A model generated the notes under the pieces. That model did not search any database, was not told the DNA's origin, and worked only from the letters and a program-made list of their open reading frames with translations. This document shows positions 1 through 64,000 of a DNA stretch of 64,000 nucleotides, piece after piece. Numbering within the stretch: position 1 is the stretch's first letter; each line of letters begins with the position of its first letter. Source of the DNA: Chloroflexota bacterium (GTDB lineage: Bacteria; Chloroflexota; Limnocylindria; Limnocylindrales; CSP1-4); assembly GCA_016191395.1 (NCBI GenBank), contig JACPOS010000025.1, forward strand, positions 81,158 to 145,157. Direction: 5' to 3'. A program made the translations under genes and the position numbers.

Positions 1-149
1 AGTCGCTCGAAGCCGGCCTGCTCCAGCTGGCCCCGGATGAACCCGGAGATCACCCGGCGCGCGACGTCCGTGTCGATCGCGAGCTCGTCGGGCAGCTCGA
101 ACAGCGGTCGCCCCGCGTCGTCCGTCGGGACCGCCTGGACCGCGCTCAT
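1..149 (-). CDS. nadE: NAD+ synthetase (synthetase subunit), 5' end only; the gene runs off the left edge
   Basis: Hand translation downward from the ATG at 149 gives MSAVQAVPTDDAGRPLFELPDELAIDTDVARRVISGFIRGQLEQAGFER. This resembles the NadE N-terminal lead-in that precedes the SGGxDS ATP-pyrophosphatase motif. It has an ATGA start/stop overlap with the upstream C-N hydrolase gene (stop 146-148). The ORF is absent from the track because it is truncated. Confidence 0.55.
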   Translation of the reverse strand, partial: MSAVQAVPTDDAGRPLFELPDELAIDTDVARRVISGFIRGQLEQAGFER

Positions 150-1153
150 CGCCGCCGCGACCGCAGCCGGATCGGCTCGCCGGGTGCCTCGGGCGCCTCC
201 GCGGCATCGCGGGCGGTGGGGCGCTTCCGAGACGGGGCGACGTCGAGCCCCGGTCCCGCGCCGGGCTCGGCGGTCGTGTCGACGGCGAGGCCCGCCCGCT
301 CGGCGATGATCCGGCCAAGCTCGCGGGCCTGGAGCTCGAGGCGCTCGTCGCGCAGGAGCGGGAGCGCGATACGCTCGCGCCGGACCTCGTCGAGGTTGAC
401 GTCCACGAGGTACAGGTCGTCGTCGAAGAACGGCGCCGAGAAGACCGGCGCACCCGACGGCCCGATGACCTCGGAGCCGCCCCAGAACGTCATTGACTCA
501 TCGACGCCGACCCGGTTCACGAACACCACGAACGATCCCGTGAGCTGGGCGTAGGTGCGCATCAACGTGCGCCACGAGCTCGCGGTCCCCAGTCCCACCT
601 CGTTGCTCGCGGCGAGGTCCCGACCCGGTGACGACGAGACGTTCAGGAGGATCTGGGCGCCATCGAGCGCGAGCAGCTGCGGCGTCTGGAGGTGCCAGAA
701 GTCCTCGCACACCGCAATCCCCACGCCGACCCCGAGCCGCGACGGCGTCGCGCGCACGATGTCACCCGGAGCGAAGAAGCGGCGCTCGTCGAACTGGCCG
801 TACGTGGGCAGGAACACCTTCCGGTGGACGTGGCGGACCTCGCCATCCTCCATGAGCGCCGCGGCGATGAACAGCCGGTGATCGGAGGACTCTTCCACGA
901 ACGAGACGACCGCGGAGAGCTCCCCCGCGGTCTCCGCCGCCAGGGCTGCGAGGCGCGGGTCGTCGAGGCGCATCGCGACCTCGGCGGCGAGGTCGGACAG
1001 GAGGTACCCGGTGAGTCCAAGCTCCGGGAAGACCACGAGTCCCGCCCCGCCGGCGCGCGCCTCGCGGATGAGCCCGCGGTGGCGTTCCAGGTTCGCGTCG
1101 AGCGCGCCAAGGCGGGGTGCGACCTGGGCGAGCGCGATTCGCAGTGGCTGCAC
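146..1153 (-). CDS. Carbon-nitrogen hydrolase (nitrilase superfamily) protein; probable glutaminase partner of NadE
   Basis: 335-aa ORF with a GTG start. The Glu-Lys-Cys triad contexts are visible (VVFPELGLTGY, HRKVFLPTYG, GIAVCEDFWH). It is translationally coupled to nadE. The C-terminal ~60 aa are low complexity. Confidence 0.8.
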   Translation of the reverse strand: MQPLRIALAQVAPRLGALDANLERHRGLIREARAGGAGLVVFPELGLTGYLLSDLAAEVAMRLDDPRLAALAAETAGELSAVVSFVEESSDHRLFIAAALMEDGEVRHVHRKVFLPTYGQFDERRFFAPGDIVRATPSRLGVGVGIAVCEDFWHLQTPQLLALDGAQILLNVSSSPGRDLAASNEVGLGTASSWRTLMRTYAQLTGSFVVFVNRVGVDESMTFWGGSEVIGPSGAPVFSAPFFDDDLYLVDVNLDEVRRERIALPLLRDERLELQARELGRIIAERAGLAVDTTAEPGAGPGLDVAPSRKRPTARDAAEAPEAPGEPIRLRSRRR

Positions 1154-1211
1154 GTGCTGATCCTACGTCGTTCCGAGCCGCTGGAGCCGGAAGGCGCCCT
1201 GAAGGCGGCCG

Positions 1212-2321
1212 TCAGTGCGGTGAGGCGATGCCCGCGCTGGGATCGGCCACCGGCGCGACCACTGCGGTCGCCGATTCCTCGCCGCTCGCGCTTGCCTGCA
1301 CCTGGACTCGCTTCGGCAGGTCGGCGACCTGGATCGGGAAGTGACACGCCACCTGATGGCCGGGCGCGACCTCCACGAGCGGCGGTACCTCGACGGCACA
1401 GCGCTCCTGGGCCTGGAAGCAGCGTGTCCGGAAGACGCAGCCGGATGGCGGGTCGATCGGGCTGGGCAGGTCACCCTGGAGCAGGATCCGCGAGCGCTGG
1501 CGCTGGCGCTTGGGATCCGGGATCGGCACGGCCGAGAGCAGCGAGTGCGTGTAGGGGTGGAGCGGCGCCGAGTAGATCACGTGGCGCGGCGCGCTCTCCA
1601 TGATGTGCCCGAGGTACATGACCGCGACGCGATGCGAGATCTGCCGGACCACGGCCAGATCGTGGGCAACGAACAGGTACGCGACCCCGAACTCCTCCTG
1701 CAGGTCGCGCAGCAGGTTCAGGATCTGCGCCTGGATCGACACGTCGAGCGCAGACACGGGCTCGTCGCAGACGATGAACTTGGGCCGCAGCGCGATCGCC
1801 CGGGCGATCCCGATGCGCTGCCGCTGGCCGCCGGAGAACTCGTTCGGATAGCGGTTGTAGTGCTCCGGGTTGAGCCCGACGCGCTCCATGAGCTCGTAGA
1901 CGGCGTTCTTGACGCCGCCGGCCGGCTTGACGCCCTGGATGGTGAACGGCGCACTGATGATGGTGCCGACCGTGTGGCGCGGGTTCAGGGCGTTGTACGG
2001 GTCCTGGAAGATGATCTGCGCCTTCCGGCGAAACGGGATGAGCGAGTTGCTGGACAGCTTGGTGATGTCCTCGCCATCCACGACGATCTTGCCCGCGGTG
2101 GGCGTCAGCAGGCGCAGGATGGTCCGGCCGGCGGTCGACTTCCCGCAGCCGCTCTCGCCGACGAGGCCGAGCGTCTCACCCTGGTTGAGGTTCAGGCTGA
2201 TCCCGTCGACGGCCTTCACCTGCGCGATCGTTCGCGGCAGGATGCCGAAGCCGCGCCCCTTCACGGGGAAGTACTTCTGCAGGTCCGTGACCCGCAGGAT
2301 CTCCTTCGTCTCGACGGTCAC
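1212..2321 (-). CDS. Peptide/nickel-type ABC transporter ATP-binding protein (OppF/DppF-like)
   Basis: Walker A GESGCGKST, signature FSGGQRQRIGIARA, Walker B FIVCDEP and the oligopeptide C-terminal domain (PSGCVFRTRC). Overlaps the upstream ATPase gene by 4 nt. Confidence 0.9.
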   Translation of the reverse strand: MTVETKEILRVTDLQKYFPVKGRGFGILPRTIAQVKAVDGISLNLNQGETLGLVGESGCGKSTAGRTILRLLTPTAGKIVVDGEDITKLSSNSLIPFRRKAQIIFQDPYNALNPRHTVGTIISAPFTIQGVKPAGGVKNAVYELMERVGLNPEHYNRYPNEFSGGQRQRIGIARAIALRPKFIVCDEPVSALDVSIQAQILNLLRDLQEEFGVAYLFVAHDLAVVRQISHRVAVMYLGHIMESAPRHVIYSAPLHPYTHSLLSAVPIPDPKRQRQRSRILLQGDLPSPIDPPSGCVFRTRCFQAQERCAVEVPPLVEVAPGHQVACHFPIQVADLPKRVQVQASASGEESATAVVAPVADPSAGIASPH

Positions 2322-3409
2322 AGGTCAGCTCCCGCGACGGCAGCCTTCGCCGACAGGGCGTCGAGGGCCTCCGTGGCGATCTCGTGGCGCTCCGGGCTGG
2401 GGATGTGGCAGCGGACGAGGTGGTCCGGCTCGCTCAACAGGAGCTCGGGCCGAATCTCCATGCACGCGCCGTTCGGCACCCGGTCCGTGTACTTGCAGCG
2501 TGGGTGGAAGACGCAGCCCGACGGGTGCTTGAGTGGCGACGGCGGGTTGCCCTTGATCGGGTCCAGCCGGTCCGTCCGGCGGTCCATTCGCGGGATGGAG
2601 GCGAGCAGGCCGAGCGTGTAGGGCATCTCCGGCGACGCATACAGACGCTCGGTCGGGGCAGCCTCCACGACGCGGGCCGCGTACATCACCGCCACGTCGT
2701 CGGCCACGTCCGCGACGATGCCGAGGTCGTGCGTGATCAGGATGACCGCGGTGTTGAACTCGTCCTGGAGCTTCGCGATGAGGTCGAGGATCTGCGCCTG
2801 GACCGTGACGTCGAGGGCCGTCGTGGGCTCGTCCGCGATGAGCAGCGCCGGCGAGTTGATGAGGGCCATCGCGATCATGACGCGCTGGCGCATGCCGCCC
2901 GACAGCTGATGCGGGTAGTCGTCCACGCGCCGCTTCGGGGCCGGGATGCCGACCCGGTGGAGCATCTCGATCGCCTCGGCGCGCGCCGCCGCCTTGCTGA
3001 TTCGGCGGTGGACGCGGGCGGCCTCGCTGAGCTGCGCGCCGACCCGGTAGAACGGGTGCAGGCTGGACATCGGGTCCTGGAAGATCATGGCCATCTTGGA
3101 GCCGCGCAGCTTCCGGACGGACGAGTCGTTCATCCCGACGAGCTCCTCGCCGTCGAGCCAGACCTCACCGGTGACGGTGGCGGACTTCCGGTTGATGAGG
3201 CCCATGACCGCGAGCGCGGTCACGCTCTTGCCGGACCCGGACTCGCCGACGACCGCGAGCGTCTTGCCGCGTACGACCGACAGGCTGACCCCGTCCACGG
3301 CATGGACGACGCCGTCCTCGCTCGGGAACGAGACGCTCAGGTTGTTGACCGCGAGATAGGGCTCCGGTACGACCGTTTCGGTTTGGCGCAGGCTGTCCGG
3401 CTGTCTCAT
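2318..3409 (-). CDS. Peptide/nickel-type ABC transporter ATP-binding protein (OppD/DppD-like)
   Basis: Walker A GESGSGKSV, signature LSGGMRQRVMIAMA, Walker B LIADEPTTALD and a C-terminal PSGCVFHPRC motif. 4-nt overlaps on both sides. Confidence 0.9.
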   Translation of the reverse strand: MRQPDSLRQTETVVPEPYLAVNNLSVSFPSEDGVVHAVDGVSLSVVRGKTLAVVGESGSGKSVTALAVMGLINRKSATVTGEVWLDGEELVGMNDSSVRKLRGSKMAMIFQDPMSSLHPFYRVGAQLSEAARVHRRISKAAARAEAIEMLHRVGIPAPKRRVDDYPHQLSGGMRQRVMIAMALINSPALLIADEPTTALDVTVQAQILDLIAKLQDEFNTAVILITHDLGIVADVADDVAVMYAARVVEAAPTERLYASPEMPYTLGLLASIPRMDRRTDRLDPIKGNPPSPLKHPSGCVFHPRCKYTDRVPNGACMEIRPELLLSEPDHLVRCHIPSPERHEIATEALDALSAKAAVAGADL

Positions 3410-4398
3410 ACCAGGCGCACGCGCGGATCGACGACCGCGTACAGCAGGTCGACGATGAAGTTGGCGACGATGATCAACGACGCCGTGAGCAACGTGATCC
3501 CGGTGATCAGGGGCAGGTCGGAGTTCGTGATCGACTCCACCGACAGCGCTCCCAGGCCGGGGAGGTTGAAGATGTTCTCGGAGATGATCGCGCCCCCGAG
3601 CAGGCCGGCAAGGTCCAGGCCCGCGGCCGTGACGATCGGGGTCAGGCCTGCCCGAAGCGCGTGCTTCACCACCACGGTGCGCTCCGGCAATCCCTTGGCT
3701 CGGGCGGTGCGCACGAAGTCATCGTTGAAGACCTCGAGCACCTGGTTCCGGGTGAGCCGCATGTAGAACGCGGCATACAGGATGGCGAGCACGATCCACG
3801 GCAGGATCATCGTCTGCAGGAATCCGACCGGGTCCTCGAATGGCGAGACATAGCTGGGGTACGGCAGCCATTGCCATTGGATGACCACGAAGAACATCAG
3901 CAATAAGCCGAAGAAGAACGAGGGCAGGGAGTAGCCGATCAGCGATACGCCCAGGACGAGCCGGTCCGGCCATCGCCCCCGGCGCAGTGCGGCAAAGATG
4001 CCCAGCGACACGCCGACGGCAATCCAGATGATGAACGCCCCGATCGCAAGCCAGAAGGTCACCGGCGCCGCGCGCACGATCAGCGACAGCACCTGTTCGT
4101 GCCGGTTGAACGAGTAGCCGAGGCACGGGGCCGCACAGACGATGGGCTCGGGGGATTCGGGAGAGAAGACACGCCCTGTGAAGATCCCCGACATGAACTT
4201 GACGTACTGCGTCAGCGGGGGATCGTCGTATCCAAGGCGCTGGCGGTTCTGCTCGATGACGGCCTCAGTGCAGGACTTGCCACACGTGAGCCGGGCGGGG
4301 TCGCCCGGAAGCATGTTGAAGAGCAGGAAGACAGCGACGCTCAAGATCAACAGGAGCGAGATCATCAACAGGACCCGGCGAACGAGATACGCCGCCAC
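3406..4398 (-). CDS. ABC transporter permease (OppB/DppB-like)
   Basis: 330 aa and multi-pass hydrophobic. N-terminus MAAYLVRRVLLMISLLLIL...GDPAR is typical of the BPD family. GTG start at 4398 with a GGAGGG Shine-Dalgarno (SD) site 8 nt upstream. Confidence 0.9.
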   Translation of the reverse strand: MAAYLVRRVLLMISLLLILSVAVFLLFNMLPGDPARLTCGKSCTEAVIEQNRQRLGYDDPPLTQYVKFMSGIFTGRVFSPESPEPIVCAAPCLGYSFNRHEQVLSLIVRAAPVTFWLAIGAFIIWIAVGVSLGIFAALRRGRWPDRLVLGVSLIGYSLPSFFFGLLLMFFVVIQWQWLPYPSYVSPFEDPVGFLQTMILPWIVLAILYAAFYMRLTRNQVLEVFNDDFVRTARAKGLPERTVVVKHALRAGLTPIVTAAGLDLAGLLGGAIISENIFNLPGLGALSVESITNSDLPLITGITLLTASLIIVANFIVDLLYAVVDPRVRLV

Positions 4399-4440
4399 GC
4401 TGCTTGCCCTCCGGTTGGTGGGTGGACCGTGAATGGTGGT

Positions 4441-4477
4441 CCCCGGGAGAGGAGGGCGGAGCCGCCCTCTCCCGGGG
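4441..4477 (-). terminator. GC-rich imperfect stem-loop directly downstream of the binding-protein gene (attenuator or mRNA-stabilising hairpin); no U-tract
   Basis: CCCCGGGAGAGG(AG)GGGCGG-AG-CCGCCCTCTCCCGGGG gives a 12-bp plus 6-bp stem with a small bulge. It starts 21 nt after the binding-protein stop (4498-4500) and lies before the next permease gene. Confidence 0.35.
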
Positions 4478-4497
4478 ACCTGGACCCTGGGTCCTAG

Positions 4498-6378
4498 CTA
4501 CTTGGTGACGTACATCTCGCCATATGGCCAGGAGCCGTAGGCAGCCCACCGATAGAGGGGGCCGACCTTGGTTCCGCCAATGGTCTGACTGAGCCCGAAG
4601 AAGGTCGGGATCGTGTACATGTTCTCGGCAGCAGACTTGTTGATCTCCTGCCACTTCGCCATCTGCTTCGTGCGGTCGAGCTCGGTGAGCCCGGCCTCGA
4701 TCGCGGCGTTGACGGCAGGATCGTCGAGCTGGGAGAGATCCCAGCCACCGGCCTGCGTGAGCAGCGGCGGGAGGACGGTCGAAGCGTTCGGCCAGTCCGC
4801 GCCCCAGCCACCGGTGCCGAAGTCACCAGAGGCCGCCGGGTCGAAGACGATGCTGTAGTACTTGCCGGGCTCCAGCGGAGCCGGCGTGACCGTGATCCCG
4901 GCCTTGCCGAGCGAGGCGATGACGATCGCCGCGGTCTTCTGGTTGACCGGGGTATCGGCGAAGTTGAACACGAGCTTGGGGGCGGGAACGCCCGACTCGT
5001 TGATCAGCTTCTTGGCGAGCTCAGGGTCGCCGCCATCCGGAACCGGCTTTCCGAAGAAGTCCGTCCAGAGGCCAGTGGCCTTGTAGTCGCCACCGATGTT
5101 CGGCTTCACGAGGCCATCGGCGAAGGCGCCCGCGAAGGCGCCACCGATGTTCAGCCGGATCGCGGCCCGGTCAAGAGCCACGGCCATGGCCTGGCGGATC
5201 TTGACGTTCGGGACCTTGTTGACGTTGATCCAGTAGTAGCGGGAGTACGGGTCGAACCCGGAGATCGCGCGACCCTTGTACTTGGCGGTCGTGTTGTCCG
5301 GGTCGGTGAAGATCACGCCGAGGTTCTCGGGCTGGATCTGGCCGTACTGGATGGCAGTGGCGTCGTTGCCGGCAGAGGCCATGATCCGCTGGTCGAGGAC
5401 CTTGGGATCAACGCCGAAGTCGACTTCCCACTTGTCGGGGTACGCCTTGCGGTACGGGTCGCTCTCGGGCTTCCAATTCTCGTTGCGGACGAGGACCATC
5501 TTGCCGCCGTTGCCGGTGGTGTAGCTCTCGACCTTGTACGGGCCATTGGAGATCGTGAACGGGGCGACGGTGCCGTACGTCTCGCCAGTGTCGTCCTTCT
5601 CGCGAACCGCACCGAACCCGAGGGTGACGGTGTAGTTGAAGTCCGCGATGGGCTTGTTCAGGTGGAACGTGATCGTCTTGCCGTCGCAGGTGACTGCCTT
5701 GTCGTAGGTGGACGGATCGTTCGGGATGGGCTTGGTGAGCGCCTCATCCGAGAAGATCTTGAGGTTCTTGTTGTACTTGAGCGGGCCGTAGAAGGCCAGG
5801 GCGGACGTCGGCTTGACCGAGCCGTCCTTCTTCTTGGCGAAGCCTTGAACGGTCGGGATGTCAAGGTAGACGCTTGCGTACGTCGGGCCCTGGTTGATGA
5901 CGTTATCCGCGAACGTTCGCGAGACACCGTACTTGATGTCTGCGCACGTCACGTCCGTGCCGTCCTGCCAGGTGACGCCGTCACGCAGGGTGAAGGCCCA
6001 CGTCTTGCCGCCGTCCGTGGCCTTGCCGAGGTCGGTGGCCATGTCCGGGACGAGCGAGGTGCCCTCGGCCGCGTCGGGCGAGAACTTGTAGGCCGTGAGC
6101 CCGCGCATGATCGTGCCACCGAAGAACGCGAGGTCCTCGCCGGTGTAGATGCGCTGCGGGTCGACCTGATTCCATACCTTCGCCTGGGTCAGGACGTAGA
6201 TGGTCCCGCCCTTCTTGGCGGCTGAAGTGTCGACGGTGGCCGCCGGGCCAGTCGAGGCTGGGCCGCTGCCGGCCGGAGTCGGGGTGGTCGTCGCGCCGCC
6301 GCACGCTGTGATCAGCGTCGCCGTGACGCTGAGCGCGAAGGCGCGGTACAACCACGTCTGGGTTTTCGCCATGTTCAT
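4498..6378 (-). CDS. ABC transporter substrate-binding lipoprotein, family 5 (peptide/nickel)
   Basis: The track ORF (682 aa) is over-extended. The likely start is MNMAKT (6378) or MAKT (6372), preceded by GGAGGA. The signal peptide has a lipobox, LITAC-GG. The body is typical of family-5 solute-binding proteins. Confidence 0.9.
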   Translation of the reverse strand: MNMAKTQTWLYRAFALSVTATLITACGGATTTPTPAGSGPASTGPAATVDTSAAKKGGTIYVLTQAKVWNQVDPQRIYTGEDLAFFGGTIMRGLTAYKFSPDAAEGTSLVPDMATDLGKATDGGKTWAFTLRDGVTWQDGTDVTCADIKYGVSRTFADNVINQGPTYASVYLDIPTVQGFAKKKDGSVKPTSALAFYGPLKYNKNLKIFSDEALTKPIPNDPSTYDKAVTCDGKTITFHLNKPIADFNYTVTLGFGAVREKDDTGETYGTVAPFTISNGPYKVESYTTGNGGKMVLVRNENWKPESDPYRKAYPDKWEVDFGVDPKVLDQRIMASAGNDATAIQYGQIQPENLGVIFTDPDNTTAKYKGRAISGFDPYSRYYWINVNKVPNVKIRQAMAVALDRAAIRLNIGGAFAGAFADGLVKPNIGGDYKATGLWTDFFGKPVPDGGDPELAKKLINESGVPAPKLVFNFADTPVNQKTAAIVIASLGKAGITVTPAPLEPGKYYSIVFDPAASGDFGTGGWGADWPNASTVLPPLLTQAGGWDLSQLDDPAVNAAIEAGLTELDRTKQMAKWQEINKSAAENMYTIPTFFGLSQTIGGTKVGPLYRWAAYGSWPYGEMYVTK

Positions 6379-6499
6379 CCTCCAACGAGTTCCCCGGGAC
6401 GGTCCCGGAGCAACCTTGTGACCGATCATACACGCCGGTCGAGGCGAATCTCTCCCTGCCGGTGGCCTCCAACCCGCCGGCGCGGTGCTTCGACGCTCT

Positions 6500-7465
6500 C
6501 TAGTGGATGGCCTTCGGGTCCAGCGCGTCGCGGACCGCGTCGCCAAAGAGGTTGAACGACACGACGAGCACGACGAGCACCGTCCCTGGGATGAACAGGT
6601 ACGTCGGCACGACGTTCATGTAGTTCACGGAATTCGCGAGCATGGCCCCGAACGTCGTCTCGGGCGGCAGCACGCCGACGCCGAGGAACGAGACCGCGGC
6701 CTCGAGCCCGATGTACGCCGGCAGGGTGAGCGTGGCGTACACGAGGATCGGGGCCCACAGGTTCGGAAGGATCTCCGAGAAGAGGATCCGACGGCGCCGT
6801 GCGCCCATCGCGACAGCGGCCTCCACGAACTCGCGCTCGCGAAGGCTGAGCACCTGGCCACGCACGATGCGGGCAAGGTACGGCCAGCCGAACACGCTGA
6901 AGACGAGGATCAGGTAAAGGATTCTTGATGGGTTGCCTTCCGGGACCCCGAGGTTCGTGAGGCGCTGCGTGAGCACGCCCGAGAGGGCCAGGATGATCAG
7001 CAGGAACGGGAACGCGAGGATGAGGTCCATCAGGCGCCCCATCAGCGTGTCGGTCAGGCCGCCGGTGTAGCCGGCGACGATCCCGATGACCGTGCCAAGC
7101 ACCACCGTGATGAACGTGGCGCTCGTCGCGATGACGAGCGAGATGCGCAGTCCGAAGATGAGCTGGGCGAAGATGTCGCGCCCGGTGCCCCACTCGACGC
7201 CGAGGGGGTGCTGGGGGCTGATCCCGCCGTTCGGCAGGACCGGGCGGCCGCCGAGGTCGCTGATCGTCGCGGTGTCCAGCTTGTACGGGTCGAGGCCGAA
7301 GAAGCCGCCGATGAACGGCCCGAAGATGGCGACCGCGTACATGAACGTGACGATGAACAGGCACAGCATCGCGACCTTGTCGCGGCGAAGCCGCGCCCAG
7401 ACGATCTGTCGGAGGCTACGACCGACCATACGGCCGGAGAATAGCGGTTGCCGAACCCCTGTCAA
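6500..7465 (-). CDS. ABC transporter permease (OppC/DppC-like)
   Basis: 321 aa and multi-pass, with the EAA-like loop region REREFVEAAVAMGA typical of OppC/DppC. The start could also be the internal MVGRSL. Confidence 0.88.
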   Translation of the reverse strand: MTGVRQPLFSGRMVGRSLRQIVWARLRRDKVAMLCLFIVTFMYAVAIFGPFIGGFFGLDPYKLDTATISDLGGRPVLPNGGISPQHPLGVEWGTGRDIFAQLIFGLRISLVIATSATFITVVLGTVIGIVAGYTGGLTDTLMGRLMDLILAFPFLLIILALSGVLTQRLTNLGVPEGNPSRILYLILVFSVFGWPYLARIVRGQVLSLREREFVEAAVAMGARRRRILFSEILPNLWAPILVYATLTLPAYIGLEAAVSFLGVGVLPPETTFGAMLANSVNYMNVVPTYLFIPGTVLVVLVVSFNLFGDAVRDALDPKAIH

Positions 7466-7483
7466 ACCATCCGGGCGCGCGGG

Positions 7484-8989
7484 TCAGTCCGGACATGGCG
7501 TCCAGTCCCCGACCGCGGGTCGCCAGCGGAGGTTGGGATTGCGCGCCGCACCCGCCTCGTCGAGGCGTCGGACCGCCGCGGTGTGCGGCGCGGTCTTGAT
7601 CGTCTCCGGGTCCGTCGCCGCCTCGCGTGCGATCTCGACGAGTGCGTTCGCGAACGCGTCCAGTGTCTCGATCGACTCGGTCTCCGTCGGCTCGATGAGC
7701 ATCGCTTCGTCGACCGTCAGCGGGAAGTACACGGTGGGTGCGTGGAAGCCGTGGTCCAGGAGGCGCTTCGCGATGTCCAGCGTGCGCACGCCGGTCTGCT
7801 TCTTGATCGACGTCGCCGAAGCGATGAACTCGTGCTTGCACACGCCCGGGAAGGGGATGTCGTAGACGCCCGAGGCGGCGAGCAGGCTCTTGAGGTAGTT
7901 CGCGGCGAGGACCGCGTCGTCGGTGATCTCGGCGAGCCCGCTCGCGCCGTGCGTCCGCAGGTAGGCGTACGCGCGCACCAGCACGCCGGTGCTGCCGACG
8001 AACGAGCGCATCCGGCCGATCGAGGTGGGGCGCTCCCCCACTCGCTCCAGCCGGAAGCTCCCGTCCGCCTCGCGCACGACCCGCGGCGCGGGCAGGTACG
8101 GGGCCAGCTTGTCGCCGACCGCGACGGGCCCCGCACCGGGGCCGCCGCCGCCGTGCGGGGTCGAGAACGTCTTGTGGGTGTTGATGTGCATGACGTCGAA
8201 GCCGGCCTCGCCGGGCTTGAACCGGCCGAGGATCGCGTTGAGGTTCGCGCCGTCCATATAGGCCAGCGCACCGACCGCGTGGACCGCTTCGATGAGCTCG
8301 CCGACGCGCGACTCGAACAGGCCCATCGTCGAGGGATTCGTGATCATCACCGCCGCGGTGGTTGGACTCAGGGCGGCACGGAAGGCGTCGAGGTCGATGC
8401 CACCGTCGGCGGCGGCCTTTATGGACACGGTGCGCAGGCCGGCCATCGTCGCGGTGGCAGGGTTGGTGCCGTGCGCCGAGTCGGGCACCAGGACGTCCGT
8501 CCGACCGGTGTCGCCGCGCGCCTCGTGGTATGCACGGATCATCAGGACGCCGGTCAGCTCGCCGTGTGCGCCGGCCGCCGGCTGGAGCGTGACCGCGCGC
8601 ATCCCGCTGATCTCGATGAGCATCTGCTCCAGCTCCCAGAGCAGCTGGAGCGTGCCCTGGGCGACGTCGTCCGGGGCCATCGGGTGGAGCTGGGCGAATC
8701 CCGGTAGGCGGGCGGCCCACTCGTTGACCTTGGGATTCCACTTCATCGTGCACGAGCCGAGCGGGTAGAACCCGGTGTCCACGGCGTGGTTGAGCTGCGA
8801 CAGGTTCACGTAGTGGCGGACGACGTCCGGCTCGTTGAGCTCCGGGAGGCCCGGCGGGTGCGCGCGCCGGTGCTCCGCGGGCAGGCGATCCAGGGCGCCC
8901 TTCGGCGCGTGCGGGATCTTGTCGCCGCCCCGGCCCGGCTTGGACAGCTCGAACAGGGTGGGCTGGAGGCGCGGTCCGCTTGCGCTCAC
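7484..8989 (-). CDS. gcvPB: Glycine dehydrogenase (decarboxylating) subunit 2
   Basis: The 810-aa track ORF is an in-frame upstream extension. The real start is GTG at 8989 (VSASGPRLQPTLFELSKPGR), in a GTGA overlap with the gcvPA stop. The PLP-lysine context HINTHKTFSTPHGGGGPG is conserved. Confidence 0.9.
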   Translation of the reverse strand: MSASGPRLQPTLFELSKPGRGGDKIPHAPKGALDRLPAEHRRAHPPGLPELNEPDVVRHYVNLSQLNHAVDTGFYPLGSCTMKWNPKVNEWAARLPGFAQLHPMAPDDVAQGTLQLLWELEQMLIEISGMRAVTLQPAAGAHGELTGVLMIRAYHEARGDTGRTDVLVPDSAHGTNPATATMAGLRTVSIKAAADGGIDLDAFRAALSPTTAAVMITNPSTMGLFESRVGELIEAVHAVGALAYMDGANLNAILGRFKPGEAGFDVMHINTHKTFSTPHGGGGPGAGPVAVGDKLAPYLPAPRVVREADGSFRLERVGERPTSIGRMRSFVGSTGVLVRAYAYLRTHGASGLAEITDDAVLAANYLKSLLAASGVYDIPFPGVCKHEFIASATSIKKQTGVRTLDIAKRLLDHGFHAPTVYFPLTVDEAMLIEPTETESIETLDAFANALVEIAREAATDPETIKTAPHTAAVRRLDEAGAARNPNLRWRPAVGDWTPCPD

Positions 8990-10347
8990 GCGAGCACCGC
9001 CTCGAGCTCGCGGGCGAAGGCCGCGATGTCGTCGCTGGTCGTGACCTCCGTCGTGCAGACCAGCAGGGCGTCCGCGACGCTCGGCTCGTCCGGAACTGCG
9101 TCCTCGATGACGAGACCGGCGAGCACACCGCGTGCCAGCAGGGTGTGGTGCACGGCGGCGGCGTTCGGAACCCGGATCGCGAACTCGTTGAGATATGCGC
9201 CGGGGTGCACGCGCTCGATGCCGATCGCCGCGAGCGCGGCCTCCAGCTCCGCGGCCCGCGACGCGCCATGGGCGGCCACGTCGCGGAGCCCATGTGGGCC
9301 GAGCGATGCGAGCCAGACGCTCGCGGCGAGGGCGAGCAGGGTCTGGTTCGTGCAGATGTTGCTCGCCGCCTTCTCGCGGCGGATGTGCTGCTCGCGCGCC
9401 TGGAGCGTCATGACGTACGCCCGCTTCCCGTCCACGTCCGTCGTCATCCCGACGAGGCGTCCCGGGATCTGGCGGACCAGCGGCTCGGTGCACGCGAGGA
9501 TGCCGAGGTACGGGCCGCCGTACTGCGCCGGGATGCCGAGCGCCTGGCCCTCGCCGGCGGCGATGTCCGCCCCGTAGGCACCGGGCGGTGCCAGTACGGC
9601 CAGGGACACCGGCTCCACGACGGCGACGAACAGGGCGCCTGCCGCGTGGGCGCGCGAGCCGGCTTCCGCCATCGGCTCCAGGAGCCCGTAGAACGACGGC
9701 TGCGCGAGGATCACGCCGGCGGTGGGGTGATCGGCATCTGCCAGGAGCCGGTCGAGCGCCGCGAGATCGGTCGTGCCGGCAAGCGGGCCGTCGGCGACGA
9801 GCGGGATGTCCTCGAGGTCCAGGCCTGCACCGTCGACGTACGTCCGCACGACCGCGCGGTAGTGCGGATGCACCGCGCGGCTCACGAGGACCCGGCGGCG
9901 CCCGGTTGCTCGACACGTCATGAGCGCCGCCTCGGCCGTCGCGGCGGCGCCGTCGTAGTGCGACGCGGACACGATGTCGAGCCCCGTGAGCTCGGCCATC
10001 AGGGATTCGTACTCGTAGATGCTCTGGAGCGTGCCCTGGCTGACCTCAGGCTGGTACGGGGTGTATGCCGTGTACCACTCGCCGCGCAGGAGGATCTGGT
10101 CCACGAGGGGCGGCGAGAAGTGGCGGTATGCGCCGGCGCCGAGGAACGACGCGAGGTCGACGCGGTTGCGGCCGGCCATGTGCGCGAGCCGGCCCATGAG
10201 CAGCTGCTCGGGCTCGGGCGGGTCGAGGCGCAGGGGCGTCGAGCGCAGCGCGGGCGGGATGTCTGCGAACAGCTCGTCCGCGCTCTGCATGCCGAGCGCA
10301 GTGAGCATCCGCCGGCGGTCGGCCGGCGTGTGCGGGCCGTAGGCCAA
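8986..10347 (-). CDS. gcvPA: Glycine dehydrogenase (decarboxylating) subunit 1
   Basis: 453 aa. N-terminus MAYGPHTPADRRRMLTALGMQSADELFADIP and a body typical of the split P-protein alpha subunit. Sits in gcvT-H-PA-PB order. Confidence 0.9.
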   Translation of the reverse strand: MAYGPHTPADRRRMLTALGMQSADELFADIPPALRSTPLRLDPPEPEQLLMGRLAHMAGRNRVDLASFLGAGAYRHFSPPLVDQILLRGEWYTAYTPYQPEVSQGTLQSIYEYESLMAELTGLDIVSASHYDGAAATAEAALMTCRATGRRRVLVSRAVHPHYRAVVRTYVDGAGLDLEDIPLVADGPLAGTTDLAALDRLLADADHPTAGVILAQPSFYGLLEPMAEAGSRAHAAGALFVAVVEPVSLAVLAPPGAYGADIAAGEGQALGIPAQYGGPYLGILACTEPLVRQIPGRLVGMTTDVDGKRAYVMTLQAREQHIRREKAASNICTNQTLLALAASVWLASLGPHGLRDVAAHGASRAAELEAALAAIGIERVHPGAYLNEFAIRVPNAAAVHHTLLARGVLAGLVIEDAVPDEPSVADALLVCTTEVTTSDDIAAFARELEAVLA

Positions 10348-10353
10348 GGTCGG

Positions 10354-10734
10354 TCAGGCCTCCGAGGTGAGGCGCTCGTACGCCGCGGCGTCGAGCAGGC
10401 CATCGACCTGGGCGGCGTCCGACACGCGAACGCGGATCATCCAGCCACCGCCGAACGGGTCGCTGTTGACCAGCTCCGGCGCACCCCCGAGGTCGCCGTT
10501 GACCTCGACGACCTCGCCCGAGAGCGGCGCGTACAGGTCGCTCACGGCCTTCACCGATTCCACGACGCCGAACGTCGCGAACTGGTCGACGCTCTTCCCG
10601 ACCGATGGCAGGTCGACGAACACGACGTCGCCGAGCTGGTTCGCCGCGAAGTCGGTGACACCGATCGTGGCGGTGTCGCCATCGACCCGGACCCACTCGT
10701 GATCCTTCGTGTAGCGCAGGTCCGCGGGGACCAT
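10354..10734 (-). CDS. gcvH: Glycine cleavage system H protein
   Basis: Real start is MVPADLRYTKDHEWV (ATG at 10734), preceded by a GGAGG that follows the gcvT stop. The lipoyl-lysine motif VESVKAVSD is present. Confidence 0.9.
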   Translation of the reverse strand: MVPADLRYTKDHEWVRVDGDTATIGVTDFAANQLGDVVFVDLPSVGKSVDQFATFGVVESVKAVSDLYAPLSGEVVEVNGDLGGAPELVNSDPFGGGWMIRVRVSDAAQVDGLLDAAAYERLTSEA

Positions 10735-10747
10735 TCGGGCATGCCTC

Positions 10748-11860
10748 CTACGTGGCTGGGGTGGCTCTCTTGTAGAAGGGCAGCGGCACGACCTCCGCGG
10801 AGACCGGCTGCTCGCGAACCTCGACGGCCAGTATCGTACCCGGCTCGGCATCGCCCGGCGCGACGTACGCCATCGCGATGGGCCGCCCGAGGGTCGGCGA
10901 ATGCGTCCCGCTGGTCACGATGCCCGTGCGCCGCTCCCCGGCCAGCACGGGGTAGCCGTGGCGCGCGATGCCCCGACCCGTGATCGTCAGTCCAACGAGC
11001 CTCTTGGCGGGACCGTCGCGAGCGACGCGCGCGAGCGCCTCGCGCCCGACGAAGTCGCCGGGCTTCTCCAGCTTGACCACGCGGCCGAGGCCGGCGTCGA
11101 ACGGGTTCGTCGCGCGGTCCAGCTCGTTGCCGTACAGCGGCATGCCCGCCTCCAGGCGGAGGGTGTCACGGGCGCCGAGGCCGCAGGCGATCACGTTCGC
11201 GGACTTGCCTGCCTCCGCGAGGGCGGTCCAGATCTCCGGGCCACGGGCCCAGTCGACGAACACCTCGAAGCCGTCCTCGCCCGTGTAGCCGGTCCGTGCG
11301 ACGAGGGCCGGGATCCCTGCCACGTGCCCCTCGGCGATGGCGTAGTAGCGGAGGCCCGCGAGGTCCACGTCCGTGAGGGGCCCAAGGACGCCCGCGGCCG
11401 CCGGCCCCTGAATCGCGACGAGCGACGTCGCCAGCGACCGATCGTCGAGGACCGCTCGCCAGCCGGCGAGACGCCGCGCGAGCTCCTCCGAGACGACGGG
11501 AGCGTTGCTGGCGTTCGCGACGACGAGGAACCGCTCCGGCCCCAGCCGGTACACGATCAGGTCGTCGATGACGCCACCATCCGGGGCGCAGATCATGGAG
11601 TACTGGGCCCGACCGACGGCCAGGGTGCGCGGGTCGGTGATGAGCGCAGCGGCGAGCGCGTCGCCGGCGTCGTCGCCCTCCACGAACAGCTCGCCCATGT
11701 GCGAGAGGTCGAACAGCCCCGCGCGCTCCCGGACGGCACGGTGCTCCTCGAGGATGCTCGTGTACTGGACGGGCATCTGCCAGCCACCGAAGTCGATCAG
11801 GCGGGCACCGAGGGCGCGGTGGATGTCGATCAGCGCGGTGTCGTGCAGGATCTCGCTCAT
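10748..11860 (-). CDS. gcvT: Aminomethyltransferase (glycine cleavage T protein)
   Basis: 370 aa. GGWQMPVQY and LFDLSHMG motifs. ATGA overlap with the upstream NUDIX gene. Confidence 0.92.
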   Translation of the reverse strand: MSEILHDTALIDIHRALGARLIDFGGWQMPVQYTSILEEHRAVRERAGLFDLSHMGELFVEGDDAGDALAAALITDPRTLAVGRAQYSMICAPDGGVIDDLIVYRLGPERFLVVANASNAPVVSEELARRLAGWRAVLDDRSLATSLVAIQGPAAAGVLGPLTDVDLAGLRYYAIAEGHVAGIPALVARTGYTGEDGFEVFVDWARGPEIWTALAEAGKSANVIACGLGARDTLRLEAGMPLYGNELDRATNPFDAGLGRVVKLEKPGDFVGREALARVARDGPAKRLVGLTITGRGIARHGYPVLAGERRTGIVTSGTHSPTLGRPIAMAYVAPGDAEPGTILAVEVREQPVSAEVVPLPFYKRATPAT

Positions 11861-12318
11861 ATCGATGCCCCTGCGCGAGCGGTCGCCTGGAGGCGCTCGG
11901 CGGCATCGGCGACGAGCTCGCGCTCCGTGGCGAAGCTCAGCAGCGACCCGGCCTCGTCGAACGGCACCCAGCGCACGCGCTCGAACTCGGCATCGTGGCG
12001 GGAGAGGTCGCCGCCGGTCGGCTCCATCAGGTAGTAGTGGACGGTCTTGTGGATCCGCGTCCCATCCTGCACGAAGTCGTACTCGATGGACCGGAGCGGC
12101 TCCACGATGCGAACCTCCAGCCCGGTCTCCTCCCCGACCTCGCGCAAGGCGGTCTCCTCGAGCGTCTCGCCCGGGTCAGGGGTGCCCTTTGGCAGTGTCC
12201 ACGTCACGGAATCGCGGGCGCGGCGGCGCATGCCGACGACGAGCGATGCTCGAGTGCCTTCCGCGCTGACGACGACGCCGCCGGCTGAAGTCGCGAGCGC
12301 GGCCCTCAGGCGCGCCAC
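11857..12318 (-). CDS. NUDIX hydrolase
   Basis: NUDIX box GTPDPGETLEETALREVGEETGL. GTG start at 12318, which is uncertain. Stop overlaps the gcvT start. Confidence 0.8.
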   Translation of the reverse strand: MARLRAALATSAGGVVVSAEGTRASLVVGMRRRARDSVTWTLPKGTPDPGETLEETALREVGEETGLEVRIVEPLRSIEYDFVQDGTRIHKTVHYYLMEPTGGDLSRHDAEFERVRWVPFDEAGSLLSFATERELVADAAERLQATARAGASI

Positions 12319-12638
12319 GGCGCCGCGTGGGCGCTCGGGTGGCGCGAGGCCAGGGACCGTCCCCAGGTCAGCGTGAACGCCGGCCGAAGGCGCCCGTCCG
12401 CGTGGCGGACCGGTCGCGTGGCGGCGATGGAGCGTGCGTCGCGGCGGAGATGGGCCAGCGGCGATGGCTGGTCACGCAGGAGCACGGTCAGGCGCGTGGT
12501 CGCCGGGCTGAATGCGCGCCCCGCACCCAGGCCGAGGCGGCGCTGGCGATTCCCGCTGGATGCCCGCGGGAAGCTCGCCGCCGGACGGGTCGCGTAGCGG
12601 GCCGTGATGCTGTGCTCCATCGGGGTCATGGTAGCGCG

Positions 12639-13592
12639 TCAAACCGGCATCGCAAGCAAACGGCGCATCGATTCGGCAGCAGCCGGGGCCAGCGAGCCAC
12701 GCGATTCCGCGAGCGCGATCTCCCGCTCGGCGGCAGCCCGGTAGAGGGGCAGCGCGGCGGGTGCGAGCCGCGCGAGCGCCTCCAGGTGCCGTGCGAGCGT
12801 CCCGACGTCGCCGCGGGTCATCGGCCCGGTCAAAGCCGCACGGATGCCGAGCGCCCTGGCATTGCCGAGCGTCTGCTCGATCAGGCCCCCGTAGACGGCG
12901 AGAGAGCCCTGCTCGTCCAAGCCGGCCGCCGCACCCAGCTCGGCGATCGCGTCCAGCAGGGCGACGAAGCCACCGGCCGCGAGCACCGCCGCCGCGTGGT
13001 AGGCCGCCTTGCTGCCGGGTGCGAGCCGGACCGCGGTCGCCCCGAGCGCCTCGGCCATGTCCGCGAGGTGCGTGATCAGCTGGTCGTCGCCCTCGACGGC
13101 GATCGTCGCGCCGTGGAAGGCCGCGATCGCGCGCTCCGTGTCCGCGAAGGCGACAAGCGGGTGAAACGCACCGATCTGCGTCCCGGCCGCCCGTGCCGGC
13201 TCGAGGACCTCGGCGCCAAGGACCCCCGAGGTATGCACGAGTGCCTGCCCGCCATACAGGCGCAGCTCGCCGGCCAGCCGCTCGATCGCGTCGTCCGGCA
13301 CGGCCAGGATGATCAGCTCGGCCTCGTCGAGGATCGCGGGGGCCTCGGCAAAGCCGCGCGCGCCCGGCACCAGGCTCCGGAATCGCTCCCGGCGGGCGGC
13401 ATTACGCGATGCCACCGCGACCACCGGCCAGCCCGCCCGATGGAGTGCCGCGCCGAGGGCGGTCCCGACCGCGCCGGCGCCCACGATGCCGATGAGCGGC
13501 GCCTCGCCGGGCTCCGAGCGCCGATGCGGGTGCGCGTGCGGGTGATCGGCGTGGCCTTCGTGGTCGTGCGGCGACTCGGGGTACGATTCCAC
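12639..13592 (-). CDS. Rossmann-fold NAD(P)-binding protein with a DUF2520-type C-terminal domain; His-rich N-terminus
   Basis: Dinucleotide-binding motif IGIVGAGAVGTALG. The Ala/Leu-rich C-terminal half resembles DUF2520 proteins (of the kind found next to pan genes in actinobacteria, from memory). N-terminal HDHEGHADHPHAHPH. Confidence 0.75.
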   Translation of the reverse strand: MESYPESPHDHEGHADHPHAHPHRRSEPGEAPLIGIVGAGAVGTALGAALHRAGWPVVAVASRNAARRERFRSLVPGARGFAEAPAILDEAELIILAVPDDAIERLAGELRLYGGQALVHTSGVLGAEVLEPARAAGTQIGAFHPLVAFADTERAIAAFHGATIAVEGDDQLITHLADMAEALGATAVRLAPGSKAAYHAAAVLAAGGFVALLDAIAELGAAAGLDEQGSLAVYGGLIEQTLGNARALGIRAALTGPMTRGDVGTLARHLEALARLAPAALPLYRAAAEREIALAESRGSLAPAAAESMRRLLAMPV

Positions 13593-13626
13593 GTGTCGAG
13601 TCTATCCAGCGCCGAGGTTCGCGAGC

Positions 13627-16338
13627 GTGCCACGCCCTGACCCATTCGGAGCCCGTGCCTCGCTCGGAGCGGGGCTGCCGGACTACTGGCGCCTCTCGGC
13701 GCTCGCCGGCCTGATCGACGTCGAGCACGCGCCCGTCACGGTCAAGATCCTGCTCGAGAATGCCCTGCGCAACGCCGGAGGCGGCGTCGTGACCACCCGC
13801 GACGTGGAGACCCTCGCCTCGTGGCGGCCCGGGTCCACCACCGAGGCGGAGATCCCGTTCATGCCCTCGCGCGTCCTGCTCCAGGACTTCACCGGGGTGC
13901 CCGCGATCGTGGACCTCGCGGCGATGCGTGACGCCATGGCGGAGCTCGGCGGCGATCCCGCGCGCGTGAATCCCCTTGTTCCCGCGGACCTCGTCATCGA
14001 CCACTCGGTCCAGGTGGACCAGTTCGGGACCGCCGGGGCGTTCGCGTTCAACGTCGCGCGCGAGTACGAGCGCAACGGCGAGCGCTACCAGCTCCTTCGC
14101 TGGGCGCAGACGGCCTTCCGCGACCTGCGTGTCGTCCCGCCCGGCACGGGCATCGTCCACCAGGTCAACCTGGAGTACCTCGCGTCGGTCGTCACGGACC
14201 GCGAGCTCGACGGCACGCGGGTCGCCTTCCCGGACACGGTCGTCGGGACGGACTCGCACACCACGATGATCAACGGCCTCGGCGTGCTCGCGTGGGGCGT
14301 GGGCGGCATCGAGGCGGAGGCGGCGTTGCTGGGCCAGCCGATCTACATGCCCATGCCCCGCGTCGTCGGGGTGCGGCTCTCTGGCGAGCTGCCTCGCGGC
14401 TCCACCGCCACGGACCTCGTGCTCGTCGTGACCCAGATGCTGCGCGGCTTCGGGGTCGTGGGCGCGTTCGTCGAGTTCACGGGCGACGGCCTCGCCAGCC
14501 TCGGCCTCGCCGATCGCGCGACGATCGCCAACATGAGCCCGGAGTTCGGTGCCACGTCCACCTTGTTCCCGATCGACGAGGAGACGATCGCGTACCTGCG
14601 CCTGACCGGCCGGCCGCGGGAGCGCGTCGCGCTCGTCGAGGCGTACGCGCGGGCGCAGGGCATGTGGCGCCTGCCGGGTGCGGTGCCGGCGTTCGACGAG
14701 CTGCTGACCCTCGACCTCGCCAGTGTGGAGCCGTCGGTCGCGGGTCCGCGCAGGCCGCAGGATCGGGTGCCGCTCACGGGCCTGCGCGAGAACTTCCACG
14801 CGGCCTTTCCCGCGGGGCTGACCGTCGCGGCGGGCGCAGTCGGCAGTGGCTATGCCGCCGTCCCGGTCGAGGTCGGTGGCGAGCGGGTGGAGATCGCGAC
14901 GGGCTCGGTGGCGATCGCGGCCATCACCTCGTGCACGAACACCTCCAACCCGACGGTGATGGTCGGCGCCGCGCTGCTCGCGCGAAACGCGATCCGCCGC
15001 GGGCTGCGGGTCCCACCGACCGTCAAGACCTCGCTCGCGCCGGGCTCCAAGGCGGTCACTTCGTACCTCGCGAAGGCCGGCCTCATGGAGCCCCTCGAGA
15101 CGCTCGGCTTCGCGCTGGCCGGCTACGGCTGCACGACGTGCATCGGCAACTCCGGCCCGCTCGACGAGCCGGTCGCGCAGGCGATCGAGGTGAACGAGCT
15201 CGTCGCCGCCGCCGTCCTCTCCGGCAACCGGAACTTCGAGGGCCGGATCCATCCGCTCGCGCGCGCGAGCTACCTCGCGTCGCCTCCGCTCGTGGTGGCG
15301 TTCGCCCTGGCCGGGCGCGTGGACATCGACCTCACGACGGAGCCGCTCGGGATCGACGACGACGGCAGGCCGGTGTTCCTCGCCGACGTCTGGCCCTCGC
15401 CGGACGAGATCCGCTCGGTCATCCACGACGCGATCGACCCGGCGCTGTTCCAGGCGACCTACGCCAGCGTCTTCGAGGGCGACGATCGCTGGCGCGCGCT
15501 GCCGATCCCCGACGGCGACCGGTACGACTGGGATCCTCGCTCCACGTACGTCGCGCGACCGCCGTACTTCGACGGCATGTCCATGGCGCTGCCGCCCGGG
15601 TCGGACATCGTCGACGCGCGCTCGCTTGCGATCCTGGGCGACTCGGTGACGACCGATCACATCTCGCCCGCCGGCTCCATCGCGCCGTGGTCCCCCGCCG
15701 GCGAGTGGCTCCAGGAGCGCAACGTCAGCCCGCTGGAGTTCAACTCGTACGGCGCGCGGCGCGGCCACCACGAGGTCCTCGTTCGCGGGACGTTCGGCAA
15801 CATCCGCCTCCGCAACGCACTCGCGGGTGACCGCGAGGGCCCGTATGGCGTCCACCTGCCGAGCGGCGAGGCCGGCTTCATCTACGACATCGCGAGCCGC
15901 TACCGCCGCGAGGGCGTGCCGCTGATCGTTGTGGCGGGCCGGGAGTACGGCTCCGGCTCGTCCCGCGACTGGGCGGCCAAGGGCCCGCTCCTCCTCGGAG
16001 TGCGGGCGGTGATCGCGGAGTCCTTCGAGCGCATCCACCGCACGAACCTCGTGGGCATGGGCATCCTGCCGCTGCAGTTCCTCCCGGGCGAGAACCTCGC
16101 CGCCCTTGGCCTGACCGGGCGCGAGTCGTTCACGATCCGGGGGGTCGCCGAGGGTCTCGTGGCCCGCTCGCGCCTGCAGGTGGTGGCCCGCGCCGACGAC
16201 GGAACCACGCTGGCCTTCGACGTCATCTGCCGCATCGACGGCCCCATCGAGCTGGACTACTACCGCAACGGTGGCATCCTGCCCGCGGTCCTGCGCCGGC
16301 TCGCCCGCGAGGGTGCCGCGGAGGCCGCGGGCAGCTAG
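13627..16338 (+). CDS. acnA: Aconitate hydratase A
   Basis: 903 aa with a GTG start. Fe-S ligand contexts ITSCTNTSNP and GYGCTTCIGNSG. Characteristic NSYGARRGHHEV and SSRDWAAKG motifs. Confidence 0.95.
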   Translation: MPRPDPFGARASLGAGLPDYWRLSALAGLIDVEHAPVTVKILLENALRNAGGGVVTTRDVETLASWRPGSTTEAEIPFMPSRVLLQDFTGVPAIVDLAAMRDAMAELGGDPARVNPLVPADLVIDHSVQVDQFGTAGAFAFNVAREYERNGERYQLLRWAQTAFRDLRVVPPGTGIVHQVNLEYLASVVTDRELDGTRVAFPDTVVGTDSHTTMINGLGVLAWGVGGIEAEAALLGQPIYMPMPRVVGVRLSGELPRGSTATDLVLVVTQMLRGFGVVGAFVEFTGDGLASLGLADRATIANMSPEFGATSTLFPIDEETIAYLRLTGRPRERVALVEAYARAQGMWRLPGAVPAFDELLTLDLASVEPSVAGPRRPQDRVPLTGLRENFHAAFPAGLTVAAGAVGSGYAAVPVEVGGERVEIATGSVAIAAITSCTNTSNPTVMVGAALLARNAIRRGLRVPPTVKTSLAPGSKAVTSYLAKAGLMEPLETLGFALAGYGCTTCIGNSGPLDEPVAQAIEVNELVAAAVLSGNRNFEGRIHPLARASYLASPPLVVAFALAGRVDIDLTTEPLGIDDDGRPVFLADVWPSPDEIRSVIHDAIDPALFQATYASVFEGDDRWRALPIPDGDRYDWDPRSTYVARPPYFDGMSMALPPGSDIVDARSLAILGDSVTTDHISPAGSIAPWSPAGEWLQERNVSPLEFNSYGARRGHHEVLVRGTFGNIRLRNALAGDREGPYGVHLPSGEAGFIYDIASRYRREGVPLIVVAGREYGSGSSRDWAAKGPLLLGVRAVIAESFERIHRTNLVGMGILPLQFLPGENLAALGLTGRESFTIRGVAEGLVARSRLQVVARADDGTTLAFDVICRIDGPIELDYYRNGGILPAVLRRLAREGAAEAAGS

Positions 16339-16661
16339 GTCGCCTCCGACGCCTCCGGAAGCTCGCGCAGGCGCACGATCGGCGTCCCGATCAGCCAGAG
16401 CGCCCCGGCGAGCGACAGGAACGTCATCACGAAGAGCGTCTCGCGCACGCCCAGGGCCGCGCCAACGAGCCCGCCGATGACCGCCCCGACCGGCCGAACG
16501 CCGTTGTTCACGAACCCGAACGCACCCATGGCCCGACCGCGGATGCGATCAGGCGTCCGCGCGAAGAGCATCGCGCCGGCGTTGATGTCCAGGATCATCA
16601 CGCCGAACCCGGAGACGAACTCGGCGAGGAACGTGCCGCAGCGCGCCGCCGTGAACCGGTC
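16335..16661 (-). pseudogene. C-terminal remnant (~110 aa) of an MFS-type transporter
   Basis: Only the last few TM helices are present (FLAEFVSGFGVMILDINAGAMLFARTPDRIRGRAMGAFGFVNNGVRPVGAVIGGLVGAALG...). There is no matching N-terminal ~300 aa. Upstream, the ORF runs into antisense of another fragment. Confidence 0.5.
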
Positions 16662-16662
16662 A

Positions 16663-16842
16663 GGAATTCTTGGCGTCGTGCCGCGACGGGGTACGCCCGA
16701 GGAGCTCGTCCAACGGCTTGCGGTTCGGGGCTTCGTCACCTCGTCGCGCGGCGGCTACGTGCGTATCGCGCCGCATTACTTCATCACCGACGAGGAGATC
16801 GAGCGCCTGGCCCGAGTGATGAACGAACTCGGTTACGGCTAG
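16663..16842 (+). pseudogene. C-terminal remnant (~55 aa) of a class-V aminotransferase-fold PLP enzyme
   Basis: The tail ...GTPEELVQRLAVRGFVTSSRGGYVRIAPHYFITDEEIERLARVMNELGYG matches the conserved C-terminal xxRxSxHxYxTxEEIxxL pattern. No catalytic domain lies upstream. Confidence 0.4.
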
Positions 16843-16903
16843 TACGCGACCTACGAAGCGATGGCGACAACGCCGCGATGGCGGCCGATCACCGGACGAG
16901 TGA

Positions 16904-16979
16904 TGGTGGGCGATACTGGATTCGAACCAGTGACCCCGCGGATGTGAACCGCGTGCTCTAACCACTGAGCCAATCGCCC
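16904..16979 (-). tRNA. tRNA-Val (anticodon CAC), CCA end encoded
   Basis: Folded by hand as GGGCGAT-TG-GCTC-AGTGGTTA-GAGC-A-CGCGG-TTCACAT-CCGCG-GGGTC-ACTGG-TTCGAAT-CCAGT-ATCGCCC-A-CCA. All four stems are Watson-Crick paired. T-loop is TTCGAAT. Confidence 0.92.
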
Positions 16980-17016
16980 CGAGGGCCGCTCGCTCACGGG
17001 GAGCGACGGGCCGAGA

Positions 17017-17322
17017 TCATACATCGAGGCCCGGCCACCGAGACCGGAGCGTCGCCGCGTCGAGCCCGTCGACCTCGATCAGCTTGCGGCGATTCGACGC
17101 GCCGGTGACGAGGCGGACGCGGCTGGCGGCGAGATCCAGCGCGTCGGCGATGAGGCGGATCAGGGCGTCGTTGGCGGCGCCATCGACCGGCGGAGCGGAC
17201 ACCCGCGCCCTGAGCACCCCGTCGAGGACGCCCTCGATGCGGTCGGCACCCCCGCGCGGCACGAGCCCCACCGCGAACCTGATGGAGGCCGACGCCGGGA
17301 CGTCGCCCGCGCGCCGGCTCAG
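17017..17322 (-). CDS. DUF167 (YggU-like) protein; start codon uncertain
   Basis: The C-terminal ~95 aa (IRFAVGLVPRGGADRIEGVLDGVLRARVSAPPVDGAANDALIRLIADALDL...RVRLVTGASNRRKLIEV) align with the YggU pattern. The 166-aa track ORF overlaps yggT out of frame. The only start-like codon near the yggT stop is CTG at 17322 (a CTGA overlap). Confidence 0.6.
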   Translation of the reverse strand: MSRRAGDVPASASIRFAVGLVPRGGADRIEGVLDGVLRARVSAPPVDGAANDALIRLIADALDLAASRVRLVTGASNRRKLIEVDGLDAATLRSRWPGLDV

Positions 17323-17567
17323 GCGACCGCGCGCATGAGCGCGCCAAGGACGAGCAGCACGATCAGCGGCGACAGGTCGAACATGCCCGTCTTCGGGAGC
17401 AGCCTGCGGACCGGCGCGAGCAGCGGCTCCGTGGTCTGGATCACGAACGCGGAGATCGGACCGCGGCCGGTCGGGTCGATCCACGAGAGGATCACCCGGG
17501 CGAGGATCAGGAGCCACAGCCCGACGACGAGGAAGCGGAGGAAGTTGGCCAGGAACGCGGCACCCAC
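17319..17567 (-). CDS. yggT: YggT family membrane protein
   Basis: 82 aa with two hydrophobic helices and the motif ILSWIDP...P. Sits in the conserved position after yggS, downstream of ftsZ. Confidence 0.8.
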   Translation of the reverse strand: MGAAFLANFLRFLVVGLWLLILARVILSWIDPTGRGPISAFVIQTTEPLLAPVRRLLPKTGMFDLSPLIVLLVLGALMRAVA

Positions 17568-17576
17568 GAGCCGAGT

Positions 17577-18278
17577 CTAAACGACGCTCGGGCGCGCTCC
17601 GAAGATGGCGCGGCCGATCCGCACCATCGTCGCCCCCTCCTCGACCGCGATCGGGTAGTCCTCGCTCATGCCCATCGACAGCGCGGGGCCGAGGCCCGGG
17701 TGGCTGGTGCGCAGCCGTTCGGCCAGAGTCCGAAGCGCGACGAACGTGGGGCGTGCGAGCTCCGGCGTCTCGACCAGCCGCCCGACGGTCATCAGGCCGT
17801 CGACCGCGAGGCCCGGGAGATCCAGGATGGCGGGCAGATCGCGTTCCAGCGCCGCGGGATCGAAGCCCGCCTTCGCCGCGTCCTCGTCGACGTTGACCTG
17901 GAGCAGCACCGAGAGCCGGTTACCTGGCCGGAGCTCGCCCGCGATCCGGCCCAGCCGCTCGGCCAGCTCGAGCGAGTCAACCGTCTCGATGACGTCGAAC
18001 AGCTCCACGGCCCGTCGCGCCTTGTTCGACTGGAGGGGCCCGATGAGATGCCAGGACGCGGCCACGGCCGCCGTCGCCTCGGTCTTCGCCTGCCGCTCCT
18101 GGACGCGGTTCTCGCCGAACGCGTTGAACCCGGCCGCAGCGGCCGCGAGAATCCGATCCGGCGCGACAGTCTTCGAGACGGCGATCACGCGGACCGAGGC
18201 CGGGTCACGGCCCACGCGTCGCGCAGCGTCCTCGATGGCACGGGTCACGGCCACGCGCGCAGAAACGAGATCAGTCAC
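17577..18278 (-). CDS. yggS: YggS-family pyridoxal-phosphate homeostasis protein
   Basis: PLP-lysine context RVIAVSKTV. C-terminal SMGMSEDYPIAVEEGATMVRIGRAIFG. Homolog-like N-terminus begins at GTG 18278 (VTDLVSARV). The upstream 51 codons of the track ORF cover the repeat region and are probably not translated. Confidence 0.85.
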   Translation of the reverse strand: MTDLVSARVAVTRAIEDAARRVGRDPASVRVIAVSKTVAPDRILAAAAAGFNAFGENRVQERQAKTEATAAVAASWHLIGPLQSNKARRAVELFDVIETVDSLELAERLGRIAGELRPGNRLSVLLQVNVDEDAAKAGFDPAALERDLPAILDLPGLAVDGLMTVGRLVETPELARPTFVALRTLAERLRTSHPGLGPALSMGMSEDYPIAVEEGATMVRIGRAIFGARPSVV

Positions 18279-18289
18279 GCGGGTACTCG

Positions 18290-18326
18290 GAGGCGCGCAG
18301 CCGACAACGCGGCCAGGCGCCAGGAT
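18290..18326. repeat. 37-bp perfect direct repeat, copy 1
   Basis: GAGGCGCGCAGCCGACAACGCGGCCAGGCGCCAGGAT is identical to 18414-18450. Each copy can fold as GGCGC-CTG-GCCG-CGTTGT-CGGC-TGC-GCGCC on the minus strand. Confidence 0.9.
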
Positions 18327-18413
18327 GAGCCGGGGCCATCCGGTCGCGCTCAGCCTGATGCATGGCAAGGCGGAGGCGAGCACCGGAGCGAGCGCACCCC
18401 AGGGTGCGTGAGC

Positions 18414-18450
18414 GAGGCGCGCAGCCGACAACGCGGCCAGGCGCCAGGAT
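18414..18450. repeat. 37-bp perfect direct repeat, copy 2 (abuts the ftsZ stop codon)
   Basis: Identical 37-mer located 124 bp from copy 1. Its last base is part of the ftsZ TGA (18450-18452). Confidence 0.9.
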
Positions 18451-19661
18451 CAGCGCGACCGGCGGAGGAAGCTCGGGATCTCCAGATCGTCGGCGTCGTA
18501 GGCCGGGCGGCGGGCGGGGACCGGCTCAACCGTCGCACCGGAGCGGACCGTGTAGGCGGAGTCGTCTGCGCGGGCAGCGGGCGCATCCGGGACGCCCGTT
18601 TCGTTCATCGAGCTGCGCTGGCGCTCCAGCTCCTCGAGGAAGTCGCGTGGGGCCTTCGCCGTCGCGTCCGTTCCGGCGCCGGCCGAGGCGCGAGCGCCCG
18701 AGCCGTGCCGCTTGCCGTCGAAGCCGGTCGCGATGACGGTGATCGCCACCTCCTCGCCGAGCCGCTCGTTGAAGCTCGTGCCGAAGATGATGTTCGCCTC
18801 CGGATCTGCCGCGGCGCGGATCTCCTCCGCCGCCTCGGTGACCTCGTACAGCGACAGGTTCGAGCCGCCGGTGACGTTGAACAGGATCCCCTGCGCGCCG
18901 GCGATGTCGACCTCGAGCAGCGGGCTGGCGATGGCCTGACGAGCGGCCTCCACGGCGCGATTCTCGCCGGATGCGCGGCCGATGCCCATCAGGGCCGAGC
19001 CGGCGTCCTTCATGATCGCGCGCACGTCGGCGAAGTCGAGGTTGATCAGGCCCGGCACCGTGATGATGTCGCTGATCCCCTGGACACCCTGGCGCAGGAC
19101 GTCGTCCACGACGCGGAATGCGTCCAGGATCGAGGTGTTCTTCTGGACGACGTCGCGGAGCCGGTCGTTCGGGATCGTGATGAGGGTGTCGACGTTCGCC
19201 TTGAGCGACTCCCCCGCCTTCTCGGCCGTGAGGCGGCGCTTGGCGCCCTCGAACGTGAACGGCTTGGTGACGACCGCGATCGTGAGCGCGCCGAGCTCCT
19301 TGGCGATCTGGGCCACGACCGGGGCCGCGCCGGAGCCGGTGCCGCCGCCGAGGCCGGAGGTGATGAACACCATGTCCGAGCCCTCGAGGGCCTGCGCGAT
19401 CTTGTCGCTGTCCTCCTCGGCCGCGCGCTCCCCGATGGAGGGGTCGCCGCCGGCGCCGAGGCCGCGCGTGATCTTGTCGCCGATGCGCAGCTTGTGCGGC
19501 GCATCCGACTGCAGGAGTGCCTGCGCATCCGTGTTGAGGGCGATGAACTCCACGCCCATCATCTCCGCCCGGATCATCCGATTGACGGCGTTGCTGCCGC
19601 CACCGCCCACGCCGATCACCCTGATCAGGGCGAAGTTCTCAGAGTCCGAGCGCAGGCCCAT
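18450..19661 (-). CDS. ftsZ: Cell division protein FtsZ
   Basis: 403 aa. Tubulin signature [14 protein letters not shown]-terminal [26 protein letters not shown] lies 5 nt before the ATG. Confidence 0.97.
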
Positions 19662-19763
19662 GGCTACTCCTCCAGCGTCCTTGCGGTCGCGGTATTGGGG
19701 CGGAATTGAAGTGGAACACCGGCGCGCTCGCTCGCCGCATCTCCCTCTCGCAGGTTGTCGCCG

Positions 19764-19772
19764 AGTCTAGCA
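19764..19772 (-). promoter_or_regulatory. Candidate extended -10 element TGCTAGACT upstream of ftsZ
   Basis: Minus-strand CCGATGCTAGACTCGG lies in the 176-bp ftsA-ftsZ gap and fits TGnTANNNT. No clear -35 element. A near-identical motif sits at 35957-35965. Confidence 0.3.
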
Positions 19773-19837
19773 TCGGCCCCTGTTCCAGCGCGCATCGATT
19801 CCTTACGCGAAGCCCGAAAAGCCTCGGTGCACAGGAG

Positions 19838-21067
19838 CTACGGGAGCATGCTCTTGATGGCGCTCCGAAGGCGGCCCAGTGCGCCCGCCGCGGGAGCCGA
19901 TTCGTAGCGAGCCGGCTCGCCCTCGTCGAGCATGGACGCGCCCCACTGGAGCAGTCCGATGCTGGTCGCGTAGGCGGGGGTCAGGATGGAGTCGGTCAGG
20001 CCGCCGACGCCCGAGGGGCCGACGACGCGGACCGGCATCTGGAGCACCTCGCGCCCGAGCTCGGCGATGCCCGCGAGCTGTGCGCCGCCGCCGGTGAGGA
20101 TGAGCCCCGCGGGGAGCATGCCGGCGCCGCCGGCGTGGATCTCCGCGCCGATGAGCTCGAACGTCTCGCGCATGCGCGATTCGATGATCCGGCAGAGCTC
20201 GATCCGGCTGATCGTGCGGCCAGCCTCCTCGCCGAGCACGGAGACCGCGATCTCCTCGTCGTCCGCGATGCCGCGCAGGTCGCAGGTACCGTGGCGGACC
20301 TTGAGCTCCTCCGCGGCCGGGAGCGAGGTCTTGATCCCGATGGCGATGTCGTTGGTGACGAAGTTGCCGCCGACCGGCAGGACGCTCGTTCGGAACGGCG
20401 AGCCCTCGTTGAACATCGCGAGATCGATGGTGCCGGCGCCCACGTCCGCGACCGCCACGCCGAGCTCGCGCTCCGTCTCGTTGGCGACCGCCTCCGCCGA
20501 CGCGAGGGCATTGACGACCAGCTCGTCGATCTTGACCCCGGCCTGGGCGACGCACTTCATGAGGTTCTGGACCGCCGTCTGGGGTGCCGTCACGATGTGC
20601 GTCTCCACCTCCAGGCGGATGGCGCTCATGCCCAGCGGGTCCTTCACGCCCTCCTGGCCGTCGACGGTGAACCCACGCCGCTCCACGTGGAGGACCTCGC
20701 GGGTGGACGGGATCGGGATCGTCCGGGCCTGCTCCACGGCGCGCCGGATGTCGTCGCGGGCGACCTCCTTGGTGTGGGCCGCGACGGACACCTGGCCGGT
20801 GGAGTTCAGGCTCTCCACCTGCGCGCCGCCGACGCCGACGAACGCCTTGTCGATCTTCCAGCCGGACAGCCGCTCGGCGCGCTCGACCGCGTCGCGGATC
20901 GAGCGGACCGTCTGCTCGATGTTGACGACGGCGCCGCGCTTCAGCCCGGCGGACGGCACGGTGCCGTGACCGATGACCGTGAGCCGGCCGTCGCGCCCGA
21001 TCTCGCCGATCAGCGCGCAGACCTTGCTCGTCCCGACGTCGAGTGCGACCAGGACCCCTTCTACCAC
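19838..21067 (-). CDS. ftsA: Cell division protein FtsA
   Basis: 409 aa, actin/HSP70 fold. VALDVGTSKVCALIG phosphate-1 motif, IDLAMFNEG, LTGGGAQLAGIAEL. GTG start. Confidence 0.9.
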   Translation of the reverse strand: MVEGVLVALDVGTSKVCALIGEIGRDGRLTVIGHGTVPSAGLKRGAVVNIEQTVRSIRDAVERAERLSGWKIDKAFVGVGGAQVESLNSTGQVSVAAHTKEVARDDIRRAVEQARTIPIPSTREVLHVERRGFTVDGQEGVKDPLGMSAIRLEVETHIVTAPQTAVQNLMKCVAQAGVKIDELVVNALASAEAVANETERELGVAVADVGAGTIDLAMFNEGSPFRTSVLPVGGNFVTNDIAIGIKTSLPAAEELKVRHGTCDLRGIADDEEIAVSVLGEEAGRTISRIELCRIIESRMRETFELIGAEIHAGGAGMLPAGLILTGGGAQLAGIAELGREVLQMPVRVVGPSGVGGLTDSILTPAYATSIGLLQWGASMLDEGEPARYESAPAAGALGRLRSAIKSMLP

Positions 21068-21075
21068 GCCCTACC

Positions 21076-21399
21076 TCAGATGAAGTGCCGCCGGATGAGA
21101 GCGACGTTGTTGAAGATCCGCAACCCGAACGTGATCAGCGCCACCAGGTACAGGTCCAGACCGAGCCGGTCCCCGATGAAGGTCAGGATCACCGCCACGA
21201 TCGCGTTCGTGACGAAGCCGGAGATGAAGATTCGATTGTTGTAGACGCCATCGAGCTCTGCCCGCACCGCCCCGAGCACCGAATCGAGCGCGGCGAGGAT
21301 CGCCACGGCCGAGTAGCGGCTGAGCTCGAAGCCGACGTTGACGTTGAGGACGAGCCCGAGCAGGACGCCCACCAGCAGGCCTGCCAGGGGGAGGAGCAA
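21076..21399 (-). CDS. sbp: Small basic protein Sbp (DUF1290 family)
   Basis: 107 aa. Aligns along its whole length, from memory, with B. subtilis Sbp (LSIAVLAALD...GF..N...A......G..LG.DLYL......FG.R.F.N.A.IRR). Sits immediately upstream of ftsA, as in Bacillus. TTG start. Confidence 0.8.
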   Translation of the reverse strand: MLLPLAGLLVGVLLGLVLNVNVGFELSRYSAVAILAALDSVLGAVRAELDGVYNNRIFISGFVTNAIVAVILTFIGDRLGLDLYLVALITFGLRIFNNVALIRRHFI

Positions 21400-21438
21400 C
21401 AGGACCGTCCTCGCTGCGGTGCGTTCGCGGGAAGGCTA

Positions 21439-22398
21439 TCACCGCACGGTGGCCTTCGGGGTGGCCTTCGGAACGTACGTGCCGTCGGTCGCCGAGGCGA
21501 GGATGATTCGGAGCAGGTCCGGCTCCCGGCCGTAGAGCAGGCTCTTGAGCAGCCGGACCTGGCCCGCGATCATGTCCGTGGAGCGCGTGGCCGGGCTGTA
21601 GAAGCCGAAGACGGCGGTCCAGCCCCCGTTCGAGCTCAGGACGAACCCGTCGAGGTCGGTGATCGCCACCCGCAGGCTCGTGGCCGCGCTGCCGATGTCG
21701 GCGGGCGTGACGCTGCCGAGCCGGGTCGCGACATCGAAGTCCACGGCGTCGACCAGGCCGCCTACCTGCGGCGGCTCCTCGCCCCCGCGCCCGTCCACGA
21801 CGACGACCACTCCCGCGGGAAGCGCCGCGGCCGTGCTCGTCGTCGCGAAGATCGTGCCGCCCCGATCGGCCATGTAGCGGGTGTCGCCGACCTGCCAGGC
21901 CAGGACCGGCTGGCGCTCCTCGATCTGGACGACCACGACCGCGTCCGGGAGGCCCACGGACACGTCGGCTGTCGCGACGGCCGGCAGGCCGCGGAGCGCG
22001 GCCTCGAGCGGCGTCGTATCCAGCCGGAACACGTTGGTCCCGGCAGGCAGGGCGAGGGTGGCGCGAACCACGGCCGGGTCCGTCCAGGTCAGCGATGGAA
22101 GGTCCGTGCGGGTGAGCGCGAACGCGGTCGGGCCGGTGACGAACGTGAACGCGAAGCCACAGGCGAGCATGCCCAGCAGGCCAGCCGCCCGCGTCGCCGT
22201 GACGATCCGGGTGGGCCTGCGCAGCCGGCCGAGCGCCGCACGGGCGGGTACCCCACTGCGACGGCCGGCCGGGCCAACCAGGCCGCGCGTCTGGCGACCG
22301 AGCGCCGCGTCTGGCGGGCGCGTCGGGACCGTGGCACGCGTGCTCTTCATCGGACGGGCACCCGACGCCCGACGCGAACCCGAGCCGAACCGCCTCAT
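21439..22398 (-). CDS. ftsQ: Cell division protein FtsQ/DivIB (POTRA domain)
   Basis: Basic N-terminus, one TM helix (AAGLLGMLACGFAFTFV), then a POTRA-like region (VFRLDTTPLEAALRGLPAVATADVSVGLPDAVVVVQIEERQP). ATG at 22398 forms an ATGA overlap with the ddl stop. Confidence 0.8.
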   Translation of the reverse strand: MRRFGSGSRRASGARPMKSTRATVPTRPPDAALGRQTRGLVGPAGRRSGVPARAALGRLRRPTRIVTATRAAGLLGMLACGFAFTFVTGPTAFALTRTDLPSLTWTDPAVVRATLALPAGTNVFRLDTTPLEAALRGLPAVATADVSVGLPDAVVVVQIEERQPVLAWQVGDTRYMADRGGTIFATTSTAAALPAGVVVVVDGRGGEEPPQVGGLVDAVDFDVATRLGSVTPADIGSAATSLRVAITDLDGFVLSSNGGWTAVFGFYSPATRSTDMIAGQVRLLKSLLYGREPDLLRIILASATDGTYVPKATPKATVR

Positions 22399-23528
22399 CG
22401 TGGCAAATCGAGCGGAGTGAGCGCCGGTCGATCGCGCGCCGCGGCCCGCTCCAGCGCGAGGTCGATGATCCGCAGGCACACCGCGACGAAGTCAAGGCCG
22501 GCCTCGGCCGGCATGGTCGGGAACAGGCTGATCGGCGTGAAGCCCGGGATCGTGTTGATCTCCGACAGGTAGATCGAGTCGCCCTGGACGAGGAAGTCGA
22601 TGCGCGCGAACCCCTCGGTGCCGAGCGCGCGGTAGGCATCGCGGGCGAGCTTGCGCATCAGCTCGCGGGTCGCGTCCGACACCTCCGCCCGCGTCGAGGT
22701 CTCGGACAGGCCCGGCGTGTACTTCGCGGCATAGTCGTAGAACTCGTGGCCCGCCACGATCTCGCCCGGCCCGTACACGCCGAGTGGCGCCTCGGTGCCG
22801 ATGACGGAGATCTCCAGGTCGCGGGCGCCGGCGAGGTAGCGCTCGACGATCGCCAGGTCGTCGTACCGGAACGCCAGGTCGAGCGCCGCCCCTCGCTCGC
22901 CAGCCGTATGTGCGAGCGTCATCCCGACCGACGACCCGAGACGGGCCGGCTTGACCATCAGCCGCGGGTCGGCACGCGGCGATCCGGAGGCGAAGGCGTC
23001 CAGCTGGGTGAGCACGCCGGCGCGATTCGAGGTCCAGCTCGCAGCCCGGACCTCCAGCCAGTCGATCACCGGCAGGCCGAGGCCGCGCCAGATCCGCTTC
23101 TGCTCGATCTTGTCCATGCCCAGGGCGGAGGCCATGACGCCGGCGCCCGTGTACGCGAGACCGGCGGCCTCGAGCAGCGCCTGGACCGTGCCGTCCTCGC
23201 CGAACGGACCGTGCAGCGCGATGAAGACCACCGGAGAAGGGCGCGCCGCGGCGAGCCGGTCGATCGCCGCGCCCACGATGACCGGCCCGTCCGCGCCGAG
23301 CGCGCGGGGGTTGTCGTAGTCGGCCTGCGGGCGCCCGTCCCGGCGGTGACCGGCGGGCAGCCACCACCACCCGCCGTCGAGGTCGATCAGCACCTGGCGG
23401 ACGTCGATGCCCTCGCCGGCAAGCGCGTCGGCGATGGCCGTGCCGGACACGACGGAGACGTCGTGCTCGGCCGACGGGCCGCCGAGCAGCACGACGACCG
23501 GCGGATACGCCGTTCGATCGGGGGTCAT
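22395..23528 (-). CDS. ddl: D-alanine--D-alanine ligase
   Basis: ATP-grasp enzyme. VVVLLGGPSAEHDVSVVSG, HGPFGEDGTVQ and RIDFLV...YLSEINTIPG. ATG at 23528 gives an ATGA overlap with murB. Confidence 0.9.
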   Translation of the reverse strand: MTPDRTAYPPVVVLLGGPSAEHDVSVVSGTAIADALAGEGIDVRQVLIDLDGGWWWLPAGHRRDGRPQADYDNPRALGADGPVIVGAAIDRLAAARPSPVVFIALHGPFGEDGTVQALLEAAGLAYTGAGVMASALGMDKIEQKRIWRGLGLPVIDWLEVRAASWTSNRAGVLTQLDAFASGSPRADPRLMVKPARLGSSVGMTLAHTAGERGAALDLAFRYDDLAIVERYLAGARDLEISVIGTEAPLGVYGPGEIVAGHEFYDYAAKYTPGLSETSTRAEVSDATRELMRKLARDAYRALGTEGFARIDFLVQGDSIYLSEINTIPGFTPISLFPTMPAEAGLDFVAVCLRIIDLALERAAARDRPALTPLDLPR

Positions 23529-24499
23529 GCGTCGGCCGCCCACGGCCAGCCGGCCCAGTCACCGACGAACACGATCTCCGGCTGGAGGTCCACGCCGGTC
23601 GACGCCAGGACGGTCGCGCGAACGCGGTCCATGAGCCGGCGCACGTCCGCGGCCGTCCCCTTGCGGTCGTTGACGATGAAGTTCGCGTGCTTGGGCGAGA
23701 CGGTCGCGCCGCCCTCCTGGCTCCCCTTGAGGCCGAGCCCGTCGATCAGGGCTCCGGCGGATGGACCATCCGGCGGGTTCCGGAACACGCTGCCCGCCGA
23801 CGGGATCCCGAGCGGCTGGTGTGCCTGGCGCCAGCGGCGGATGTCGTCGAGCCGGGCCTTGATCTCGCTCTCGGAGGCCGGCTCGAGGCGGAACCGGCCG
23901 CCGATGACGACCTCGGCCGGCGAATCGCCCGGCTGGTGCTTGAAGCGGCTCTCGCGATATGCCAGGCCGAGCTCCGCCGCGGGGAGGCGCGCCTCGCTGC
24001 CATCGGCGAGGACCACGTCCGCCGACTCCAGGATCGACTTGACGTCAGAGCCGTGCGCGCCGGCATTGGCCCAGATCGCACCGCCGACGCTGCCGGGGAT
24101 CGCGAGCCCGAACTCCAGCCCGCTCAAGCCCGCCTTCTGGGTCTCCGTGGCGGCGCGCGCCATCGGGACGCCGGCCTCGGCGACGTATTCGTTGCCCTCC
24201 ACCCGCGATCCTTCCGCGCGGACGTGGACCACCAGGCCGCGAACCCCACGGTCGGAGACGACGACGTTGCTCCCGCGGGCGAGCAGGAGCAGCGGCAGGT
24301 CGCGTGAGCGCGCGAACCGGACCAGCCCGCGCAGCTCGAACGCGTTGTGGGCCGTGGCGAACAGGTCGGCGGGCCCGCCGACGCGCATGGTGGTCTGCTT
24401 GCCGAGCGGCATGCCCCGCTCCGCCTTCACGCCCACCCGGCGGGCGATGTCGCCGGCCAGCGCGACGAGATCGAGCGGCGATGCCGCCGCGGGGCTCAT
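23525..24499 (-). CDS. murB: UDP-N-acetylenolpyruvoylglucosamine reductase
   Basis: 324 aa. FAD-binding TTMRVGGPADLF, GSNVVVSD and GLEFGLAIPGSVGGAIWANAGAHG. Confidence 0.92.
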   Translation of the reverse strand: MSPAAASPLDLVALAGDIARRVGVKAERGMPLGKQTTMRVGGPADLFATAHNAFELRGLVRFARSRDLPLLLLARGSNVVVSDRGVRGLVVHVRAEGSRVEGNEYVAEAGVPMARAATETQKAGLSGLEFGLAIPGSVGGAIWANAGAHGSDVKSILESADVVLADGSEARLPAAELGLAYRESRFKHQPGDSPAEVVIGGRFRLEPASESEIKARLDDIRRWRQAHQPLGIPSAGSVFRNPPDGPSAGALIDGLGLKGSQEGGATVSPKHANFIVNDRKGTAADVRRLMDRVRATVLASTGVDLQPEIVFVGDWAGWPWAADA

Positions 24500-25653
24500 C
24501 AGGACCCCGCCGCGCCGGCGGCCAGGCGGGTGACCGCTGCCTGGTCCGGGAGGACGCGCCGCTCCGCCAGCGCGAGGAGGAGCGTGGCCACGGCATCCGC
24601 GGCACCGGGACGGCCCAGCGAGCGCGCCGCCACCACCATTGCTGCGTGGCGCGCCGGATCCTGAAGGATGTCGACGGCCGCGAGCAGCGCTCCGGCGTCG
24701 AAGGCCTCGTCGGCCACGAGCTCCGCCGCCCCGGCGTTCGCGAGCACGGCCGCGTTGGCGCGCTGGTGCGCACCGGCATGGGGATACGGGACGACGATCA
24801 TGGGCAGCCCGAACGCGGTCACCTCGGCGAGGGTGGACGAGCCTGCCCGCCCAACGACCAGGTCGGCGGCAGCAAGCGCGTCGAGCAGCTCCTCGCCGAG
24901 GAAGGCCTCGGGGCGATAGCGCCCGCGAAGCTCCTCGGGCAGCCGGGCACGGACGGCCGTCGCGGCGTCCAGCCCATCCGCCCCGGCGACGTGGATGACG
25001 TGGACCCGCTCGACGAGCCGCGGGAGGGCGGCGGCAACCGCGTCGTTGAGGCGGCGCACCGCCTGCGAGCCGCCGAAGATCACGACGAGGCGGGCGTCCG
25101 CGGGAATGCCAAGCCGCTCCCGTGCCGCGACCCGATCGATGCCGGCGACGTCACGGATCGGGGTGCCGGTGACGAGGCATCCGGCGCGCGCCGGCAGGGC
25201 GGCACACGTGGCCTGGAACGAGACTGCGAGGGCGGATGCGAGCCGCGCGGTGGCGCGGACGCTCTTCCCGGGGATCACGTTGCCCTCCCACAGGAGCGCC
25301 GGGATGCCCAGCGCGCGGGCGGCGAGCAGCACCGGGATCGCCACGTAGCCGCCGGTCGTGAAGATCGCCGCCGGTCGCCGACGGATGAGCCACCACAGCG
25401 CCTGGGGCACGGACAGCCCGAGGCGTACCGGGTCGAGGACGAGATGGACGTCGCGGCCGACGGAACGCAGCGATCGTAGGACGAGCCGCTGCAGGGGGAT
25501 GCCCGCCGGCGGGACGAGCCGGCCCTCCAGCCCGCGGCGGCCACCGACCCACGCCAGCTCAGGGGCGCCTGGTCGGCGACGCAGCGCGCTCGCGACGGCC
25601 AGCGCCGGGTAGATATGACCCCCGGTGCCCCCGCCCGCGATCAGCAGCCTCAT
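24499..25653 (-). CDS. murG: Undecaprenyl-PP-MurNAc-pentapeptide GlcNAc transferase
   Basis: Canonical N-terminus MRLLIAGGGTGGHIYPALAVA. C-terminal GRAGSSTLAEV...P.P.A..HQ..NA. Confidence 0.93.
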   Translation of the reverse strand: MRLLIAGGGTGGHIYPALAVASALRRRPGAPELAWVGGRRGLEGRLVPPAGIPLQRLVLRSLRSVGRDVHLVLDPVRLGLSVPQALWWLIRRRPAAIFTTGGYVAIPVLLAARALGIPALLWEGNVIPGKSVRATARLASALAVSFQATCAALPARAGCLVTGTPIRDVAGIDRVAARERLGIPADARLVVIFGGSQAVRRLNDAVAAALPRLVERVHVIHVAGADGLDAATAVRARLPEELRGRYRPEAFLGEELLDALAAADLVVGRAGSSTLAEVTAFGLPMIVVPYPHAGAHQRANAAVLANAGAAELVADEAFDAGALLAAVDILQDPARHAAMVVAARSLGRPGAADAVATLLLALAERRVLPDQAAVTRLAAGAAGS

Positions 25654-26917
25654 CGGTCCTCCGCAGCTCCGCCGTTCGTGTCTCGGACTTGCGAGCCTCC
25701 GGCTTTGCGCCGCGACCCTTGGGCTCCAGCGTCTCCCTGGAGATGGACAGGAGCACGCCTGCCGCGGCGAAGCTCACGAGCAGCGACGAGCCACCGGCGC
25801 TGATGAACGGCAGCGTGATGCCCGTCACCGGCAGCAGCGCCACCACGACGGCGATGTTGATGAACGCCTGATAGCACAGCCAGGCGGTGATCCCTGCTGC
25901 AAGCAGCGCGCCGAACGTATCGGGCGCGCGAAGGGCGGTCCGTACGCCCGCGTACGCCAGGAGCAGGAAGAGGACGATCACGAGGCCCGCGCCGATGAAC
26001 CCGAACTCCTCGCCGATGATTGCGAAGATGAAGTCGTTCCAGGCGTTTGGCAGGTACAGGCCACCGGCGAGCTTGCTCTCCCCGAGGCCGGTGCCGAGGA
26101 TCCCGCCCAATCCGAGCGCGAGCAGGCCCTGGATCGTGTGGAAGCCCGCCCCGAGCGGGTCCGCCCACGGGTTGATGAATGTCTGGATGCGCTCGAGCTG
26201 GTAGTCCTTCAGGCCGATCAGCAGCACGCCGACGACACCGATCCCGCCCATCGCGCCGAGCTGCAGCAGGCTCGCCCCGGCGACGAAGAACATGGTGAAC
26301 GCGGTGAGCGTGATGACGACCGTCGTCCCGAGGTCCGGCTCCTTGAACACCAGGGCGATCACCGGCACGGCGATCAGGAGGAACGGCAGCATGCCCGCCT
26401 TGAACCGGGCGACCTGGTTGCCCTTGTTCGCGAGCCAGTGGGCGAGGTAGACGATCAGGGCGAGCTTTGCGACCTCGGCCGGATGGACCGCCGGCAGCGG
26501 CCCGAGCACCAGCCACCGCGCCGAGCCGCCGACCACGCGGCCGAGCGAGGGCACGAACACGAGCACCAGCAGGACGATCGCGATCAGGTACGCGGGCACC
26601 GACACGAGCCGGAGCCAGCGGTAGTCGATCCGCATGACGCCGACCATGACCAGCAGCCCCAGCGCGCCCCAGAAGATCTGCGGGCCCACGATCGCGAGGG
26701 TGTCGTCGCGTGACGTGTACGCGAACATCGCGGACGACGAGTAGACCATCAGGATGCCGATCGCCGAGAGTGCGACGACCGCCAGCAGGATGGAGTAGTC
26801 CGCCTGGTGGCGCTCGCGCCGGAGGACGTCCGATGTCGCGCGCGCCGGTGGCCGCTCGGAGACGACCGGTCGGGCGGAGCCGCGCCTCGGGACGGCGAGG
26901 CGGCCTGCGATGTCCAT
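25559..26917 (-). CDS. ftsW: SEDS-family peptidoglycan polymerase FtsW
   Basis: 452 aa and multi-pass. The FtsW/RodA/SpoVE motifs NDFIFAIIGEEFGFIGA and TGITLPFISAGGSSL are present. The charged C-terminal tail overlaps murG by 95 nt. Confidence 0.9.
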   Translation of the reverse strand: MDIAGRLAVPRRGSARPVVSERPPARATSDVLRRERHQADYSILLAVVALSAIGILMVYSSSAMFAYTSRDDTLAIVGPQIFWGALGLLVMVGVMRIDYRWLRLVSVPAYLIAIVLLVLVFVPSLGRVVGGSARWLVLGPLPAVHPAEVAKLALIVYLAHWLANKGNQVARFKAGMLPFLLIAVPVIALVFKEPDLGTTVVITLTAFTMFFVAGASLLQLGAMGGIGVVGVLLIGLKDYQLERIQTFINPWADPLGAGFHTIQGLLALGLGGILGTGLGESKLAGGLYLPNAWNDFIFAIIGEEFGFIGAGLVIVLFLLLAYAGVRTALRAPDTFGALLAAGITAWLCYQAFINIAVVVALLPVTGITLPFISAGGSSLLVSFAAAGVLLSISRETLEPKGRGAKPEARKSETRTAELRRTDEAADRGRGHRGSYLPGAGRRERAASPTRRP

Positions 26918-28482
26918 CAGCGGCGCTCCTCGGCGAGTCGGGCAACGGCGGCCTTGAACGCCCGCCCCCGGGCTTCGTAGTCCTCGAACATGTCGAAGCT
27001 CGCGGCGGCCGGGCTCAGCAGGATGGTCGCCGGCGCGGGGTTGGACCCTCCCCCGCCGCCGCGCGTCGCGAGCGCCGCTCGCGCCGCACGCGCCAGCCGG
27101 TCCGCAACCCCGACGGCGGCCTCCAGGGTCGTCGCCCGTTCGGTCACCGCCAGTCCGGCCTCCCGGAACAGGCGCTCCAGGTCCGGCCCGCTCTCGCCGA
27201 TCAGCACGGCGGCGGCGGCGCGACGGCCGACGACCGTGGCGAGCTCGGCGAGGTCCACGCCCTTGTCGCGTCCGCCCGCGATGAGCACGATCGGTCCATC
27301 AAAGGCCCGCAGCGCCGCGATGACGGCGTCCGGCTGCGTGCCCTGCGAGTCATTCACGAATCGAACGCCGTCGATCTCGGCGACGCGTTCCAGGCGGTGC
27401 TCCACGCCCGTGAAGGCGGCCGCGCCGCGACGGATCGCCGCGGGGCTGACGCCGAACAGGAGCGCGACCGCGACCGCAGCCAGCGAGTTCGAGACGTTGT
27501 GCGCACCCGGAACGCCGAGCTCAGCAAGCGGCAGGATCCGGCCCCCGACGAATTGCGCTTCGGCCGCCTCGCCGAGCCCGGGGAGCGGGGCGATCCCGTC
27601 CGTGACGATCCAGCCGTGCTCAACGCCGAGGCCGCCGTCCGGCGCATCGCTGCGTCGGTATGGCACGACGCGCGCCGCCGTCGCGGAGCCGTAGGTGAGG
27701 ACGACCGGGTCGTCGAGGTTGATGACCAGTGCGCCGGCCGGATCGACCAGCTCCGCGAGGCGGCGCTTGACCCGGCGGTACGCCTCCAGGCTGCCGTGGC
27801 GGTCCAGGTGGTCCGCGGTCACGTTCGTGTACGCGGCGACGGTCGTGCCGCGCGACAGGGTTGGCAGCTGCAGCTCGGAGAGCTCCAGGACGACGCTGTT
27901 CCGGGTCGTCAGGCTCGGCAGCCGCTCGATCAGCGGGATGCCCATGTTCCCGCCCAGGACGACGCGATCGCCCATCGCGGTGGCGAGCAGGGCATGGGTG
28001 AGGGCGGACGTCGTGGTCTTGCCCTTGGTGCCCGTGATGCCGATCGTGGGCGCGGGGCAGAGGCGCAGGAACAGGTCCACCTCGGACACGATCGCGGGGG
28101 CGGTCGCGTCGCCGGCCGCGCGCCGTGCGAGCAGGCTGGCGAGCGCCCCGCGGAGCCGCGGCTCGGTGGTCGGGTAGTCGGCGTTGATCGACGGCGACGA
28201 GGTCACCAGGGCAGCCCCATCGAGCGCGCCGGCCGGGTCCACGTCCGGGCCGAGCAGGAGCCGCACGTCACGGCCGTCGAGGGCGGCGATGGCCCGCCCC
28301 AGCTCCCCCGCCGGGCGCGCGTCATACACGGTCACGCGGGCGCCCGCGTCCACCAGGAAGCGCGCCAGGGCGATCCCGGATCGGGCGAAGCCCAGCACGC
28401 TCACCGCCCGGTCCCGGAGGACGCCGGCGGCGAGGGCGCCGGGTGCGAGGGCGGCGAGGTCGATCACGGCGTCGGCGGTCAT
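26917..28482 (-). CDS. murD: UDP-MurNAc-L-alanine--D-glutamate ligase
   Basis: The real start is ATG at 28482 (MTADAVIDL), 3 nt after the mraY stop. The 948-aa track ORF is an in-frame upstream extension across mraY. P-loop GITGTKGKTTT. C-terminal LLSPAAASFDMFEDYEARG. Confidence 0.9.
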   Translation of the reverse strand: MTADAVIDLAALAPGALAAGVLRDRAVSVLGFARSGIALARFLVDAGARVTVYDARPAGELGRAIAALDGRDVRLLLGPDVDPAGALDGAALVTSSPSINADYPTTEPRLRGALASLLARRAAGDATAPAIVSEVDLFLRLCPAPTIGITGTKGKTTTSALTHALLATAMGDRVVLGGNMGIPLIERLPSLTTRNSVVLELSELQLPTLSRGTTVAAYTNVTADHLDRHGSLEAYRRVKRRLAELVDPAGALVINLDDPVVLTYGSATAARVVPYRRSDAPDGGLGVEHGWIVTDGIAPLPGLGEAAEAQFVGGRILPLAELGVPGAHNVSNSLAAVAVALLFGVSPAAIRRGAAAFTGVEHRLERVAEIDGVRFVNDSQGTQPDAVIAALRAFDGPIVLIAGGRDKGVDLAELATVVGRRAAAAVLIGESGPDLERLFREAGLAVTERATTLEAAVGVADRLARAARAALATRGGGGGSNPAPATILLSPAAASFDMFEDYEARGRAFKAAVARLAEERR

Positions 28483-28487
28483 GACGC

Positions 28488-29474
28488 TCACAGCTTGTCG
28501 ATCGACGCGAGGAAGAGCGTGACGCCAACGAGCCCGGCGATGATGCCCACGATCCAGAACCGGAGCGTGATCTTCTCCTCGTCCCAGCCCTGCAGCTCGT
28601 AGTGGTAGTGGAGCGGGCTCATCCGGAAGATGCGCTTGCCGCGCGTCAGCTTGAAATAGCCCACCTGGATCAGGACGGACGCGGTCTCGATCACGAACAC
28701 GAGCCCGATGACCGGCAGGATCAGGATCTGGCTCGTGATGAGGGCGGTCACGGCAAGCGTGGCCCCGAGGGCGAGCGAGCCGGAATCGCCCATGAAGATC
28801 TGCGCCGGGTGGACGTTGAACCAGAGGAACCCGAGGAGCCCTCCGACGAGCAGCCCGCACAGCACCGCAAGGTTCGGTTGCGTCGGCTCGTTGAGGAGGG
28901 CGATCATCGCGAACGCCACGAACGCAAAGACGAGCGTCCCGCCCGCGAGGCCGTCGAGCCCGTCGGTGAGGTTCACGCCGTTCGCGGCGGCGATGATCGC
29001 GAACGCGGCGAAGGCGATGTAGACCCACGGGTCGATCATCACGAAGCCCACGAACGGGACCGCGATCCGGTCGATCGCGTACGTGCTCTGGATCTGGTAC
29101 GCCGCCGCGACGGCCACCACCACCAGCCAGAGCATCTTCTGGCGGGCACTGATGCCCTCGCCGGTCTTTGCGTTGAGGTAGTCGTCGAACGCGCCGAGCC
29201 CGCCCACCAGGACCAGCGTCGCGAGCGGCGCGATGATGCCGCCGGGGGGAAGGATGAAGTCGTTCAGGAAGAAGAACAGGACGACGACCACGCCGATGAT
29301 GAGCAGCCCGCCCATCGTCGGGGTGCCTTCCTTCGTGTAGTGCGACTCCGGTCCCTCGACCAGGATGCGCTTGCCCATGCCGAGGTAGCGCAGGGAGCGG
29401 ATGTACGCGGGCATGAGGATGACCACGACCGCGAAGGCCAGCAGGACGGCCTGGATCAGCTCGACGTTGCTCAT
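28488..29474 (-). CDS. mraY: Phospho-MurNAc-pentapeptide translocase
   Basis: 328 aa and multi-pass. KEGTPTMGG, NLTDGLDGLA and MGDSGSLALG motifs. Confidence 0.95.
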   Translation of the reverse strand: MSNVELIQAVLLAFAVVVILMPAYIRSLRYLGMGKRILVEGPESHYTKEGTPTMGGLLIIGVVVVLFFFLNDFILPPGGIIAPLATLVLVGGLGAFDDYLNAKTGEGISARQKMLWLVVVAVAAAYQIQSTYAIDRIAVPFVGFVMIDPWVYIAFAAFAIIAAANGVNLTDGLDGLAGGTLVFAFVAFAMIALLNEPTQPNLAVLCGLLVGGLLGFLWFNVHPAQIFMGDSGSLALGATLAVTALITSQILILPVIGLVFVIETASVLIQVGYFKLTRGKRIFRMSPLHYHYELQGWDEEKITLRFWIVGIIAGLVGVTLFLASIDKL

Positions 29475-30979
29475 CAGCGCGGGTTCCTGGCCAGCTCGGC
29501 GCGGAGGGTCTCGACGAGCTTGTCCAGCTCGACGCCGCGCGACGCCTTGACGAGCACGACGTCATCGTCACGAAGCCGCGACCGCAGCAGGTCCAGGGCC
29601 ACGTCCGCATCGCGCGCCTCGATGATTCGCGATGGGTCCAGCCCGGCCGCCTTCGCGCCGGAGGCGATGCCGCTCGCTCCGGCCCCCACGACGAGGAGGA
29701 GGTCGCACGTCGCTGCGGCGGCGGTGCCCACCTCGCGGTGCCCCGTCGTGGACCCCTTGCCAAGCTCCAGCATCTCGCCGAGGACCGCGATGCGGCGCCC
29801 GGGCAATCCGGCGAGCAGGTCCAGGGCGGCCGTGACCGACGGCGGCGAGGCGTTATAGGAATCGTCGATCACGGTCACCCTGCCGAGCCGCAGGACCTGG
29901 CCGCGGTGCGTCGCCGACCAGCCGCCGGCGAGGGCGTGGATGATCATCGCCGGCTCGATGCCCGCGGCATGGCCCACGGCGGCGCCCGCCAGTGCGTTGT
30001 GGACCGACAGCTTGCCAAGCCCCGGGATCCTCGCAGGGAGGCGCGTCGGGCGCCCGCCGCGCATCGCTGGAAGTCGGAGGGTGAAGCGCATGCCATCGAG
30101 GCCCGCCGACGCGACATCCTCTGCGCTCACCTCGGCGTCCGCGGAGAGCCCGTAGCCAAGCACGCGGGCTGCGGTTCGATCGGCCATCCTGCGCACGCGG
30201 CGGTCGTCCTGGTTGAGGACGGCAACGCCGTCCGAGGGCAGCGCCTCGACCAGCTCGCCCTTGGCCTGCTCGATTGCGGCGAGGGTGCCCATCCGGCTCA
30301 GGTGGACGCCGTGCACGCTCGTGACCACGCCGATCCTGGGCCGCGCCAGCCGCGCGAGGTCGGCGATCTCGCCGCCGGCGTACATGCCCATCTCCAGGAC
30401 AGCGGCTCGATGGTCGCGACCGAGGCGCAGGAGGGTCAGCGGCAGGCCGATTTCGTTGTTCTGGTTGCCCTCGCTGCGCAGCGTCCGGAACGTCGTGCCG
30501 AGGACTGCCGCGATGGCCTCCTTCGTCGACGTCTTGGCGATGCTGCCGGTCACGCCGACGACCAGCGGGTCGAAGCGCGCGCGCCAGCCGGCGGCCAGCG
30601 CGCCAAGGGCGACCACGCCGTCCGGCACCGCCAGGACCGTGACGTCCCCGAGCGCATCGAGCATCGCATCGGCTATCGGTCGCGACACGACCAGGGCGGC
30701 GGCGCCGGCCACCGCGGCATCGGCGAGGAAGCGGTGGCCGTCCGTCCGCTCTCCCGGTAGCGCGACGAACAGCATGCCCGGGCCGACGAGCCGCGAATCC
30801 ACCGCCGCGCCCCGGATCGGACGCCCGCTGGTGCGCAGGAGGCGGCCGCCCGTGAGACGTCGAAGGTCCTCGGCGGTGAAGGCGGAAGCGTCTGATTCGG
30901 AGGGTTGGGCGCCGGCGCGCGGCGGCTGCGGGCCCTCGACGGTCACGCGGGAAAGTGTGGCACAGGCGGCGGTGCTCAC
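29474..30979 (-). CDS. murF: UDP-MurNAc-tripeptide--D-alanyl-D-alanine ligase
   Basis: GTG at 30979 in a GTGA overlap with the ftsI stop (alternative GTG at 30946). DSRLVGPGMLFVALPGERTDGHRF, P-loop GVTGSIAKTSTKE and the MurF-type GNQNNEIGLPLTLL motif. The 1129-aa track ORF is an upstream extension across ftsI. Confidence 0.85.
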   Translation of the reverse strand: MSTAACATLSRVTVEGPQPPRAGAQPSESDASAFTAEDLRRLTGGRLLRTSGRPIRGAAVDSRLVGPGMLFVALPGERTDGHRFLADAAVAGAAALVVSRPIADAMLDALGDVTVLAVPDGVVALGALAAGWRARFDPLVVGVTGSIAKTSTKEAIAAVLGTTFRTLRSEGNQNNEIGLPLTLLRLGRDHRAAVLEMGMYAGGEIADLARLARPRIGVVTSVHGVHLSRMGTLAAIEQAKGELVEALPSDGVAVLNQDDRRVRRMADRTAARVLGYGLSADAEVSAEDVASAGLDGMRFTLRLPAMRGGRPTRLPARIPGLGKLSVHNALAGAAVGHAAGIEPAMIIHALAGGWSATHRGQVLRLGRVTVIDDSYNASPPSVTAALDLLAGLPGRRIAVLGEMLELGKGSTTGHREVGTAAAATCDLLLVVGAGASGIASGAKAAGLDPSRIIEARDADVALDLLRSRLRDDDVVLVKASRGVELDKLVETLRAELARNPR

Positions 30980-32799
30980 TGGTCCCCGAGCGCCGCGGTG
31001 GAGCCGCTGGGATCCAGGGCGGGCAGCAGCCCGGGCGTCGTGACGGCATCGGTGGCGACCCGGCGGAAGAGCTCCGTGGCGTTGATGGGCAGGATCAGCT
31101 GGCCCAGCGGGTTCCGAAGCGGCCGGGTCTCGCCGATCCGGACGGCGATGATCAGGTCCGGGCGGCCCGCCTGGCGCCCGATGAACCCGATGGACGAGAA
31201 GTTGTAGGTGTTCGACAGCCAGCGGTTGTTCACCGCGTCCCAGACCTGCGCCGTGCCGGTCTTGCCGCCATACCAGTAGCCGGGGATGCGTGCCTTCTCC
31301 GCGTACCAGGGGTTCTGTAGCACGTGCTCCATCAGCGCCGCGAGCTGCGGGCTGAGCTTCGGATCGAGGACGGGCGCGCTCTTTGGGAACTCGACGGTCT
31401 TTGGGCCAACGCCCGCGACGACGTGCGGACGGACGAGCTGGCCGCCGTTCACCAGCGCCGCGTAGGCCGCGGTGAGCTGGATCTGGGTGACGGCGACGCC
31501 CTGCCCGAATGACCCATTCGCGAGATCGATCTCGCGCCAGGGCGTGGTCGCGGGATCGTTGACCAGGCCGCGCACCTCGCCGGAGACGTCGATACCGGTC
31601 GGCTGGCCGAAGCCCAGGCGGACCCAGACGTCGTGGAGGATCGTCGAGGCCTCGGCCCTCGTGGGCGCGAGCCCGAACGCCACCTTTGCCGCGATGATGT
31701 TGCGCGAGTAGGCGATGCCGTCCTCGAGCTTCAGGTCGCCCATCGCCTTGTTGTCCGAGTCGGAGATCAGGGTCTTGCCGTTGTCGAGCTTCATCCGACC
31801 CGTGTCCTTGTAGACGGTCTGCATCGTCGTCGTGCCTTGCTCGAGCGCAGCGAGGACGGTCAGCATCTTGAACACGGAACCGGGCTCGTAGACCTGCGAG
31901 ACGACAGGGTCGAGAAATCGAGAGGAGTCCGCCCCGGCGACGGCGGCGTAGTTGTTCGCGTCGTAGGAGGGGTACGTCGCCTCGGCGTAGATCTCGCCCG
32001 TCCAGGGGTCCATCACGACCGCCGAGACGGACTTCGCGCTGTCGGCGATGTGTGCCGCCATCACCTCCTGCTCCAGCGCGAGCTGGAGGCCGGCGTCGAT
32101 CGTCAGGCGTATGTCCACGCCGGGAACGCCCGGGTTGATGGTCCGCTCGGTCTCGGCGAGGGGCTTGCCGGAGGCGTCCCGGTCCGCCTCCACGACCTTG
32201 GGCTCGCCGGCGAGCACGTCCTGGTAGTACTGCTCGACGCCGTACTGGCCCTGGCCATCGCGATTGACGAACCCGATGAGGTTGGCGGCCAGCGTGCTGT
32301 TCGGACCGCCGCCAGCCTGCGGGTAGCTGCGGATCGAGTCCGACTCGAAGCTGATTCCGTCGATGCCGGCGTCGCGGGCGGCTGCCTCGATGGCCTGCGA
32401 CTGCTCCGGCGCGAGATCCTTCGCCAGCACGAGGTACGGCTTGCCCGTCTCGAGGCGCGCCTGGATGGTCGCCGCGGCGACCGGGTCGAGCGCCAGCTGG
32501 GCCGTCAGGAAGTCGACCATTCGCGACCGGTCCGCCGCGCTCATGCGCTCCGCCGACACGATGAGGCGGTCGCGCATCACGCTGGCGGCGAGGACCACCG
32601 TGCCGCTCCGGTCGTAGATCTGGCCCCGCCGGCTGGGCACGGTGTCCTGGGAGTAGATCTGGCGCCGCGCGCTGGCGACCAGCTGGTCGTGCTGGGCGAG
32701 CTGCCAGTAGCCCAGGCGCGCCACGAGCGCGCTCGCGCCCACGACGAACACGACCAGGACCACGAGGAGGCGACGCCCCGAATCGGTTCGACCGAGCAT
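30976..32799 (-). CDS. ftsI: Penicillin-binding protein (class B transpeptidase, FtsI/PBP2-like)
   Basis: 607 aa with an N-terminal TM anchor. Active-site triad motifs SVFK (SxxK), SRN (SxN) and KTGT are all present. Confidence 0.9.
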   Translation of the reverse strand: MLGRTDSGRRLLVVLVVFVVGASALVARLGYWQLAQHDQLVASARRQIYSQDTVPSRRGQIYDRSGTVVLAASVMRDRLIVSAERMSAADRSRMVDFLTAQLALDPVAAATIQARLETGKPYLVLAKDLAPEQSQAIEAAARDAGIDGISFESDSIRSYPQAGGGPNSTLAANLIGFVNRDGQGQYGVEQYYQDVLAGEPKVVEADRDASGKPLAETERTINPGVPGVDIRLTIDAGLQLALEQEVMAAHIADSAKSVSAVVMDPWTGEIYAEATYPSYDANNYAAVAGADSSRFLDPVVSQVYEPGSVFKMLTVLAALEQGTTTMQTVYKDTGRMKLDNGKTLISDSDNKAMGDLKLEDGIAYSRNIIAAKVAFGLAPTRAEASTILHDVWVRLGFGQPTGIDVSGEVRGLVNDPATTPWREIDLANGSFGQGVAVTQIQLTAAYAALVNGGQLVRPHVVAGVGPKTVEFPKSAPVLDPKLSPQLAALMEHVLQNPWYAEKARIPGYWYGGKTGTAQVWDAVNNRWLSNTYNFSSIGFIGRQAGRPDLIIAVRIGETRPLRNPLGQLILPINATELFRRVATDAVTTPGLLPALDPSGSTAALGDQ

Positions 32800-32813
32800 G
32801 GTGGGTTCGCTCG

Positions 32814-33266
32814 CTAGCGGGCTTGGATGACGAGCGGCGCGCCGAGCTGTCCCAGGCCCGCATCGAGTGCCTGCTTCCGGATCGCCGGCTCGCTGCGAAG
32901 GCGCTCCACGTCGGAGGTAAGGTCCTGCCGGATCGCCTGGAGCCGGTCCTGCTCGGACACCAGGCGGACGATGTCGTACCCGGTGGCGGCGACGCGGACG
33001 CTCTGGCTCAGCGACAGGAACGCCGCGCTGAACACGATGACGATCGCGGCGAGGGCCACGCCGATCGACGACGGGCGCGTTCGACCGCGGCCCGCGGCGG
33101 CCGTGCGGCGAGATCCGGCGGCGTGGGTCCCGCGTGCCGCAGAGGGCCGGGGACGGGCCACGACCCGCTCGGCGTCGCGACGCGCGCCGCGGTCGCGGTT
33201 CGGGTTGAGTGCGTCGAGGCCCAGCGGCAACGGACCGCGACGTCGGGCGCCCTGGTAGACGGCCAT
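32814..33266 (-). CDS. ftsL: FtsL-like cell division protein (septum formation initiator type)
   Basis: The real start is ATG at 33266 (MAVYQGARRRG). It has a basic cytoplasmic N-terminus, one TM helix (IGVALAAIVIVFSAAFLSL) and a short coiled-coil-like ectodomain (RLVSEQDRLQAIRQDLTSDVERLRSEPAIRKQA). Canonical position between rsmH and ftsI. Confidence 0.7.
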   Translation of the reverse strand: MAVYQGARRRGPLPLGLDALNPNRDRGARRDAERVVARPRPSAARGTHAAGSRRTAAAGRGRTRPSSIGVALAAIVIVFSAAFLSLSQSVRVAATGYDIVRLVSEQDRLQAIRQDLTSDVERLRSEPAIRKQALDAGLGQLGAPLVIQAR

Positions 33267-33460
33267 CAGTCGGCGTAGCCGTAGGGCGAATCGGTCGAGG
33301 GAGTGTCGAGATAGGAGACCGGATCGAGCCCGAACTCGCTCCCGCCGCGCCAGGCGCGGTCGGTCCGGGTGCGCTCGGCGCGGCGATCCATGCGCTCGTG
33401 CAGCTCGTGCTGCCGGCGACCGTAGGTTCGGCGACGACTGGCGGAGTGGCGCTTGCTCAT
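33266..33460 (-). CDS. Hypothetical small charged protein (64 aa) inside the dcw cluster
   Basis: ATG at 33460 is preceded by AAGGAGGAG with a 7-nt spacer. The stop overlaps the ftsL start (TGATG). Hand-counted third-position GC is about 86% (9 A/T in 64 codons). Sequence: MSKRHSASRRRTYGRRQHELHERMDRRAERTRTDRAWRGGSEFGLDPVSYLDTPSTDSPYGYAD. Confidence 0.55.
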   Translation of the reverse strand: MSKRHSASRRRTYGRRQHELHERMDRRAERTRTDRAWRGGSEFGLDPVSYLDTPSTDSPYGYAD

Positions 33461-33538
33461 CGGGGGCTCCTCCTTCCTCGATCCCGGTCGGGGCTTCTCC
33501 TCTCCCCGTCCGTGCGGTTGCGGGCGGCGACAGGTCGA

Positions 33539-34486
33539 CTAGGCGGCCATCCGTTCGGCCGCGCGCAGCCGCGCGCTCCTTGCGCGCGGGTTCGCGGTGA
33601 CCTCGGCCTCGCTGGGCACCAGGCCCTTCGGCGACAGCAGGCGCAGGCGCGGCTGGCGCCCACAGACGCAGACCGGCACCTCCGGCGGGCACGTGCAGCC
33701 ACGCCGCTCCGCCTGGAGGAAGCGCTTGACGATCCGGTCCTCGAGGGAGTGGTAGCTGAGGACGACGAGGCGGCCGCCGGGTCGGAGCAGGTCCAGGGCG
33801 GACGCGAGGCCGGCCTGGAGCGCGTCCAGCTCATCGTTCACGGCGATCCGCAGGGCCTGAAAGACGCGGGTCGCCGGGTGGATCCGCCGGCGTCCAGGAG
33901 CGTGGGACGGCGTCACCCTGGCGACGAGTCCAGCGAGCTCGTCGGCGGTGTGGATCGGCGCGGCGCGACGGGTCTCGACGATGGCGCGCGCGATGCGACC
34001 CGCGAACGGCTCCTCGCCGTAGCGCCGGAAGAGCGCCGTCAGCTCGGCCGCGTCGAGGGTGGCGATGAGCTCGGCGGCCGGCACGCCGCGGTTCGTGTCG
34101 AAGCGCATGTCCAGCGGGCCGCCGGTCCGGAAGCCGAACCCGCGGTCGGCGTCGGCCAGCTGAAAGCTCGAGAGCCCCAGGTCGAACAGGCAGCCGTCGA
34201 TCGCGGCGAAGCCCTCCTCGGGTGCCACGCTCCCGACATCGCGGAAGTTGGCCTGGCGGAGCTGCAGGCGAGCGCCGAACCGCGGCCCGAGCCGGGCTCG
34301 GACTCTGGCGATGGCCGCCCCATCGGCGTCGAGACCGAGGAGGCGGCCATCAGGGTCGCTGGCGGACAGGATTCGTTCGGCGTGGCCACCGCCGCCGAGG
34401 GTCGCGTCGACGTGCCGGCCGCCCGATGCGGGGGCCAGCATCTCGACGACCTCGTCGGCCAGGACCGGAAGGTGCTCGGTGGTCAT
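33539..34486 (-). CDS. rsmH: 16S rRNA (cytosine1402-N4)-methyltransferase
   Basis: 315 aa. HLPVL..EV, DATLGGGGHA and GFSFR-like (RGFGFRTGGPLDMRF) motifs. Follows mraZ. Confidence 0.95.
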   Translation of the reverse strand: MTTEHLPVLADEVVEMLAPASGGRHVDATLGGGGHAERILSASDPDGRLLGLDADGAAIARVRARLGPRFGARLQLRQANFRDVGSVAPEEGFAAIDGCLFDLGLSSFQLADADRGFGFRTGGPLDMRFDTNRGVPAAELIATLDAAELTALFRRYGEEPFAGRIARAIVETRRAAPIHTADELAGLVARVTPSHAPGRRRIHPATRVFQALRIAVNDELDALQAGLASALDLLRPGGRLVVLSYHSLEDRIVKRFLQAERRGCTCPPEVPVCVCGRQPRLRLLSPKGLVPSEAEVTANPRARSARLRAAERMAA

Positions 34487-34489
34487 TCC

Positions 34490-34918
34490 CTAGATCCCGA
34501 GCCCTCGGATCGCGTCGGCGAACTTCGCCGGGTCGTCCATGGCCCGGCGGTAGGTCTGCCAGCGGTCCGGCGCCCAGATCTCCCCGTGGTCGCGGACGCC
34601 GATCACGAGCGCGTCCGTCTTGATGCCCATCTCGTCGCGCAGGTAGGCGGGAACGAGGACCCTGCCCTGCTTGTCGAGCTCCGCCTCGAGGGCGCCGGCA
34701 AAGATCGCGCGCTCGAACAGCCGCCCTGCGGGATCGGTCAGCGCAACGCCCGAGACCTTGGCAGAGAGCGCATCCCAGCCGGCGCGGGTATGGATCGCCA
34801 GGCAGCCGTCGATCCAGCGCGACAGGACGGCGCCGGCCTCGAGCTGCGCCCGAAAGCGCGCCGGGATGGCCAGTCGCCCCTTGTCGTCCACCGTGTGCCG
34901 GTACTCGCCGGTGAACAC
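34490..34918 (-). CDS. mraZ: Transcriptional regulator MraZ
   Basis: 142 aa with a GTG start. Duplicated SpoVT/AbrB-like halves carry the DxxGR motif twice (DDKGRLAIPARFR and DKQGRVLVPAYLR). Confidence 0.95.
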   Translation of the reverse strand: MFTGEYRHTVDDKGRLAIPARFRAQLEAGAVLSRWIDGCLAIHTRAGWDALSAKVSGVALTDPAGRLFERAIFAGALEAELDKQGRVLVPAYLRDEMGIKTDALVIGVRDHGEIWAPDRWQTYRRAMDDPAKFADAIRGLGI

Positions 34919-34945
34919 TCACCGCACCCCACTTGCCGAGAGTTC

Positions 34946-34974
34946 GACGAGCCCGCGGGGGCCGCGGGCTCGTC
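34946..34974 (-). promoter_or_regulatory. Perfect 13-bp inverted repeat (hairpin) in the mraZ leader
   Basis: Minus strand reads GACGAGCCCGCGG-CCC-CCGCGGGCTCGTC, 28-56 nt upstream of the mraZ GTG. No U-tract follows. Confidence 0.5.
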
Positions 34975-35056
34975 ATCGGTGTCGCGGGGTCCGGAGTGCC
35001 CGTCCGGATTCCCGCTGGTGGTGGATGGGGCTGGGAACCCAGGGTATCGCTTGGAT

Positions 35057-35083
35057 CCCCACTATTCCCCACTTCTCACCACT
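35057..35083 (-). promoter_or_regulatory. Three direct AGTGG(G/T)G boxes at exact 10-bp spacing (candidate MraZ operator)
   Basis: Minus strand reads GTAAGTGGTG-AGAAGTGGGG-AATAGTGGGG, immediately downstream of the TAGAAT -10 element. It resembles the 10-bp-phased GTGGG/TGGGN repeats described for MraZ operators. A fourth AGTGGGG lies at 34927-34933 next to the start codon. Confidence 0.5.
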
Positions 35084-35091
35084 TACTGGGC

Positions 35092-35119
35092 ATTCTAGGG
35101 CGCGAGGGGTCGCCGTCAA
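35092..35119 (-). promoter_or_regulatory. Candidate Pmra promoter: -35 TTGACG, 16-nt spacer, -10 TAGAAT
   Basis: Minus strand reads GATTGACGGCGACCCCTCGCGCCCTAGAATGCC. Both hexamers are near-consensus, about 170 nt upstream of mraZ. Confidence 0.5.
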
Positions 35120-35174
35120 TCCCCAATTTCGAAGGAATCACCCGGCCGCGACCGCGGCCGCGGCGGCGAGGTGG

Positions 35175-35888
35175 TTACGCCGCGGGGTGCGGGAGGCGGA
35201 TCACCTGGCCCGAGTAGATCGCGTTGGAGTCCGTGATCTGTGGGTTCGCGGCGAGGATCGCGGGGACCGTGATGCCGAAGCGGCCGGCGATCGTCGACAG
35301 CCGGTCGCCTGGTTGGATCGTGTACAGCGAGCAGTTCGGGACGGCGTCGCACGGCGGCAGCCGAAGAAATGGGTCGCGGCCCAGGTACAGGATCTCACCG
35401 GCGACGATCGTGCCCGGGTCGGTGATCTCCGGGTTGAGCGCGCGGACGATGGACACGGGGATCGCATAGTGGCTTGCGACGCCGGACAGGCTGTCACCCC
35501 GCTTGATGAGGTACTCGTAGCAGCCAGGGATGTTCGGGCAGCCGGGCAGCGCCGTCAGTGGATCCGGCGAGCCGGCGGGCGTTGGACTCGGCGGGGCGGA
35601 TGACGGCGCGGTCGGTTGGGGCGTCGCCGCCGGCGTGGCGCTGGGCCCCAGGGAGGCCGACGGCGCCAACGTGGACGGCGCGAGCGACGACGGAGCTGAT
35701 GGGACTGGACCTGTGCCCGCGCTCGCCACGGCGACGTCCGAGCCGGACGGCGCGATCGGCATCTGCAGCCCCCCGCGCGCGGCGACGAACGTGATCGCGA
35801 CGATGGCGGATGCAACCACGAACAGCGCCGATGCGAGGACGGCCGGCGTCAGCGTGTGGGGGGCAGGCTGCGCACTCGTGTCGACCAC
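35175..35888 (-). CDS. Membrane-anchored protein with two LysM domains
   Basis: 237 aa. N-terminal TM (LASALFVVASAIVAITFV), a Pro/Ser/Ala-rich linker and two LysM repeats (YLIKRGDSLSGVASHYAIPVSIVRALNP...; YTIQPGDRLSTIAGRFGITVPAILAANP...). GTG start with a GGAGGG SD. Rare TAA stop. Confidence 0.85.
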   Translation of the reverse strand: MVDTSAQPAPHTLTPAVLASALFVVASAIVAITFVAARGGLQMPIAPSGSDVAVASAGTGPVPSAPSSLAPSTLAPSASLGPSATPAATPQPTAPSSAPPSPTPAGSPDPLTALPGCPNIPGCYEYLIKRGDSLSGVASHYAIPVSIVRALNPEITDPGTIVAGEILYLGRDPFLRLPPCDAVPNCSLYTIQPGDRLSTIAGRFGITVPAILAANPQITDSNAIYSGQVIRLPHPAA

Positions 35889-35956
35889 TTCCCTCCTCGT
35901 CTCGGCTGGCCGCGGACTCTAGTACCTTTTCATGGTGGTCGCGCCATTGCGCCCGA

Positions 35957-35965
35957 TGCTAGGCT
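35957..35965 (+). promoter_or_regulatory. Candidate extended -10 element TGCTAGGCT for the downstream small gene
   Basis: CCGATGCTAGGCTCCG lies 29 nt upstream of the ATG at 35994. The same CCGATGCTAG core appears in the ftsZ-upstream element. Confidence 0.3.
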
Positions 35966-35993
35966 CCGCCCGACTCTCGTCGGTGCCCAGCCG

Positions 35994-36275
35994 ATGAGCG
36001 ACCGTCAGATCGAGGCGCCCAGTCCGCTCATGGCCCTGCCCCTGCCCGTGGACACCGTCATGCTGCCCGATCCGTCGCACCTCGCGCCGCATCGGATCAA
36101 GCGCTGCACCTTCCGCCGGCTGATCCGGGTGGAGCCGCGTGGCGAGCGACGCTACGACGTGGAGTGCCTGCTTCCGGATCGAAGGCTGGCGATCCCGCTG
36201 GGCGACCTGGACGCTGCCACGCCGATCTGCAACGCGTGCACCGCGGCCCACATCTTCCGACCGGACGAGGACTAG
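35994..36275 (+). CDS. Hypothetical protein (93 aa) with four Cys, including a CNAC pair
   Basis: The internal ATG at 35994 (MSDRQIEAP...) is preferred over the track start. Strong third-position G/C bias by eye. The Cys pattern C-x18-C-x22-CxxC suggests a zinc-ribbon-like fold. No family recognised. Confidence 0.5.
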   Translation: MSDRQIEAPSPLMALPLPVDTVMLPDPSHLAPHRIKRCTFRRLIRVEPRGERRYDVECLLPDRRLAIPLGDLDAATPICNACTAAHIFRPDED

Positions 36276-36308
36276 CCAGGCCGCGCCCGCGCAGGGCCAT
36301 GCAGTCGA

Positions 36309-36524
36309 TCAGGCGCTCGGGTGCGGCGCCTCGCCCTTCGACCTGATCTCGGGCTGGATGATGATCTCGTCCGAGCAGCCGTCGCAGCCGAAGATCCTGG
36401 TGCCCTTGACCCACTGTCGCTCCGGGTCGGCTGCCGCCGCCGACCGCTCCGACCGTTCGACCATCCCCGCGTACTCGCCGTTGCCGTGGCGATGCAGCAG
36501 CCTGATCGCCTGGAAATCCAACAT
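36309..36524 (-). CDS. Hypothetical protein (71 aa), HxH...CDGC
   Basis: ATG start with third-position G/C bias. Convergent with the previous gene. Sequence: MLDFQAIRLLHRHGNGEYAGMVERSERSAAAADPERQWVKGTRIFGCDGCSDEIIIQPEIRSKGEAPHPSA. No family recognised. Confidence 0.45.
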   Translation of the reverse strand: MLDFQAIRLLHRHGNGEYAGMVERSERSAAAADPERQWVKGTRIFGCDGCSDEIIIQPEIRSKGEAPHPSA

Positions 36525-36595
36525 TGGCCGTGACTCCCTGACGCAAACCGGATGAGGGGCGCAGCGTACCAGCGGATCGGCGATCGGCGAAGGGG

Positions 36596-36952
36596 TTTGT
36601 CAGCGAGACGGCCTGTAAGCCGAGTTCTGTGCCGCACCGCCGAAGCGGCACGACGATGGCCATCCATCTGAGGCCGTCGGTTGCCCGACGGCTCATGCGG
36701 CCGACCCGAGGGCTGTGCAGCGCACGTCTTCCCGGCGAACCGGGAGTCGCCCTCCTATTTGGCCTTGCTCCGGGTAGAGCTTGCCGCGTTTCACTCCGGC
36801 GAACGAGTCACCGGCATCGTCACTGTGGCGCTGGTCCTCGCCTCGCGGCGGATGGGTGTTACCCACTACCCTGCGCTGGGGAGCTCGGACTTTCCTCACG
36901 CAGGCGGGGTTGCCCCCGGCTGCGCGCGGCCATCCGGCCGTCTCGCTGACCG
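36596..36952 (-). ncRNA. rnpB: RNase P RNA, bacterial type A
   Basis: The minus strand contains the universal GAGGAAAGTCCGAGCTCC (P4 5' half), GGGTAACACCCA, CAAGGCCAAATAGG and ACAGAACTCGGCTTACAG (P4 3' half). A 15-bp P1 helix forms between GTCAGCGAGACGGCC (36950-36936) and GGCCGTCTCGCTGAC (36613-36599). The ends are approximate, within a few nt. Confidence 0.92.
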
Positions 36953-36959
36953 ATCGAGT

Positions 36960-37808
36960 CTAGCCGACGGTCTGGGGAGCCTTATCGCGAACGAGGCGGG
37001 CCGGCTCGAGCGCTGTCCGCTGACCCCTGTTGCGGAGTGCCTTCTGCAGCGCGACGTCGTGGGCGTGCTGCTCGACCGAATCATCGAGCGGCTCGAGTTC
37101 CACTGGCCGGCCCAGACGTCGCTCGAGGGCGATTCGGATCAGCTGATCCGCCAGCCACGGGTTCTTGGGCAGGACCGGACCGTGGAGGTACGTCGCGTAC
37201 ACGTGCCCCCGGACGGCCCCCTCCGTGCCGTCTCGTCCGTTGTTTCCGGCGCCGGCGATCATCATGCCGAGGGGTTGGGCGTCCGGCCCGAGCTCAGTCT
37301 GCCCGGAGTGGTTCTCGAAGCCGACGATCGTGCCCCGCCGGCCGTCGATCGTGACGTCCACGGCCGCGTGCTGCATGAACCGCTGGGGCCCGCCGCGGGT
37401 CTCGAGATCGAGGACGGCCGCTCCCTCCATGGGCGGCCCGTCCGACGGGACGTAGCGGGCGCCGAGGAGCTGGAGTCCCGCACACACCGCGAAGATGACC
37501 ACGCCCTGGTCCGCGGCCTCTCGGAGGGACGGCGCCTTGAGGCCCAGGTCCGCGGCAACGATCTCCATCTCGACGTCCTGCCCACCGTGGAACAGGACGA
37601 TGTCGAAGGTCGAGAAGTCCGGTCGATCCCCGGCATCGATCGAGACCGCCAAGGTCGGGATGCCCCGCCAGGCACAGCGTTGCTGGATGGCCATGAGGTT
37701 GCCGCCGTCCCCGGCGACGTTGAGGAGCGATGGGTACAGGTGGGCGATTCGCAGGGTCGGCCAGTCACCCTGCATCGGCGCTGTCGGAGCCTCGAGGGTC
37801 GTGGTCAC
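36960..37808 (-). CDS. gatD: Lipid II isoglutaminyl synthase, glutamine amidotransferase subunit GatD (CobB/CobQ-like GATase)
   Basis: LRIAHLYPSLLNVAGDGGNLMAI, catalytic Cys context IFAVCAGLQLLG and the HG..LPKNP tail. Lies directly downstream of murT. GTG at 37808 has GGGAGG 7 nt upstream. Alternative starts are TTG 37838 and ATG 37775. Confidence 0.85.
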   Translation of the reverse strand: MTTTLEAPTAPMQGDWPTLRIAHLYPSLLNVAGDGGNLMAIQQRCAWRGIPTLAVSIDAGDRPDFSTFDIVLFHGGQDVEMEIVAADLGLKAPSLREAADQGVVIFAVCAGLQLLGARYVPSDGPPMEGAAVLDLETRGGPQRFMQHAAVDVTIDGRRGTIVGFENHSGQTELGPDAQPLGMMIAGAGNNGRDGTEGAVRGHVYATYLHGPVLPKNPWLADQLIRIALERRLGRPVELEPLDDSVEQHAHDVALQKALRNRGQRTALEPARLVRDKAPQTVG

Positions 37809-37810
37809 TG

Positions 37811-39307
37811 TCAGACCTCCCAATACGGGCCAACCCAACCTCGCTTGCGCATCTCCTCGCGCAGCTCGATGGTCGGCGTATAGCCTGCCAGCACGGTCAA
37901 CGTCCCACCGGGCTCGATCCCTGCCAAGGCGGCGTCGAGCGCGGCGGGGCGATCCCGCACCACGGTCATCCTGGCCGGGTCGACGCCCGCGTACTTCAGG
38001 CGGTTCGCAAGCTCATCGGCTCGCAGGCCCGAGACCGTCACGCGCTCGACGTTCGGCGCGGCCGCCTCGAAATCGACGTCCCAGAGCCAGGCGAAGTCCT
38101 CGCCGTCGACGAGCGTGTTGCTTGCAGCCACCAGCAGCTGCCGGGGCAGGCCCTCCGTGGCCAGCGCCCGGAGCGTCGTGTTGAACGACGTCGGGTTCTT
38201 CGCAAACCCGAGCACGATGCGCCGGTCGCCGGCCACGATCCGTTCGAGCCGGCCAAATGCCGGCCCGACGGTCGCAAGGGCGGCGGCTGCATGCTCCAGC
38301 GGGACACCGAGACCGATCGAGATCGCGATGGCAGCGGCCGCGTCGTAGGCGATGTGCACGCCCGACTGCGGAACGCTGATGTCCAGGTCTCCGACCGGTG
38401 TGCGCACGTGGAACCGCGTCGCGTCGAGGCCATCGACCTCGAGCGCAGTGACCGCGACATCCACGGCAGGCCGGGCCAGCCCGCAGGATGGGCAGTGCCA
38501 GGCGCCCATGTGCGACAGATAGACGTGGTCGTAGACGAGGTCCGCCCGGCAACGCGGGCATCGGATCGTGTCGGCAGCCCGCGTGATCCGGTCGGTATCG
38601 TGGTCGAGGTCGAGGCCGAACGTGACCCGTCGCCCGGCGTGCCCGGCTCCGAGACCGGCAACGATCGGATCGTCCGCGTTGACGCACAGCGCACAGTCGG
38701 AACCGAGGCCGCGGGCAACCGCCTCGAAGGCGTCGGCCACCGCGTAGATCTCGCCGTACCGATCGAGTTGGTCCCGGAACAGGTCTGTCACGAGGACCGC
38801 ACTCGGTTTCAGCTCCTCGACGAGCAACGGCAGGGCGCCCTCATCGATCTCGATGACCATCACCCGACGCGGGGTCCGTCCACGGAGGTCTGCCGCACCG
38901 ACTGCCAACGACGTGACCCCCTGGACGAGGTTCGCCCCCGCGCGGTTGTGATCGACCGGATAGCCGGCCGCCCGAATCAGCGCCGCCGTGAATCGGGCCG
39001 TGGTCGTCTTCCCGTTGCTGCCCGTGACCGCGACGACCGGGATGTTCTGCGCCGCGACGAGGCTTGCGAGGATGGTGGGGTCGACGCGCCTGGCAACCAT
39101 GCCCGGCAAGGAGGTACCGCCGCCGCGACCCAGGACCCGGGACGCGACTGCGGCGCCCTTCCCGGCCATGAGCGCGGCGAACCGACGTGGCGTCAGGGTC
39201 GGAGCCTGGCGTCGGGCCGGAATCCGGAACGGCGGGATGGTCGCGCCCGTCCGCGATCCCGGAGAGGCAGTCGCCGTTGCTCGCCTGCGGCCTGTTCCGG
39301 TCACCAT
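37811..39307 (-). CDS. murT: Lipid II isoglutaminyl synthase, Mur-ligase-like subunit MurT
   Basis: P-loop VTGSNGKTTT, DEGA, the Cys4 ribbon CPRC...CPSC and a DUF1727-like C-terminus (DGEDFAWLWDVDFE). Start at 39307 is plausible but unverified. Confidence 0.85.
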   Translation of the reverse strand: MVTGTGRRRATATASPGSRTGATIPPFRIPARRQAPTLTPRRFAALMAGKGAAVASRVLGRGGGTSLPGMVARRVDPTILASLVAAQNIPVVAVTGSNGKTTTARFTAALIRAAGYPVDHNRAGANLVQGVTSLAVGAADLRGRTPRRVMVIEIDEGALPLLVEELKPSAVLVTDLFRDQLDRYGEIYAVADAFEAVARGLGSDCALCVNADDPIVAGLGAGHAGRRVTFGLDLDHDTDRITRAADTIRCPRCRADLVYDHVYLSHMGAWHCPSCGLARPAVDVAVTALEVDGLDATRFHVRTPVGDLDISVPQSGVHIAYDAAAAIAISIGLGVPLEHAAAALATVGPAFGRLERIVAGDRRIVLGFAKNPTSFNTTLRALATEGLPRQLLVAASNTLVDGEDFAWLWDVDFEAAAPNVERVTVSGLRADELANRLKYAGVDPARMTVVRDRPAALDAALAGIEPGGTLTVLAGYTPTIELREEMRKRGWVGPYWEV

Positions 39308-39371
39308 CGCTGAAGGATAAACGCCCCCGACCGTTTCGCCGTCGATGGGCCATGGCGACGGTGCGCGGCGC

Positions 39372-39953
39372 CTAGCGAGCGGCAGGTCGGCGCACTACGG
39401 ACGCCGGGCCGCCCGCCATGGCGCGGTCGATCGCCTCGTTGCACATCGCGTCGGCGAGGGAGTTCTGGGCCCTGGGCACGTGCGCCGCGGTCCAGCCGTC
39501 GGGGAGCTGCCGGAGCAGCTTGAGCGCCTCGGCCCACAGGACCCGGAGCTTCGGGTCCTTCACCCGCCAGCGGCCGGAGATCTGCTCGACGATCAGCTTG
39601 GAGTCCAGCAGGAGCTCGAGCCGCCGCGCTCCAAGCTCCAGGCCCAGGCCCACCGCCCGGACCACCGCGGTGTACTCCGCCACGTTGTTCGTCTGGACCC
39701 CGAGGAAGTCGGAGATCGAGGCGTCCGGCGCGGCGCGATGGTTGCGCGCGTCCGGTCGCGCGAGCGAGAGCAGGACCGCGCCCGCCGAGGCGGGGCCGGG
39801 ATTGCCGCGCGCCGCGCCGTCGGTGCGTACGACGAAGCCACGGATCGATGTCGACGGCGCGGCAGCCAGCTTCGCGCTGCGCGATCGGGACTCGGGCAGA
39901 TCGTCCGGTTCGGGCTCGTCGTCGAAGCCCAGCGTCAGCGGCGGCTCACGCAC
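39372..39953 (-). CDS. rnhA: Ribonuclease HI-type protein
   Basis: RNase H fold motifs TDGAARGNPGPASAG, TNNVAEYTAV, DSKLIVEQ and HVPRAQNSLAD. The GTG at 39953, 8 nt after the sdhB stop, is preferred. The track ORF start (40124) would overlap sdhB by 160 nt. Confidence 0.7.
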   Translation of the reverse strand: MREPPLTLGFDDEPEPDDLPESRSRSAKLAAAPSTSIRGFVVRTDGAARGNPGPASAGAVLLSLARPDARNHRAAPDASISDFLGVQTNNVAEYTAVVRAVGLGLELGARRLELLLDSKLIVEQISGRWRVKDPKLRVLWAEALKLLRQLPDGWTAAHVPRAQNSLADAMCNEAIDRAMAGGPASVVRRPAAR

Positions 39954-39963
39954 CCTTGCCGGA

Positions 39964-40818
39964 TCAGCCTTCCGAGGTCGGCTTGTCGCCCTTCGCGGCC
40001 GCCGGGGCATCGGACGCCGATCCGCCCTGGAGCATCGGCAGAGGCGTGCCGGCGGCACCGGCCGCGGGCTTGCCGCGGAGCTTGCGCCAGGCCCACTGGA
40101 TGGGGTCGTAGAACTCGTCCGCAACGCGCTCCTTGAGCGGGATGATGGCGTTGTCCGTGATCTTGATGTGCTCCGGGCAGACCTCGGTACAGCACTTCGT
40201 GATGTTGCAGTAGCCGATGTTGCCGGTGTCCTTGAGGTAGCCGCGACGGTCGCCCTCGTCGATCGGGTGCATCTCCAGGCCAGCCGTGCGCACGAGGAAT
40301 CGAGGGCCCATGAACGGCTTCTCGGTCTCGTGGTTGCGCAGCACGTGGCAGACGTCCTGGCACAGGAAGCACTCGATGCACTTCCGGTATTCCTGGACGC
40401 GCTCGATGTCCTGCTGCTGCCAGCGCCACTCCTCCTGCGGCAACCCGGCCGGCGGGGTGAAGGCCTGGATGGACTTGTTGACCTCGTAGTTCCAGGACAC
40501 GTCGCTGACGAGGTCGCGCACGAGCGGGAACGAGCGCATCGGCTCCACCGTGATCGGCTCGTCGAGATCCAGGTCGGAGATGCGGGTCTTGCACATCAGG
40601 CGGGGCTTGCCGTTCACCTCGCCGCTGCACGAGCCGCACTTCGCGGCCTTGCAGTTCCAGCGGACGGCGAGATCCGGCGCGGCATTGCCCTGGATCCAGT
40701 GGAGGGCGTCGAGGATCACCATCCCCTCCTCCACCGGCACGTCGAACTCGTCGTACCGGGTGGCGCCCCCGGGCTCGCCGCGGAACACCTTGAGGTGGGC
40801 GATGTGGGCTTCGGTCAT
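39964..40818 (-). CDS. sdhB: Succinate dehydrogenase/fumarate reductase iron-sulfur subunit
   Basis: Three Cys clusters: CKAAKCGSCSGEVNGKPRLMC (2Fe-2S), CIECFLCQDVC and CNITKCCTEVCP. Confidence 0.95.
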   Translation of the reverse strand: MTEAHIAHLKVFRGEPGGATRYDEFDVPVEEGMVILDALHWIQGNAAPDLAVRWNCKAAKCGSCSGEVNGKPRLMCKTRISDLDLDEPITVEPMRSFPLVRDLVSDVSWNYEVNKSIQAFTPPAGLPQEEWRWQQQDIERVQEYRKCIECFLCQDVCHVLRNHETEKPFMGPRFLVRTAGLEMHPIDEGDRRGYLKDTGNIGYCNITKCCTEVCPEHIKITDNAIIPLKERVADEFYDPIQWAWRKLRGKPAAGAAGTPLPMLQGGSASDAPAAAKGDKPTSEG

Positions 40819-40843
40819 CGATCGCTCCCGGTCATCGTGGCCA

Positions 40844-42655
40844 TCAGTGTGCGCCGCCCAGCAGGGCGCGCAGCTCGTCCGACATCGCCGGCAGCTCGGT
40901 GGTGGCGACCTCCATGGAGCCGTCGGCGCGCCGGCGGACGACCCCGTTGCGGTCGCCCCAGCCCGCCTGGTCCGTCTCGGGGAAGTCGAGGCGGCTGTGT
41001 GCGCCGCGGCTCTCGGTGCGCTGGAGGGCGCTCCGGGTGATCGCCTCGGACACGATCAGCAGATTCCGAAGCTCGAACACGAGGTTCCAGCCCGGGTTGT
41101 AGACGCGGCCACCGCGCACCGCGAGGTTCGGCAGGCGGGCGCGAAGCTTCGCGATCTCCCCGATCGCCTCCTGGAGATCCCCGTCCACCCGGAAGATGCC
41201 GACGAGGCGGCCCATCATCTCCTGGAGCTCGCGCTGGAGCGCGTACGGGTCCTCGCCTGCGCCACGCTCGAGCGGCGCCGCGAGCTCGCGCTCGGACGTG
41301 CTGACCTGCACCGGATCGACGTATGGCTGGTCCCTGCGTCCCTTGGCATGAGCCGCCGCGCCGGCGCCGGTGCGGGCGCCGAACACCAGCAGGTCGGAGA
41401 GCGAGTTGCCGCCGAGCCGGTTGGCACCGTGCATGCCGCCGGCGCACTCGCCCGCCGCGAACAGGCCGGACACCGTGCTCTCGCCGGTCTCGGCGTCCAC
41501 GCGGATGCCACCCATCACGTAATGGGTGGTGGGGCCGACCTCCATCGGTCCCTTCGTGATGTCGACGTCCGCGAGCTCCTTGAACTGGTCGTACATGGAC
41601 GGGAGCTTTCGACGCACGTGGTCCGCGGGCAGGTAGCTGATGTCCAGGAACACGCCGCCGTGCGGCGTGCCGCGGCCCTCCTTGACCTCCGTGTAGATCG
41701 CGCGGGACACGTTGTCGCGCGTGGACAGCTCCGGTGGGCGACGCGCGTCGCTGGTCTGGCCCTTCGAGGCTGCCTCCACCCAGCGCTTGGCCTCCTCGTC
41801 GGTCGCCGCGTACTCGTTGCGGCGTTCCTCCGGCAGGTACTTCCACATGAACCGCTCGCCGTCCTTGTTGCGCAGGATCCCGCCCTCGCCGCGAACCGCC
41901 TCCGTGACGAGCAGGCCCTTCACGCCGGGCGGCCAGACCATGCCCGTCGGGTGGAACTGGACGAACTCCATGTCGATGAGCTCGGCGCCGGCGTCGTACG
42001 CAAGCGCGTGACCGTCGCCGCTGTACTCCCATGAGTTCGAGGTCACGGTGTAGGCCTTGCCGATCCCGCCGGTGGCGAGGACCACGGCCTTGGCCGGGAA
42101 GAGCACCGGCGCGCCCGTGGTGCGCCAGTACCCGAACGCCCCGGCGACGCCGTTCGCGCCCGTGATCACCTTGGTGATCGTGCACTCCATGAACACGTCG
42201 ATCCCGGACGACACCGCCCGGTCCTGGAGCGTCCGGATCATCTCGAGGCCGGTCCGGTCGCCGACGTGCGCAAGACGGGGGTGCGAGTGCCCGCCGAACG
42301 GTCGCTGGAGGATCCGGCCGTCCTGCGTCCGGTCGAAGACCGCGCCCCACAGCTCCAGCTCGCGGACACGGTCGGGCGCCTCCTGGGCGTGGAGCTGGGC
42401 CATCCGGGGGTTGTTGAGCAGCTTGCCGCCGACCATCGTGTCCCGGAAGTGGGTCTGCCACTTGTCCAGCGGGTCCACGTGGCCCATCGCGGCAGCGACG
42501 CCGCCCTCGGCCATGACCGTGTGGGCCTTGCCGAGCAGCGACTTGCACACGAGGCCCACCTTCGCGCCGGCCGCCTGGGCCTCGATCGCCGCCCGCAGCC
42601 CGGCGCCGCCGGCGCCGACGACCAGGACGTCGACCGGATGGGTCTCGATGGGCAT
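40844..42655 (-). CDS. sdhA: Succinate dehydrogenase/fumarate reductase flavoprotein subunit
   Basis: The real start is ATG at 42655 (MPIETHPVDVLVVGAGGAGLRAA). The FAD-histidine context is KAHTVMAEGG. The track ORF is extended 61 codons upstream. Confidence 0.95.
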   Translation of the reverse strand: MPIETHPVDVLVVGAGGAGLRAAIEAQAAGAKVGLVCKSLLGKAHTVMAEGGVAAAMGHVDPLDKWQTHFRDTMVGGKLLNNPRMAQLHAQEAPDRVRELELWGAVFDRTQDGRILQRPFGGHSHPRLAHVGDRTGLEMIRTLQDRAVSSGIDVFMECTITKVITGANGVAGAFGYWRTTGAPVLFPAKAVVLATGGIGKAYTVTSNSWEYSGDGHALAYDAGAELIDMEFVQFHPTGMVWPPGVKGLLVTEAVRGEGGILRNKDGERFMWKYLPEERRNEYAATDEEAKRWVEAASKGQTSDARRPPELSTRDNVSRAIYTEVKEGRGTPHGGVFLDISYLPADHVRRKLPSMYDQFKELADVDITKGPMEVGPTTHYVMGGIRVDAETGESTVSGLFAAGECAGGMHGANRLGGNSLSDLLVFGARTGAGAAAHAKGRRDQPYVDPVQVSTSERELAAPLERGAGEDPYALQRELQEMMGRLVGIFRVDGDLQEAIGEIAKLRARLPNLAVRGGRVYNPGWNLVFELRNLLIVSEAITRSALQRTESRGAHSRLDFPETDQAGWGDRNGVVRRRADGSMEVATTELPAMSDELRALLGGAH

Positions 42656-42669
42656 CGAACGGCCGGCCG

Positions 42670-43491
42670 CTAGAACCGGATCGCCGGGTCGGTGAGCACC
42701 CCGGTCACGAGCAGGCGGACGTACAGGTCCGCCAGGGTCACGGTGACGAGGCTGGTCCAGGCCCACCACATGTGGTTGCGGTTGAGGTCGGTCAGACGCT
42801 CCCAGAGCGTGTGCCGGATGCGCCGGGCTCGCGTGCACGAGAAGCAGTCAATGCGCCCGCCGATGACGTGGCGCAGCGAGTGGCAAGACAGTGAGTAGCC
42901 GGTGAGCAGCGTCGTGTTGACCAGGAAGAGCACGCCCCCGAGGCCGATCCGCGGGTGCGCCACGCCGGCCGCGTCCCAGTTGCCGAATGCCCGGATCACG
43001 TCGATCCACAGGAAGAACAGCGGGATGAACGCGAGGTACATGGCGTAGCGATGCAGGTTCTGGAGGATGAACGGGAACGCGTTCTCCAGCGCGAACCTGC
43101 GGTGGATCGTTGGCTCGCCCACGGCGCAGCCGGGCGGATCGGCGAAGTAGAAGCGGTAGTACGCCTTGCGGTAGTAGTAGCAGGTGGCGCGGAAGCCGAT
43201 CGGGATCCACAGGATGAGCAGGCCGGGGCTCAGCCACGAGGGCATGTTCGGGAACAGGATCAGCGGCGAGAACAGCGGCGAGAGGTAGCCGTCCGCCTCG
43301 TAGCCGGTGTGGAAGAGCGGCTCCCAGATCACGCCGCTGACCAGCAGGTACGTGGCGCAGATGGTGAACAGCACGCCCTGGACGATCGGGTAGGCGGCCC
43401 ACCTGTCACGGCGCTTCGTCTTCCCGAATCCCTGGGGGGCCGTGCCCCGCGGCTTGCGGAGTGCTCTGAGGACCGCCGACTGGCCGGTCAC
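42670..43491 (-). CDS. Succinate dehydrogenase membrane anchor, single large subunit type (resembles the mycobacterial Sdh1 anchor, from memory)
   Basis: 273 aa, multi-pass, rich in His, Trp and Tyr. It sits directly upstream of sdhA-sdhB with a GTGA overlap to icd. It does not look like the small SdhC/SdhD pair. Confidence 0.75.
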
Positions 43492-44519
43492 GCGCGGGCG
43501 CTCGCCGGCGCGGCGGACCCGAGCGCCTCGATCACCGCATCCGCGAACTGGCTGGTGCCGGCATCGCCCCCGAGGTCATACGTGGTCCTGCGACCCTCGG
43601 CGACGACCGCCCGAACCGCGCCCTCCACCCGCTCCCCCGCCTCGACGAAGCCCATGTGCCGGAGCATCAGCGCGCCGGACAGGATCAGGGCGGTGGGATT
43701 GGCCTTGTTGAGCCCGGCGTACTTCGGCGCAGAGCCGTGGACCGGCTCGAACACGGCGCCGTCCTCGCCGATGTTCGCGCCCGGCGCGACGCCCAGGCCG
43801 CCGACGAGGCCCGCGCACAGGTCGCTCACGATGTCGCCGTACAGGTTCGGAAGCACGAGCACGTCGTACAGGTCCGGCTTCTGGACCAGCTGCATGCACA
43901 TGTTGTCGACGATGCGGTCCTCGAACTCGATCCGGCCCTCGTAGCCCGCGGCAACCGTTCGGCACGACTCCAGGAACAGCCCGTCCGAGAGCTTCATGAT
44001 GTTCGCCTTGTGCACGGCGGTCACCTTCCGCCTGCCGTTCGCGACCGCGTACTCGAACGCGAACCGAGCGATCCGCTCCGAGGCGGCCCTCGTGATGATC
44101 TTGATGCTCTCGGCGGCATCCGGGCCGACCATGTGCTCGATACCGGCGTACAGGTCCTCGGTGTTCTCGCGCACGATCACGAGGTCCACGTCCTCGTACC
44201 GGCTCTGGACACCCACCATGGACCGTGCGGGCCGGAGGTTCGCGTACAGCTTCAGCGCCTGGCGGAGCGCGACGTTCACGCTCCTGAAGCCGGAGCCGAC
44301 CGGGGTGGTGATGGGGCCCTTGAGCGCGATCTTGTTGCGCCGGATGGACTCCAGGACGCGGTCAGGGAGCGGTGTCCCCTCCTTGGCGATGGTCGCCTCG
44401 CCCGCCTCCTGGACCTCCCACTCGAAGGCGATGCCCGTGGCGTCGAGGACGCGGGTCGTCGCCTCCGCCAGCTCCGGGCCGATCCCGTCGCCGGGGATGA
44501 GGGTGATGCGGTGGGGCAT
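43488..44519 (-). CDS. icd: Isocitrate dehydrogenase, NAD-dependent-type member of the isocitrate/isopropylmalate dehydrogenase family
   Basis: 343 aa. [44 protein letters not shown] and [19 protein letters not shown]. Context is with sdh genes. Cofactor and substrate specificity are inferred only. Confidence 0.8.
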
Positions 44520-44525
44520 GCGCGC

Positions 44526-44531
44526 ATTCTA
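44526..44531 (-). promoter_or_regulatory. Candidate -10 TAGAAT placed 6 nt upstream of the icd ATG (leaderless-type arrangement)
   Basis: Minus strand reads CCGCTAGAATGCGCGCATG. There is no SD between the hexamer and the start codon. Confidence 0.35.
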
Positions 44532-44586
44532 GCGGCGGCTCCCGACCCGGCATGACGGGTCCGAAGGCCCCATCCTCGGGGGCCGA

Positions 44587-44592
44587 TAGACT
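44587..44592 (+). promoter_or_regulatory. Candidate -10 TAGACT for the LLM oxidoreductase gene
   Basis: GCCGATAGACTCGG lies 26 nt upstream of the ATG at 44618, followed by an AGGAG SD. Weak evidence: a hexamer only. Confidence 0.25.
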
Positions 44593-44617
44593 CGGCAGCC
44601 CGACACAGGAGCCCTTG

Positions 44618-45535
44618 ATGCGCATCGGAGCCATGGTCCCTCTCGCCTACGGCGACACCGAACCGGGACGCGCCCCGTCGTTCGCGGAGACGCTGGCGTT
44701 CGGCCGGACGGCCGAAGCCGTCGGCCTCGACTCCATCTGGGTGTTCGATCACCTGATCTTTCGCGAAGCGGACCAGCCCGACGAGGGCCTCAACGAGGCG
44801 TGGACCACCCTCTCCGCATTGGCGCCCGTCGTGCCCCGGGTGGAGCTCGGCATCCTCGTGATGTGCTCGTCGTTCCGGAACGCCGGCCTGCTCGCGAAGA
44901 TGGCCGGCACGCTCGACGAGATCTCCGAGGGCCGGCTGATCCTTGGCCTCGGCTGCGGCTGGCACGAGCCGGAGTACGAGGCGTTCGGCTTCCCGTTCGA
45001 CCATCGGGTCGGTCGGTTCGAGGAGGACCTGGAGGTCACCACGCGCCTCCTCCGGGGCGAGACAGTGACCTTCGACGGCAAGTGGAGCTACTTCAAGGCC
45101 GCGGCGCTCCTGCCGCCCCCGAATCGCCAGCCGCCCATCCTCGTGGCCTCGAAGGGCGAGCGGATGCTCGACCTCACCGCCACGTGGGCCGACGCCTGGA
45201 ACACGGCCTGGTTCGGCGGGGTGGACGACGTCCTTCGCCAGCGGGTCGCCGCCCTCGACGGGGCGTGCGCGCGCGTTGGGCGCGACCCGAGCGCCATCCG
45301 CCGCACCGTCGGCATCCGGGTTCGCGAACCGGGTGCCCCGGCCGACGACGGCAAGAGCACCGATGCGGACACGGCGGGCCTCGCCGAGATCTTCGACGAG
45401 CACGCGGCGCTGGGGTTCGCCGACGCCGTGATCTGGTCCCTGTCGAAGACGCCGGCGGCACTGGAGCGCATCGGCGAGGCGCGCCGGATCCACCTCGGCC
45501 GCTCGGCGGCTACGCCGGCCTCCGCGCGCGCCTAG
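44618..45535 (+). CDS. LLM-class (luciferase-like) flavin/F420-dependent oxidoreductase
   Basis: ATG at 44618 has AGGAG 6 nt upstream. [21 protein letters not shown] and [20 protein letters not shown] are typical of the LLM family. Confidence 0.8.
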
Positions 45536-45544
45536 CATTCGCCC

Positions 45545-46725
<1,181 letters not shown>

Positions 46726-46729
<4 letters not shown>

Positions 46730-47610
46730 GCATCCTGATCGGGAGCGAGACGCGCCTCGTCGTCCAGGGCATCACGGGCCGCGAGGGCGAGTTTCACTCC
46801 CTGGCCATGCAGGCCTACGGCACGAAGATCGTCGCCGGCATGACGCCCGGCAAGGGCGGCCAGATGGCCCTCGAGGGCACCGTCCCGATCTTCAACACCG
46901 TGGAGGACGCGGTTCGCGAGACTGGCGCCAACACCGCGTGCATCTTCGTCCCGGCGCCCGGCGCACCGGACGCCGTCCTCGAGGCCGTGGCCGCGGGCAT
47001 CCGGACGGTCTTCTGCATCACCGAGGGCATCCCCGCGCTGGACATGATCCCGGTGGTCGAGGAGGTCCGACTGGCGGGTGCGACCCTCATCGGCCCGAAC
47101 TGCCCCGGCGCCACGTCGCCGGGCCGGGCCAAGGTCGGGATCATCCCGGGATCCATCCATCGCGAGGGCAACGTGGGCGTCGTCTCGCGTTCGGGGACGC
47201 TGACCTATGAGGCGGTCCAGGCCATGACGGACGCGGGCATCGGCCAGTCCACGTGCGTCGGCATCGGGGGCGACCCGGTGATCGGGACGCAGTTCCTCGA
47301 CATCCTGAAGCTGTTCGCCGCCGATCCCGAGACGGCGGCGCTGGTCCTGATCGGCGAGATCGGCGGATCCGCGGAGGAGGAGGCCGCGGCGTGGGCCGCC
47401 GAGCACCTCCGCGACGTCCCGAAGGTCGCGTTCATCGCCGGCCGCTCCGCCCCCGAAGGGAAGCGCATGGGCCATGCCGGCGCGATCGTCAGCGGCGGCA
47501 AGGGCACCGCGGCGTCCAAGGTCACCGCGCTCGAGGCGGCCGGCTTCCGCGTCGCCGGCTCCCCCACCGAGCTGCCGGCGCTCCTGCGAGCGGCCGGCTA
47601 CCGCGGCTAG
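46726..47610 (+). CDS. sucD: Succinyl-CoA synthetase alpha subunit
   Basis: ATG at 46726 (an ATGA overlap with sucC). [16 protein letters not shown] and the phosphohistidine loop [10 protein letters not shown]. The 936-aa track ORF is an upstream in-frame extension. Confidence 0.95.
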
Positions 47611-47633
47611 GCGGGCCGACCGTGGGCCTCGTG

Positions 47634-48092
47634 ATGGATCTCGTCGCCGGCGACAGCCGCGAGATCCTGCTCGTCGTCGCGATGGACGAGCTCGCCGCGT
47701 TCGACGACCGCGGCCGGTTCCCCGCACACCTCGCGTTCGGGGGCGCGATCGATCCGACGTGGCTTGACCTGTTCAGCCAGGCCGTGCGCTCCGTGTCCGG
47801 TCGCGACGAGCCGCGCGACTTCCTGGACGCCCGCGCCGAGCTTGACGGCCCCGGCGAGGCCGGAGATCGAACCGTGGAGCGCATCGACCCCACCTGGATC
47901 GACGCGATCGCTCGCCTGGACGACCACGACCTTGACGCGGTGACCGGGCGCTGGATCGACCTCCTCCAGGACGAGATCGGCGACTTCCCGCGCGAGGAGA
48001 AGCCCGCCATCCGGAAGTTCGCCGGCGACATCGTGGCGTTCGCCCGCGCTGCAGACCACGCCCCCGCTGTGATCCTCGCCTGGTCGCTCTAG
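47634..48092 (+). CDS. Hypothetical acidic protein (~152 aa)
   Basis: ATG at 47634 (or GTG at 47622), just after sucD. Strong third-position G/C bias. Asp/Glu-rich with a duplicated IDPTW(L/I)D motif. No family recognised. The stop overlaps the giant gene stop through a shared CTAG. Confidence 0.55.
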   Translation: MDLVAGDSREILLVVAMDELAAFDDRGRFPAHLAFGGAIDPTWLDLFSQAVRSVSGRDEPRDFLDARAELDGPGEAGDRTVERIDPTWIDAIARLDDHDLDAVTGRWIDLLQDEIGDFPREEKPAIRKFAGDIVAFARAADHAPAVILAWSL

Positions 48093-51000
48093 GAGACGCC
48101 GGAGGACTCGTCGCGGGCGAGCAAATGGCGACGGCTGGCGCGACGCCGGCGCTCGGGCTCGAGGAGGATCGCCAGTCCGCCGAGCAGCCCGAGGAGCAGC
48201 GGCAGGATCGGTGACGGCACCTCGACGGGTCCGTGGTCCGCGCCCTCGTCCGTGTCGATCGTGGCCGTGTCGATGTCGTTGGTCACGAGCACCTCGGCGA
48301 TGCCGCCACCCGGAATGACGACGGTCGAGCTCTTGCCGCCGGGATCGCTCGGGGTGTAGTGCGTGCCGCTCCAGAACCACTTGAACGGGAGCGGCCCCGA
48401 CAGCCCGATCTCCGTCACCGTGCAGGACGTCCCGGCCGGGATCTGGTCGGGCAGGAGGAGCGTCCCGCTGGACTGGCCCTTCGCGATCGTGAGGTAGACC
48501 GTGCGACCCAGGCAGCTCACCTCGAACGCGAACGTCCCGCCCGGGAACAACGCGCCGACGAGGACGAACTTGGTGATCCGGAGCCGGCCGGACAGGAGCG
48601 ACCGCGTGTTGGTGACCGTGACATCGGCGATGGAGTCGCTCCCGATCACGACGGTCGAGCTGGTGCCGCCCTCGTCTGCTGGGTCGTAGGCCGTCCCCTG
48701 CCACGCATCGGTGCCCAACTCGGTGATCGTGCACGACGTCCCCGACGGGATGCGATCCGGCAGTGACACGCTGCCGGACGTCGAGCCCGATGGGATGGTG
48801 ATCGAGACGGTCCGGTCGAGGCAGCTGACGGTGAACTCGAAGGTCCCGCCCTCGAGCGAACCCACGATGTTCTTCGTGATCCGCAGCTGGCCCGTCTCCG
48901 AGCCGATGACGTTCGTGACCGTCACGTCGGCGACGGCCTGGCCGGTGATCTGGACCGTCGAGCTCGCGCCGCCGATATCGCTGGGCTGGTACGTGGTCCC
49001 TGCCCAGGCGTCGGTGCCGAGCTCCGTGACCGTGCACGACGTGCCGCCGAGGATCTTGTCGGGCAGCAGCACGGCGCCGGAAGCGGCGCCGTTCGGGATC
49101 GTGATCGAGACGGTCCGGTCCAGGCAGGAGACATAGAAGTCGAACGTGCCGCCGGAGAAGCTGCCGCCCGTGACGACCTTCGTGATCTGGAGCCGTCCGG
49201 CGATCAGGTCGAAGACGTCCTGCCAGAGGACGTGGACGATGGCGCTGGCGCTCACCGGCTCGGTCTGCGTGCTGTCGGCCGTCGCGGTGTTGACGATCGT
49301 GACGCTCGCCGCCGGCAGGAACGTGGTGTAGGTGCACGTGAACGACGCGCCGACGGCGAGGCTCGGCGGGATCGAGCAACCCGCGAGGTCGCTGCGCGTA
49401 TCCACGAGCGTCACGCCGCTGAGCGGCACGTTGCCCGTGTTCGTGACCGTGATCTCGTAGTGGGCCAGCGTCCCGAAGCTCGCCCAGATCTCGGCGAAGA
49501 ACGGGCCGGCCGCAGAGCTCGAGACGAGCTTCGTGATGGTGATCTGGGGGTTGGAGAAGGCGACGACCACCGCTGAAGCCCAACGGGCGCCGGTCTCGGT
49601 GGATGAGCCTGTGGCCGTGTTCACGGTGGTGCCGTGGCTCGCGAATCCGGAGTAGATGCAGGTGTACGTCGCGCCGACGGCAAGCGTCGTTGGGACGTCG
49701 CAGCCCGCGGCCACCAGGTCCGTGCGGTCATCGGCGAGGGTGATGCCCGTGAGCGTGACATTGCCCGGGTTGTGGAGCGTGATCCGGTACTGGATGACGG
49801 CGCCGTCATAGGTCTCGAGGTAGGTCGTCCACGAGCCGCCCAGCAACGCGACCTGCTTGGTGATCTCGAGGACGGGGTTCCGCTTCAGCCCGACGACCGT
49901 CACGGAATCGCTGACCGGATCGGTTTCGGTCGCGTCCGCCGTGGCGGTGTTCACGGATGTTCCCAGGGCTGCATCCCAGGTGTAGGTGCAGGTGAAGGAC
50001 GCGCCGGGCGCGAGGCTGGCTGGGATGACGCAGTTGGTCGTCCCCAGGTCGATCCGCGTGTCGAGAAGCGAGAGGCCGGTGATCGTGACGAGGCCGATGT
50101 TGGTGACCACGATGTGGAAGGTCAGCTGCGTACCGGCCAGCACCGTGACGGTCTCCACGTCGCCGCCTGTCGCCGGGTCGACCACCGTCTTGGAGATCGC
50201 CAGGGCCGCGGGCAGCCCAATGACCGTTGCGGAGGAGCTGACAGGCCCCGCCTCGGCGGCGTCCGCGGTCGCCGTGTTCACGGTCGCGCCGGCAGCGGCC
50301 GTCGTCGTGTACGTGCACGTGAACGAGGCGCCCTCGGCGAGCGTTGCCGGGATCGTGCAGCCGGCACCGATCAGGGACAGGTCGGCAAGGCTGTCCACGA
50401 GGCTGATCCCCGTCAGGTCGCCCGTGCCGGTGTTCGTGACCGTGATCCGGTACTCCACGGTCGCGCCGATCGCCACGGTGACGCTCTTGCCGTAGGTGCC
50501 GCCCGGGACGCGGACCTCCTTGACGATCCCGATGGCGCTGCCGCCGCCGCTCGCGACAACGGTCGCGGAGTCGCTGACGGGACCTGTCCCGTCTCCCGAC
50601 GCCGTCGCCGTGTTCACGGTCGTCCCATCGACGGCGGTCAGGGGGTACACGCAGGTCGCGCTGGCGCCGGCGGCAAGGCTCGTCGGGAACTTGCAGTTCG
50701 CAGCGACCAGGTCGGTCATCGAGTCCGAGACCGTCAGGCCCGTCAGCGCGTCTGGTCCGAGGTTCGTGACGGTGACGCGGTACCAGACGGTGGCGCCCGT
50801 GACCACGGTGACGAGGTCGCTCCATGGCCCATCCTCGGCGGTGGCGACGACCTTGTCGATGCGCAGGTCGACGACCGGCGACGGCGGTGCGATCACCGTC
50901 GCGGATGCGCTGACCGGCCCGGTCTCGTTGCTCGAGCCCGTGGCAGTGTTCGTCCGTGTGCCGACCTGGGCGACGTCGCCGTAGATGCAGGTGAACGTCT

Positions 51001-54000
51001 CGCCCGGGGCGAGCGTCGTCGGGATCGTGCAGCCGGCGGCGACGAGGTCCGTGCGGTTGTCCGTGAGCGTCACGCCCGTCAGCGACGTCTCGCTGGATCC
51101 GTTGGTGAGCGTGATCCGGAACCAGACCGTCGTGCCGGGTGCGACTGTCACGGTGCCCGCCCACGGGCCGACCTGCGACGTCGACACCTGCTTCGTGATC
51201 ACGAGCGGCCCGCCGACTGGACGGACGCCGGTGACCCACGCAGTGCCGTGCACGGGCACGGTCTCGGCGCTGTCCGCCGTCGCCGTGTTGGCGAATGTCC
51301 CCTCGCCGGCGATTTCGGGATAGAGGCAGGTGTACGTGGCGCCGACGGCCAGGGTCGTCGGGATGGCGCAGCCTGCACCGGCGAGGTCCAGCCGGTCGTC
51401 GGTGAGGGTGACGCCCGATAGCGGCGCGTTGCCGGTATTGGCGACGACGATGCGGAACCAGACCATGGTTCCTATCGGGACGCTGACAGCGCCCTGCCAT
51501 GGACCCGCGGGATCCGTGCCGACCACCTTCTCGATCGTCATGGCGTAGCGCAGCGAGCCCGTTACCTGGGCCGTGCTCTTGTCCGGGGTGACGCCGTCGG
51601 CGCTTGCGGTCGCGGTGTTCGTCAGCGTGCCGTCGATCGAGATCCCCTGGTAGAAGCACTCGAAGGCTTCGCCGGCGGCGAGGGTCGTCGGGATGACGCA
51701 GCCAGCGCTCACGAGATTCGTCAGCGAATCGGCCAGGGTCACGCCCGTGAGCGTGCCGGGACCGGTGTTGACGACACGGATTCGCCACCAGACGCTCGTG
51801 CCGGCAACCGTGTCGAGCGTCGCCGTCCACGGGCCGAACGCCGACGTGGAGACCTTCTTGTCGACATCGATGCCCGTCGGGATCGGCAGCCCCACCACGA
51901 TCGCGGTGTCCGTGTCGGGCACGGACTCGGCGGCGTCGGCGGTGGCGGTGTTGGTCGTGCTGCCGAGGGTGGCGATGGCGCTGTAGGTGCAGGTGAACGA
52001 GGCACCCGGCGCGAGGCTCGGCGGGATGACGCAGGCGCTGAGGTCGGCGTGGTCGTCGACGAGGGTGATGCCCGTCAGGGTCACGCCGCCGGTGTTGGTG
52101 ACGGTGATGGCGAAGTCGACGAGGCTGCCGGCCAGGACGCTGACGCTCGAGGTGTAGGGGTCGGCCGGCGAGGCCCGGACGCCCTTGGTGACCGAGAGCT
52201 GGCCGGGCGGCGGCGGGCTGACGATGGGCAGCCCGGTGACGCGCGCGGTGGCCGAGACCGGGCCGTGCTCGGCCGAATCCGCGGTGGCGGTGTTCTCGAC
52301 CAGGCCGAGCGCGGCGGTGGCGCCGTACTCGCAGACGATCGAGGCGCCTGCGGCCAGGGTGTCCGGGATGGTGCAGCCGGCGGCGAGATCGGTCCTGGAG
52401 TCGAGCAGGGTCACGCCGGTCGCGGTCAGGTCACCGGTGTTGGTGACCACGATCCGGTAGATGACCGGCGTGCCGGCGTCGACGACGAGGTCGGTCGTCT
52501 GGTCGCCGCCCACCGTCCGGACGGTCTTGGTGATCGCCAGGATCACCGGGCGCAGGCCGGTCAGGCGAGCCGAGTCGGTCACCGGGGTGGCCTGGTCGGC
52601 CGCGGCCGTGGCGACGTTGGTGATCGTCCCCCGCCCGACCACCACGGCGTAGATGCAGGTGAACGACGCGCCCGCGGCGAGGGTCGAGGGGATGGTGCAG
52701 CCGGCCCCGGCGAGGTCGACCGCGAGGCCGCCGGCGACGTCGGTCAGGGTCACGCCCGTGAGCTCGCTCAGGCCGGTGTTGGTGACGACGATGCGGTACC
52801 AGGCGGTCGTGCCCTCGTACGCCGTGAGCGAGCTCGTCCAGGGGCCCGTGGCGCTCGGCGCGACCGACTTGGTGATGCCGATCGGCGGGGTCGGCGGTGG
52901 CGTGGCGCCCGGGTCGGTCAGGGGCTCGTTCCGCTCGCCGGGCAGGAGGAGCGCGAGCCAGAGCGCGAAGGTCGCCCCGGATGTGCTGGCGTTGACCACC
53001 GTCGCCGGCAGGCTCTCCACCCATGCCGTGGGGAGCAGCGGCGCCACGATTCGCGCCGCCTGGTCCAGCCACCACAGCTCGCACGCCGGGTCATACAGAT
53101 TGATCGCGCAGGCTGCCGTCGTCCGCGCACGGAGGAACGTCCGGGTCGTGAAGACGTTGCTGCCCGCGCCACCGTCGAGCAGCAGCGGTGCGTGGTTCGC
53201 ATAGACCTGGAAGGTGTCGTCGCCCTCGCCGCCGAGTGCGTGCAGCGGGTTGGTCGGGCCCTCGCTCAGCCAACCGCGGACGGTGGCGACGATCGGGAAC
53301 AGGTCCTCCGGCTCCAGGCTGCCGTGGTCGGGACCCTCGAGCGCGTCGCGCTTCGAGCCGTACACCTGGCCGAACTGGAAGAAGTCATTCCCCGCCCCGC
53401 CGTCGATGTACACCGGCGCGCTCGTCCCGTCGACGGCGAACGTGTCGTTGCCGCCGTTGCCGTAGACGAACAGGCCCGTCCCCGCATCGTCGATGCCGGC
53501 GTCGTAGTTCACCCGCTGCACGAACTGGGGCCGCACGCTCGGGTCGAAGTTGGGGTCACTCGCAATCGCGTCCGCGAGGTCATCGTGGAGGAGCGCGATG
53601 AACGCCGAGTCGGTGCTCGTGATCGCCAGCCAGGCGCGCACCGCGTCCGGCCACTGGTCCGGCTTCAGGTCGCGAATCGACGTCGTCTTCCGGAGCAGGA
53701 AGTAGTCGTTGCTCGCGTCCGTCCCCGCGACGAGCAGGAAGTCCAGCCCGCTCGTGCCGCTGTCCAGCACGTTGACCACGTAGTTGCGCCGATCGCCCTG
53801 GCTTCCCGTCGTGAGGACCTGGTAGAGGTCACTCCCCTGCTGGCCGTCGAGCGTCAGCGTGTGGCCGGCCGCGACGTCCATCGTCTGCAGCTGGTTGACC
53901 GTGAAGGAGTCGGAGCCGTCCGAGCCGCCGCCGGTGGTGACCGACGCGCTGCCGTAGACGCGCGTCTTCGCCCGCAGGAACGTCTGGTCGAAGGTGACCT

Positions 54001-57000
54001 GGTCATCGCCGGTGCCGCCGAAGACCTCGATGAGCTTGGTGTGCTGCGGCCCGGATGTCGTGGTGCAGGCCGCGTCGGAGCCGGTGACGGGCCCCTGCGA
54101 GGTCATCCCGGCAACGGTCACCGTCGCGCAGACGCTGCCCGCGGGCGCCTTGGCGCTTGCCTGGAAGACCCAGACCTCGCTCGGCTGGAGGATGCCATCG
54201 CCGTTCACGTCGCCAGACACGTATGCGGGCGTCACGTCGTCCGTGATGTCGGCCGGCGTGCCGCGATCGTCGACGACCGTGAGTCCGGAGATGTCGAAGT
54301 CGCCCGGGTTCGAGACCCAGTACGTGAACTCGATCGGCGCGCCGAAGATCCGCGTGAGCGCGGTCCCGGCGGTGTGCGCCTCGACCCCGTCGACCCGTTC
54401 AAGGACCCCGATCGCCGCCGTCGGCTGGTGCGTCGGCGGGTCGGCGACGCCCGTGTAGCAGCCCGGGTTCGAGGCACTGTCGGTGAGATTGCCGCCGGGA
54501 TCGAGCCGGACGCCGACGCTGATGGTCACGTCCGTGCAGTGCTCGCCCGCGAGGACCGTCGCCGTTGCCCGGTAGACCCAGAACGTGCCGTCGTCCGGGT
54601 CGCCGTTGTGGTTCGTGTCGCCGGACACGAGGGTCACGTTCACGCCCGCAACGCCCGGATCGGTAACGGTGATCCGGGTCCAGTCGCCTGCGAACGCCAC
54701 GACGAAGAACCAGGTGACGGTGTCCCCGACCCGGAGGACCGGCCCGACCGGTACCGTGTCTGCGGCGAGACCCGTGTACGGCGCGATCCCGGTGGACGTG
54801 TAGACCTTGGCGACCTTCACGTCGTGGGCAACGATCGGGCCACCGGTGTACGCGACGCTCGTCGATGCGTTGATCGGCTGGCCGGCGACCGTGCCGCTCA
54901 CCGTTGCGGTGATCAGGAACGGCCCGGTCGAGGCGAACCGGTTGACCTCGAAGGTCCACACCTCGCCGGGGTCGAGCAGATGGTCCCCGTCGGTGTCGCC
55001 GGATCGGAGGATTCCGCTGCCCATGGCCGTCGGGAGGAAGTCGTCGTGCAGCGTGACGTTCGCGATCGGGATGTCGCCGGTGTTGCGGACCGTGTAGGTG
55101 AATGTCTGCGGGGCCCCGATCACCGGCGTGGCGTTGTTGACGACGCCCGTCACGGTGAGCCCGATCGATGTGCTCACGACCGGCGCCGGGCCGTCGCAGC
55201 AGTAGATGAATTCGCCGCCGATGACGCCGCCGAACGTCATGGTCGAGGCGCCGTTCGCGAGCCCGTGGATTCGGACGAACCGGCCCGCGACGATTTCCGT
55301 CCCTGCCGGCGCGTCGATGCCGAGCTGCATGTACAGGTCGATGTCGAGCGCTGCCCAGACGCCGGCGAGCTGGTCGCCCGGTCCAAGGGTCGTCGACGGC
55401 ACGACCGCCTGCGGGTTGCCCTGCTGGACGAGCGCGGTGCGGAAATCGGGCGCGGCGGCGGCCGCACCCGCGCCGGCCGTCGGGGCGACGATGAACAGGT
55501 CGTATGGTGGGGCGCGGGAACCCAGGCCGCCGACCACGATCAGCACGGAGCCGGTGTTCGAGCGCGCCGCGAGGAGGCGCAGCTCGTTGTCGAGCTGCGC
55601 GATGTAGATGGAGTCGCGGGCGGTGGCGTACAGCCGCCCCGAGCCGGGGGAGTTCGCCGACGTTCGCAGGAGGATCGGCGCGCTCCCGCTGCCGATGCCG
55701 CCGCCGATCGCCGCCAGGTCGATGCTCTCGCCGAAGATGAAGGGCAGGATCGGATGGAACGCCCGGCCGTCGACGATGGAGCCCCCACGCGTCGTGAGCG
55801 AGATGTCCGTCGGCACGTCGGCGCCGTGCTCGCCCGAGCCGATCGAGTCGATGCGAAGGTCGCCGACGGTCTCGGTCAGGTAGACACCACCGGTGTCCGC
55901 GGTCGCGTCGACATATCCGAACGGACTTGTCACGTCGATCTCGAGGAAGTCGTCGGGCGAGCCGACCCCGCCGCCGAACGCGTGCAGGATGATGAACAGC
56001 CCAACCACGTCGGCCGGATCCTCGACCGCGACGTGGTCCGCGGGGTCGCCATCGAGGATGCTGCCGGCGACCGTCGTCAGCGTCACGACGTTGCCGCGCG
56101 TCTGGACCAGCCCCACGCGCAGGTTGCCCGCGGTCTCGTTCAGGTCGATCGAGCCGTCGACGTCCACGTCCAGCCAGTTCGGGAGCAGCACGTCGACGAG
56201 GTTGAGCGAGCCGTCCACCGACGTCGGGGTGGCGGACACCCCGCCCTCGCCCGTGAGGCTCAACGTGTCCCGAAGCGAGATTCCGGCGCCGCCGACACCG
56301 GCGGTCTCATCGCACGGCGCCGGCGCGCACGTCCCGAACAGCGCGTAGCGGCCGCTGACGATGACGATGACCGGGGCAAAATGGTCCAGGCCCGTTCCGC
56401 CGAACGCCTCGAGCGTGCGATCGAGCGGATCCGACCCATCAAGGTGGAAGTTCGTCGTGATCGGGCCACCGTCCGTGGAGAACGCACCCGGGTCCAGGCC
56501 AGGCAGCGGCGCCGTGATGTCATCTGGACGGAAGTGGCGATAGACAGGCTTCGGTGTGCTCCAGAAGAGGTCGCCGCCGCCGTTCGCGTTCGGGATCTGG
56601 ACCTGGACGACGGATGAGCCAGCGATGCCGGTGCCGCGGAGGCTCGTCCGGAGCTCGACATCCACCGGTCCATTGGTCGCGAAGAGGCGATCGATCCGGA
56701 CCGTCAGCGGCGAGGTCGACGAGCCGGGCACGCGGTCATGGGCCCGAATGCTCAGCCGGATGCCGGTCCCGGCCTCGGCAGCGAGGCGGGGCTCGGCGAT
56801 GCCGGTCGCGGTTGAGCCGACGCGCGGCCGGATCTCGTATCGGATGAGCTCGAGGACCAGCCGGCCGTTCGCCTCGTCGATCGAGCCGTTTGGCGCGTAC
56901 AGGTCCACCAGGTTCGATTCGATTGCCACGCCCGTTGCGCCAAGGATCGAACCGAGCATGTTCACGACCCGCGTCAGCCCGATCGGGTTCGTGATCCTGC

Positions 57001-60000
57001 CACTGAGCACGAGGGTGCCCGGTCCGAACTTCTCGATGTCGACGATCCCGTCGGCGACCCTGTGCGCAACGTTGAACTGCAGCGGGGCCCAGCCGTTGGT
57101 CGCACTGCCGCGGAGCGGCGTCAGGACGACCTGCGCAGGGGTTGTTGCGTTGTGGATGAGCACGTCGATCGCCCCCACCCGCACGGTCATGTCCGAGTAG
57201 TCGAGGATCGTGACCGAGCCGATGGAGTCGCGCCACTCGAAGGTCGGCCACGGCCGATTGCTCACGGCATTGCAGTTGTCGACGTCGTTGCGGATGCAGT
57301 CGCGGCCGTCCATCACGATGTCCGCGTAGCCGCTGGCGGCGATCGGCGCGACCGTGTAGCCGCCACTCACCGGCACGATGCACCAGGGGACGTAGCTGCC
57401 CGGCGTCGCGGGGCAGCCACCCTCGGGTCCAGCGATCGGGGCGAACGTGCCGCGGGCATCGGTGACGCTCACGCCGGTCGCGGCAGCGACGGTGCCGTCC
57501 GCCCGGACGACGAGCGTCACGTCGCCCGCTGACCCGCCGAGGATGACGACGTCCGCGTCCCAGCGGATCGGGCCGTTGATCGCGCCCGGGTACGGCTCGG
57601 AGTCGGGATTGTCATTGAAGCCGCAACCGCCGCCGTTCTCGCAGTGGTGGTCGATGTAGTTGTACGGGAGGGAGGTCGCGTGCTGCGGCCACTCGACCTT
57701 CAGGACATCCGTCTTCACGTTCAGCGCGACCTGCAGGTCCGCGCGCGGGTTCATGAGGCCGCCACCGCCCGCCGGGCGCTGCCCCGCCGTCACGAGCACC
57801 CCGTCCATCGCGACCACCTGGTCGAGCGTGTCGTCGGTGCCCTCGGCCCATGCGTCCTGAGCGCAGAGGCAGACGCCCTGGCGGAACGCGTAGCGGTCGA
57901 TCTTGACGGCGTCGGTAAGGGCGATCAGGTCCACGCCCTGCCACCCGGTGATCGTCGTCCGCGTGCCGGGCGCCGGCGGCACGCCGTCCAGGTTGACGCC
58001 AAGCTCGACGGAGGTCGTCAGGTACGCGTCCACGAACGCTCGCGCCGTGAGCCCGCCGGCGACGGCGATCGACTCGGCCCAGGCTCGCGACGACGCATCG
58101 ACCGACTTGAGCTCGGCCTTCAGCGACACCGCCCGGCCGACCAGCGATGCCCCTTCGCCCACGAACACCGAAGTGGTGGCACGATCGCTGCTGCTGCCGA
58201 TCGTCGTGCCGCGGGGGTCGTTGTGGTTGTTGGCGTCTGCCCCGACGCCGCCACCGTTGGAGTACGCCTGCGAGTTCGATGCCCCCCAGATCGTGAGCGT
58301 GACGAGGGCGGAGACGAGATTGCCGGCAACGATCGAGCTGCCCTCGCCGAACACCGCCGTCGTGTCGGGATCGAGGCTGACCATCGTCTCCGCAACCTTC
58401 GCCGCGGCGATACCGCCGCCTTCGGCGAGCGCGCTGGACCTGACGGTGTGGTTGGCGGTAGCGGTCACGGTCATGTCGCCGCCGGCCCGGACCTGCGTCC
58501 CGGCACCGACGCCAGCCGTGGTGATTGCATCGCCCGCGTTCGTCTCCGAGTGGACGACCGCGACGTCGAACACCCCACCGCTGCCGTTGTTGGTGTTGCT
58601 GAACAGGTTCGTCATTTCGTCCCCGGAAACCGCGACATCGCCGAGGGCATCGACCGCGGCGGCACCGATCGTGGCGAGCACCGTGGTCGAGCCGAACAGC
58701 TTCGCGGTGGGCACGCTGACATCGATCACGCCGAACGAGTCGCCGCGCGCGTCGGCCACGGACTGCCCATCACCGGCCGAGGCACTGCCATTCACCTGCA
58801 GGTACATGCCCGATGGCGAGATCGTCCCCGTCAGGGCGCCGAAGGTGAGGTTCGCGTACAGCGCCTGGGTACCCGAGCTCGCGCTGAGGTCGACCGTCAC
58901 GAGGCCGAACGTATGGCCTGCACCCCGGCCGGCCGCCGTGAGCGCGAGGGCCGGACCGGCCGGCGTCAGGCCGACGCCGATCGTGCCCTGGCCACTGTTC
59001 CGGTTGACGACGTAGTAGGTGTAGCCATCGATCAAGGCGCCACCGCCCACGATCCCCAGGGCACGCTCAAGGGTGTGCCCGTCGTCCGGCAGGCTGTTCG
59101 CCGCTGCGGTCATCGAGACGAGGATCCGGTGGGCGCTCTGGCAGGCGGCAACGTCCACGCCCGCGTCAGAGCACGTGAGCAGGCCGACCCAGCTTGAGAC
59201 CCAGCCGGCGGACTTGAACACCATGTACGTCGCGCCGTCGTCGAGGCCCTGGATCGCCACGCCGTTCCGGACGTGGTAGGTGACGAGCTCGCCGGTCGAG
59301 AAGGTGTTGCCCGGCAGGATGAGGTGGTCGACCGAGCTCGGGTAGACGATCGAGAATGGCGTGATGACGATCGTTCCGCCGAGCGCCCCGATCGTGGCGA
59401 ACCGGGAGACCGCCGAGGCGTGGTAGGTGATCGCCTGCCCGACGACGAAGGTCGACGGGAGCGGCGACACGGCCACGGCCGCTCCGTTGATGGAGGTGAC
59501 CAGCGCGGGTGCCGGCGGCGCGAACGGGTCGTCGGTGACGAGGCGGATGGTCAGGGTGTCGATTACGACGACCCGGTACCCGCCGCACGTCGCAGTTGCC
59601 CCGCCGGCGGCGATGATCGGGCTGCTCGACCGAGCGTCGTACATGACGCAGTCGCCGGTGAGGAAGCCGTGCGGCGTCGAGAACCTGATGAGCTCCCGGT
59701 TCGGGTCAACAAGTGACGCATCGAACAGCGAGCCGAGCCGGATGACGCCCTGCGTCAGGGTGTCGAGCACCGTGTACTCGTTCCCCGTGTGCAGCCCGCC
59801 GATCTGGAAGAGGCACAGTCCGCCGACCGTCGAGACGGTCGGGCAGTACGTCACCGATGCGCCCTCGGCGGGGATGCCGGTAGCGAACGTCAGCGTGTCG
59901 CTGTCCAGGTTGAATGACTGGATGAAGCCGGGGCTGCTCGACGTTGGCGCAGTCTGGAGCGTGGCATCGACCGTGATGGAACCCGTGGCGAAGATGCGGG

Positions 60001-63000
60001 TCCCGAGGGACGCCAAGGTGCCGATGTACGCCTCGACGAACGGCACGATCGTCGCGATCGCCTCGGGGATGCCGACCTGCAGCGCGCCCGCACCGTACGC
60101 CGTCGCGGTGGCGTCGGCCTCCGCCCGGCCCGTCGCCCTGACCGATACGTCGCCCGTGACGCGGTGCGCCTTGCTGCCGATGTTCACGCCGTCGCCGATC
60201 GCCGCACCGATCGTGGGGATGGAGGTCGCAAAGGCCTGGGAGCCGCCGATCGAGATGACCCCGGCGCTTCCGAGCGTGATCTTCGCGGACGCGACGGCGG
60301 TGGTCATCTCACTGGTGACGCTCACCGACGAGGCGCTCTCGATCGTCGTCGCGTCCCCGATCGTCGCCCAGGTCGAGCCGGTCAGCGACGCAGCGCCCAC
60401 GAGCCAGGCGATCGCGACGCCGCCACCCGACCCGCCGCCGCTGTCGCTCCCGCTCCCATCGCCCTTCGACAGGTTCGCGATCGCCTGCTGCGAGGACGAG
60501 GCGGCGATGGAGATGCTGCCGGTCACGACGAGCGATGCACCGCCGCCGCTCGGACCACCGGCGATCGTGGCCAGCGTGTCGGAATCCACGATTGCGTCGG
60601 CACGGCCACCGGCGCCCGTGAACAGCCCCACGCCGACCGCGAGCAGCGAGCTCGTCGCCACGTCGTTGGCGCTGGCTTCGATGTCAAGCCGTCCGACCTC
60701 GAAGCGCGAGCCGGCGGAGATCCAGGCGCGGGTCCCCGCCACGGCGCCGGACGGCGCCCTGAGGATGGCCACGCCGTTCGCGTCGCCGGGCGCCGTCGGG
60801 TTGCCGGCCGCAGGCGTGAAGGACAGGCTCGTCGCGCTCACCGCGGTGACCTGCCCGGTGTAGGTGCGGGGCGTGCTGCCCACGAACACCCGAATGACGA
60901 CGGTGTCGCCGACTTGGAACGCGCCCAGGTTCCCGTCGGCAGCTTGGATCGAGACCGAGCCGCTGCTGATCGTGGCGTCGCCGTAGTAGACGAGCTCCTG
61001 GCCGATCAGCGCCTGCGACAGGAACCCGGCGACCGCGACGGCACCGCCGGCGCCACCGCGCGCGTCGGCCGTCGACCGGGTCTTCTCGAGCGCGCTGACG
61101 AGGAGCCGCCCGGCGGACGAGATGAACGTCCCGCTCCCGATGAAGCTCTCCACGGAGCCGGTCACCTGGGCGGACGCGCGCGCGCCCGTGCCCGCGAGGG
61201 CCGCCACCGCCGCCGCGGTCGCAGTGGCCGTGGCCGTCCTCGTCGTGCAGCCGCCGTCCGTCGCCGGATCGTTGCACGCGGCGGTATGGGTCCAGACCGT
61301 GACCGACGACCCGGTCACCGTGGTCGAGTTGCCGACATAGGCGCGGATCGACCCGCCGACGCTCGCCTTGTCTTCCAGTGCGCCAATTGCGAGCCCAGAG
61401 CCGCCCGTGGCGAGGGTTGCAGTCGCGGTGGCCGTCTCGGTGCCGAGTGCACGTACCTCGACGGGACCGCTCGAGGTGATGAAGGTTCGCCCCACCGCGG
61501 ACGATCCGCGCGTCGCGCCGACGATGGCCTCGGTGTCCGCATCCGCTGCCGCGGTGGCACCCGCCCCGGTGCCGCCCGCGAACTGCAGCCCGATCACGAC
61601 CACGCCTACGTCCACGCTGGACGTGTCGCTCGCCAGGACCTGCAGCGAGGCGACGTCGACGCTCGCCCGCTGGCCGACGCTCGCGCGGGTCCGGCCGGCC
61701 ACCGTGGCCTTGAGGTAGGCAGCGCCGATCCCATAGAACCCAGTGGAACCGACGTCGACGTGCACGCTCGCGGTGCGCGTCGACGTGGCGGAGACCTTCG
61801 TGGCGCCCGCGCGCACGGCGGCGTCGGCGGCGATCTCGGCGACGACCGCGTCCGTGCCCGCTGCGCCGACCGTTACGATCGTGACACCACTTTGGCCTGC
61901 CGCGAGGCCCCCGCCGAGCGCGATGCTCATCGGTTTGCCCGGATCGTGCGGGCCTACGGTCACGGTGTCGTCGGCGGTGACATTCAGCGCGCCGGTTCGC
62001 GCGCCAGACCCGATGATCGAGTGCTCTCCGACGCGCGCGACCGTGCTCCCGCCGACCGTCACGATGGCGATTGCGGCGCCGATCGCCGCGGCGGAAGAGA
62101 TCCCTGCCTCACCGGTTGCGAGGTGGATCGTCGTTATCCGCATCGCCGAGATGGTGACGACGTCGGCCGTGGAGATCGTCGCGCCGATGATCGCGAGGTC
62201 GCCGACGTTGGCGCGCACGTCGCTCGTGTCGGTGACGACGGCGACGGCACCACCGATCGCCCAGATCCCTGACGCGGCGCCGGCGACGGCGAGCGCGTGC
62301 ACGTCGGCGCTCTGGCCCGCGGCGATGGTCACGTCACCACCAGCGTTGACGGTCGCGCCCGAGGCGAGGAACGCGCGGACGGACTCCTCGATCGTGTCCA
62401 CGAGGATCGCCGCGCCGACACCCGCTCCCCCGCCGACGCCGACCGAGCGGGCCACGTCAGCCAGGACGATCCGGGCCGACGCCGTGACATCGACGTTCCG
62501 GCCCGCGTCCGCAACCCCGCCGGACCCGATGAATGCCGTCGTCCCGCTCGGGATGACGCCGCCGGGCGACGGGACCGCCGAGCCGAGCGCCGAGCCGGAG
62601 ACCGCGCTCGACGCGCCGTTGACCTGCGTGACGACCGTCGGGCTGTTCGACGCGCCAAGTCCGCTGAGAACCCCCGTGACCGCACTCCCGGCACCGCCAC
62701 CCGCGGCGCTGTTCGCCGCGCCGGTGATCGAGGTGCCGTCGCTCCGCGTGCAGTCGCTGTTCAGGGTCGTGGGGAGCGTCAGCGAGCTGCCGGCGGCGCC
62801 GCTGCAGCCGCCGGGGTAGGTGTCCACGAGGTCTCCGCCGAGCGCGTGGATCGCGATGGACCCGGCGAGGCCGATGCCGCCCGCCGCGCCGACGACCACG
62901 TCCACGTCAAGGTCGCGGTTTGCCACGGCCCGGATCGCGACGTCGCGCCGGGCGTGCACGCCACCGAGGACGTCGGCCGTGGTGTCGTTGCGGATCACGC

Positions 63001-64000
63001 CCACGTCCACGGAGATACCAGCGCCCACGCCCCCGATGCCGAACCCGCCGGTGACCGTCTTCATCCTGACGCTGTCGACCGCGACGACGTGCACGTCCTG
63101 GCGGCTGTCCGCATTAACGTCCGGCGTGGAGGCGTTCACGACCGCGCCGACGCCGACCTCGGCTCGCGTGTTGGCGTCGAGCACCTCGACGCTGACCGCC
63201 CCCGCCGCTCCGAAGAACGTGCCACCCGCGACGCCGATGGTGACGGTCAGGAGCTGCTCGGAAGACGCGGCCTGGACGAGGACACCTCGCGGATCCGTGG
63301 TCGCGACATTGAACGAGCCATCGCTCGGATCGATCGTGCCGTCGAACGGCTGGAGCGCCGTCGCGGAGTTGCCCGCGGCATCCACCTGGGCCATGCCCTC
63401 GATCGTCGCGCGGGTGTCCTTGACGATCGAGACGACCGCGACACCGGCGCCCACGCCGCCGGTGAAGATCCCGACGCCCCCGGCCACCGCGGCGGCGGTG
63501 ATCTCGGTCAGGTCGGTCGCGGTGATCGAGGTGTTGCCGCCGGACCGCGTCCGCGACCGGCCACCGATCAGCGCATGCGTGAGCGCATTGATGGCGAGCA
63601 CGAGGACCGCGCCGCCGATCGCGACCTCGCCCGAACCTGCCGCACCAACCGCGACAAAGAGGATGTGCTGCCGAGCGACCGCGTGGACGCCGATATTGCC
63701 TCGCGCGTCAACGTGCGCGTCGCGGCCGATCAGCGCCTCCACCTCGGTCCTGGCTGCGAGGACGCCGACCGCGGGCAGCACCGCGGCCGTCCCGGACGCC
63801 CCGGCCGCCCCGGCAATCCCGAGCAGCGTCAGGTCGTTGCCCGCCCCGACGAGGACCTCCTGCCCGGCACCCGCGCCCGCCATCTGGTTGATCTCCGTGG
63901 CGCGGCCGATGTAGGCGGAGGTCCCGTCCATGAGGACGTGGACGACCCCCGAAACCTCGACGCTGGCGGTCGCGGAGCCGGCGACGCCGACACCGAACAG
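48089..64000 (-). CDS. Giant repeat-rich surface/adhesin-like protein, more than 5,300 aa within the window; 5' end lies beyond the right edge
   Basis: A single uninterrupted frame of 5280 aa from the first Met at 63931. The frame stays open to 64000 (hand translation LFGVGVAGSATASVEVSGVVHVL-MDG...). Mosaic domain content is listed in the sub-features below. The C-terminal hydrophobic anchor has a basic cluster. Confidence 0.85.
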   Translation of the reverse strand: MFGVGVAGSATASVEVSGVVHVLMDGTSAYIGRATEINQMAGAGAGQEVLVGAGNDLTLLGIAGAAGASGTAAVLPAVGVLAARTEVEALIGRDAHVDARGNIGVHAVARQHILFVAVGAAGSGEVAIGGAVLVLAINALTHALIGGRSRTRSGGNTSITATDLTEITAAAVAGGVGIFTGGVGAGVAVVSIVKDTRATIEGMAQVDAAGNSATALQPFDGTIDPSDGSFNVATTDPRGVLVQAASSEQLLTVTIGVAGGTFFGAAGAVSVEVLDANTRAEVGVGAVVNASTPDVNADSRQDVHVVAVDSVRMKTVTGGFGIGGVGAGISVDVGVIRNDTTADVLGGVHARRDVAIRAVANRDLDVDVVVGAAGGIGLAGSIAIHALGGDLVDTYPGGCSGAAGSSLTLPTTLNSDCTRSDGTSITGAANSAAGGGAGSAVTGVLSGLGASNSPTVVTQVNGASSAVSGSALGSAVPSPGGVIPSGTTAFIGSGGVADAGRNVDVTASARIVLADVARSVGVGGGAGVGAAILVDTIEESVRAFLASGATVNAGGDVTIAAGQSADVHALAVAGAASGIWAIGGAVAVVTDTSDVRANVGDLAIIGATISTADVVTISAMRITTIHLATGEAGISSAAAIGAAIAIVTVGGSTVARVGEHSIIGSGARTGALNVTADDTVTVGPHDPGKPMSIALGGGLAAGQSGVTIVTVGAAGTDAVVAEIAADAAVRAGATKVSATSTRTASVHVDVGSTGFYGIGAAYLKATVAGRTRASVGQRASVDVASLQVLASDTSSVDVGVVVIGLQFAGGTGAGATAAADADTEAIVGATRGSSAVGRTFITSSGPVEVRALGTETATATATLATGGSGLAIGALEDKASVGGSIRAYVGNSTTVTGSSVTVWTHTAACNDPATDGGCTTRTATATATAAAVAALAGTGARASAQVTGSVESFIGSGTFISSAGRLLVSALEKTRSTADARGGAGGAVAVAGFLSQALIGQELVYYGDATISSGSVSIQAADGNLGAFQVGDTVVIRVFVGSTPRTYTGQVTAVSATSLSFTPAAGNPTAPGDANGVAILRAPSGAVAGTRAWISAGSRFEVGRLDIEASANDVATSSLLAVGVGLFTGAGGRADAIVDSDTLATIAGGPSGGGASLVVTGSISIAASSSQQAIANLSKGDGSGSDSGGGSGGGVAIAWLVGAASLTGSTWATIGDATTIESASSVSVTSEMTTAVASAKITLGSAGVISIGGSQAFATSIPTIGAAIGDGVNIGSKAHRVTGDVSVRATGRAEADATATAYGAGALQVGIPEAIATIVPFVEAYIGTLASLGTRIFATGSITVDATLQTAPTSSSPGFIQSFNLDSDTLTFATGIPAEGASVTYCPTVSTVGGLCLFQIGGLHTGNEYTVLDTLTQGVIRLGSLFDASLVDPNRELIRFSTPHGFLTGDCVMYDARSSSPIIAAGGATATCGGYRVVVIDTLTIRLVTDDPFAPPAPALVTSINGAAVAVSPLPSTFVVGQAITYHASAVSRFATIGALGGTIVITPFSIVYPSSVDHLILPGNTFSTGELVTYHVRNGVAIQGLDDGATYMVFKSAGWVSSWVGLLTCSDAGVDVAACQSAHRILVSMTAAANSLPDDGHTLERALGIVGGGALIDGYTYYVVNRNSGQGTIGVGLTPAGPALALTAAGRGAGHTFGLVTVDLSASSGTQALYANLTFGALTGTISPSGMYLQVNGSASAGDGQSVADARGDSFGVIDVSVPTAKLFGSTTVLATIGAAAVDALGDVAVSGDEMTNLFSNTNNGSGGVFDVAVVHSETNAGDAITTAGVGAGTQVRAGGDMTVTATANHTVRSSALAEGGGIAAAKVAETMVSLDPDTTAVFGEGSSIVAGNLVSALVTLTIWGASNSQAYSNGGGVGADANNHNDPRGTTIGSSSDRATTSVFVGEGASLVGRAVSLKAELKSVDASSRAWAESIAVAGGLTARAFVDAYLTTSVELGVNLDGVPPAPGTRTTITGWQGVDLIALTDAVKIDRYAFRQGVCLCAQDAWAEGTDDTLDQVVAMDGVLVTAGQRPAGGGGLMNPRADLQVALNVKTDVLKVEWPQHATSLPYNYIDHHCENGGGCGFNDNPDSEPYPGAINGPIRWDADVVILGGSAGDVTLVVRADGTVAAATGVSVTDARGTFAPIAGPEGGCPATPGSYVPWCIVPVSGGYTVAPIAASGYADIVMDGRDCIRNDVDNCNAVSNRPWPTFEWRDSIGSVTILDYSDMTVRVGAIDVLIHNATTPAQVVLTPLRGSATNGWAPLQFNVAHRVADGIVDIEKFGPGTLVLSGRITNPIGLTRVVNMLGSILGATGVAIESNLVDLYAPNGSIDEANGRLVLELIRYEIRPRVGSTATGIAEPRLAAEAGTGIRLSIRAHDRVPGSSTSPLTVRIDRLFATNGPVDVELRTSLRGTGIAGSSVVQVQIPNANGGGDLFWSTPKPVYRHFRPDDITAPLPGLDPGAFSTDGGPITTNFHLDGSDPLDRTLEAFGGTGLDHFAPVIVIVSGRYALFGTCAPAPCDETAGVGGAGISLRDTLSLTGEGGVSATPTSVDGSLNLVDVLLPNWLDVDVDGSIDLNETAGNLRVGLVQTRGNVVTLTTVAGSILDGDPADHVAVEDPADVVGLFIILHAFGGGVGSPDDFLEIDVTSPFGYVDATADTGGVYLTETVGDLRIDSIGSGEHGADVPTDISLTTRGGSIVDGRAFHPILPFIFGESIDLAAIGGGIGSGSAPILLRTSANSPGSGRLYATARDSIYIAQLDNELRLLAARSNTGSVLIVVGGLGSRAPPYDLFIVAPTAGAGAAAAAPDFRTALVQQGNPQAVVPSTTLGPGDQLAGVWAALDIDLYMQLGIDAPAGTEIVAGRFVRIHGLANGASTMTFGGVIGGEFIYCCDGPAPVVSTSIGLTVTGVVNNATPVIGAPQTFTYTVRNTGDIPIANVTLHDDFLPTAMGSGILRSGDTDGDHLLDPGEVWTFEVNRFASTGPFLITATVSGTVAGQPINASTSVAYTGGPIVAHDVKVAKVYTSTGIAPYTGLAADTVPVGPVLRVGDTVTWFFVVAFAGDWTRITVTDPGVAGVNVTLVSGDTNHNGDPDDGTFWVYRATATVLAGEHCTDVTISVGVRLDPGGNLTDSASNPGCYTGVADPPTHQPTAAIGVLERVDGVEAHTAGTALTRIFGAPIEFTYWVSNPGDFDISGLTVVDDRGTPADITDDVTPAYVSGDVNGDGILQPSEVWVFQASAKAPAGSVCATVTVAGMTSQGPVTGSDAACTTTSGPQHTKLIEVFGGTGDDQVTFDQTFLRAKTRVYGSASVTTGGGSDGSDSFTVNQLQTMDVAAGHTLTLDGQQGSDLYQVLTTGSQGDRRNYVVNVLDSGTSGLDFLLVAGTDASNDYFLLRKTTSIRDLKPDQWPDAVRAWLAITSTDSAFIALLHDDLADAIASDPNFDPSVRPQFVQRVNYDAGIDDAGTGLFVYGNGGNDTFAVDGTSAPVYIDGGAGNDFFQFGQVYGSKRDALEGPDHGSLEPEDLFPIVATVRGWLSEGPTNPLHALGGEGDDTFQVYANHAPLLLDGGAGSNVFTTRTFLRARTTAACAINLYDPACELWWLDQAARIVAPLLPTAWVESLPATVVNASTSGATFALWLALLLPGERNEPLTDPGATPPPTPPIGITKSVAPSATGPWTSSLTAYEGTTAWYRIVVTNTGLSELTGVTLTDVAGGLAVDLAGAGCTIPSTLAAGASFTCIYAVVVGRGTITNVATAAADQATPVTDSARLTGLRPVILAITKTVRTVGGDQTTDLVVDAGTPVIYRIVVTNTGDLTATGVTLLDSRTDLAAGCTIPDTLAAGASIVCEYGATAALGLVENTATADSAEHGPVSATARVTGLPIVSPPPPGQLSVTKGVRASPADPYTSSVSVLAGSLVDFAITVTNTGGVTLTGITLVDDHADLSACVIPPSLAPGASFTCTYSAIATLGSTTNTATADAAESVPDTDTAIVVGLPIPTGIDVDKKVSTSAFGPWTATLDTVAGTSVWWRIRVVNTGPGTLTGVTLADSLTNLVSAGCVIPTTLAAGEAFECFYQGISIDGTLTNTATASADGVTPDKSTAQVTGSLRYAMTIEKVVGTDPAGPWQGAVSVPIGTMVWFRIVVANTGNAPLSGVTLTDDRLDLAGAGCAIPTTLAVGATYTCLYPEIAGEGTFANTATADSAETVPVHGTAWVTGVRPVGGPLVITKQVSTSQVGPWAGTVTVAPGTTVWFRITLTNGSSETSLTGVTLTDNRTDLVAAGCTIPTTLAPGETFTCIYGDVAQVGTRTNTATGSSNETGPVSASATVIAPPSPVVDLRIDKVVATAEDGPWSDLVTVVTGATVWYRVTVTNLGPDALTGLTVSDSMTDLVAANCKFPTSLAAGASATCVYPLTAVDGTTVNTATASGDGTGPVSDSATVVASGGGSAIGIVKEVRVPGGTYGKSVTVAIGATVEYRITVTNTGTGDLTGISLVDSLADLSLIGAGCTIPATLAEGASFTCTYTTTAAAGATVNTATADAAEAGPVSSSATVIGLPAALAISKTVVDPATGGDVETVTVLAGTQLTFHIVVTNIGLVTITGLSLLDTRIDLGTTNCVIPASLAPGASFTCTYTWDAALGTSVNTATADATETDPVSDSVTVVGLKRNPVLEITKQVALLGGSWTTYLETYDGAVIQYRITLHNPGNVTLTGITLADDRTDLVAAGCDVPTTLAVGATYTCIYSGFASHGTTVNTATGSSTETGARWASAVVVAFSNPQITITKLVSSSAAGPFFAEIWASFGTLAHYEITVTNTGNVPLSGVTLVDTRSDLAGCSIPPSLAVGASFTCTYTTFLPAASVTIVNTATADSTQTEPVSASAIVHVLWQDVFDLIAGRLQITKVVTGGSFSGGTFDFYVSCLDRTVSITIPNGAASGAVLLPDKILGGTSCTVTELGTDAWAGTTYQPSDIGGASSTVQITGQAVADVTVTNVIGSETGQLRITKNIVGSLEGGTFEFTVSCLDRTVSITIPSGSTSGSVSLPDRIPSGTSCTITELGTDAWQGTAYDPADEGGTSSTVVIGSDSIADVTVTNTRSLLSGRLRITKFVLVGALFPGGTFAFEVSCLGRTVYLTIAKGQSSGTLLLPDQIPAGTSCTVTEIGLSGPLPFKWFWSGTHYTPSDPGGKSSTVVIPGGGIAEVLVTNDIDTATIDTDEGADHGPVEVPSPILPLLLGLLGGLAILLEPERRRRASRRHLLARDESSGVS
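48161..48220 (-). other. C-terminal tripartite motif of the giant protein: VPSP, 16-aa hydrophobic helix, then (after EPE) RRRR; resembles PEP-CTERM or other sortase-type signals
   Basis: ...GPVEVPSPILPLLLGLLGGLAILLEPERRRRASRRHLLARDESSGVS-stop. Coordinates were checked against the DNA (CCG TCA CCG at 48217-48209). Confidence 0.5.
48272..49198 (-). repeat. Three tandem ~100-106-aa modules (G[RQ]L[QR]ITK...F.F.VSCL.RTV...GTSCT[VI]TE...TVTN), prealbumin/DUF5979-like
   Basis: Hand alignment of three consecutive units. Each has two conserved Cys about 31 residues apart. Units 1 and 2 share identical stretches (VSCLDRTVSITIP, TELGTDAW). Boundary checked at the GGA codon 49198-49196. Confidence 0.7.
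49199..52882 (-). repeat. Eleven tandem ~109-116-aa DUF11-like (conserved repeat domain) modules
   Basis: Every unit follows x-[IV]-x-K-x-V...G-x-x-V-x-[YFW]-x-I-x-V-x-N-x-G...L-T-G-[VIL]-x-L-x-D...C-x-[IVF]-P-x-[ST]-L-A-x-G-x-x-x-x-C-x-Y...NTATA. Start checked at the ATC codon 52882-52880 (IGITK). Confidence 0.75.
52883..54037 (-). other. Region of the giant protein with about five GGxGxD-type (calcium-binding-like) motifs
   Basis: FGGTGDDQVTF, YGNGGNDTFAV, DGGAGNDFFQF, LGGEGDDTFQV and DGGAGSNVFT. They are irregularly spaced, not a canonical RTX nonapeptide array. Ends with a Pro-rich linker, PGATPPPTPP. Confidence 0.5.
54038..55174 (-). other. Three Ig-like modules carrying SGD-x-(D/N)-x-(D/G)-... 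[PE]-x-E-V-W-x-F motifs
   Basis: RSGDTDGDHLLDPGEVWTFEV, VSGDTNHNGDPDDGTFWVYRA and VSGDVNGDGILQPSEVWVFQA, each embedded in a ~120-aa beta-rich segment with DUF11-like TYTV.N.G.. strands. Confidence 0.5.
59942..64000 (-). other. Gly/Ala/Thr/Val-rich degenerate-repeat region (at least 1,350 aa) resembling filamentous hemagglutinin/LktA-type beta-helix repeats
   Basis: Recurrent ...AGGxGxGAAxxVxxxxxxxxAxIG... periodicity (for example GGVGAGVAVVSIVKDTRATI, GGVGAGISVDVGVIRNDTTADV, GGAGVGAAILVDTIEESVRAFL). The assignment is by pattern only. Confidence 0.45.

Follow-up and report, generated by a model that had tools for sequence, protein, structure and literature searches.

A giant fibrillar adhesin-like surface protein, probably membrane-anchored, in a high-GC Chloroflexota bacterium

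What does a bacterium make from a single reading frame of several thousand codons, and how would such a product be exported and held at the cell surface? This question is raised by the stretch of 64,000 nucleotides of Chloroflexota DNA analysed here (the window), for which an earlier note had described an uninterrupted giant ORF, open at the window edge and encoding a giant mosaic surface protein. The frame is indeed free of stop codons for 5,303 codons, closes with TAG and is open at position 64000, and the mosaic character is supported by module matches along the product (Table 1). According to the base composition of the window, one stop is expected per ~54 codons, so that a run of this length has a probability of ~10^-43. 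The GC content at the three codon positions is 0.64/0.56/0.92, and GC3 stays between 0.86 and 0.95 across all 900-nt slices; the ORF is coding along its whole length, and a compositional seam is absent. The window-encoded part of the protein has a mass of 530 kDa and a pI of 4.4 (4.2-4.7 for each segment). Its 56 cysteines are not scattered, as the earlier description of a cysteine-punctuated sequence would have it, and all fall into 28 close local pairs with none left over. Such local pairing, together with an acidic pI in all segments, reads as an extracytoplasmic signature.

Table 1. Features of the giant gene and its 3' flank. Positions are counted from the first nucleotide of the window, and residues from the first one encoded within it.
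Feature	Position	Strand	Residues	Basis or remark
Giant ORF	48089..64000	minus		C-terminal 5,303 codons + TAG of an inferred ~8,500-codon gene
Beta-helical filament (putative), LktA-type ~48-53-aa tandem repeats	58001..64000	minus	1-2000	LktA_tand_53 + own repeat HMM
Middle region, rare, all-beta (predicted), six local Cys pairs	55151..58000	minus	2001-2950	AF2
Three Ig-like (DUF7507/DUF11-type) modules	54026..55150	minus	2951-3325	Pfam
GGxGxD module, RTX-like	52901..54025	minus	3326-3700	motifs, AF2
Eleven tandem CLIPPER_2 (DUF7507) CnaA-like domains, ~110 aa each	49247..52900	minus	3701-4918	Pfam
Three DUF5979 (CnaB-like, transthyretin clan) domains	48251..49246	minus	4919-5250	Pfam
Acidic spacer, hydrophobic helix, Arg cluster, short cytoplasmic tail (predicted)	48092..48250	minus	5251-5303	sequence
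Convergent 152-aa acidic ORF	47634..48092	plus		GC3 0.91; between sucD and giant gene

Given the repeat-rich, metagenome-type sequence, such a gene could result from misassembly (collapse or chimeric joining of repeats, as the earlier note had itself considered) or be a decaying pseudogene, and frameshifts in the related long-read contigs L017 and L018 would fit this explanation. However, the frame is unbroken with uniform GC3, and the DNA repeats within the gene are only 60-78% identical. Independently assembled contigs match it collinearly across aa 1-1606, aa 1-2655 and aa 503-5230, and the homolog L018 has the same architecture with 41-60% identity across aa 503-5230. Furthermore, orthologous Chloroflexota MAG contigs are collinear and 78-90% identical, with dN/dS of 0.12-0.21. 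Assembly collapse is unlikely, and artefact or decay as an explanation of the locus is exceedingly improbable.

The earlier note had placed the N-terminus beyond the window, and the orthologous contigs (L001, L002, L003 and L019) carry the frame ~3,200 codons (~3,215 aa) further upstream of the window edge. Only one of them, L002 (78% identical), reaches the start. It begins with MASAPSRRAGRRATVAVIAYLTLGPLLPALVQPAAAA, which resembles a Sec-type signal peptide as judged by eye, and is followed by a Pro/Thr linker of ~300 aa that is also present in L019. As the orthologs add ~3,200 codons and the start is seen in one of them, the full protein would comprise ~8,500 aa, encoded by a gene of ~25.5 kb in this high-GC Chloroflexota bacterium; the signal peptide of the window gene is a putative one, since it is seen in L002 only. 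The N-terminal head taken from L002 has no family or PDB match. The first 1,610 aa of L002 gave no match to the TPS domain (PF05860 / NF012204 / TIGR01901), for which the positive controls L005 and L009 scored E 3e-46 and 7e-45, and none to the LEPR-XLL motif (NF012209). The gene upstream of the giant gene in L002 resembles, by eye, a VOC-family / methylmalonyl-CoA epimerase-type gene, and two metagenome scans yielded no further N-termini or upstream genes.

Within the window, the protein opens with the Gly/Ala-rich filament repeats that had been proposed for it. The model LktA_tand_53 (NF012206) finds five stretches with 47.7 bits, just under its cut-off of 50, and reaches 168 bits on the ortholog's upstream part, over that cut-off; our own repeat HMM recovers 16 copies within aa 77-1859. 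The filament is 33-43% identical to filament proteins of Thauera, Rhodoplanes, Anaerolineales, Solirubrobacteraceae and Frigoriglobus. Beta-rich inserts break it at aa ~1000-1090 and ~1340-1720, the latter built from HGFxxGDxVxY...GxxYYV...TIxLA units. Neither insert has a Pfam or PDB-sequence match, a profile of aa 1340-1720 gave only chance PDZ hits (E ~0.3), and a PDB sequence search with aa 1-3700 returned nothing at E<=1. Related filaments of other Terrabacteria bear binding modules (FG-GAP and CBM5/12), which is consistent with a display scaffold.

The middle region has no Pfam, NCBIfam or PDB-sequence match, and a PATR-like motif noticed earlier at GPGTLVLSGRITNPIGLTRV has no counterpart in Pfam PATR (PF12951) at E<=0.1. 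Relatives of this region are rare: a search of 1.84 billion representatives gave only 170 of them at E<=1e-3, and a word-indexed homolog search returned one fragment. Its AF2 model is all beta (pLDDT 81, pTM 0.81). Top Foldseek matches were the autotransporter/TpsA passengers Hbp, Hap, VacA, SepA, EspC and HxuA, all non-significant (E 0.6-9, TM ~0.18), and no significant match to viral folds was obtained. A solenoid, a beta-helix-like extension of the filament, is predicted for the region. Next follow, at aa ~2950-3325, the three Ig-like modules that had been counted, two of them significant in Pfam as DUF7507 (E 3.5e-9, two stretches; DUF11 E 1e-6). Each has an acidic GDxDGD...PxEVW loop and lacks the Lys/Asn isopeptide signature.

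The GGxGxD motifs of the earlier note were also recovered, at aa 3328, 3514, 3534 and 3590. The module that contains them is 42% identical to the segment that precedes the true RTX repeats of a Frigoriglobus protein (L015), and the RTX nonapeptide model PF00353 has no match in the window protein. The AF2 model (pLDDT 70, pTM 0.72) has as its top Foldseek matches the RTX blocks of CyaA (E 0.03-0.04; 6sus with probability 0.85), MpAFP and AlgE R-modules, none of them significant, and it predicts a beta-roll or solenoid distinct from a canonical RTX nonapeptide array. Since no AF2 model matched a PDB structure in Foldseek at E<=0.001, beta-helix and RTX-like beta-roll are given here as plausible fold classes only. 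An enzyme or toxin assignment for the modelled regions was rejected on the same grounds, namely the lack of a significant Foldseek match.

The C-terminal third of the window-encoded protein belongs to characterised families. Eleven DUF11-like and three prealbumin-like repeats had been reported, and both counts are borne out by Pfam, with scores far over the gathering thresholds: DUF7507 (PF24346; with PF01345 DUF11) matches in 11 stretches (E 1.2e-85) and DUF5979 (PF19407), a member of the transthyretin, i.e. prealbumin-like, clan (PMC12617251), in three (E 4.3e-31). All 11 CLIPPER_2 domains have Lys...Asp...Asn at aligned positions, with a spacing of ~43/~37, and one Cys pair each; at the DNA level, identity between the copies is only 60-72%. 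The three DUF5979 domains carry a Lys...Glu...Asn triad each, likewise with a single Cys pair. These are the triads tabulated for CnaA-like (Lys-Asp-Asn) and CnaB-like (Lys-Glu-Asn) domains, respectively, in the study in which CLIPPER-type domains were described as building adhesin stalks and disulfides were found to co-occur in 42.7% of Chloroflexota isopeptide domains (PMC12617251). The isopeptide triads are intact in 14 of the 14 stalk domains, and the bonds themselves are presumed. A PDB sequence search with aa 3301-5303 found nothing at E<=1.

How the stalk ends bears on the mode of attachment. A short hydrophobic helix of 16-17 residues (PILPLLLGLLGGLAILL, aa ~5264-5280, window positions 48161-48211) is directly followed by EPERRRRASRR. 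The homolog L018 likewise ends with a hydrophobic helix and RRPRPRDR, and the motif ahead of the helix is not conserved. The earlier note had called this tail sorting-signal-like, and the tripartite layout of spacer, hydrophobic segment and Arg cluster would suit an uncatalogued signal that is cut by a sortase-, exosortase- or rhombosortase-like enzyme from another locus and leads to covalent wall or lipid attachment. The only sorting-signal match of the tail, to MYXO-CTERM, has 15.8 bits (E 0.013), below the curated cut-off of 20. No curated model was satisfied, no LPXTG, PEP or GlyGly motif is present, and LPXTG, PEP-CTERM-type and MYXO-CTERM identities were rejected on score. Further, no sorting enzyme is encoded within the window, no other protein with the same tail emerged from a word-indexed search with the last 173 aa, and the lack of conservation ahead of the helix in L018 also speaks against such a signal. 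We therefore regard enzymatic sorting as improbable, and the tail reads as a plain membrane helix with an Arg cluster, conserved in kind in L018.

The 3' neighbours of the gene are sucCD, an LLM oxidoreductase, IDH, SdhAB and MurT. As had been stated, no gene for TpsB (Omp85 family), a T1SS or a sortase lies on this side within the window. The gene was also said to sit directly against sucCD; these are its neighbours, but the 152-aa ORF lies between, its stop overlapping that of the giant gene (CTAG). This small ORF has no Pfam or NCBIfam match and no counterpart downstream of L018, with which no synteny exists outside the giant gene itself, and a promoter/terminator scan around the 3' end of the giant gene found nothing. 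A further possibility is that the product is an exoprotein or contact-dependent effector like LktA, FHA or CdiA, either shed or delivering a toxic activity, with a C-terminal helix that is cleaved or transient. The filament shares its repeats with the leukotoxin LktA family, and its Thauera relatives are genuine TpsA proteins next to an Omp85-like gene. However, the TPS domain is missing from the ortholog, searches of Pfam, NCBIfam, PDB sequences and Foldseek yielded neither a toxin nor an enzyme domain, the protein ends in a membrane helix, preceded by 14 stalk domains, and not in a toxin tip, and an immunity-like gene is not conserved downstream. A contact-dependent inhibition or toxin reading was rejected because TPS domain, toxin tip and conserved immunity gene are all absent, and we give very little probability to a shed exoprotein or effector.

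Our analyses suggest that the gene probably encodes a Sec-exported, C-terminally membrane-anchored, fibrillar adhesin-like surface fibre of ~8,500 aa. Export would be driven by the N-terminal Sec signal peptide, as judged from the ortholog L002, and the C-terminal hydrophobic helix with its Arg cluster would serve as a stop-transfer anchor, which would leave ~20 aa in the cytoplasm and make the product a type I membrane protein, as deduced from its sequence by the positive-inside rule. The three CnaB-like and eleven CnaA-like domains would form an extracellular stalk. Spontaneously formed Lys-Asn isopeptide bonds, together with a disulfide in each domain, would make it stiff, and we infer these bonds from the residue patterns. 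This stalk would bear the RTX-like, probably Ca2+-binding module, then the three Ig-like modules and next a beta-helical filament of ~6,000-7,000 aa with embedded beta-rich inserts, and the Pro/Thr-rich linker would form the distal end. From typical domain sizes, the fibre is probably well over 100 nm long, and it most likely lets the cell adhere to other cells or to surfaces and polymers. The same molecule might instead have a structural role in the envelope, where it would hold a sheath or S-layer-like coat in place or join neighbouring cells in a filament. No adhesive or ligand-binding domain, and no adhesive tip, was recognised in the window protein (Pfam, NCBIfam and PDB sequences) or in the N-terminal part of L002; the gene lies amid housekeeping genes, is under purifying selection and conserved across at least three related species, and has wall-zone features at both ends, namely the N-terminal Pro/Thr linker and the C-terminal stalk. 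On the other hand, isopeptide-domain stalks have so far been tied to fibrillar adhesins and pilins (PMC12617251), and carbohydrate-binding and FG-GAP modules occur in related filaments. We consider a structural role unlikely.

The giant gene is unusual, but it does not represent a novel type of system; it combines known adhesin parts in a new way. The earlier note had recognised no described family in this combination: we found no published description of such a combination of modules, nor of a similar Chloroflexota protein, but the modules, which that note had called unrelated types, are not unrelated unknowns. The stalk corresponds to the characterised CLIPPER_2 / CnaB-like isopeptide stalk (PMC12617251), and the filament is homologous to LktA-type and LEPR-XLL exoproteins. 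Diderm relatives of the filament carry export features, either a TPS domain along with an Omp85-like neighbouring gene, an LEPR-XLL N-terminus or C-terminal RTX repeats, none of which occurs in the Chloroflexota protein (window part and N-terminal 1,610 aa of L002). It is possible, and we propose it tentatively, that a high-GC Chloroflexota clade re-tooled the beta-helical shaft of diderm giant exoproteins, which leave the cell through Omp85-type, LEPR-XLL-associated or type I systems, for a single-membrane envelope, with the dedicated N-terminal export domain giving way to a Sec signal peptide and linker, and the RTX/T1SS end to an isopeptide- and disulfide-locked stalk with a membrane helix. 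Both ends would have been replaced, and the anchoring polarity thereby reversed. If so, FHA/LktA-type filaments of ~6,000-7,000 aa would be exportable and foldable without an outer-membrane transporter, and the gene would offer a natural system for studying vectorial folding of the shaft after Sec export.

At ~8,500 aa the protein would rank among the larger bacterial proteins, in a phylum of which the cell envelope and surface are poorly understood and the envelope type is debated (PMC8871954). Two adhesin traditions would be joined in one polypeptide, the beta-helical exoprotein shaft of diderms and the cross-linked Ig-like stalk of Gram-positive type, which therefore makes it a useful case for asking in what way adhesin architecture is constrained by the route of secretion and whether the lineage really has a single membrane. 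Its practical value lies mainly in annotation, as such genes are usually fragmented in MAGs, and in a source of 14 candidate self-cross-linking domains.

Among known systems, the LktA-family/TpsA exoproteins (NF012204 and NF012206; e.g., the 5,383-aa protein L009 of Thauera aminoaromatica) share with the Chloroflexota protein giant size and Gly/Ala-rich tandem repeats of ~53 aa, with 35-43% identity over hundreds of residues. Thauera-type loci have a TPS domain and an Omp85-type partner, whereas the Chloroflexota ortholog is without a TPS domain and has no partner in view; in turn, the Chloroflexota protein adds a C-terminal, putatively isopeptide-bonded stalk and membrane anchor. The LEPR-XLL giants ('LEPR-8K', NF012209), on which literature is essentially lacking, are of a similar size class (~8,000 aa). 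Head and filament are collinear with the alphaproteobacterial members L010, L011 and L016 (22-45% identity over ~1,300 aa), aa ~390-1730 of L002 aligning with aa ~110-1630 of L010 and L011. All three members carry the LEPR-XLL motif at 25-30 bits (cut-off 17), and L016 has HlyD-like and SecA-like genes next downstream. In the Chloroflexota protein, the motif is absent and the putative Sec signal peptide (L002) and Pro/Thr linker stand in its place. The Frigoriglobus protein L015, which was compared without its N-terminus and is thus not assigned to the LEPR-XLL family, is 28% identical in the middle region over ~1,800 aligned positions and 42% identical in the GGxGxD module. It ends in true RTX repeats, whereas the Chloroflexota protein ends in the CLIPPER_2/DUF5979 stalk and membrane helix. 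RTX adhesins exported by type I secretion, such as LapA and MpIBP, are very long, built of repeats and equipped with a Ca2+-binding beta-roll module. The likeness lies in great length, repeats and a putative Ca2+-binding beta-roll module, but the Chloroflexota protein lacks a PF00353 array and a C-terminal T1SS signal, T1SS genes are missing from its 3' neighbourhood, and its anchoring polarity is reversed, with the C-terminus predicted at the membrane.

The fibrillar adhesins with CLIPPER/CLIPPER_2 and CnaB-like domains (Costa et al. 2025, PMC12617251; crystal structure 9IFR) share with the Chloroflexota protein the tandem stalk, the Lys-Asp/Glu-Asn triads and, as its Cys pairs suggest, the disulfides. 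Their standard plan of signal peptide, functional region, stalk and anchor is one that the Chloroflexota protein would also follow. They differ in that their functional region is a compact adhesive domain rather than a beta-helical filament of ~6,000-7,000 aa, and in that the Chloroflexota protein appears to be anchored by a plain membrane helix, without LPXTG or any other sorting motif of the catalogues. For such an anchor, the staphylococcal proteins Embp/Ebh (~1 MDa) offer a precedent, as they carry a signal for export at the N-terminus and, at the C-terminus, a predicted transmembrane region in place of a sortase signal (PMC7587433). Sequence and fold show no kinship, Embp consisting of alpha-helical FIVAR/GA bundles and the Chloroflexota protein being all-beta as predicted, but both are likewise giant fibres that would be anchored in the membrane. 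By analogy, the Chloroflexota protein may work in the manner of a giant Ebh/Embp-type fibrillar adhesin, with a shaft possibly borrowed from the beta-helical exoproteins of diderms.

The giant gene on the minus strand (48089-64000) comprises 5,303 stop-free codons, ends with TAG at 48089-48091 and is open at base 64000. At the window's G+C content of 70.7%, one stop per roughly 54 codons would be expected, and the probability of such a run is near 10^-43. Furthermore, its codon-position G+C (0.64/0.56/0.92) resembles that of other window genes, and its GC3 remains at 0.86-0.95 across all 900-nt slices. As the DNA repeats within the region are merely 60-78% identical and Tandem Repeats Finder returned nothing relevant, repeat collapse is unlikely. 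The encoded part has a mass of 530 kDa and is acidic (pI 4.2-4.7 per extracellular segment). Antisense to the gene, stop-free frames of up to 1,732 codons (51422-56617, plus strand, and other plus-strand frames in 48-64 kb) have a GC3 of only about 0.5-0.6; they are shadows of the high-GC gene that annotation might mistake for genes.

Sampling one genome per GTDB species, we found close orthologs on three Chloroflexota MAG contigs (L001, L003 and L002, with 90, 81 and 78% identity, respectively), all matching the giant protein collinearly and without gaps from window residue 1 onward. L001 (10.5 kb) is a single open frame from end to end, and the frame of L002 begins about 9.6 kb upstream of the position equivalent to window residue 1. 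These results bear out the earlier note, which had described a giant uninterrupted frame, open at the window edge, with its N-terminus beyond. In L002, translation probably starts at a GTG (nt 359), 85 nt past the stop of the preceding gene, which by eye appears to be of the VOC-family/methylmalonyl-CoA epimerase type. L002, the sole ortholog reaching the start, encodes MASAPSRRAGRRATVAVIAYLTLGPLLPALVQPAAAA followed by a Pro/Thr/Ala-rich linker of about 300 residues; by eye, a basic n-region, hydrophobic core and Ala-rich c-region would make this N-terminus a Sec signal peptide. The contig of a fourth ortholog (L019, GCA_039932035.1) breaks off within the same linker, and two metagenome scans for further N-termini or upstream genes found none. 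Judged by the orthologs, window residue 1 falls at about residue 3,215 of the full protein, which would then be about 8,500 aa long, with a gene of about 25.5 kb. Comparing the window with the three orthologs gave Nei-Gojobori dN/dS values of 0.12-0.21, pointing to purifying selection. A distant homolog on an ENA contig (L018, 186 kb, GC 72%) is collinear over window residues 503-5230 with 41-60% identity; here and on another ENA contig (L017, 140 kb), frameshifts, possibly assembly errors, divide the homologs among several called genes. At least five independent assemblies of related high-GC Chloroflexota share the module combination of the giant protein.

Features of the giant protein (aa numbering of the window-encoded part) and of its surroundings (window nucleotides)
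Feature	Position	Strand	Basis or remarks
Filament	aa 1-2000	minus	NCBIfam LktA_tand_53 repeats, own repeat HMM
Beta-rich filament inserts	aa ~1000-1090 and ~1340-1720	minus	
Middle region	aa 2001-2950	minus	AlphaFold2 all-beta model
Three Ig-like modules	aa 2951-3325	minus	Pfam DUF7507/DUF11
GGxGxD module	aa 3326-3700	minus	four GGxGxD-type motifs
CLIPPER_2 array, eleven DUF7507 domains	aa 3701-4918	minus	Pfam
DUF5979 array, three domains	aa 4919-5250	minus	Pfam
Tail	aa 5251-5303	minus	acidic spacer, helix PILPLLLGLLGGLAILL, EPERRRRASRR, 12 further residues
Convergent ORF, 152 aa	47634-48092	plus	acidic; GC3 0.91
RNase P RNA, bacterial class A	36600-36945	minus	194 bits (gathering score 100)
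tRNA-Val (anticodon CAC)	16904-16979	minus	ARAGORN, Rfam
Division/cell-wall (dcw) cluster	~18400-34900 and 37811-39394	minus	by eye from translations: mraZ, rsmH, ftsI-like PBP, mraY, ftsW, murG, ddl, ftsQ, ftsA, ftsZ; MurT by Pfam

The NCBIfam model LktA_tand_53 ("tandem repeat-containing filamentous protein") scored 47.7 bits in the window part of the filament, just below its cut-off of 50, and 168 bits in the ortholog's upstream part. A custom HMM built from the repeat found it 16 times at aa 77-1859 and 31 times in L002, in line with the Gly/Ala-rich filament repeats noted earlier. No Pfam family matched the filament inserts, nor did a profile of the second insert (58841-59983) match any PDB sequence. 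This insert has repeated units (HGFxxGDxVxY...GxxYYV...TIxLA) of about 60-90 aa with the fuller pattern xTIxF...HGFxxGDxVxY...GLxxGxxYYV...TIxLA, which also occur at aa ~1050-1450 of L002 and in distant relatives; the unit is a candidate for an undescribed small beta domain. The middle region had no family or PDB-sequence match, and 1.84 billion representative proteins yielded only 170 relatives at E<=1e-3, mostly fragments. From an alignment of 40 sequences, AlphaFold2 gave an all-beta model (pLDDT 81, pTM 0.81), whose best PDB neighbours in Foldseek were the long beta-helical passengers Hbp, Hap, VacA, SepA and EspC and the TpsA protein HxuA; as these matches are non-significant (E 0.6-9, TM-score ~0.18), they would indicate a fold class at most. 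Against viral folds, the model gave nothing significant. The earlier note had read about 1,600 aa as beta-helix-like and cysteine-punctuated; the cysteines lie in local pairs, and the proposed PATR-like peptide had no PATR hit in the Pfam search. The three Ig-like modules and the GGxGxD motifs, both reported before, were recovered. Two of the three Ig-like modules were significant in Pfam; the modules lack isopeptide residues and bear acidic GDxDGD loops. The GGxGxD module did not match the Pfam RTX model; AlphaFold2 modelled it as a beta-roll/solenoid (pLDDT 70, pTM 0.72), with CyaA RTX blocks, the Ca2+-dependent MpAFP beta-helix and AlgE R-modules as top, non-significant neighbours.

Pfam resolved what had been called eleven DUF11-like and three prealbumin-like repeats into DUF7507 and DUF5979 domains, respectively; DUF11 and DUF7507 are now named CLIPPER and CLIPPER_2. 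Costa et al. (2025, PMC12617251) established with a crystal structure (9IFR) and biophysical experiments that CLIPPER is CnaA-like and that an Asp catalyses its intramolecular Lys-Asn isopeptide bond. The same study lists the triads Lys/Asp/Asn for DUF7507 and Lys/Glu/Asn for CnaB-like DUF5979, and describes isopeptide domains as building fibrillar-adhesin stalks, often together with disulfides (42.7% of Chloroflexota cases). K...D...N is kept in all eleven CLIPPER_2 repeats (spacing ~43/~37), K...E...N in all three DUF5979 repeats, and each of the 14 stalk domains has one Cys pair. We infer that isopeptide bonds and disulfides may form in the stalk. All 56 cysteines of the window-encoded protein fall into 28 pairs, 1-30 residues apart, a pattern consistent with an exported, oxidised protein.

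The earlier note had seen a sorting-signal-like tail. MYXO-CTERM was the only match to the 62-residue tail, at 15.8 bits against a cut-off of 20; no curated sorting-signal model reached its threshold and there was no LPXTG match. In its correct, shifted frame, L018 likewise has a hydrophobic helix and RRPRPRDR at its end; the stretch ahead of the helix, however, is unrelated to that of the giant protein. A processed sorting signal is thus very improbable, and on these grounds we read the tail as a putative stop-transfer membrane anchor with a basic cytoplasmic stub. A homolog search with the last 173 aa returned nothing.

On its 3' side, the giant gene is followed by the 152-aa ORF, sucD, sucC, an LLM oxidoreductase, IDH, SdhA/B and MurT. 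No secretion or sorting gene occurs among these window neighbours, as previously stated; sucCD is close by, with the 152-aa ORF in between rather than directly adjacent. This ORF, without a Pfam or NCBIfam match and not present downstream of the L018 homolog, converges with the giant gene, their stop codons overlapping as a CTAG palindrome. MurT, a lipid II amidation ligase confirmed by Pfam, is typical of Gram-positive-type walls and gives a weak hint of such wall chemistry. The envelope type of Chloroflexota is debated, although in their set of outer-membrane genes they resemble monoderm Terrabacteria (PMC8871954).

The giant protein is intact, conserved, repeat-built and all-beta, has 14 isopeptide-competent stalk domains, 28 local Cys pairs and one hydrophobic C-terminal helix with an Arg cluster after it, and lacks TPS, LEPR-XLL and RTX/T1SS features. 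It would be exported by Sec through its N-terminal signal peptide and retained at the membrane by the C-terminal helix, with a covalently locked stalk adjoining the membrane, an RTX-like, probably Ca2+-binding module, and a distal beta-helical shaft of several thousand residues with the Pro/Thr-rich tip at its end; the beta-helix and beta-roll classes are suggested by non-significant Foldseek matches. No ligand-binding domain was found in the protein, whose role may be attachment or aggregation. All of its modules come from known families, and as a whole it is laid out like a fibrillar adhesin. Nevertheless, in line with the earlier note, which did not recognise the combination as a described family, our literature search found no description of a Chloroflexota protein in which an LktA/LEPR-8K-type shaft, lacking its dedicated export domain, is joined to a CLIPPER_2/DUF5979 stalk plus a membrane helix. 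It is possible, albeit doubtful, that a diderm-type exoprotein was re-tooled in this lineage for export by Sec, with its anchoring polarity reversed; if so, specialists in secretion and adhesins would find it of moderate interest.

Giant proteins with filament repeats are found in many phyla. In a Solirubrobacteraceae MAG (L012), a filament protein that exceeds 7,046 aa and runs off both ends of the 21-kb locus has 58 filament repeats together with FG-GAP repeats and CBM5/12 carbohydrate-binding modules; these inserts suggest that the shaft may be a scaffold for binding modules. Thauera/Rhodocyclaceae filament proteins (5,325-5,441 aa) start with an LktA-family TPS domain where the N-terminus is readable (L005 and L009), and an Omp85-like gene lies downstream in L004 and L005. 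Alphaproteobacterial ones begin with the LEPR-XLL motif (NF012209, model name "LEPR-8K"). In one alphaproteobacterial MAG (L016, 14662-20628), a 4,119-aa LEPR-XLL filament protein is followed by genes for a GAF+HlyD-like membrane-fusion protein, a PqqD/peptidase-M50/HlyD-like protein and a SecA-like ATPase, and these genes may serve specifically to export this uncharacterised family. The Chloroflexota ortholog has similar filament repeats to the Thauera proteins, and its head and filament are collinear with LEPR-XLL proteins, but neither TPS nor LEPR-XLL is detectable in the first 1,610 residues of L002. The Frigoriglobus protein (L015) matches the giant protein in the filament, in the middle region (28% over ~1,800 aligned positions) and in the GGxGxD module (42%), and then runs on into true RTX repeats. 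Finally, the plan of the giant protein has a parallel, built from unrelated folds, in staphylococcal Embp/Ebh, for which an export signal and a transmembrane region at the C-terminus are predicted (PMC7587433).
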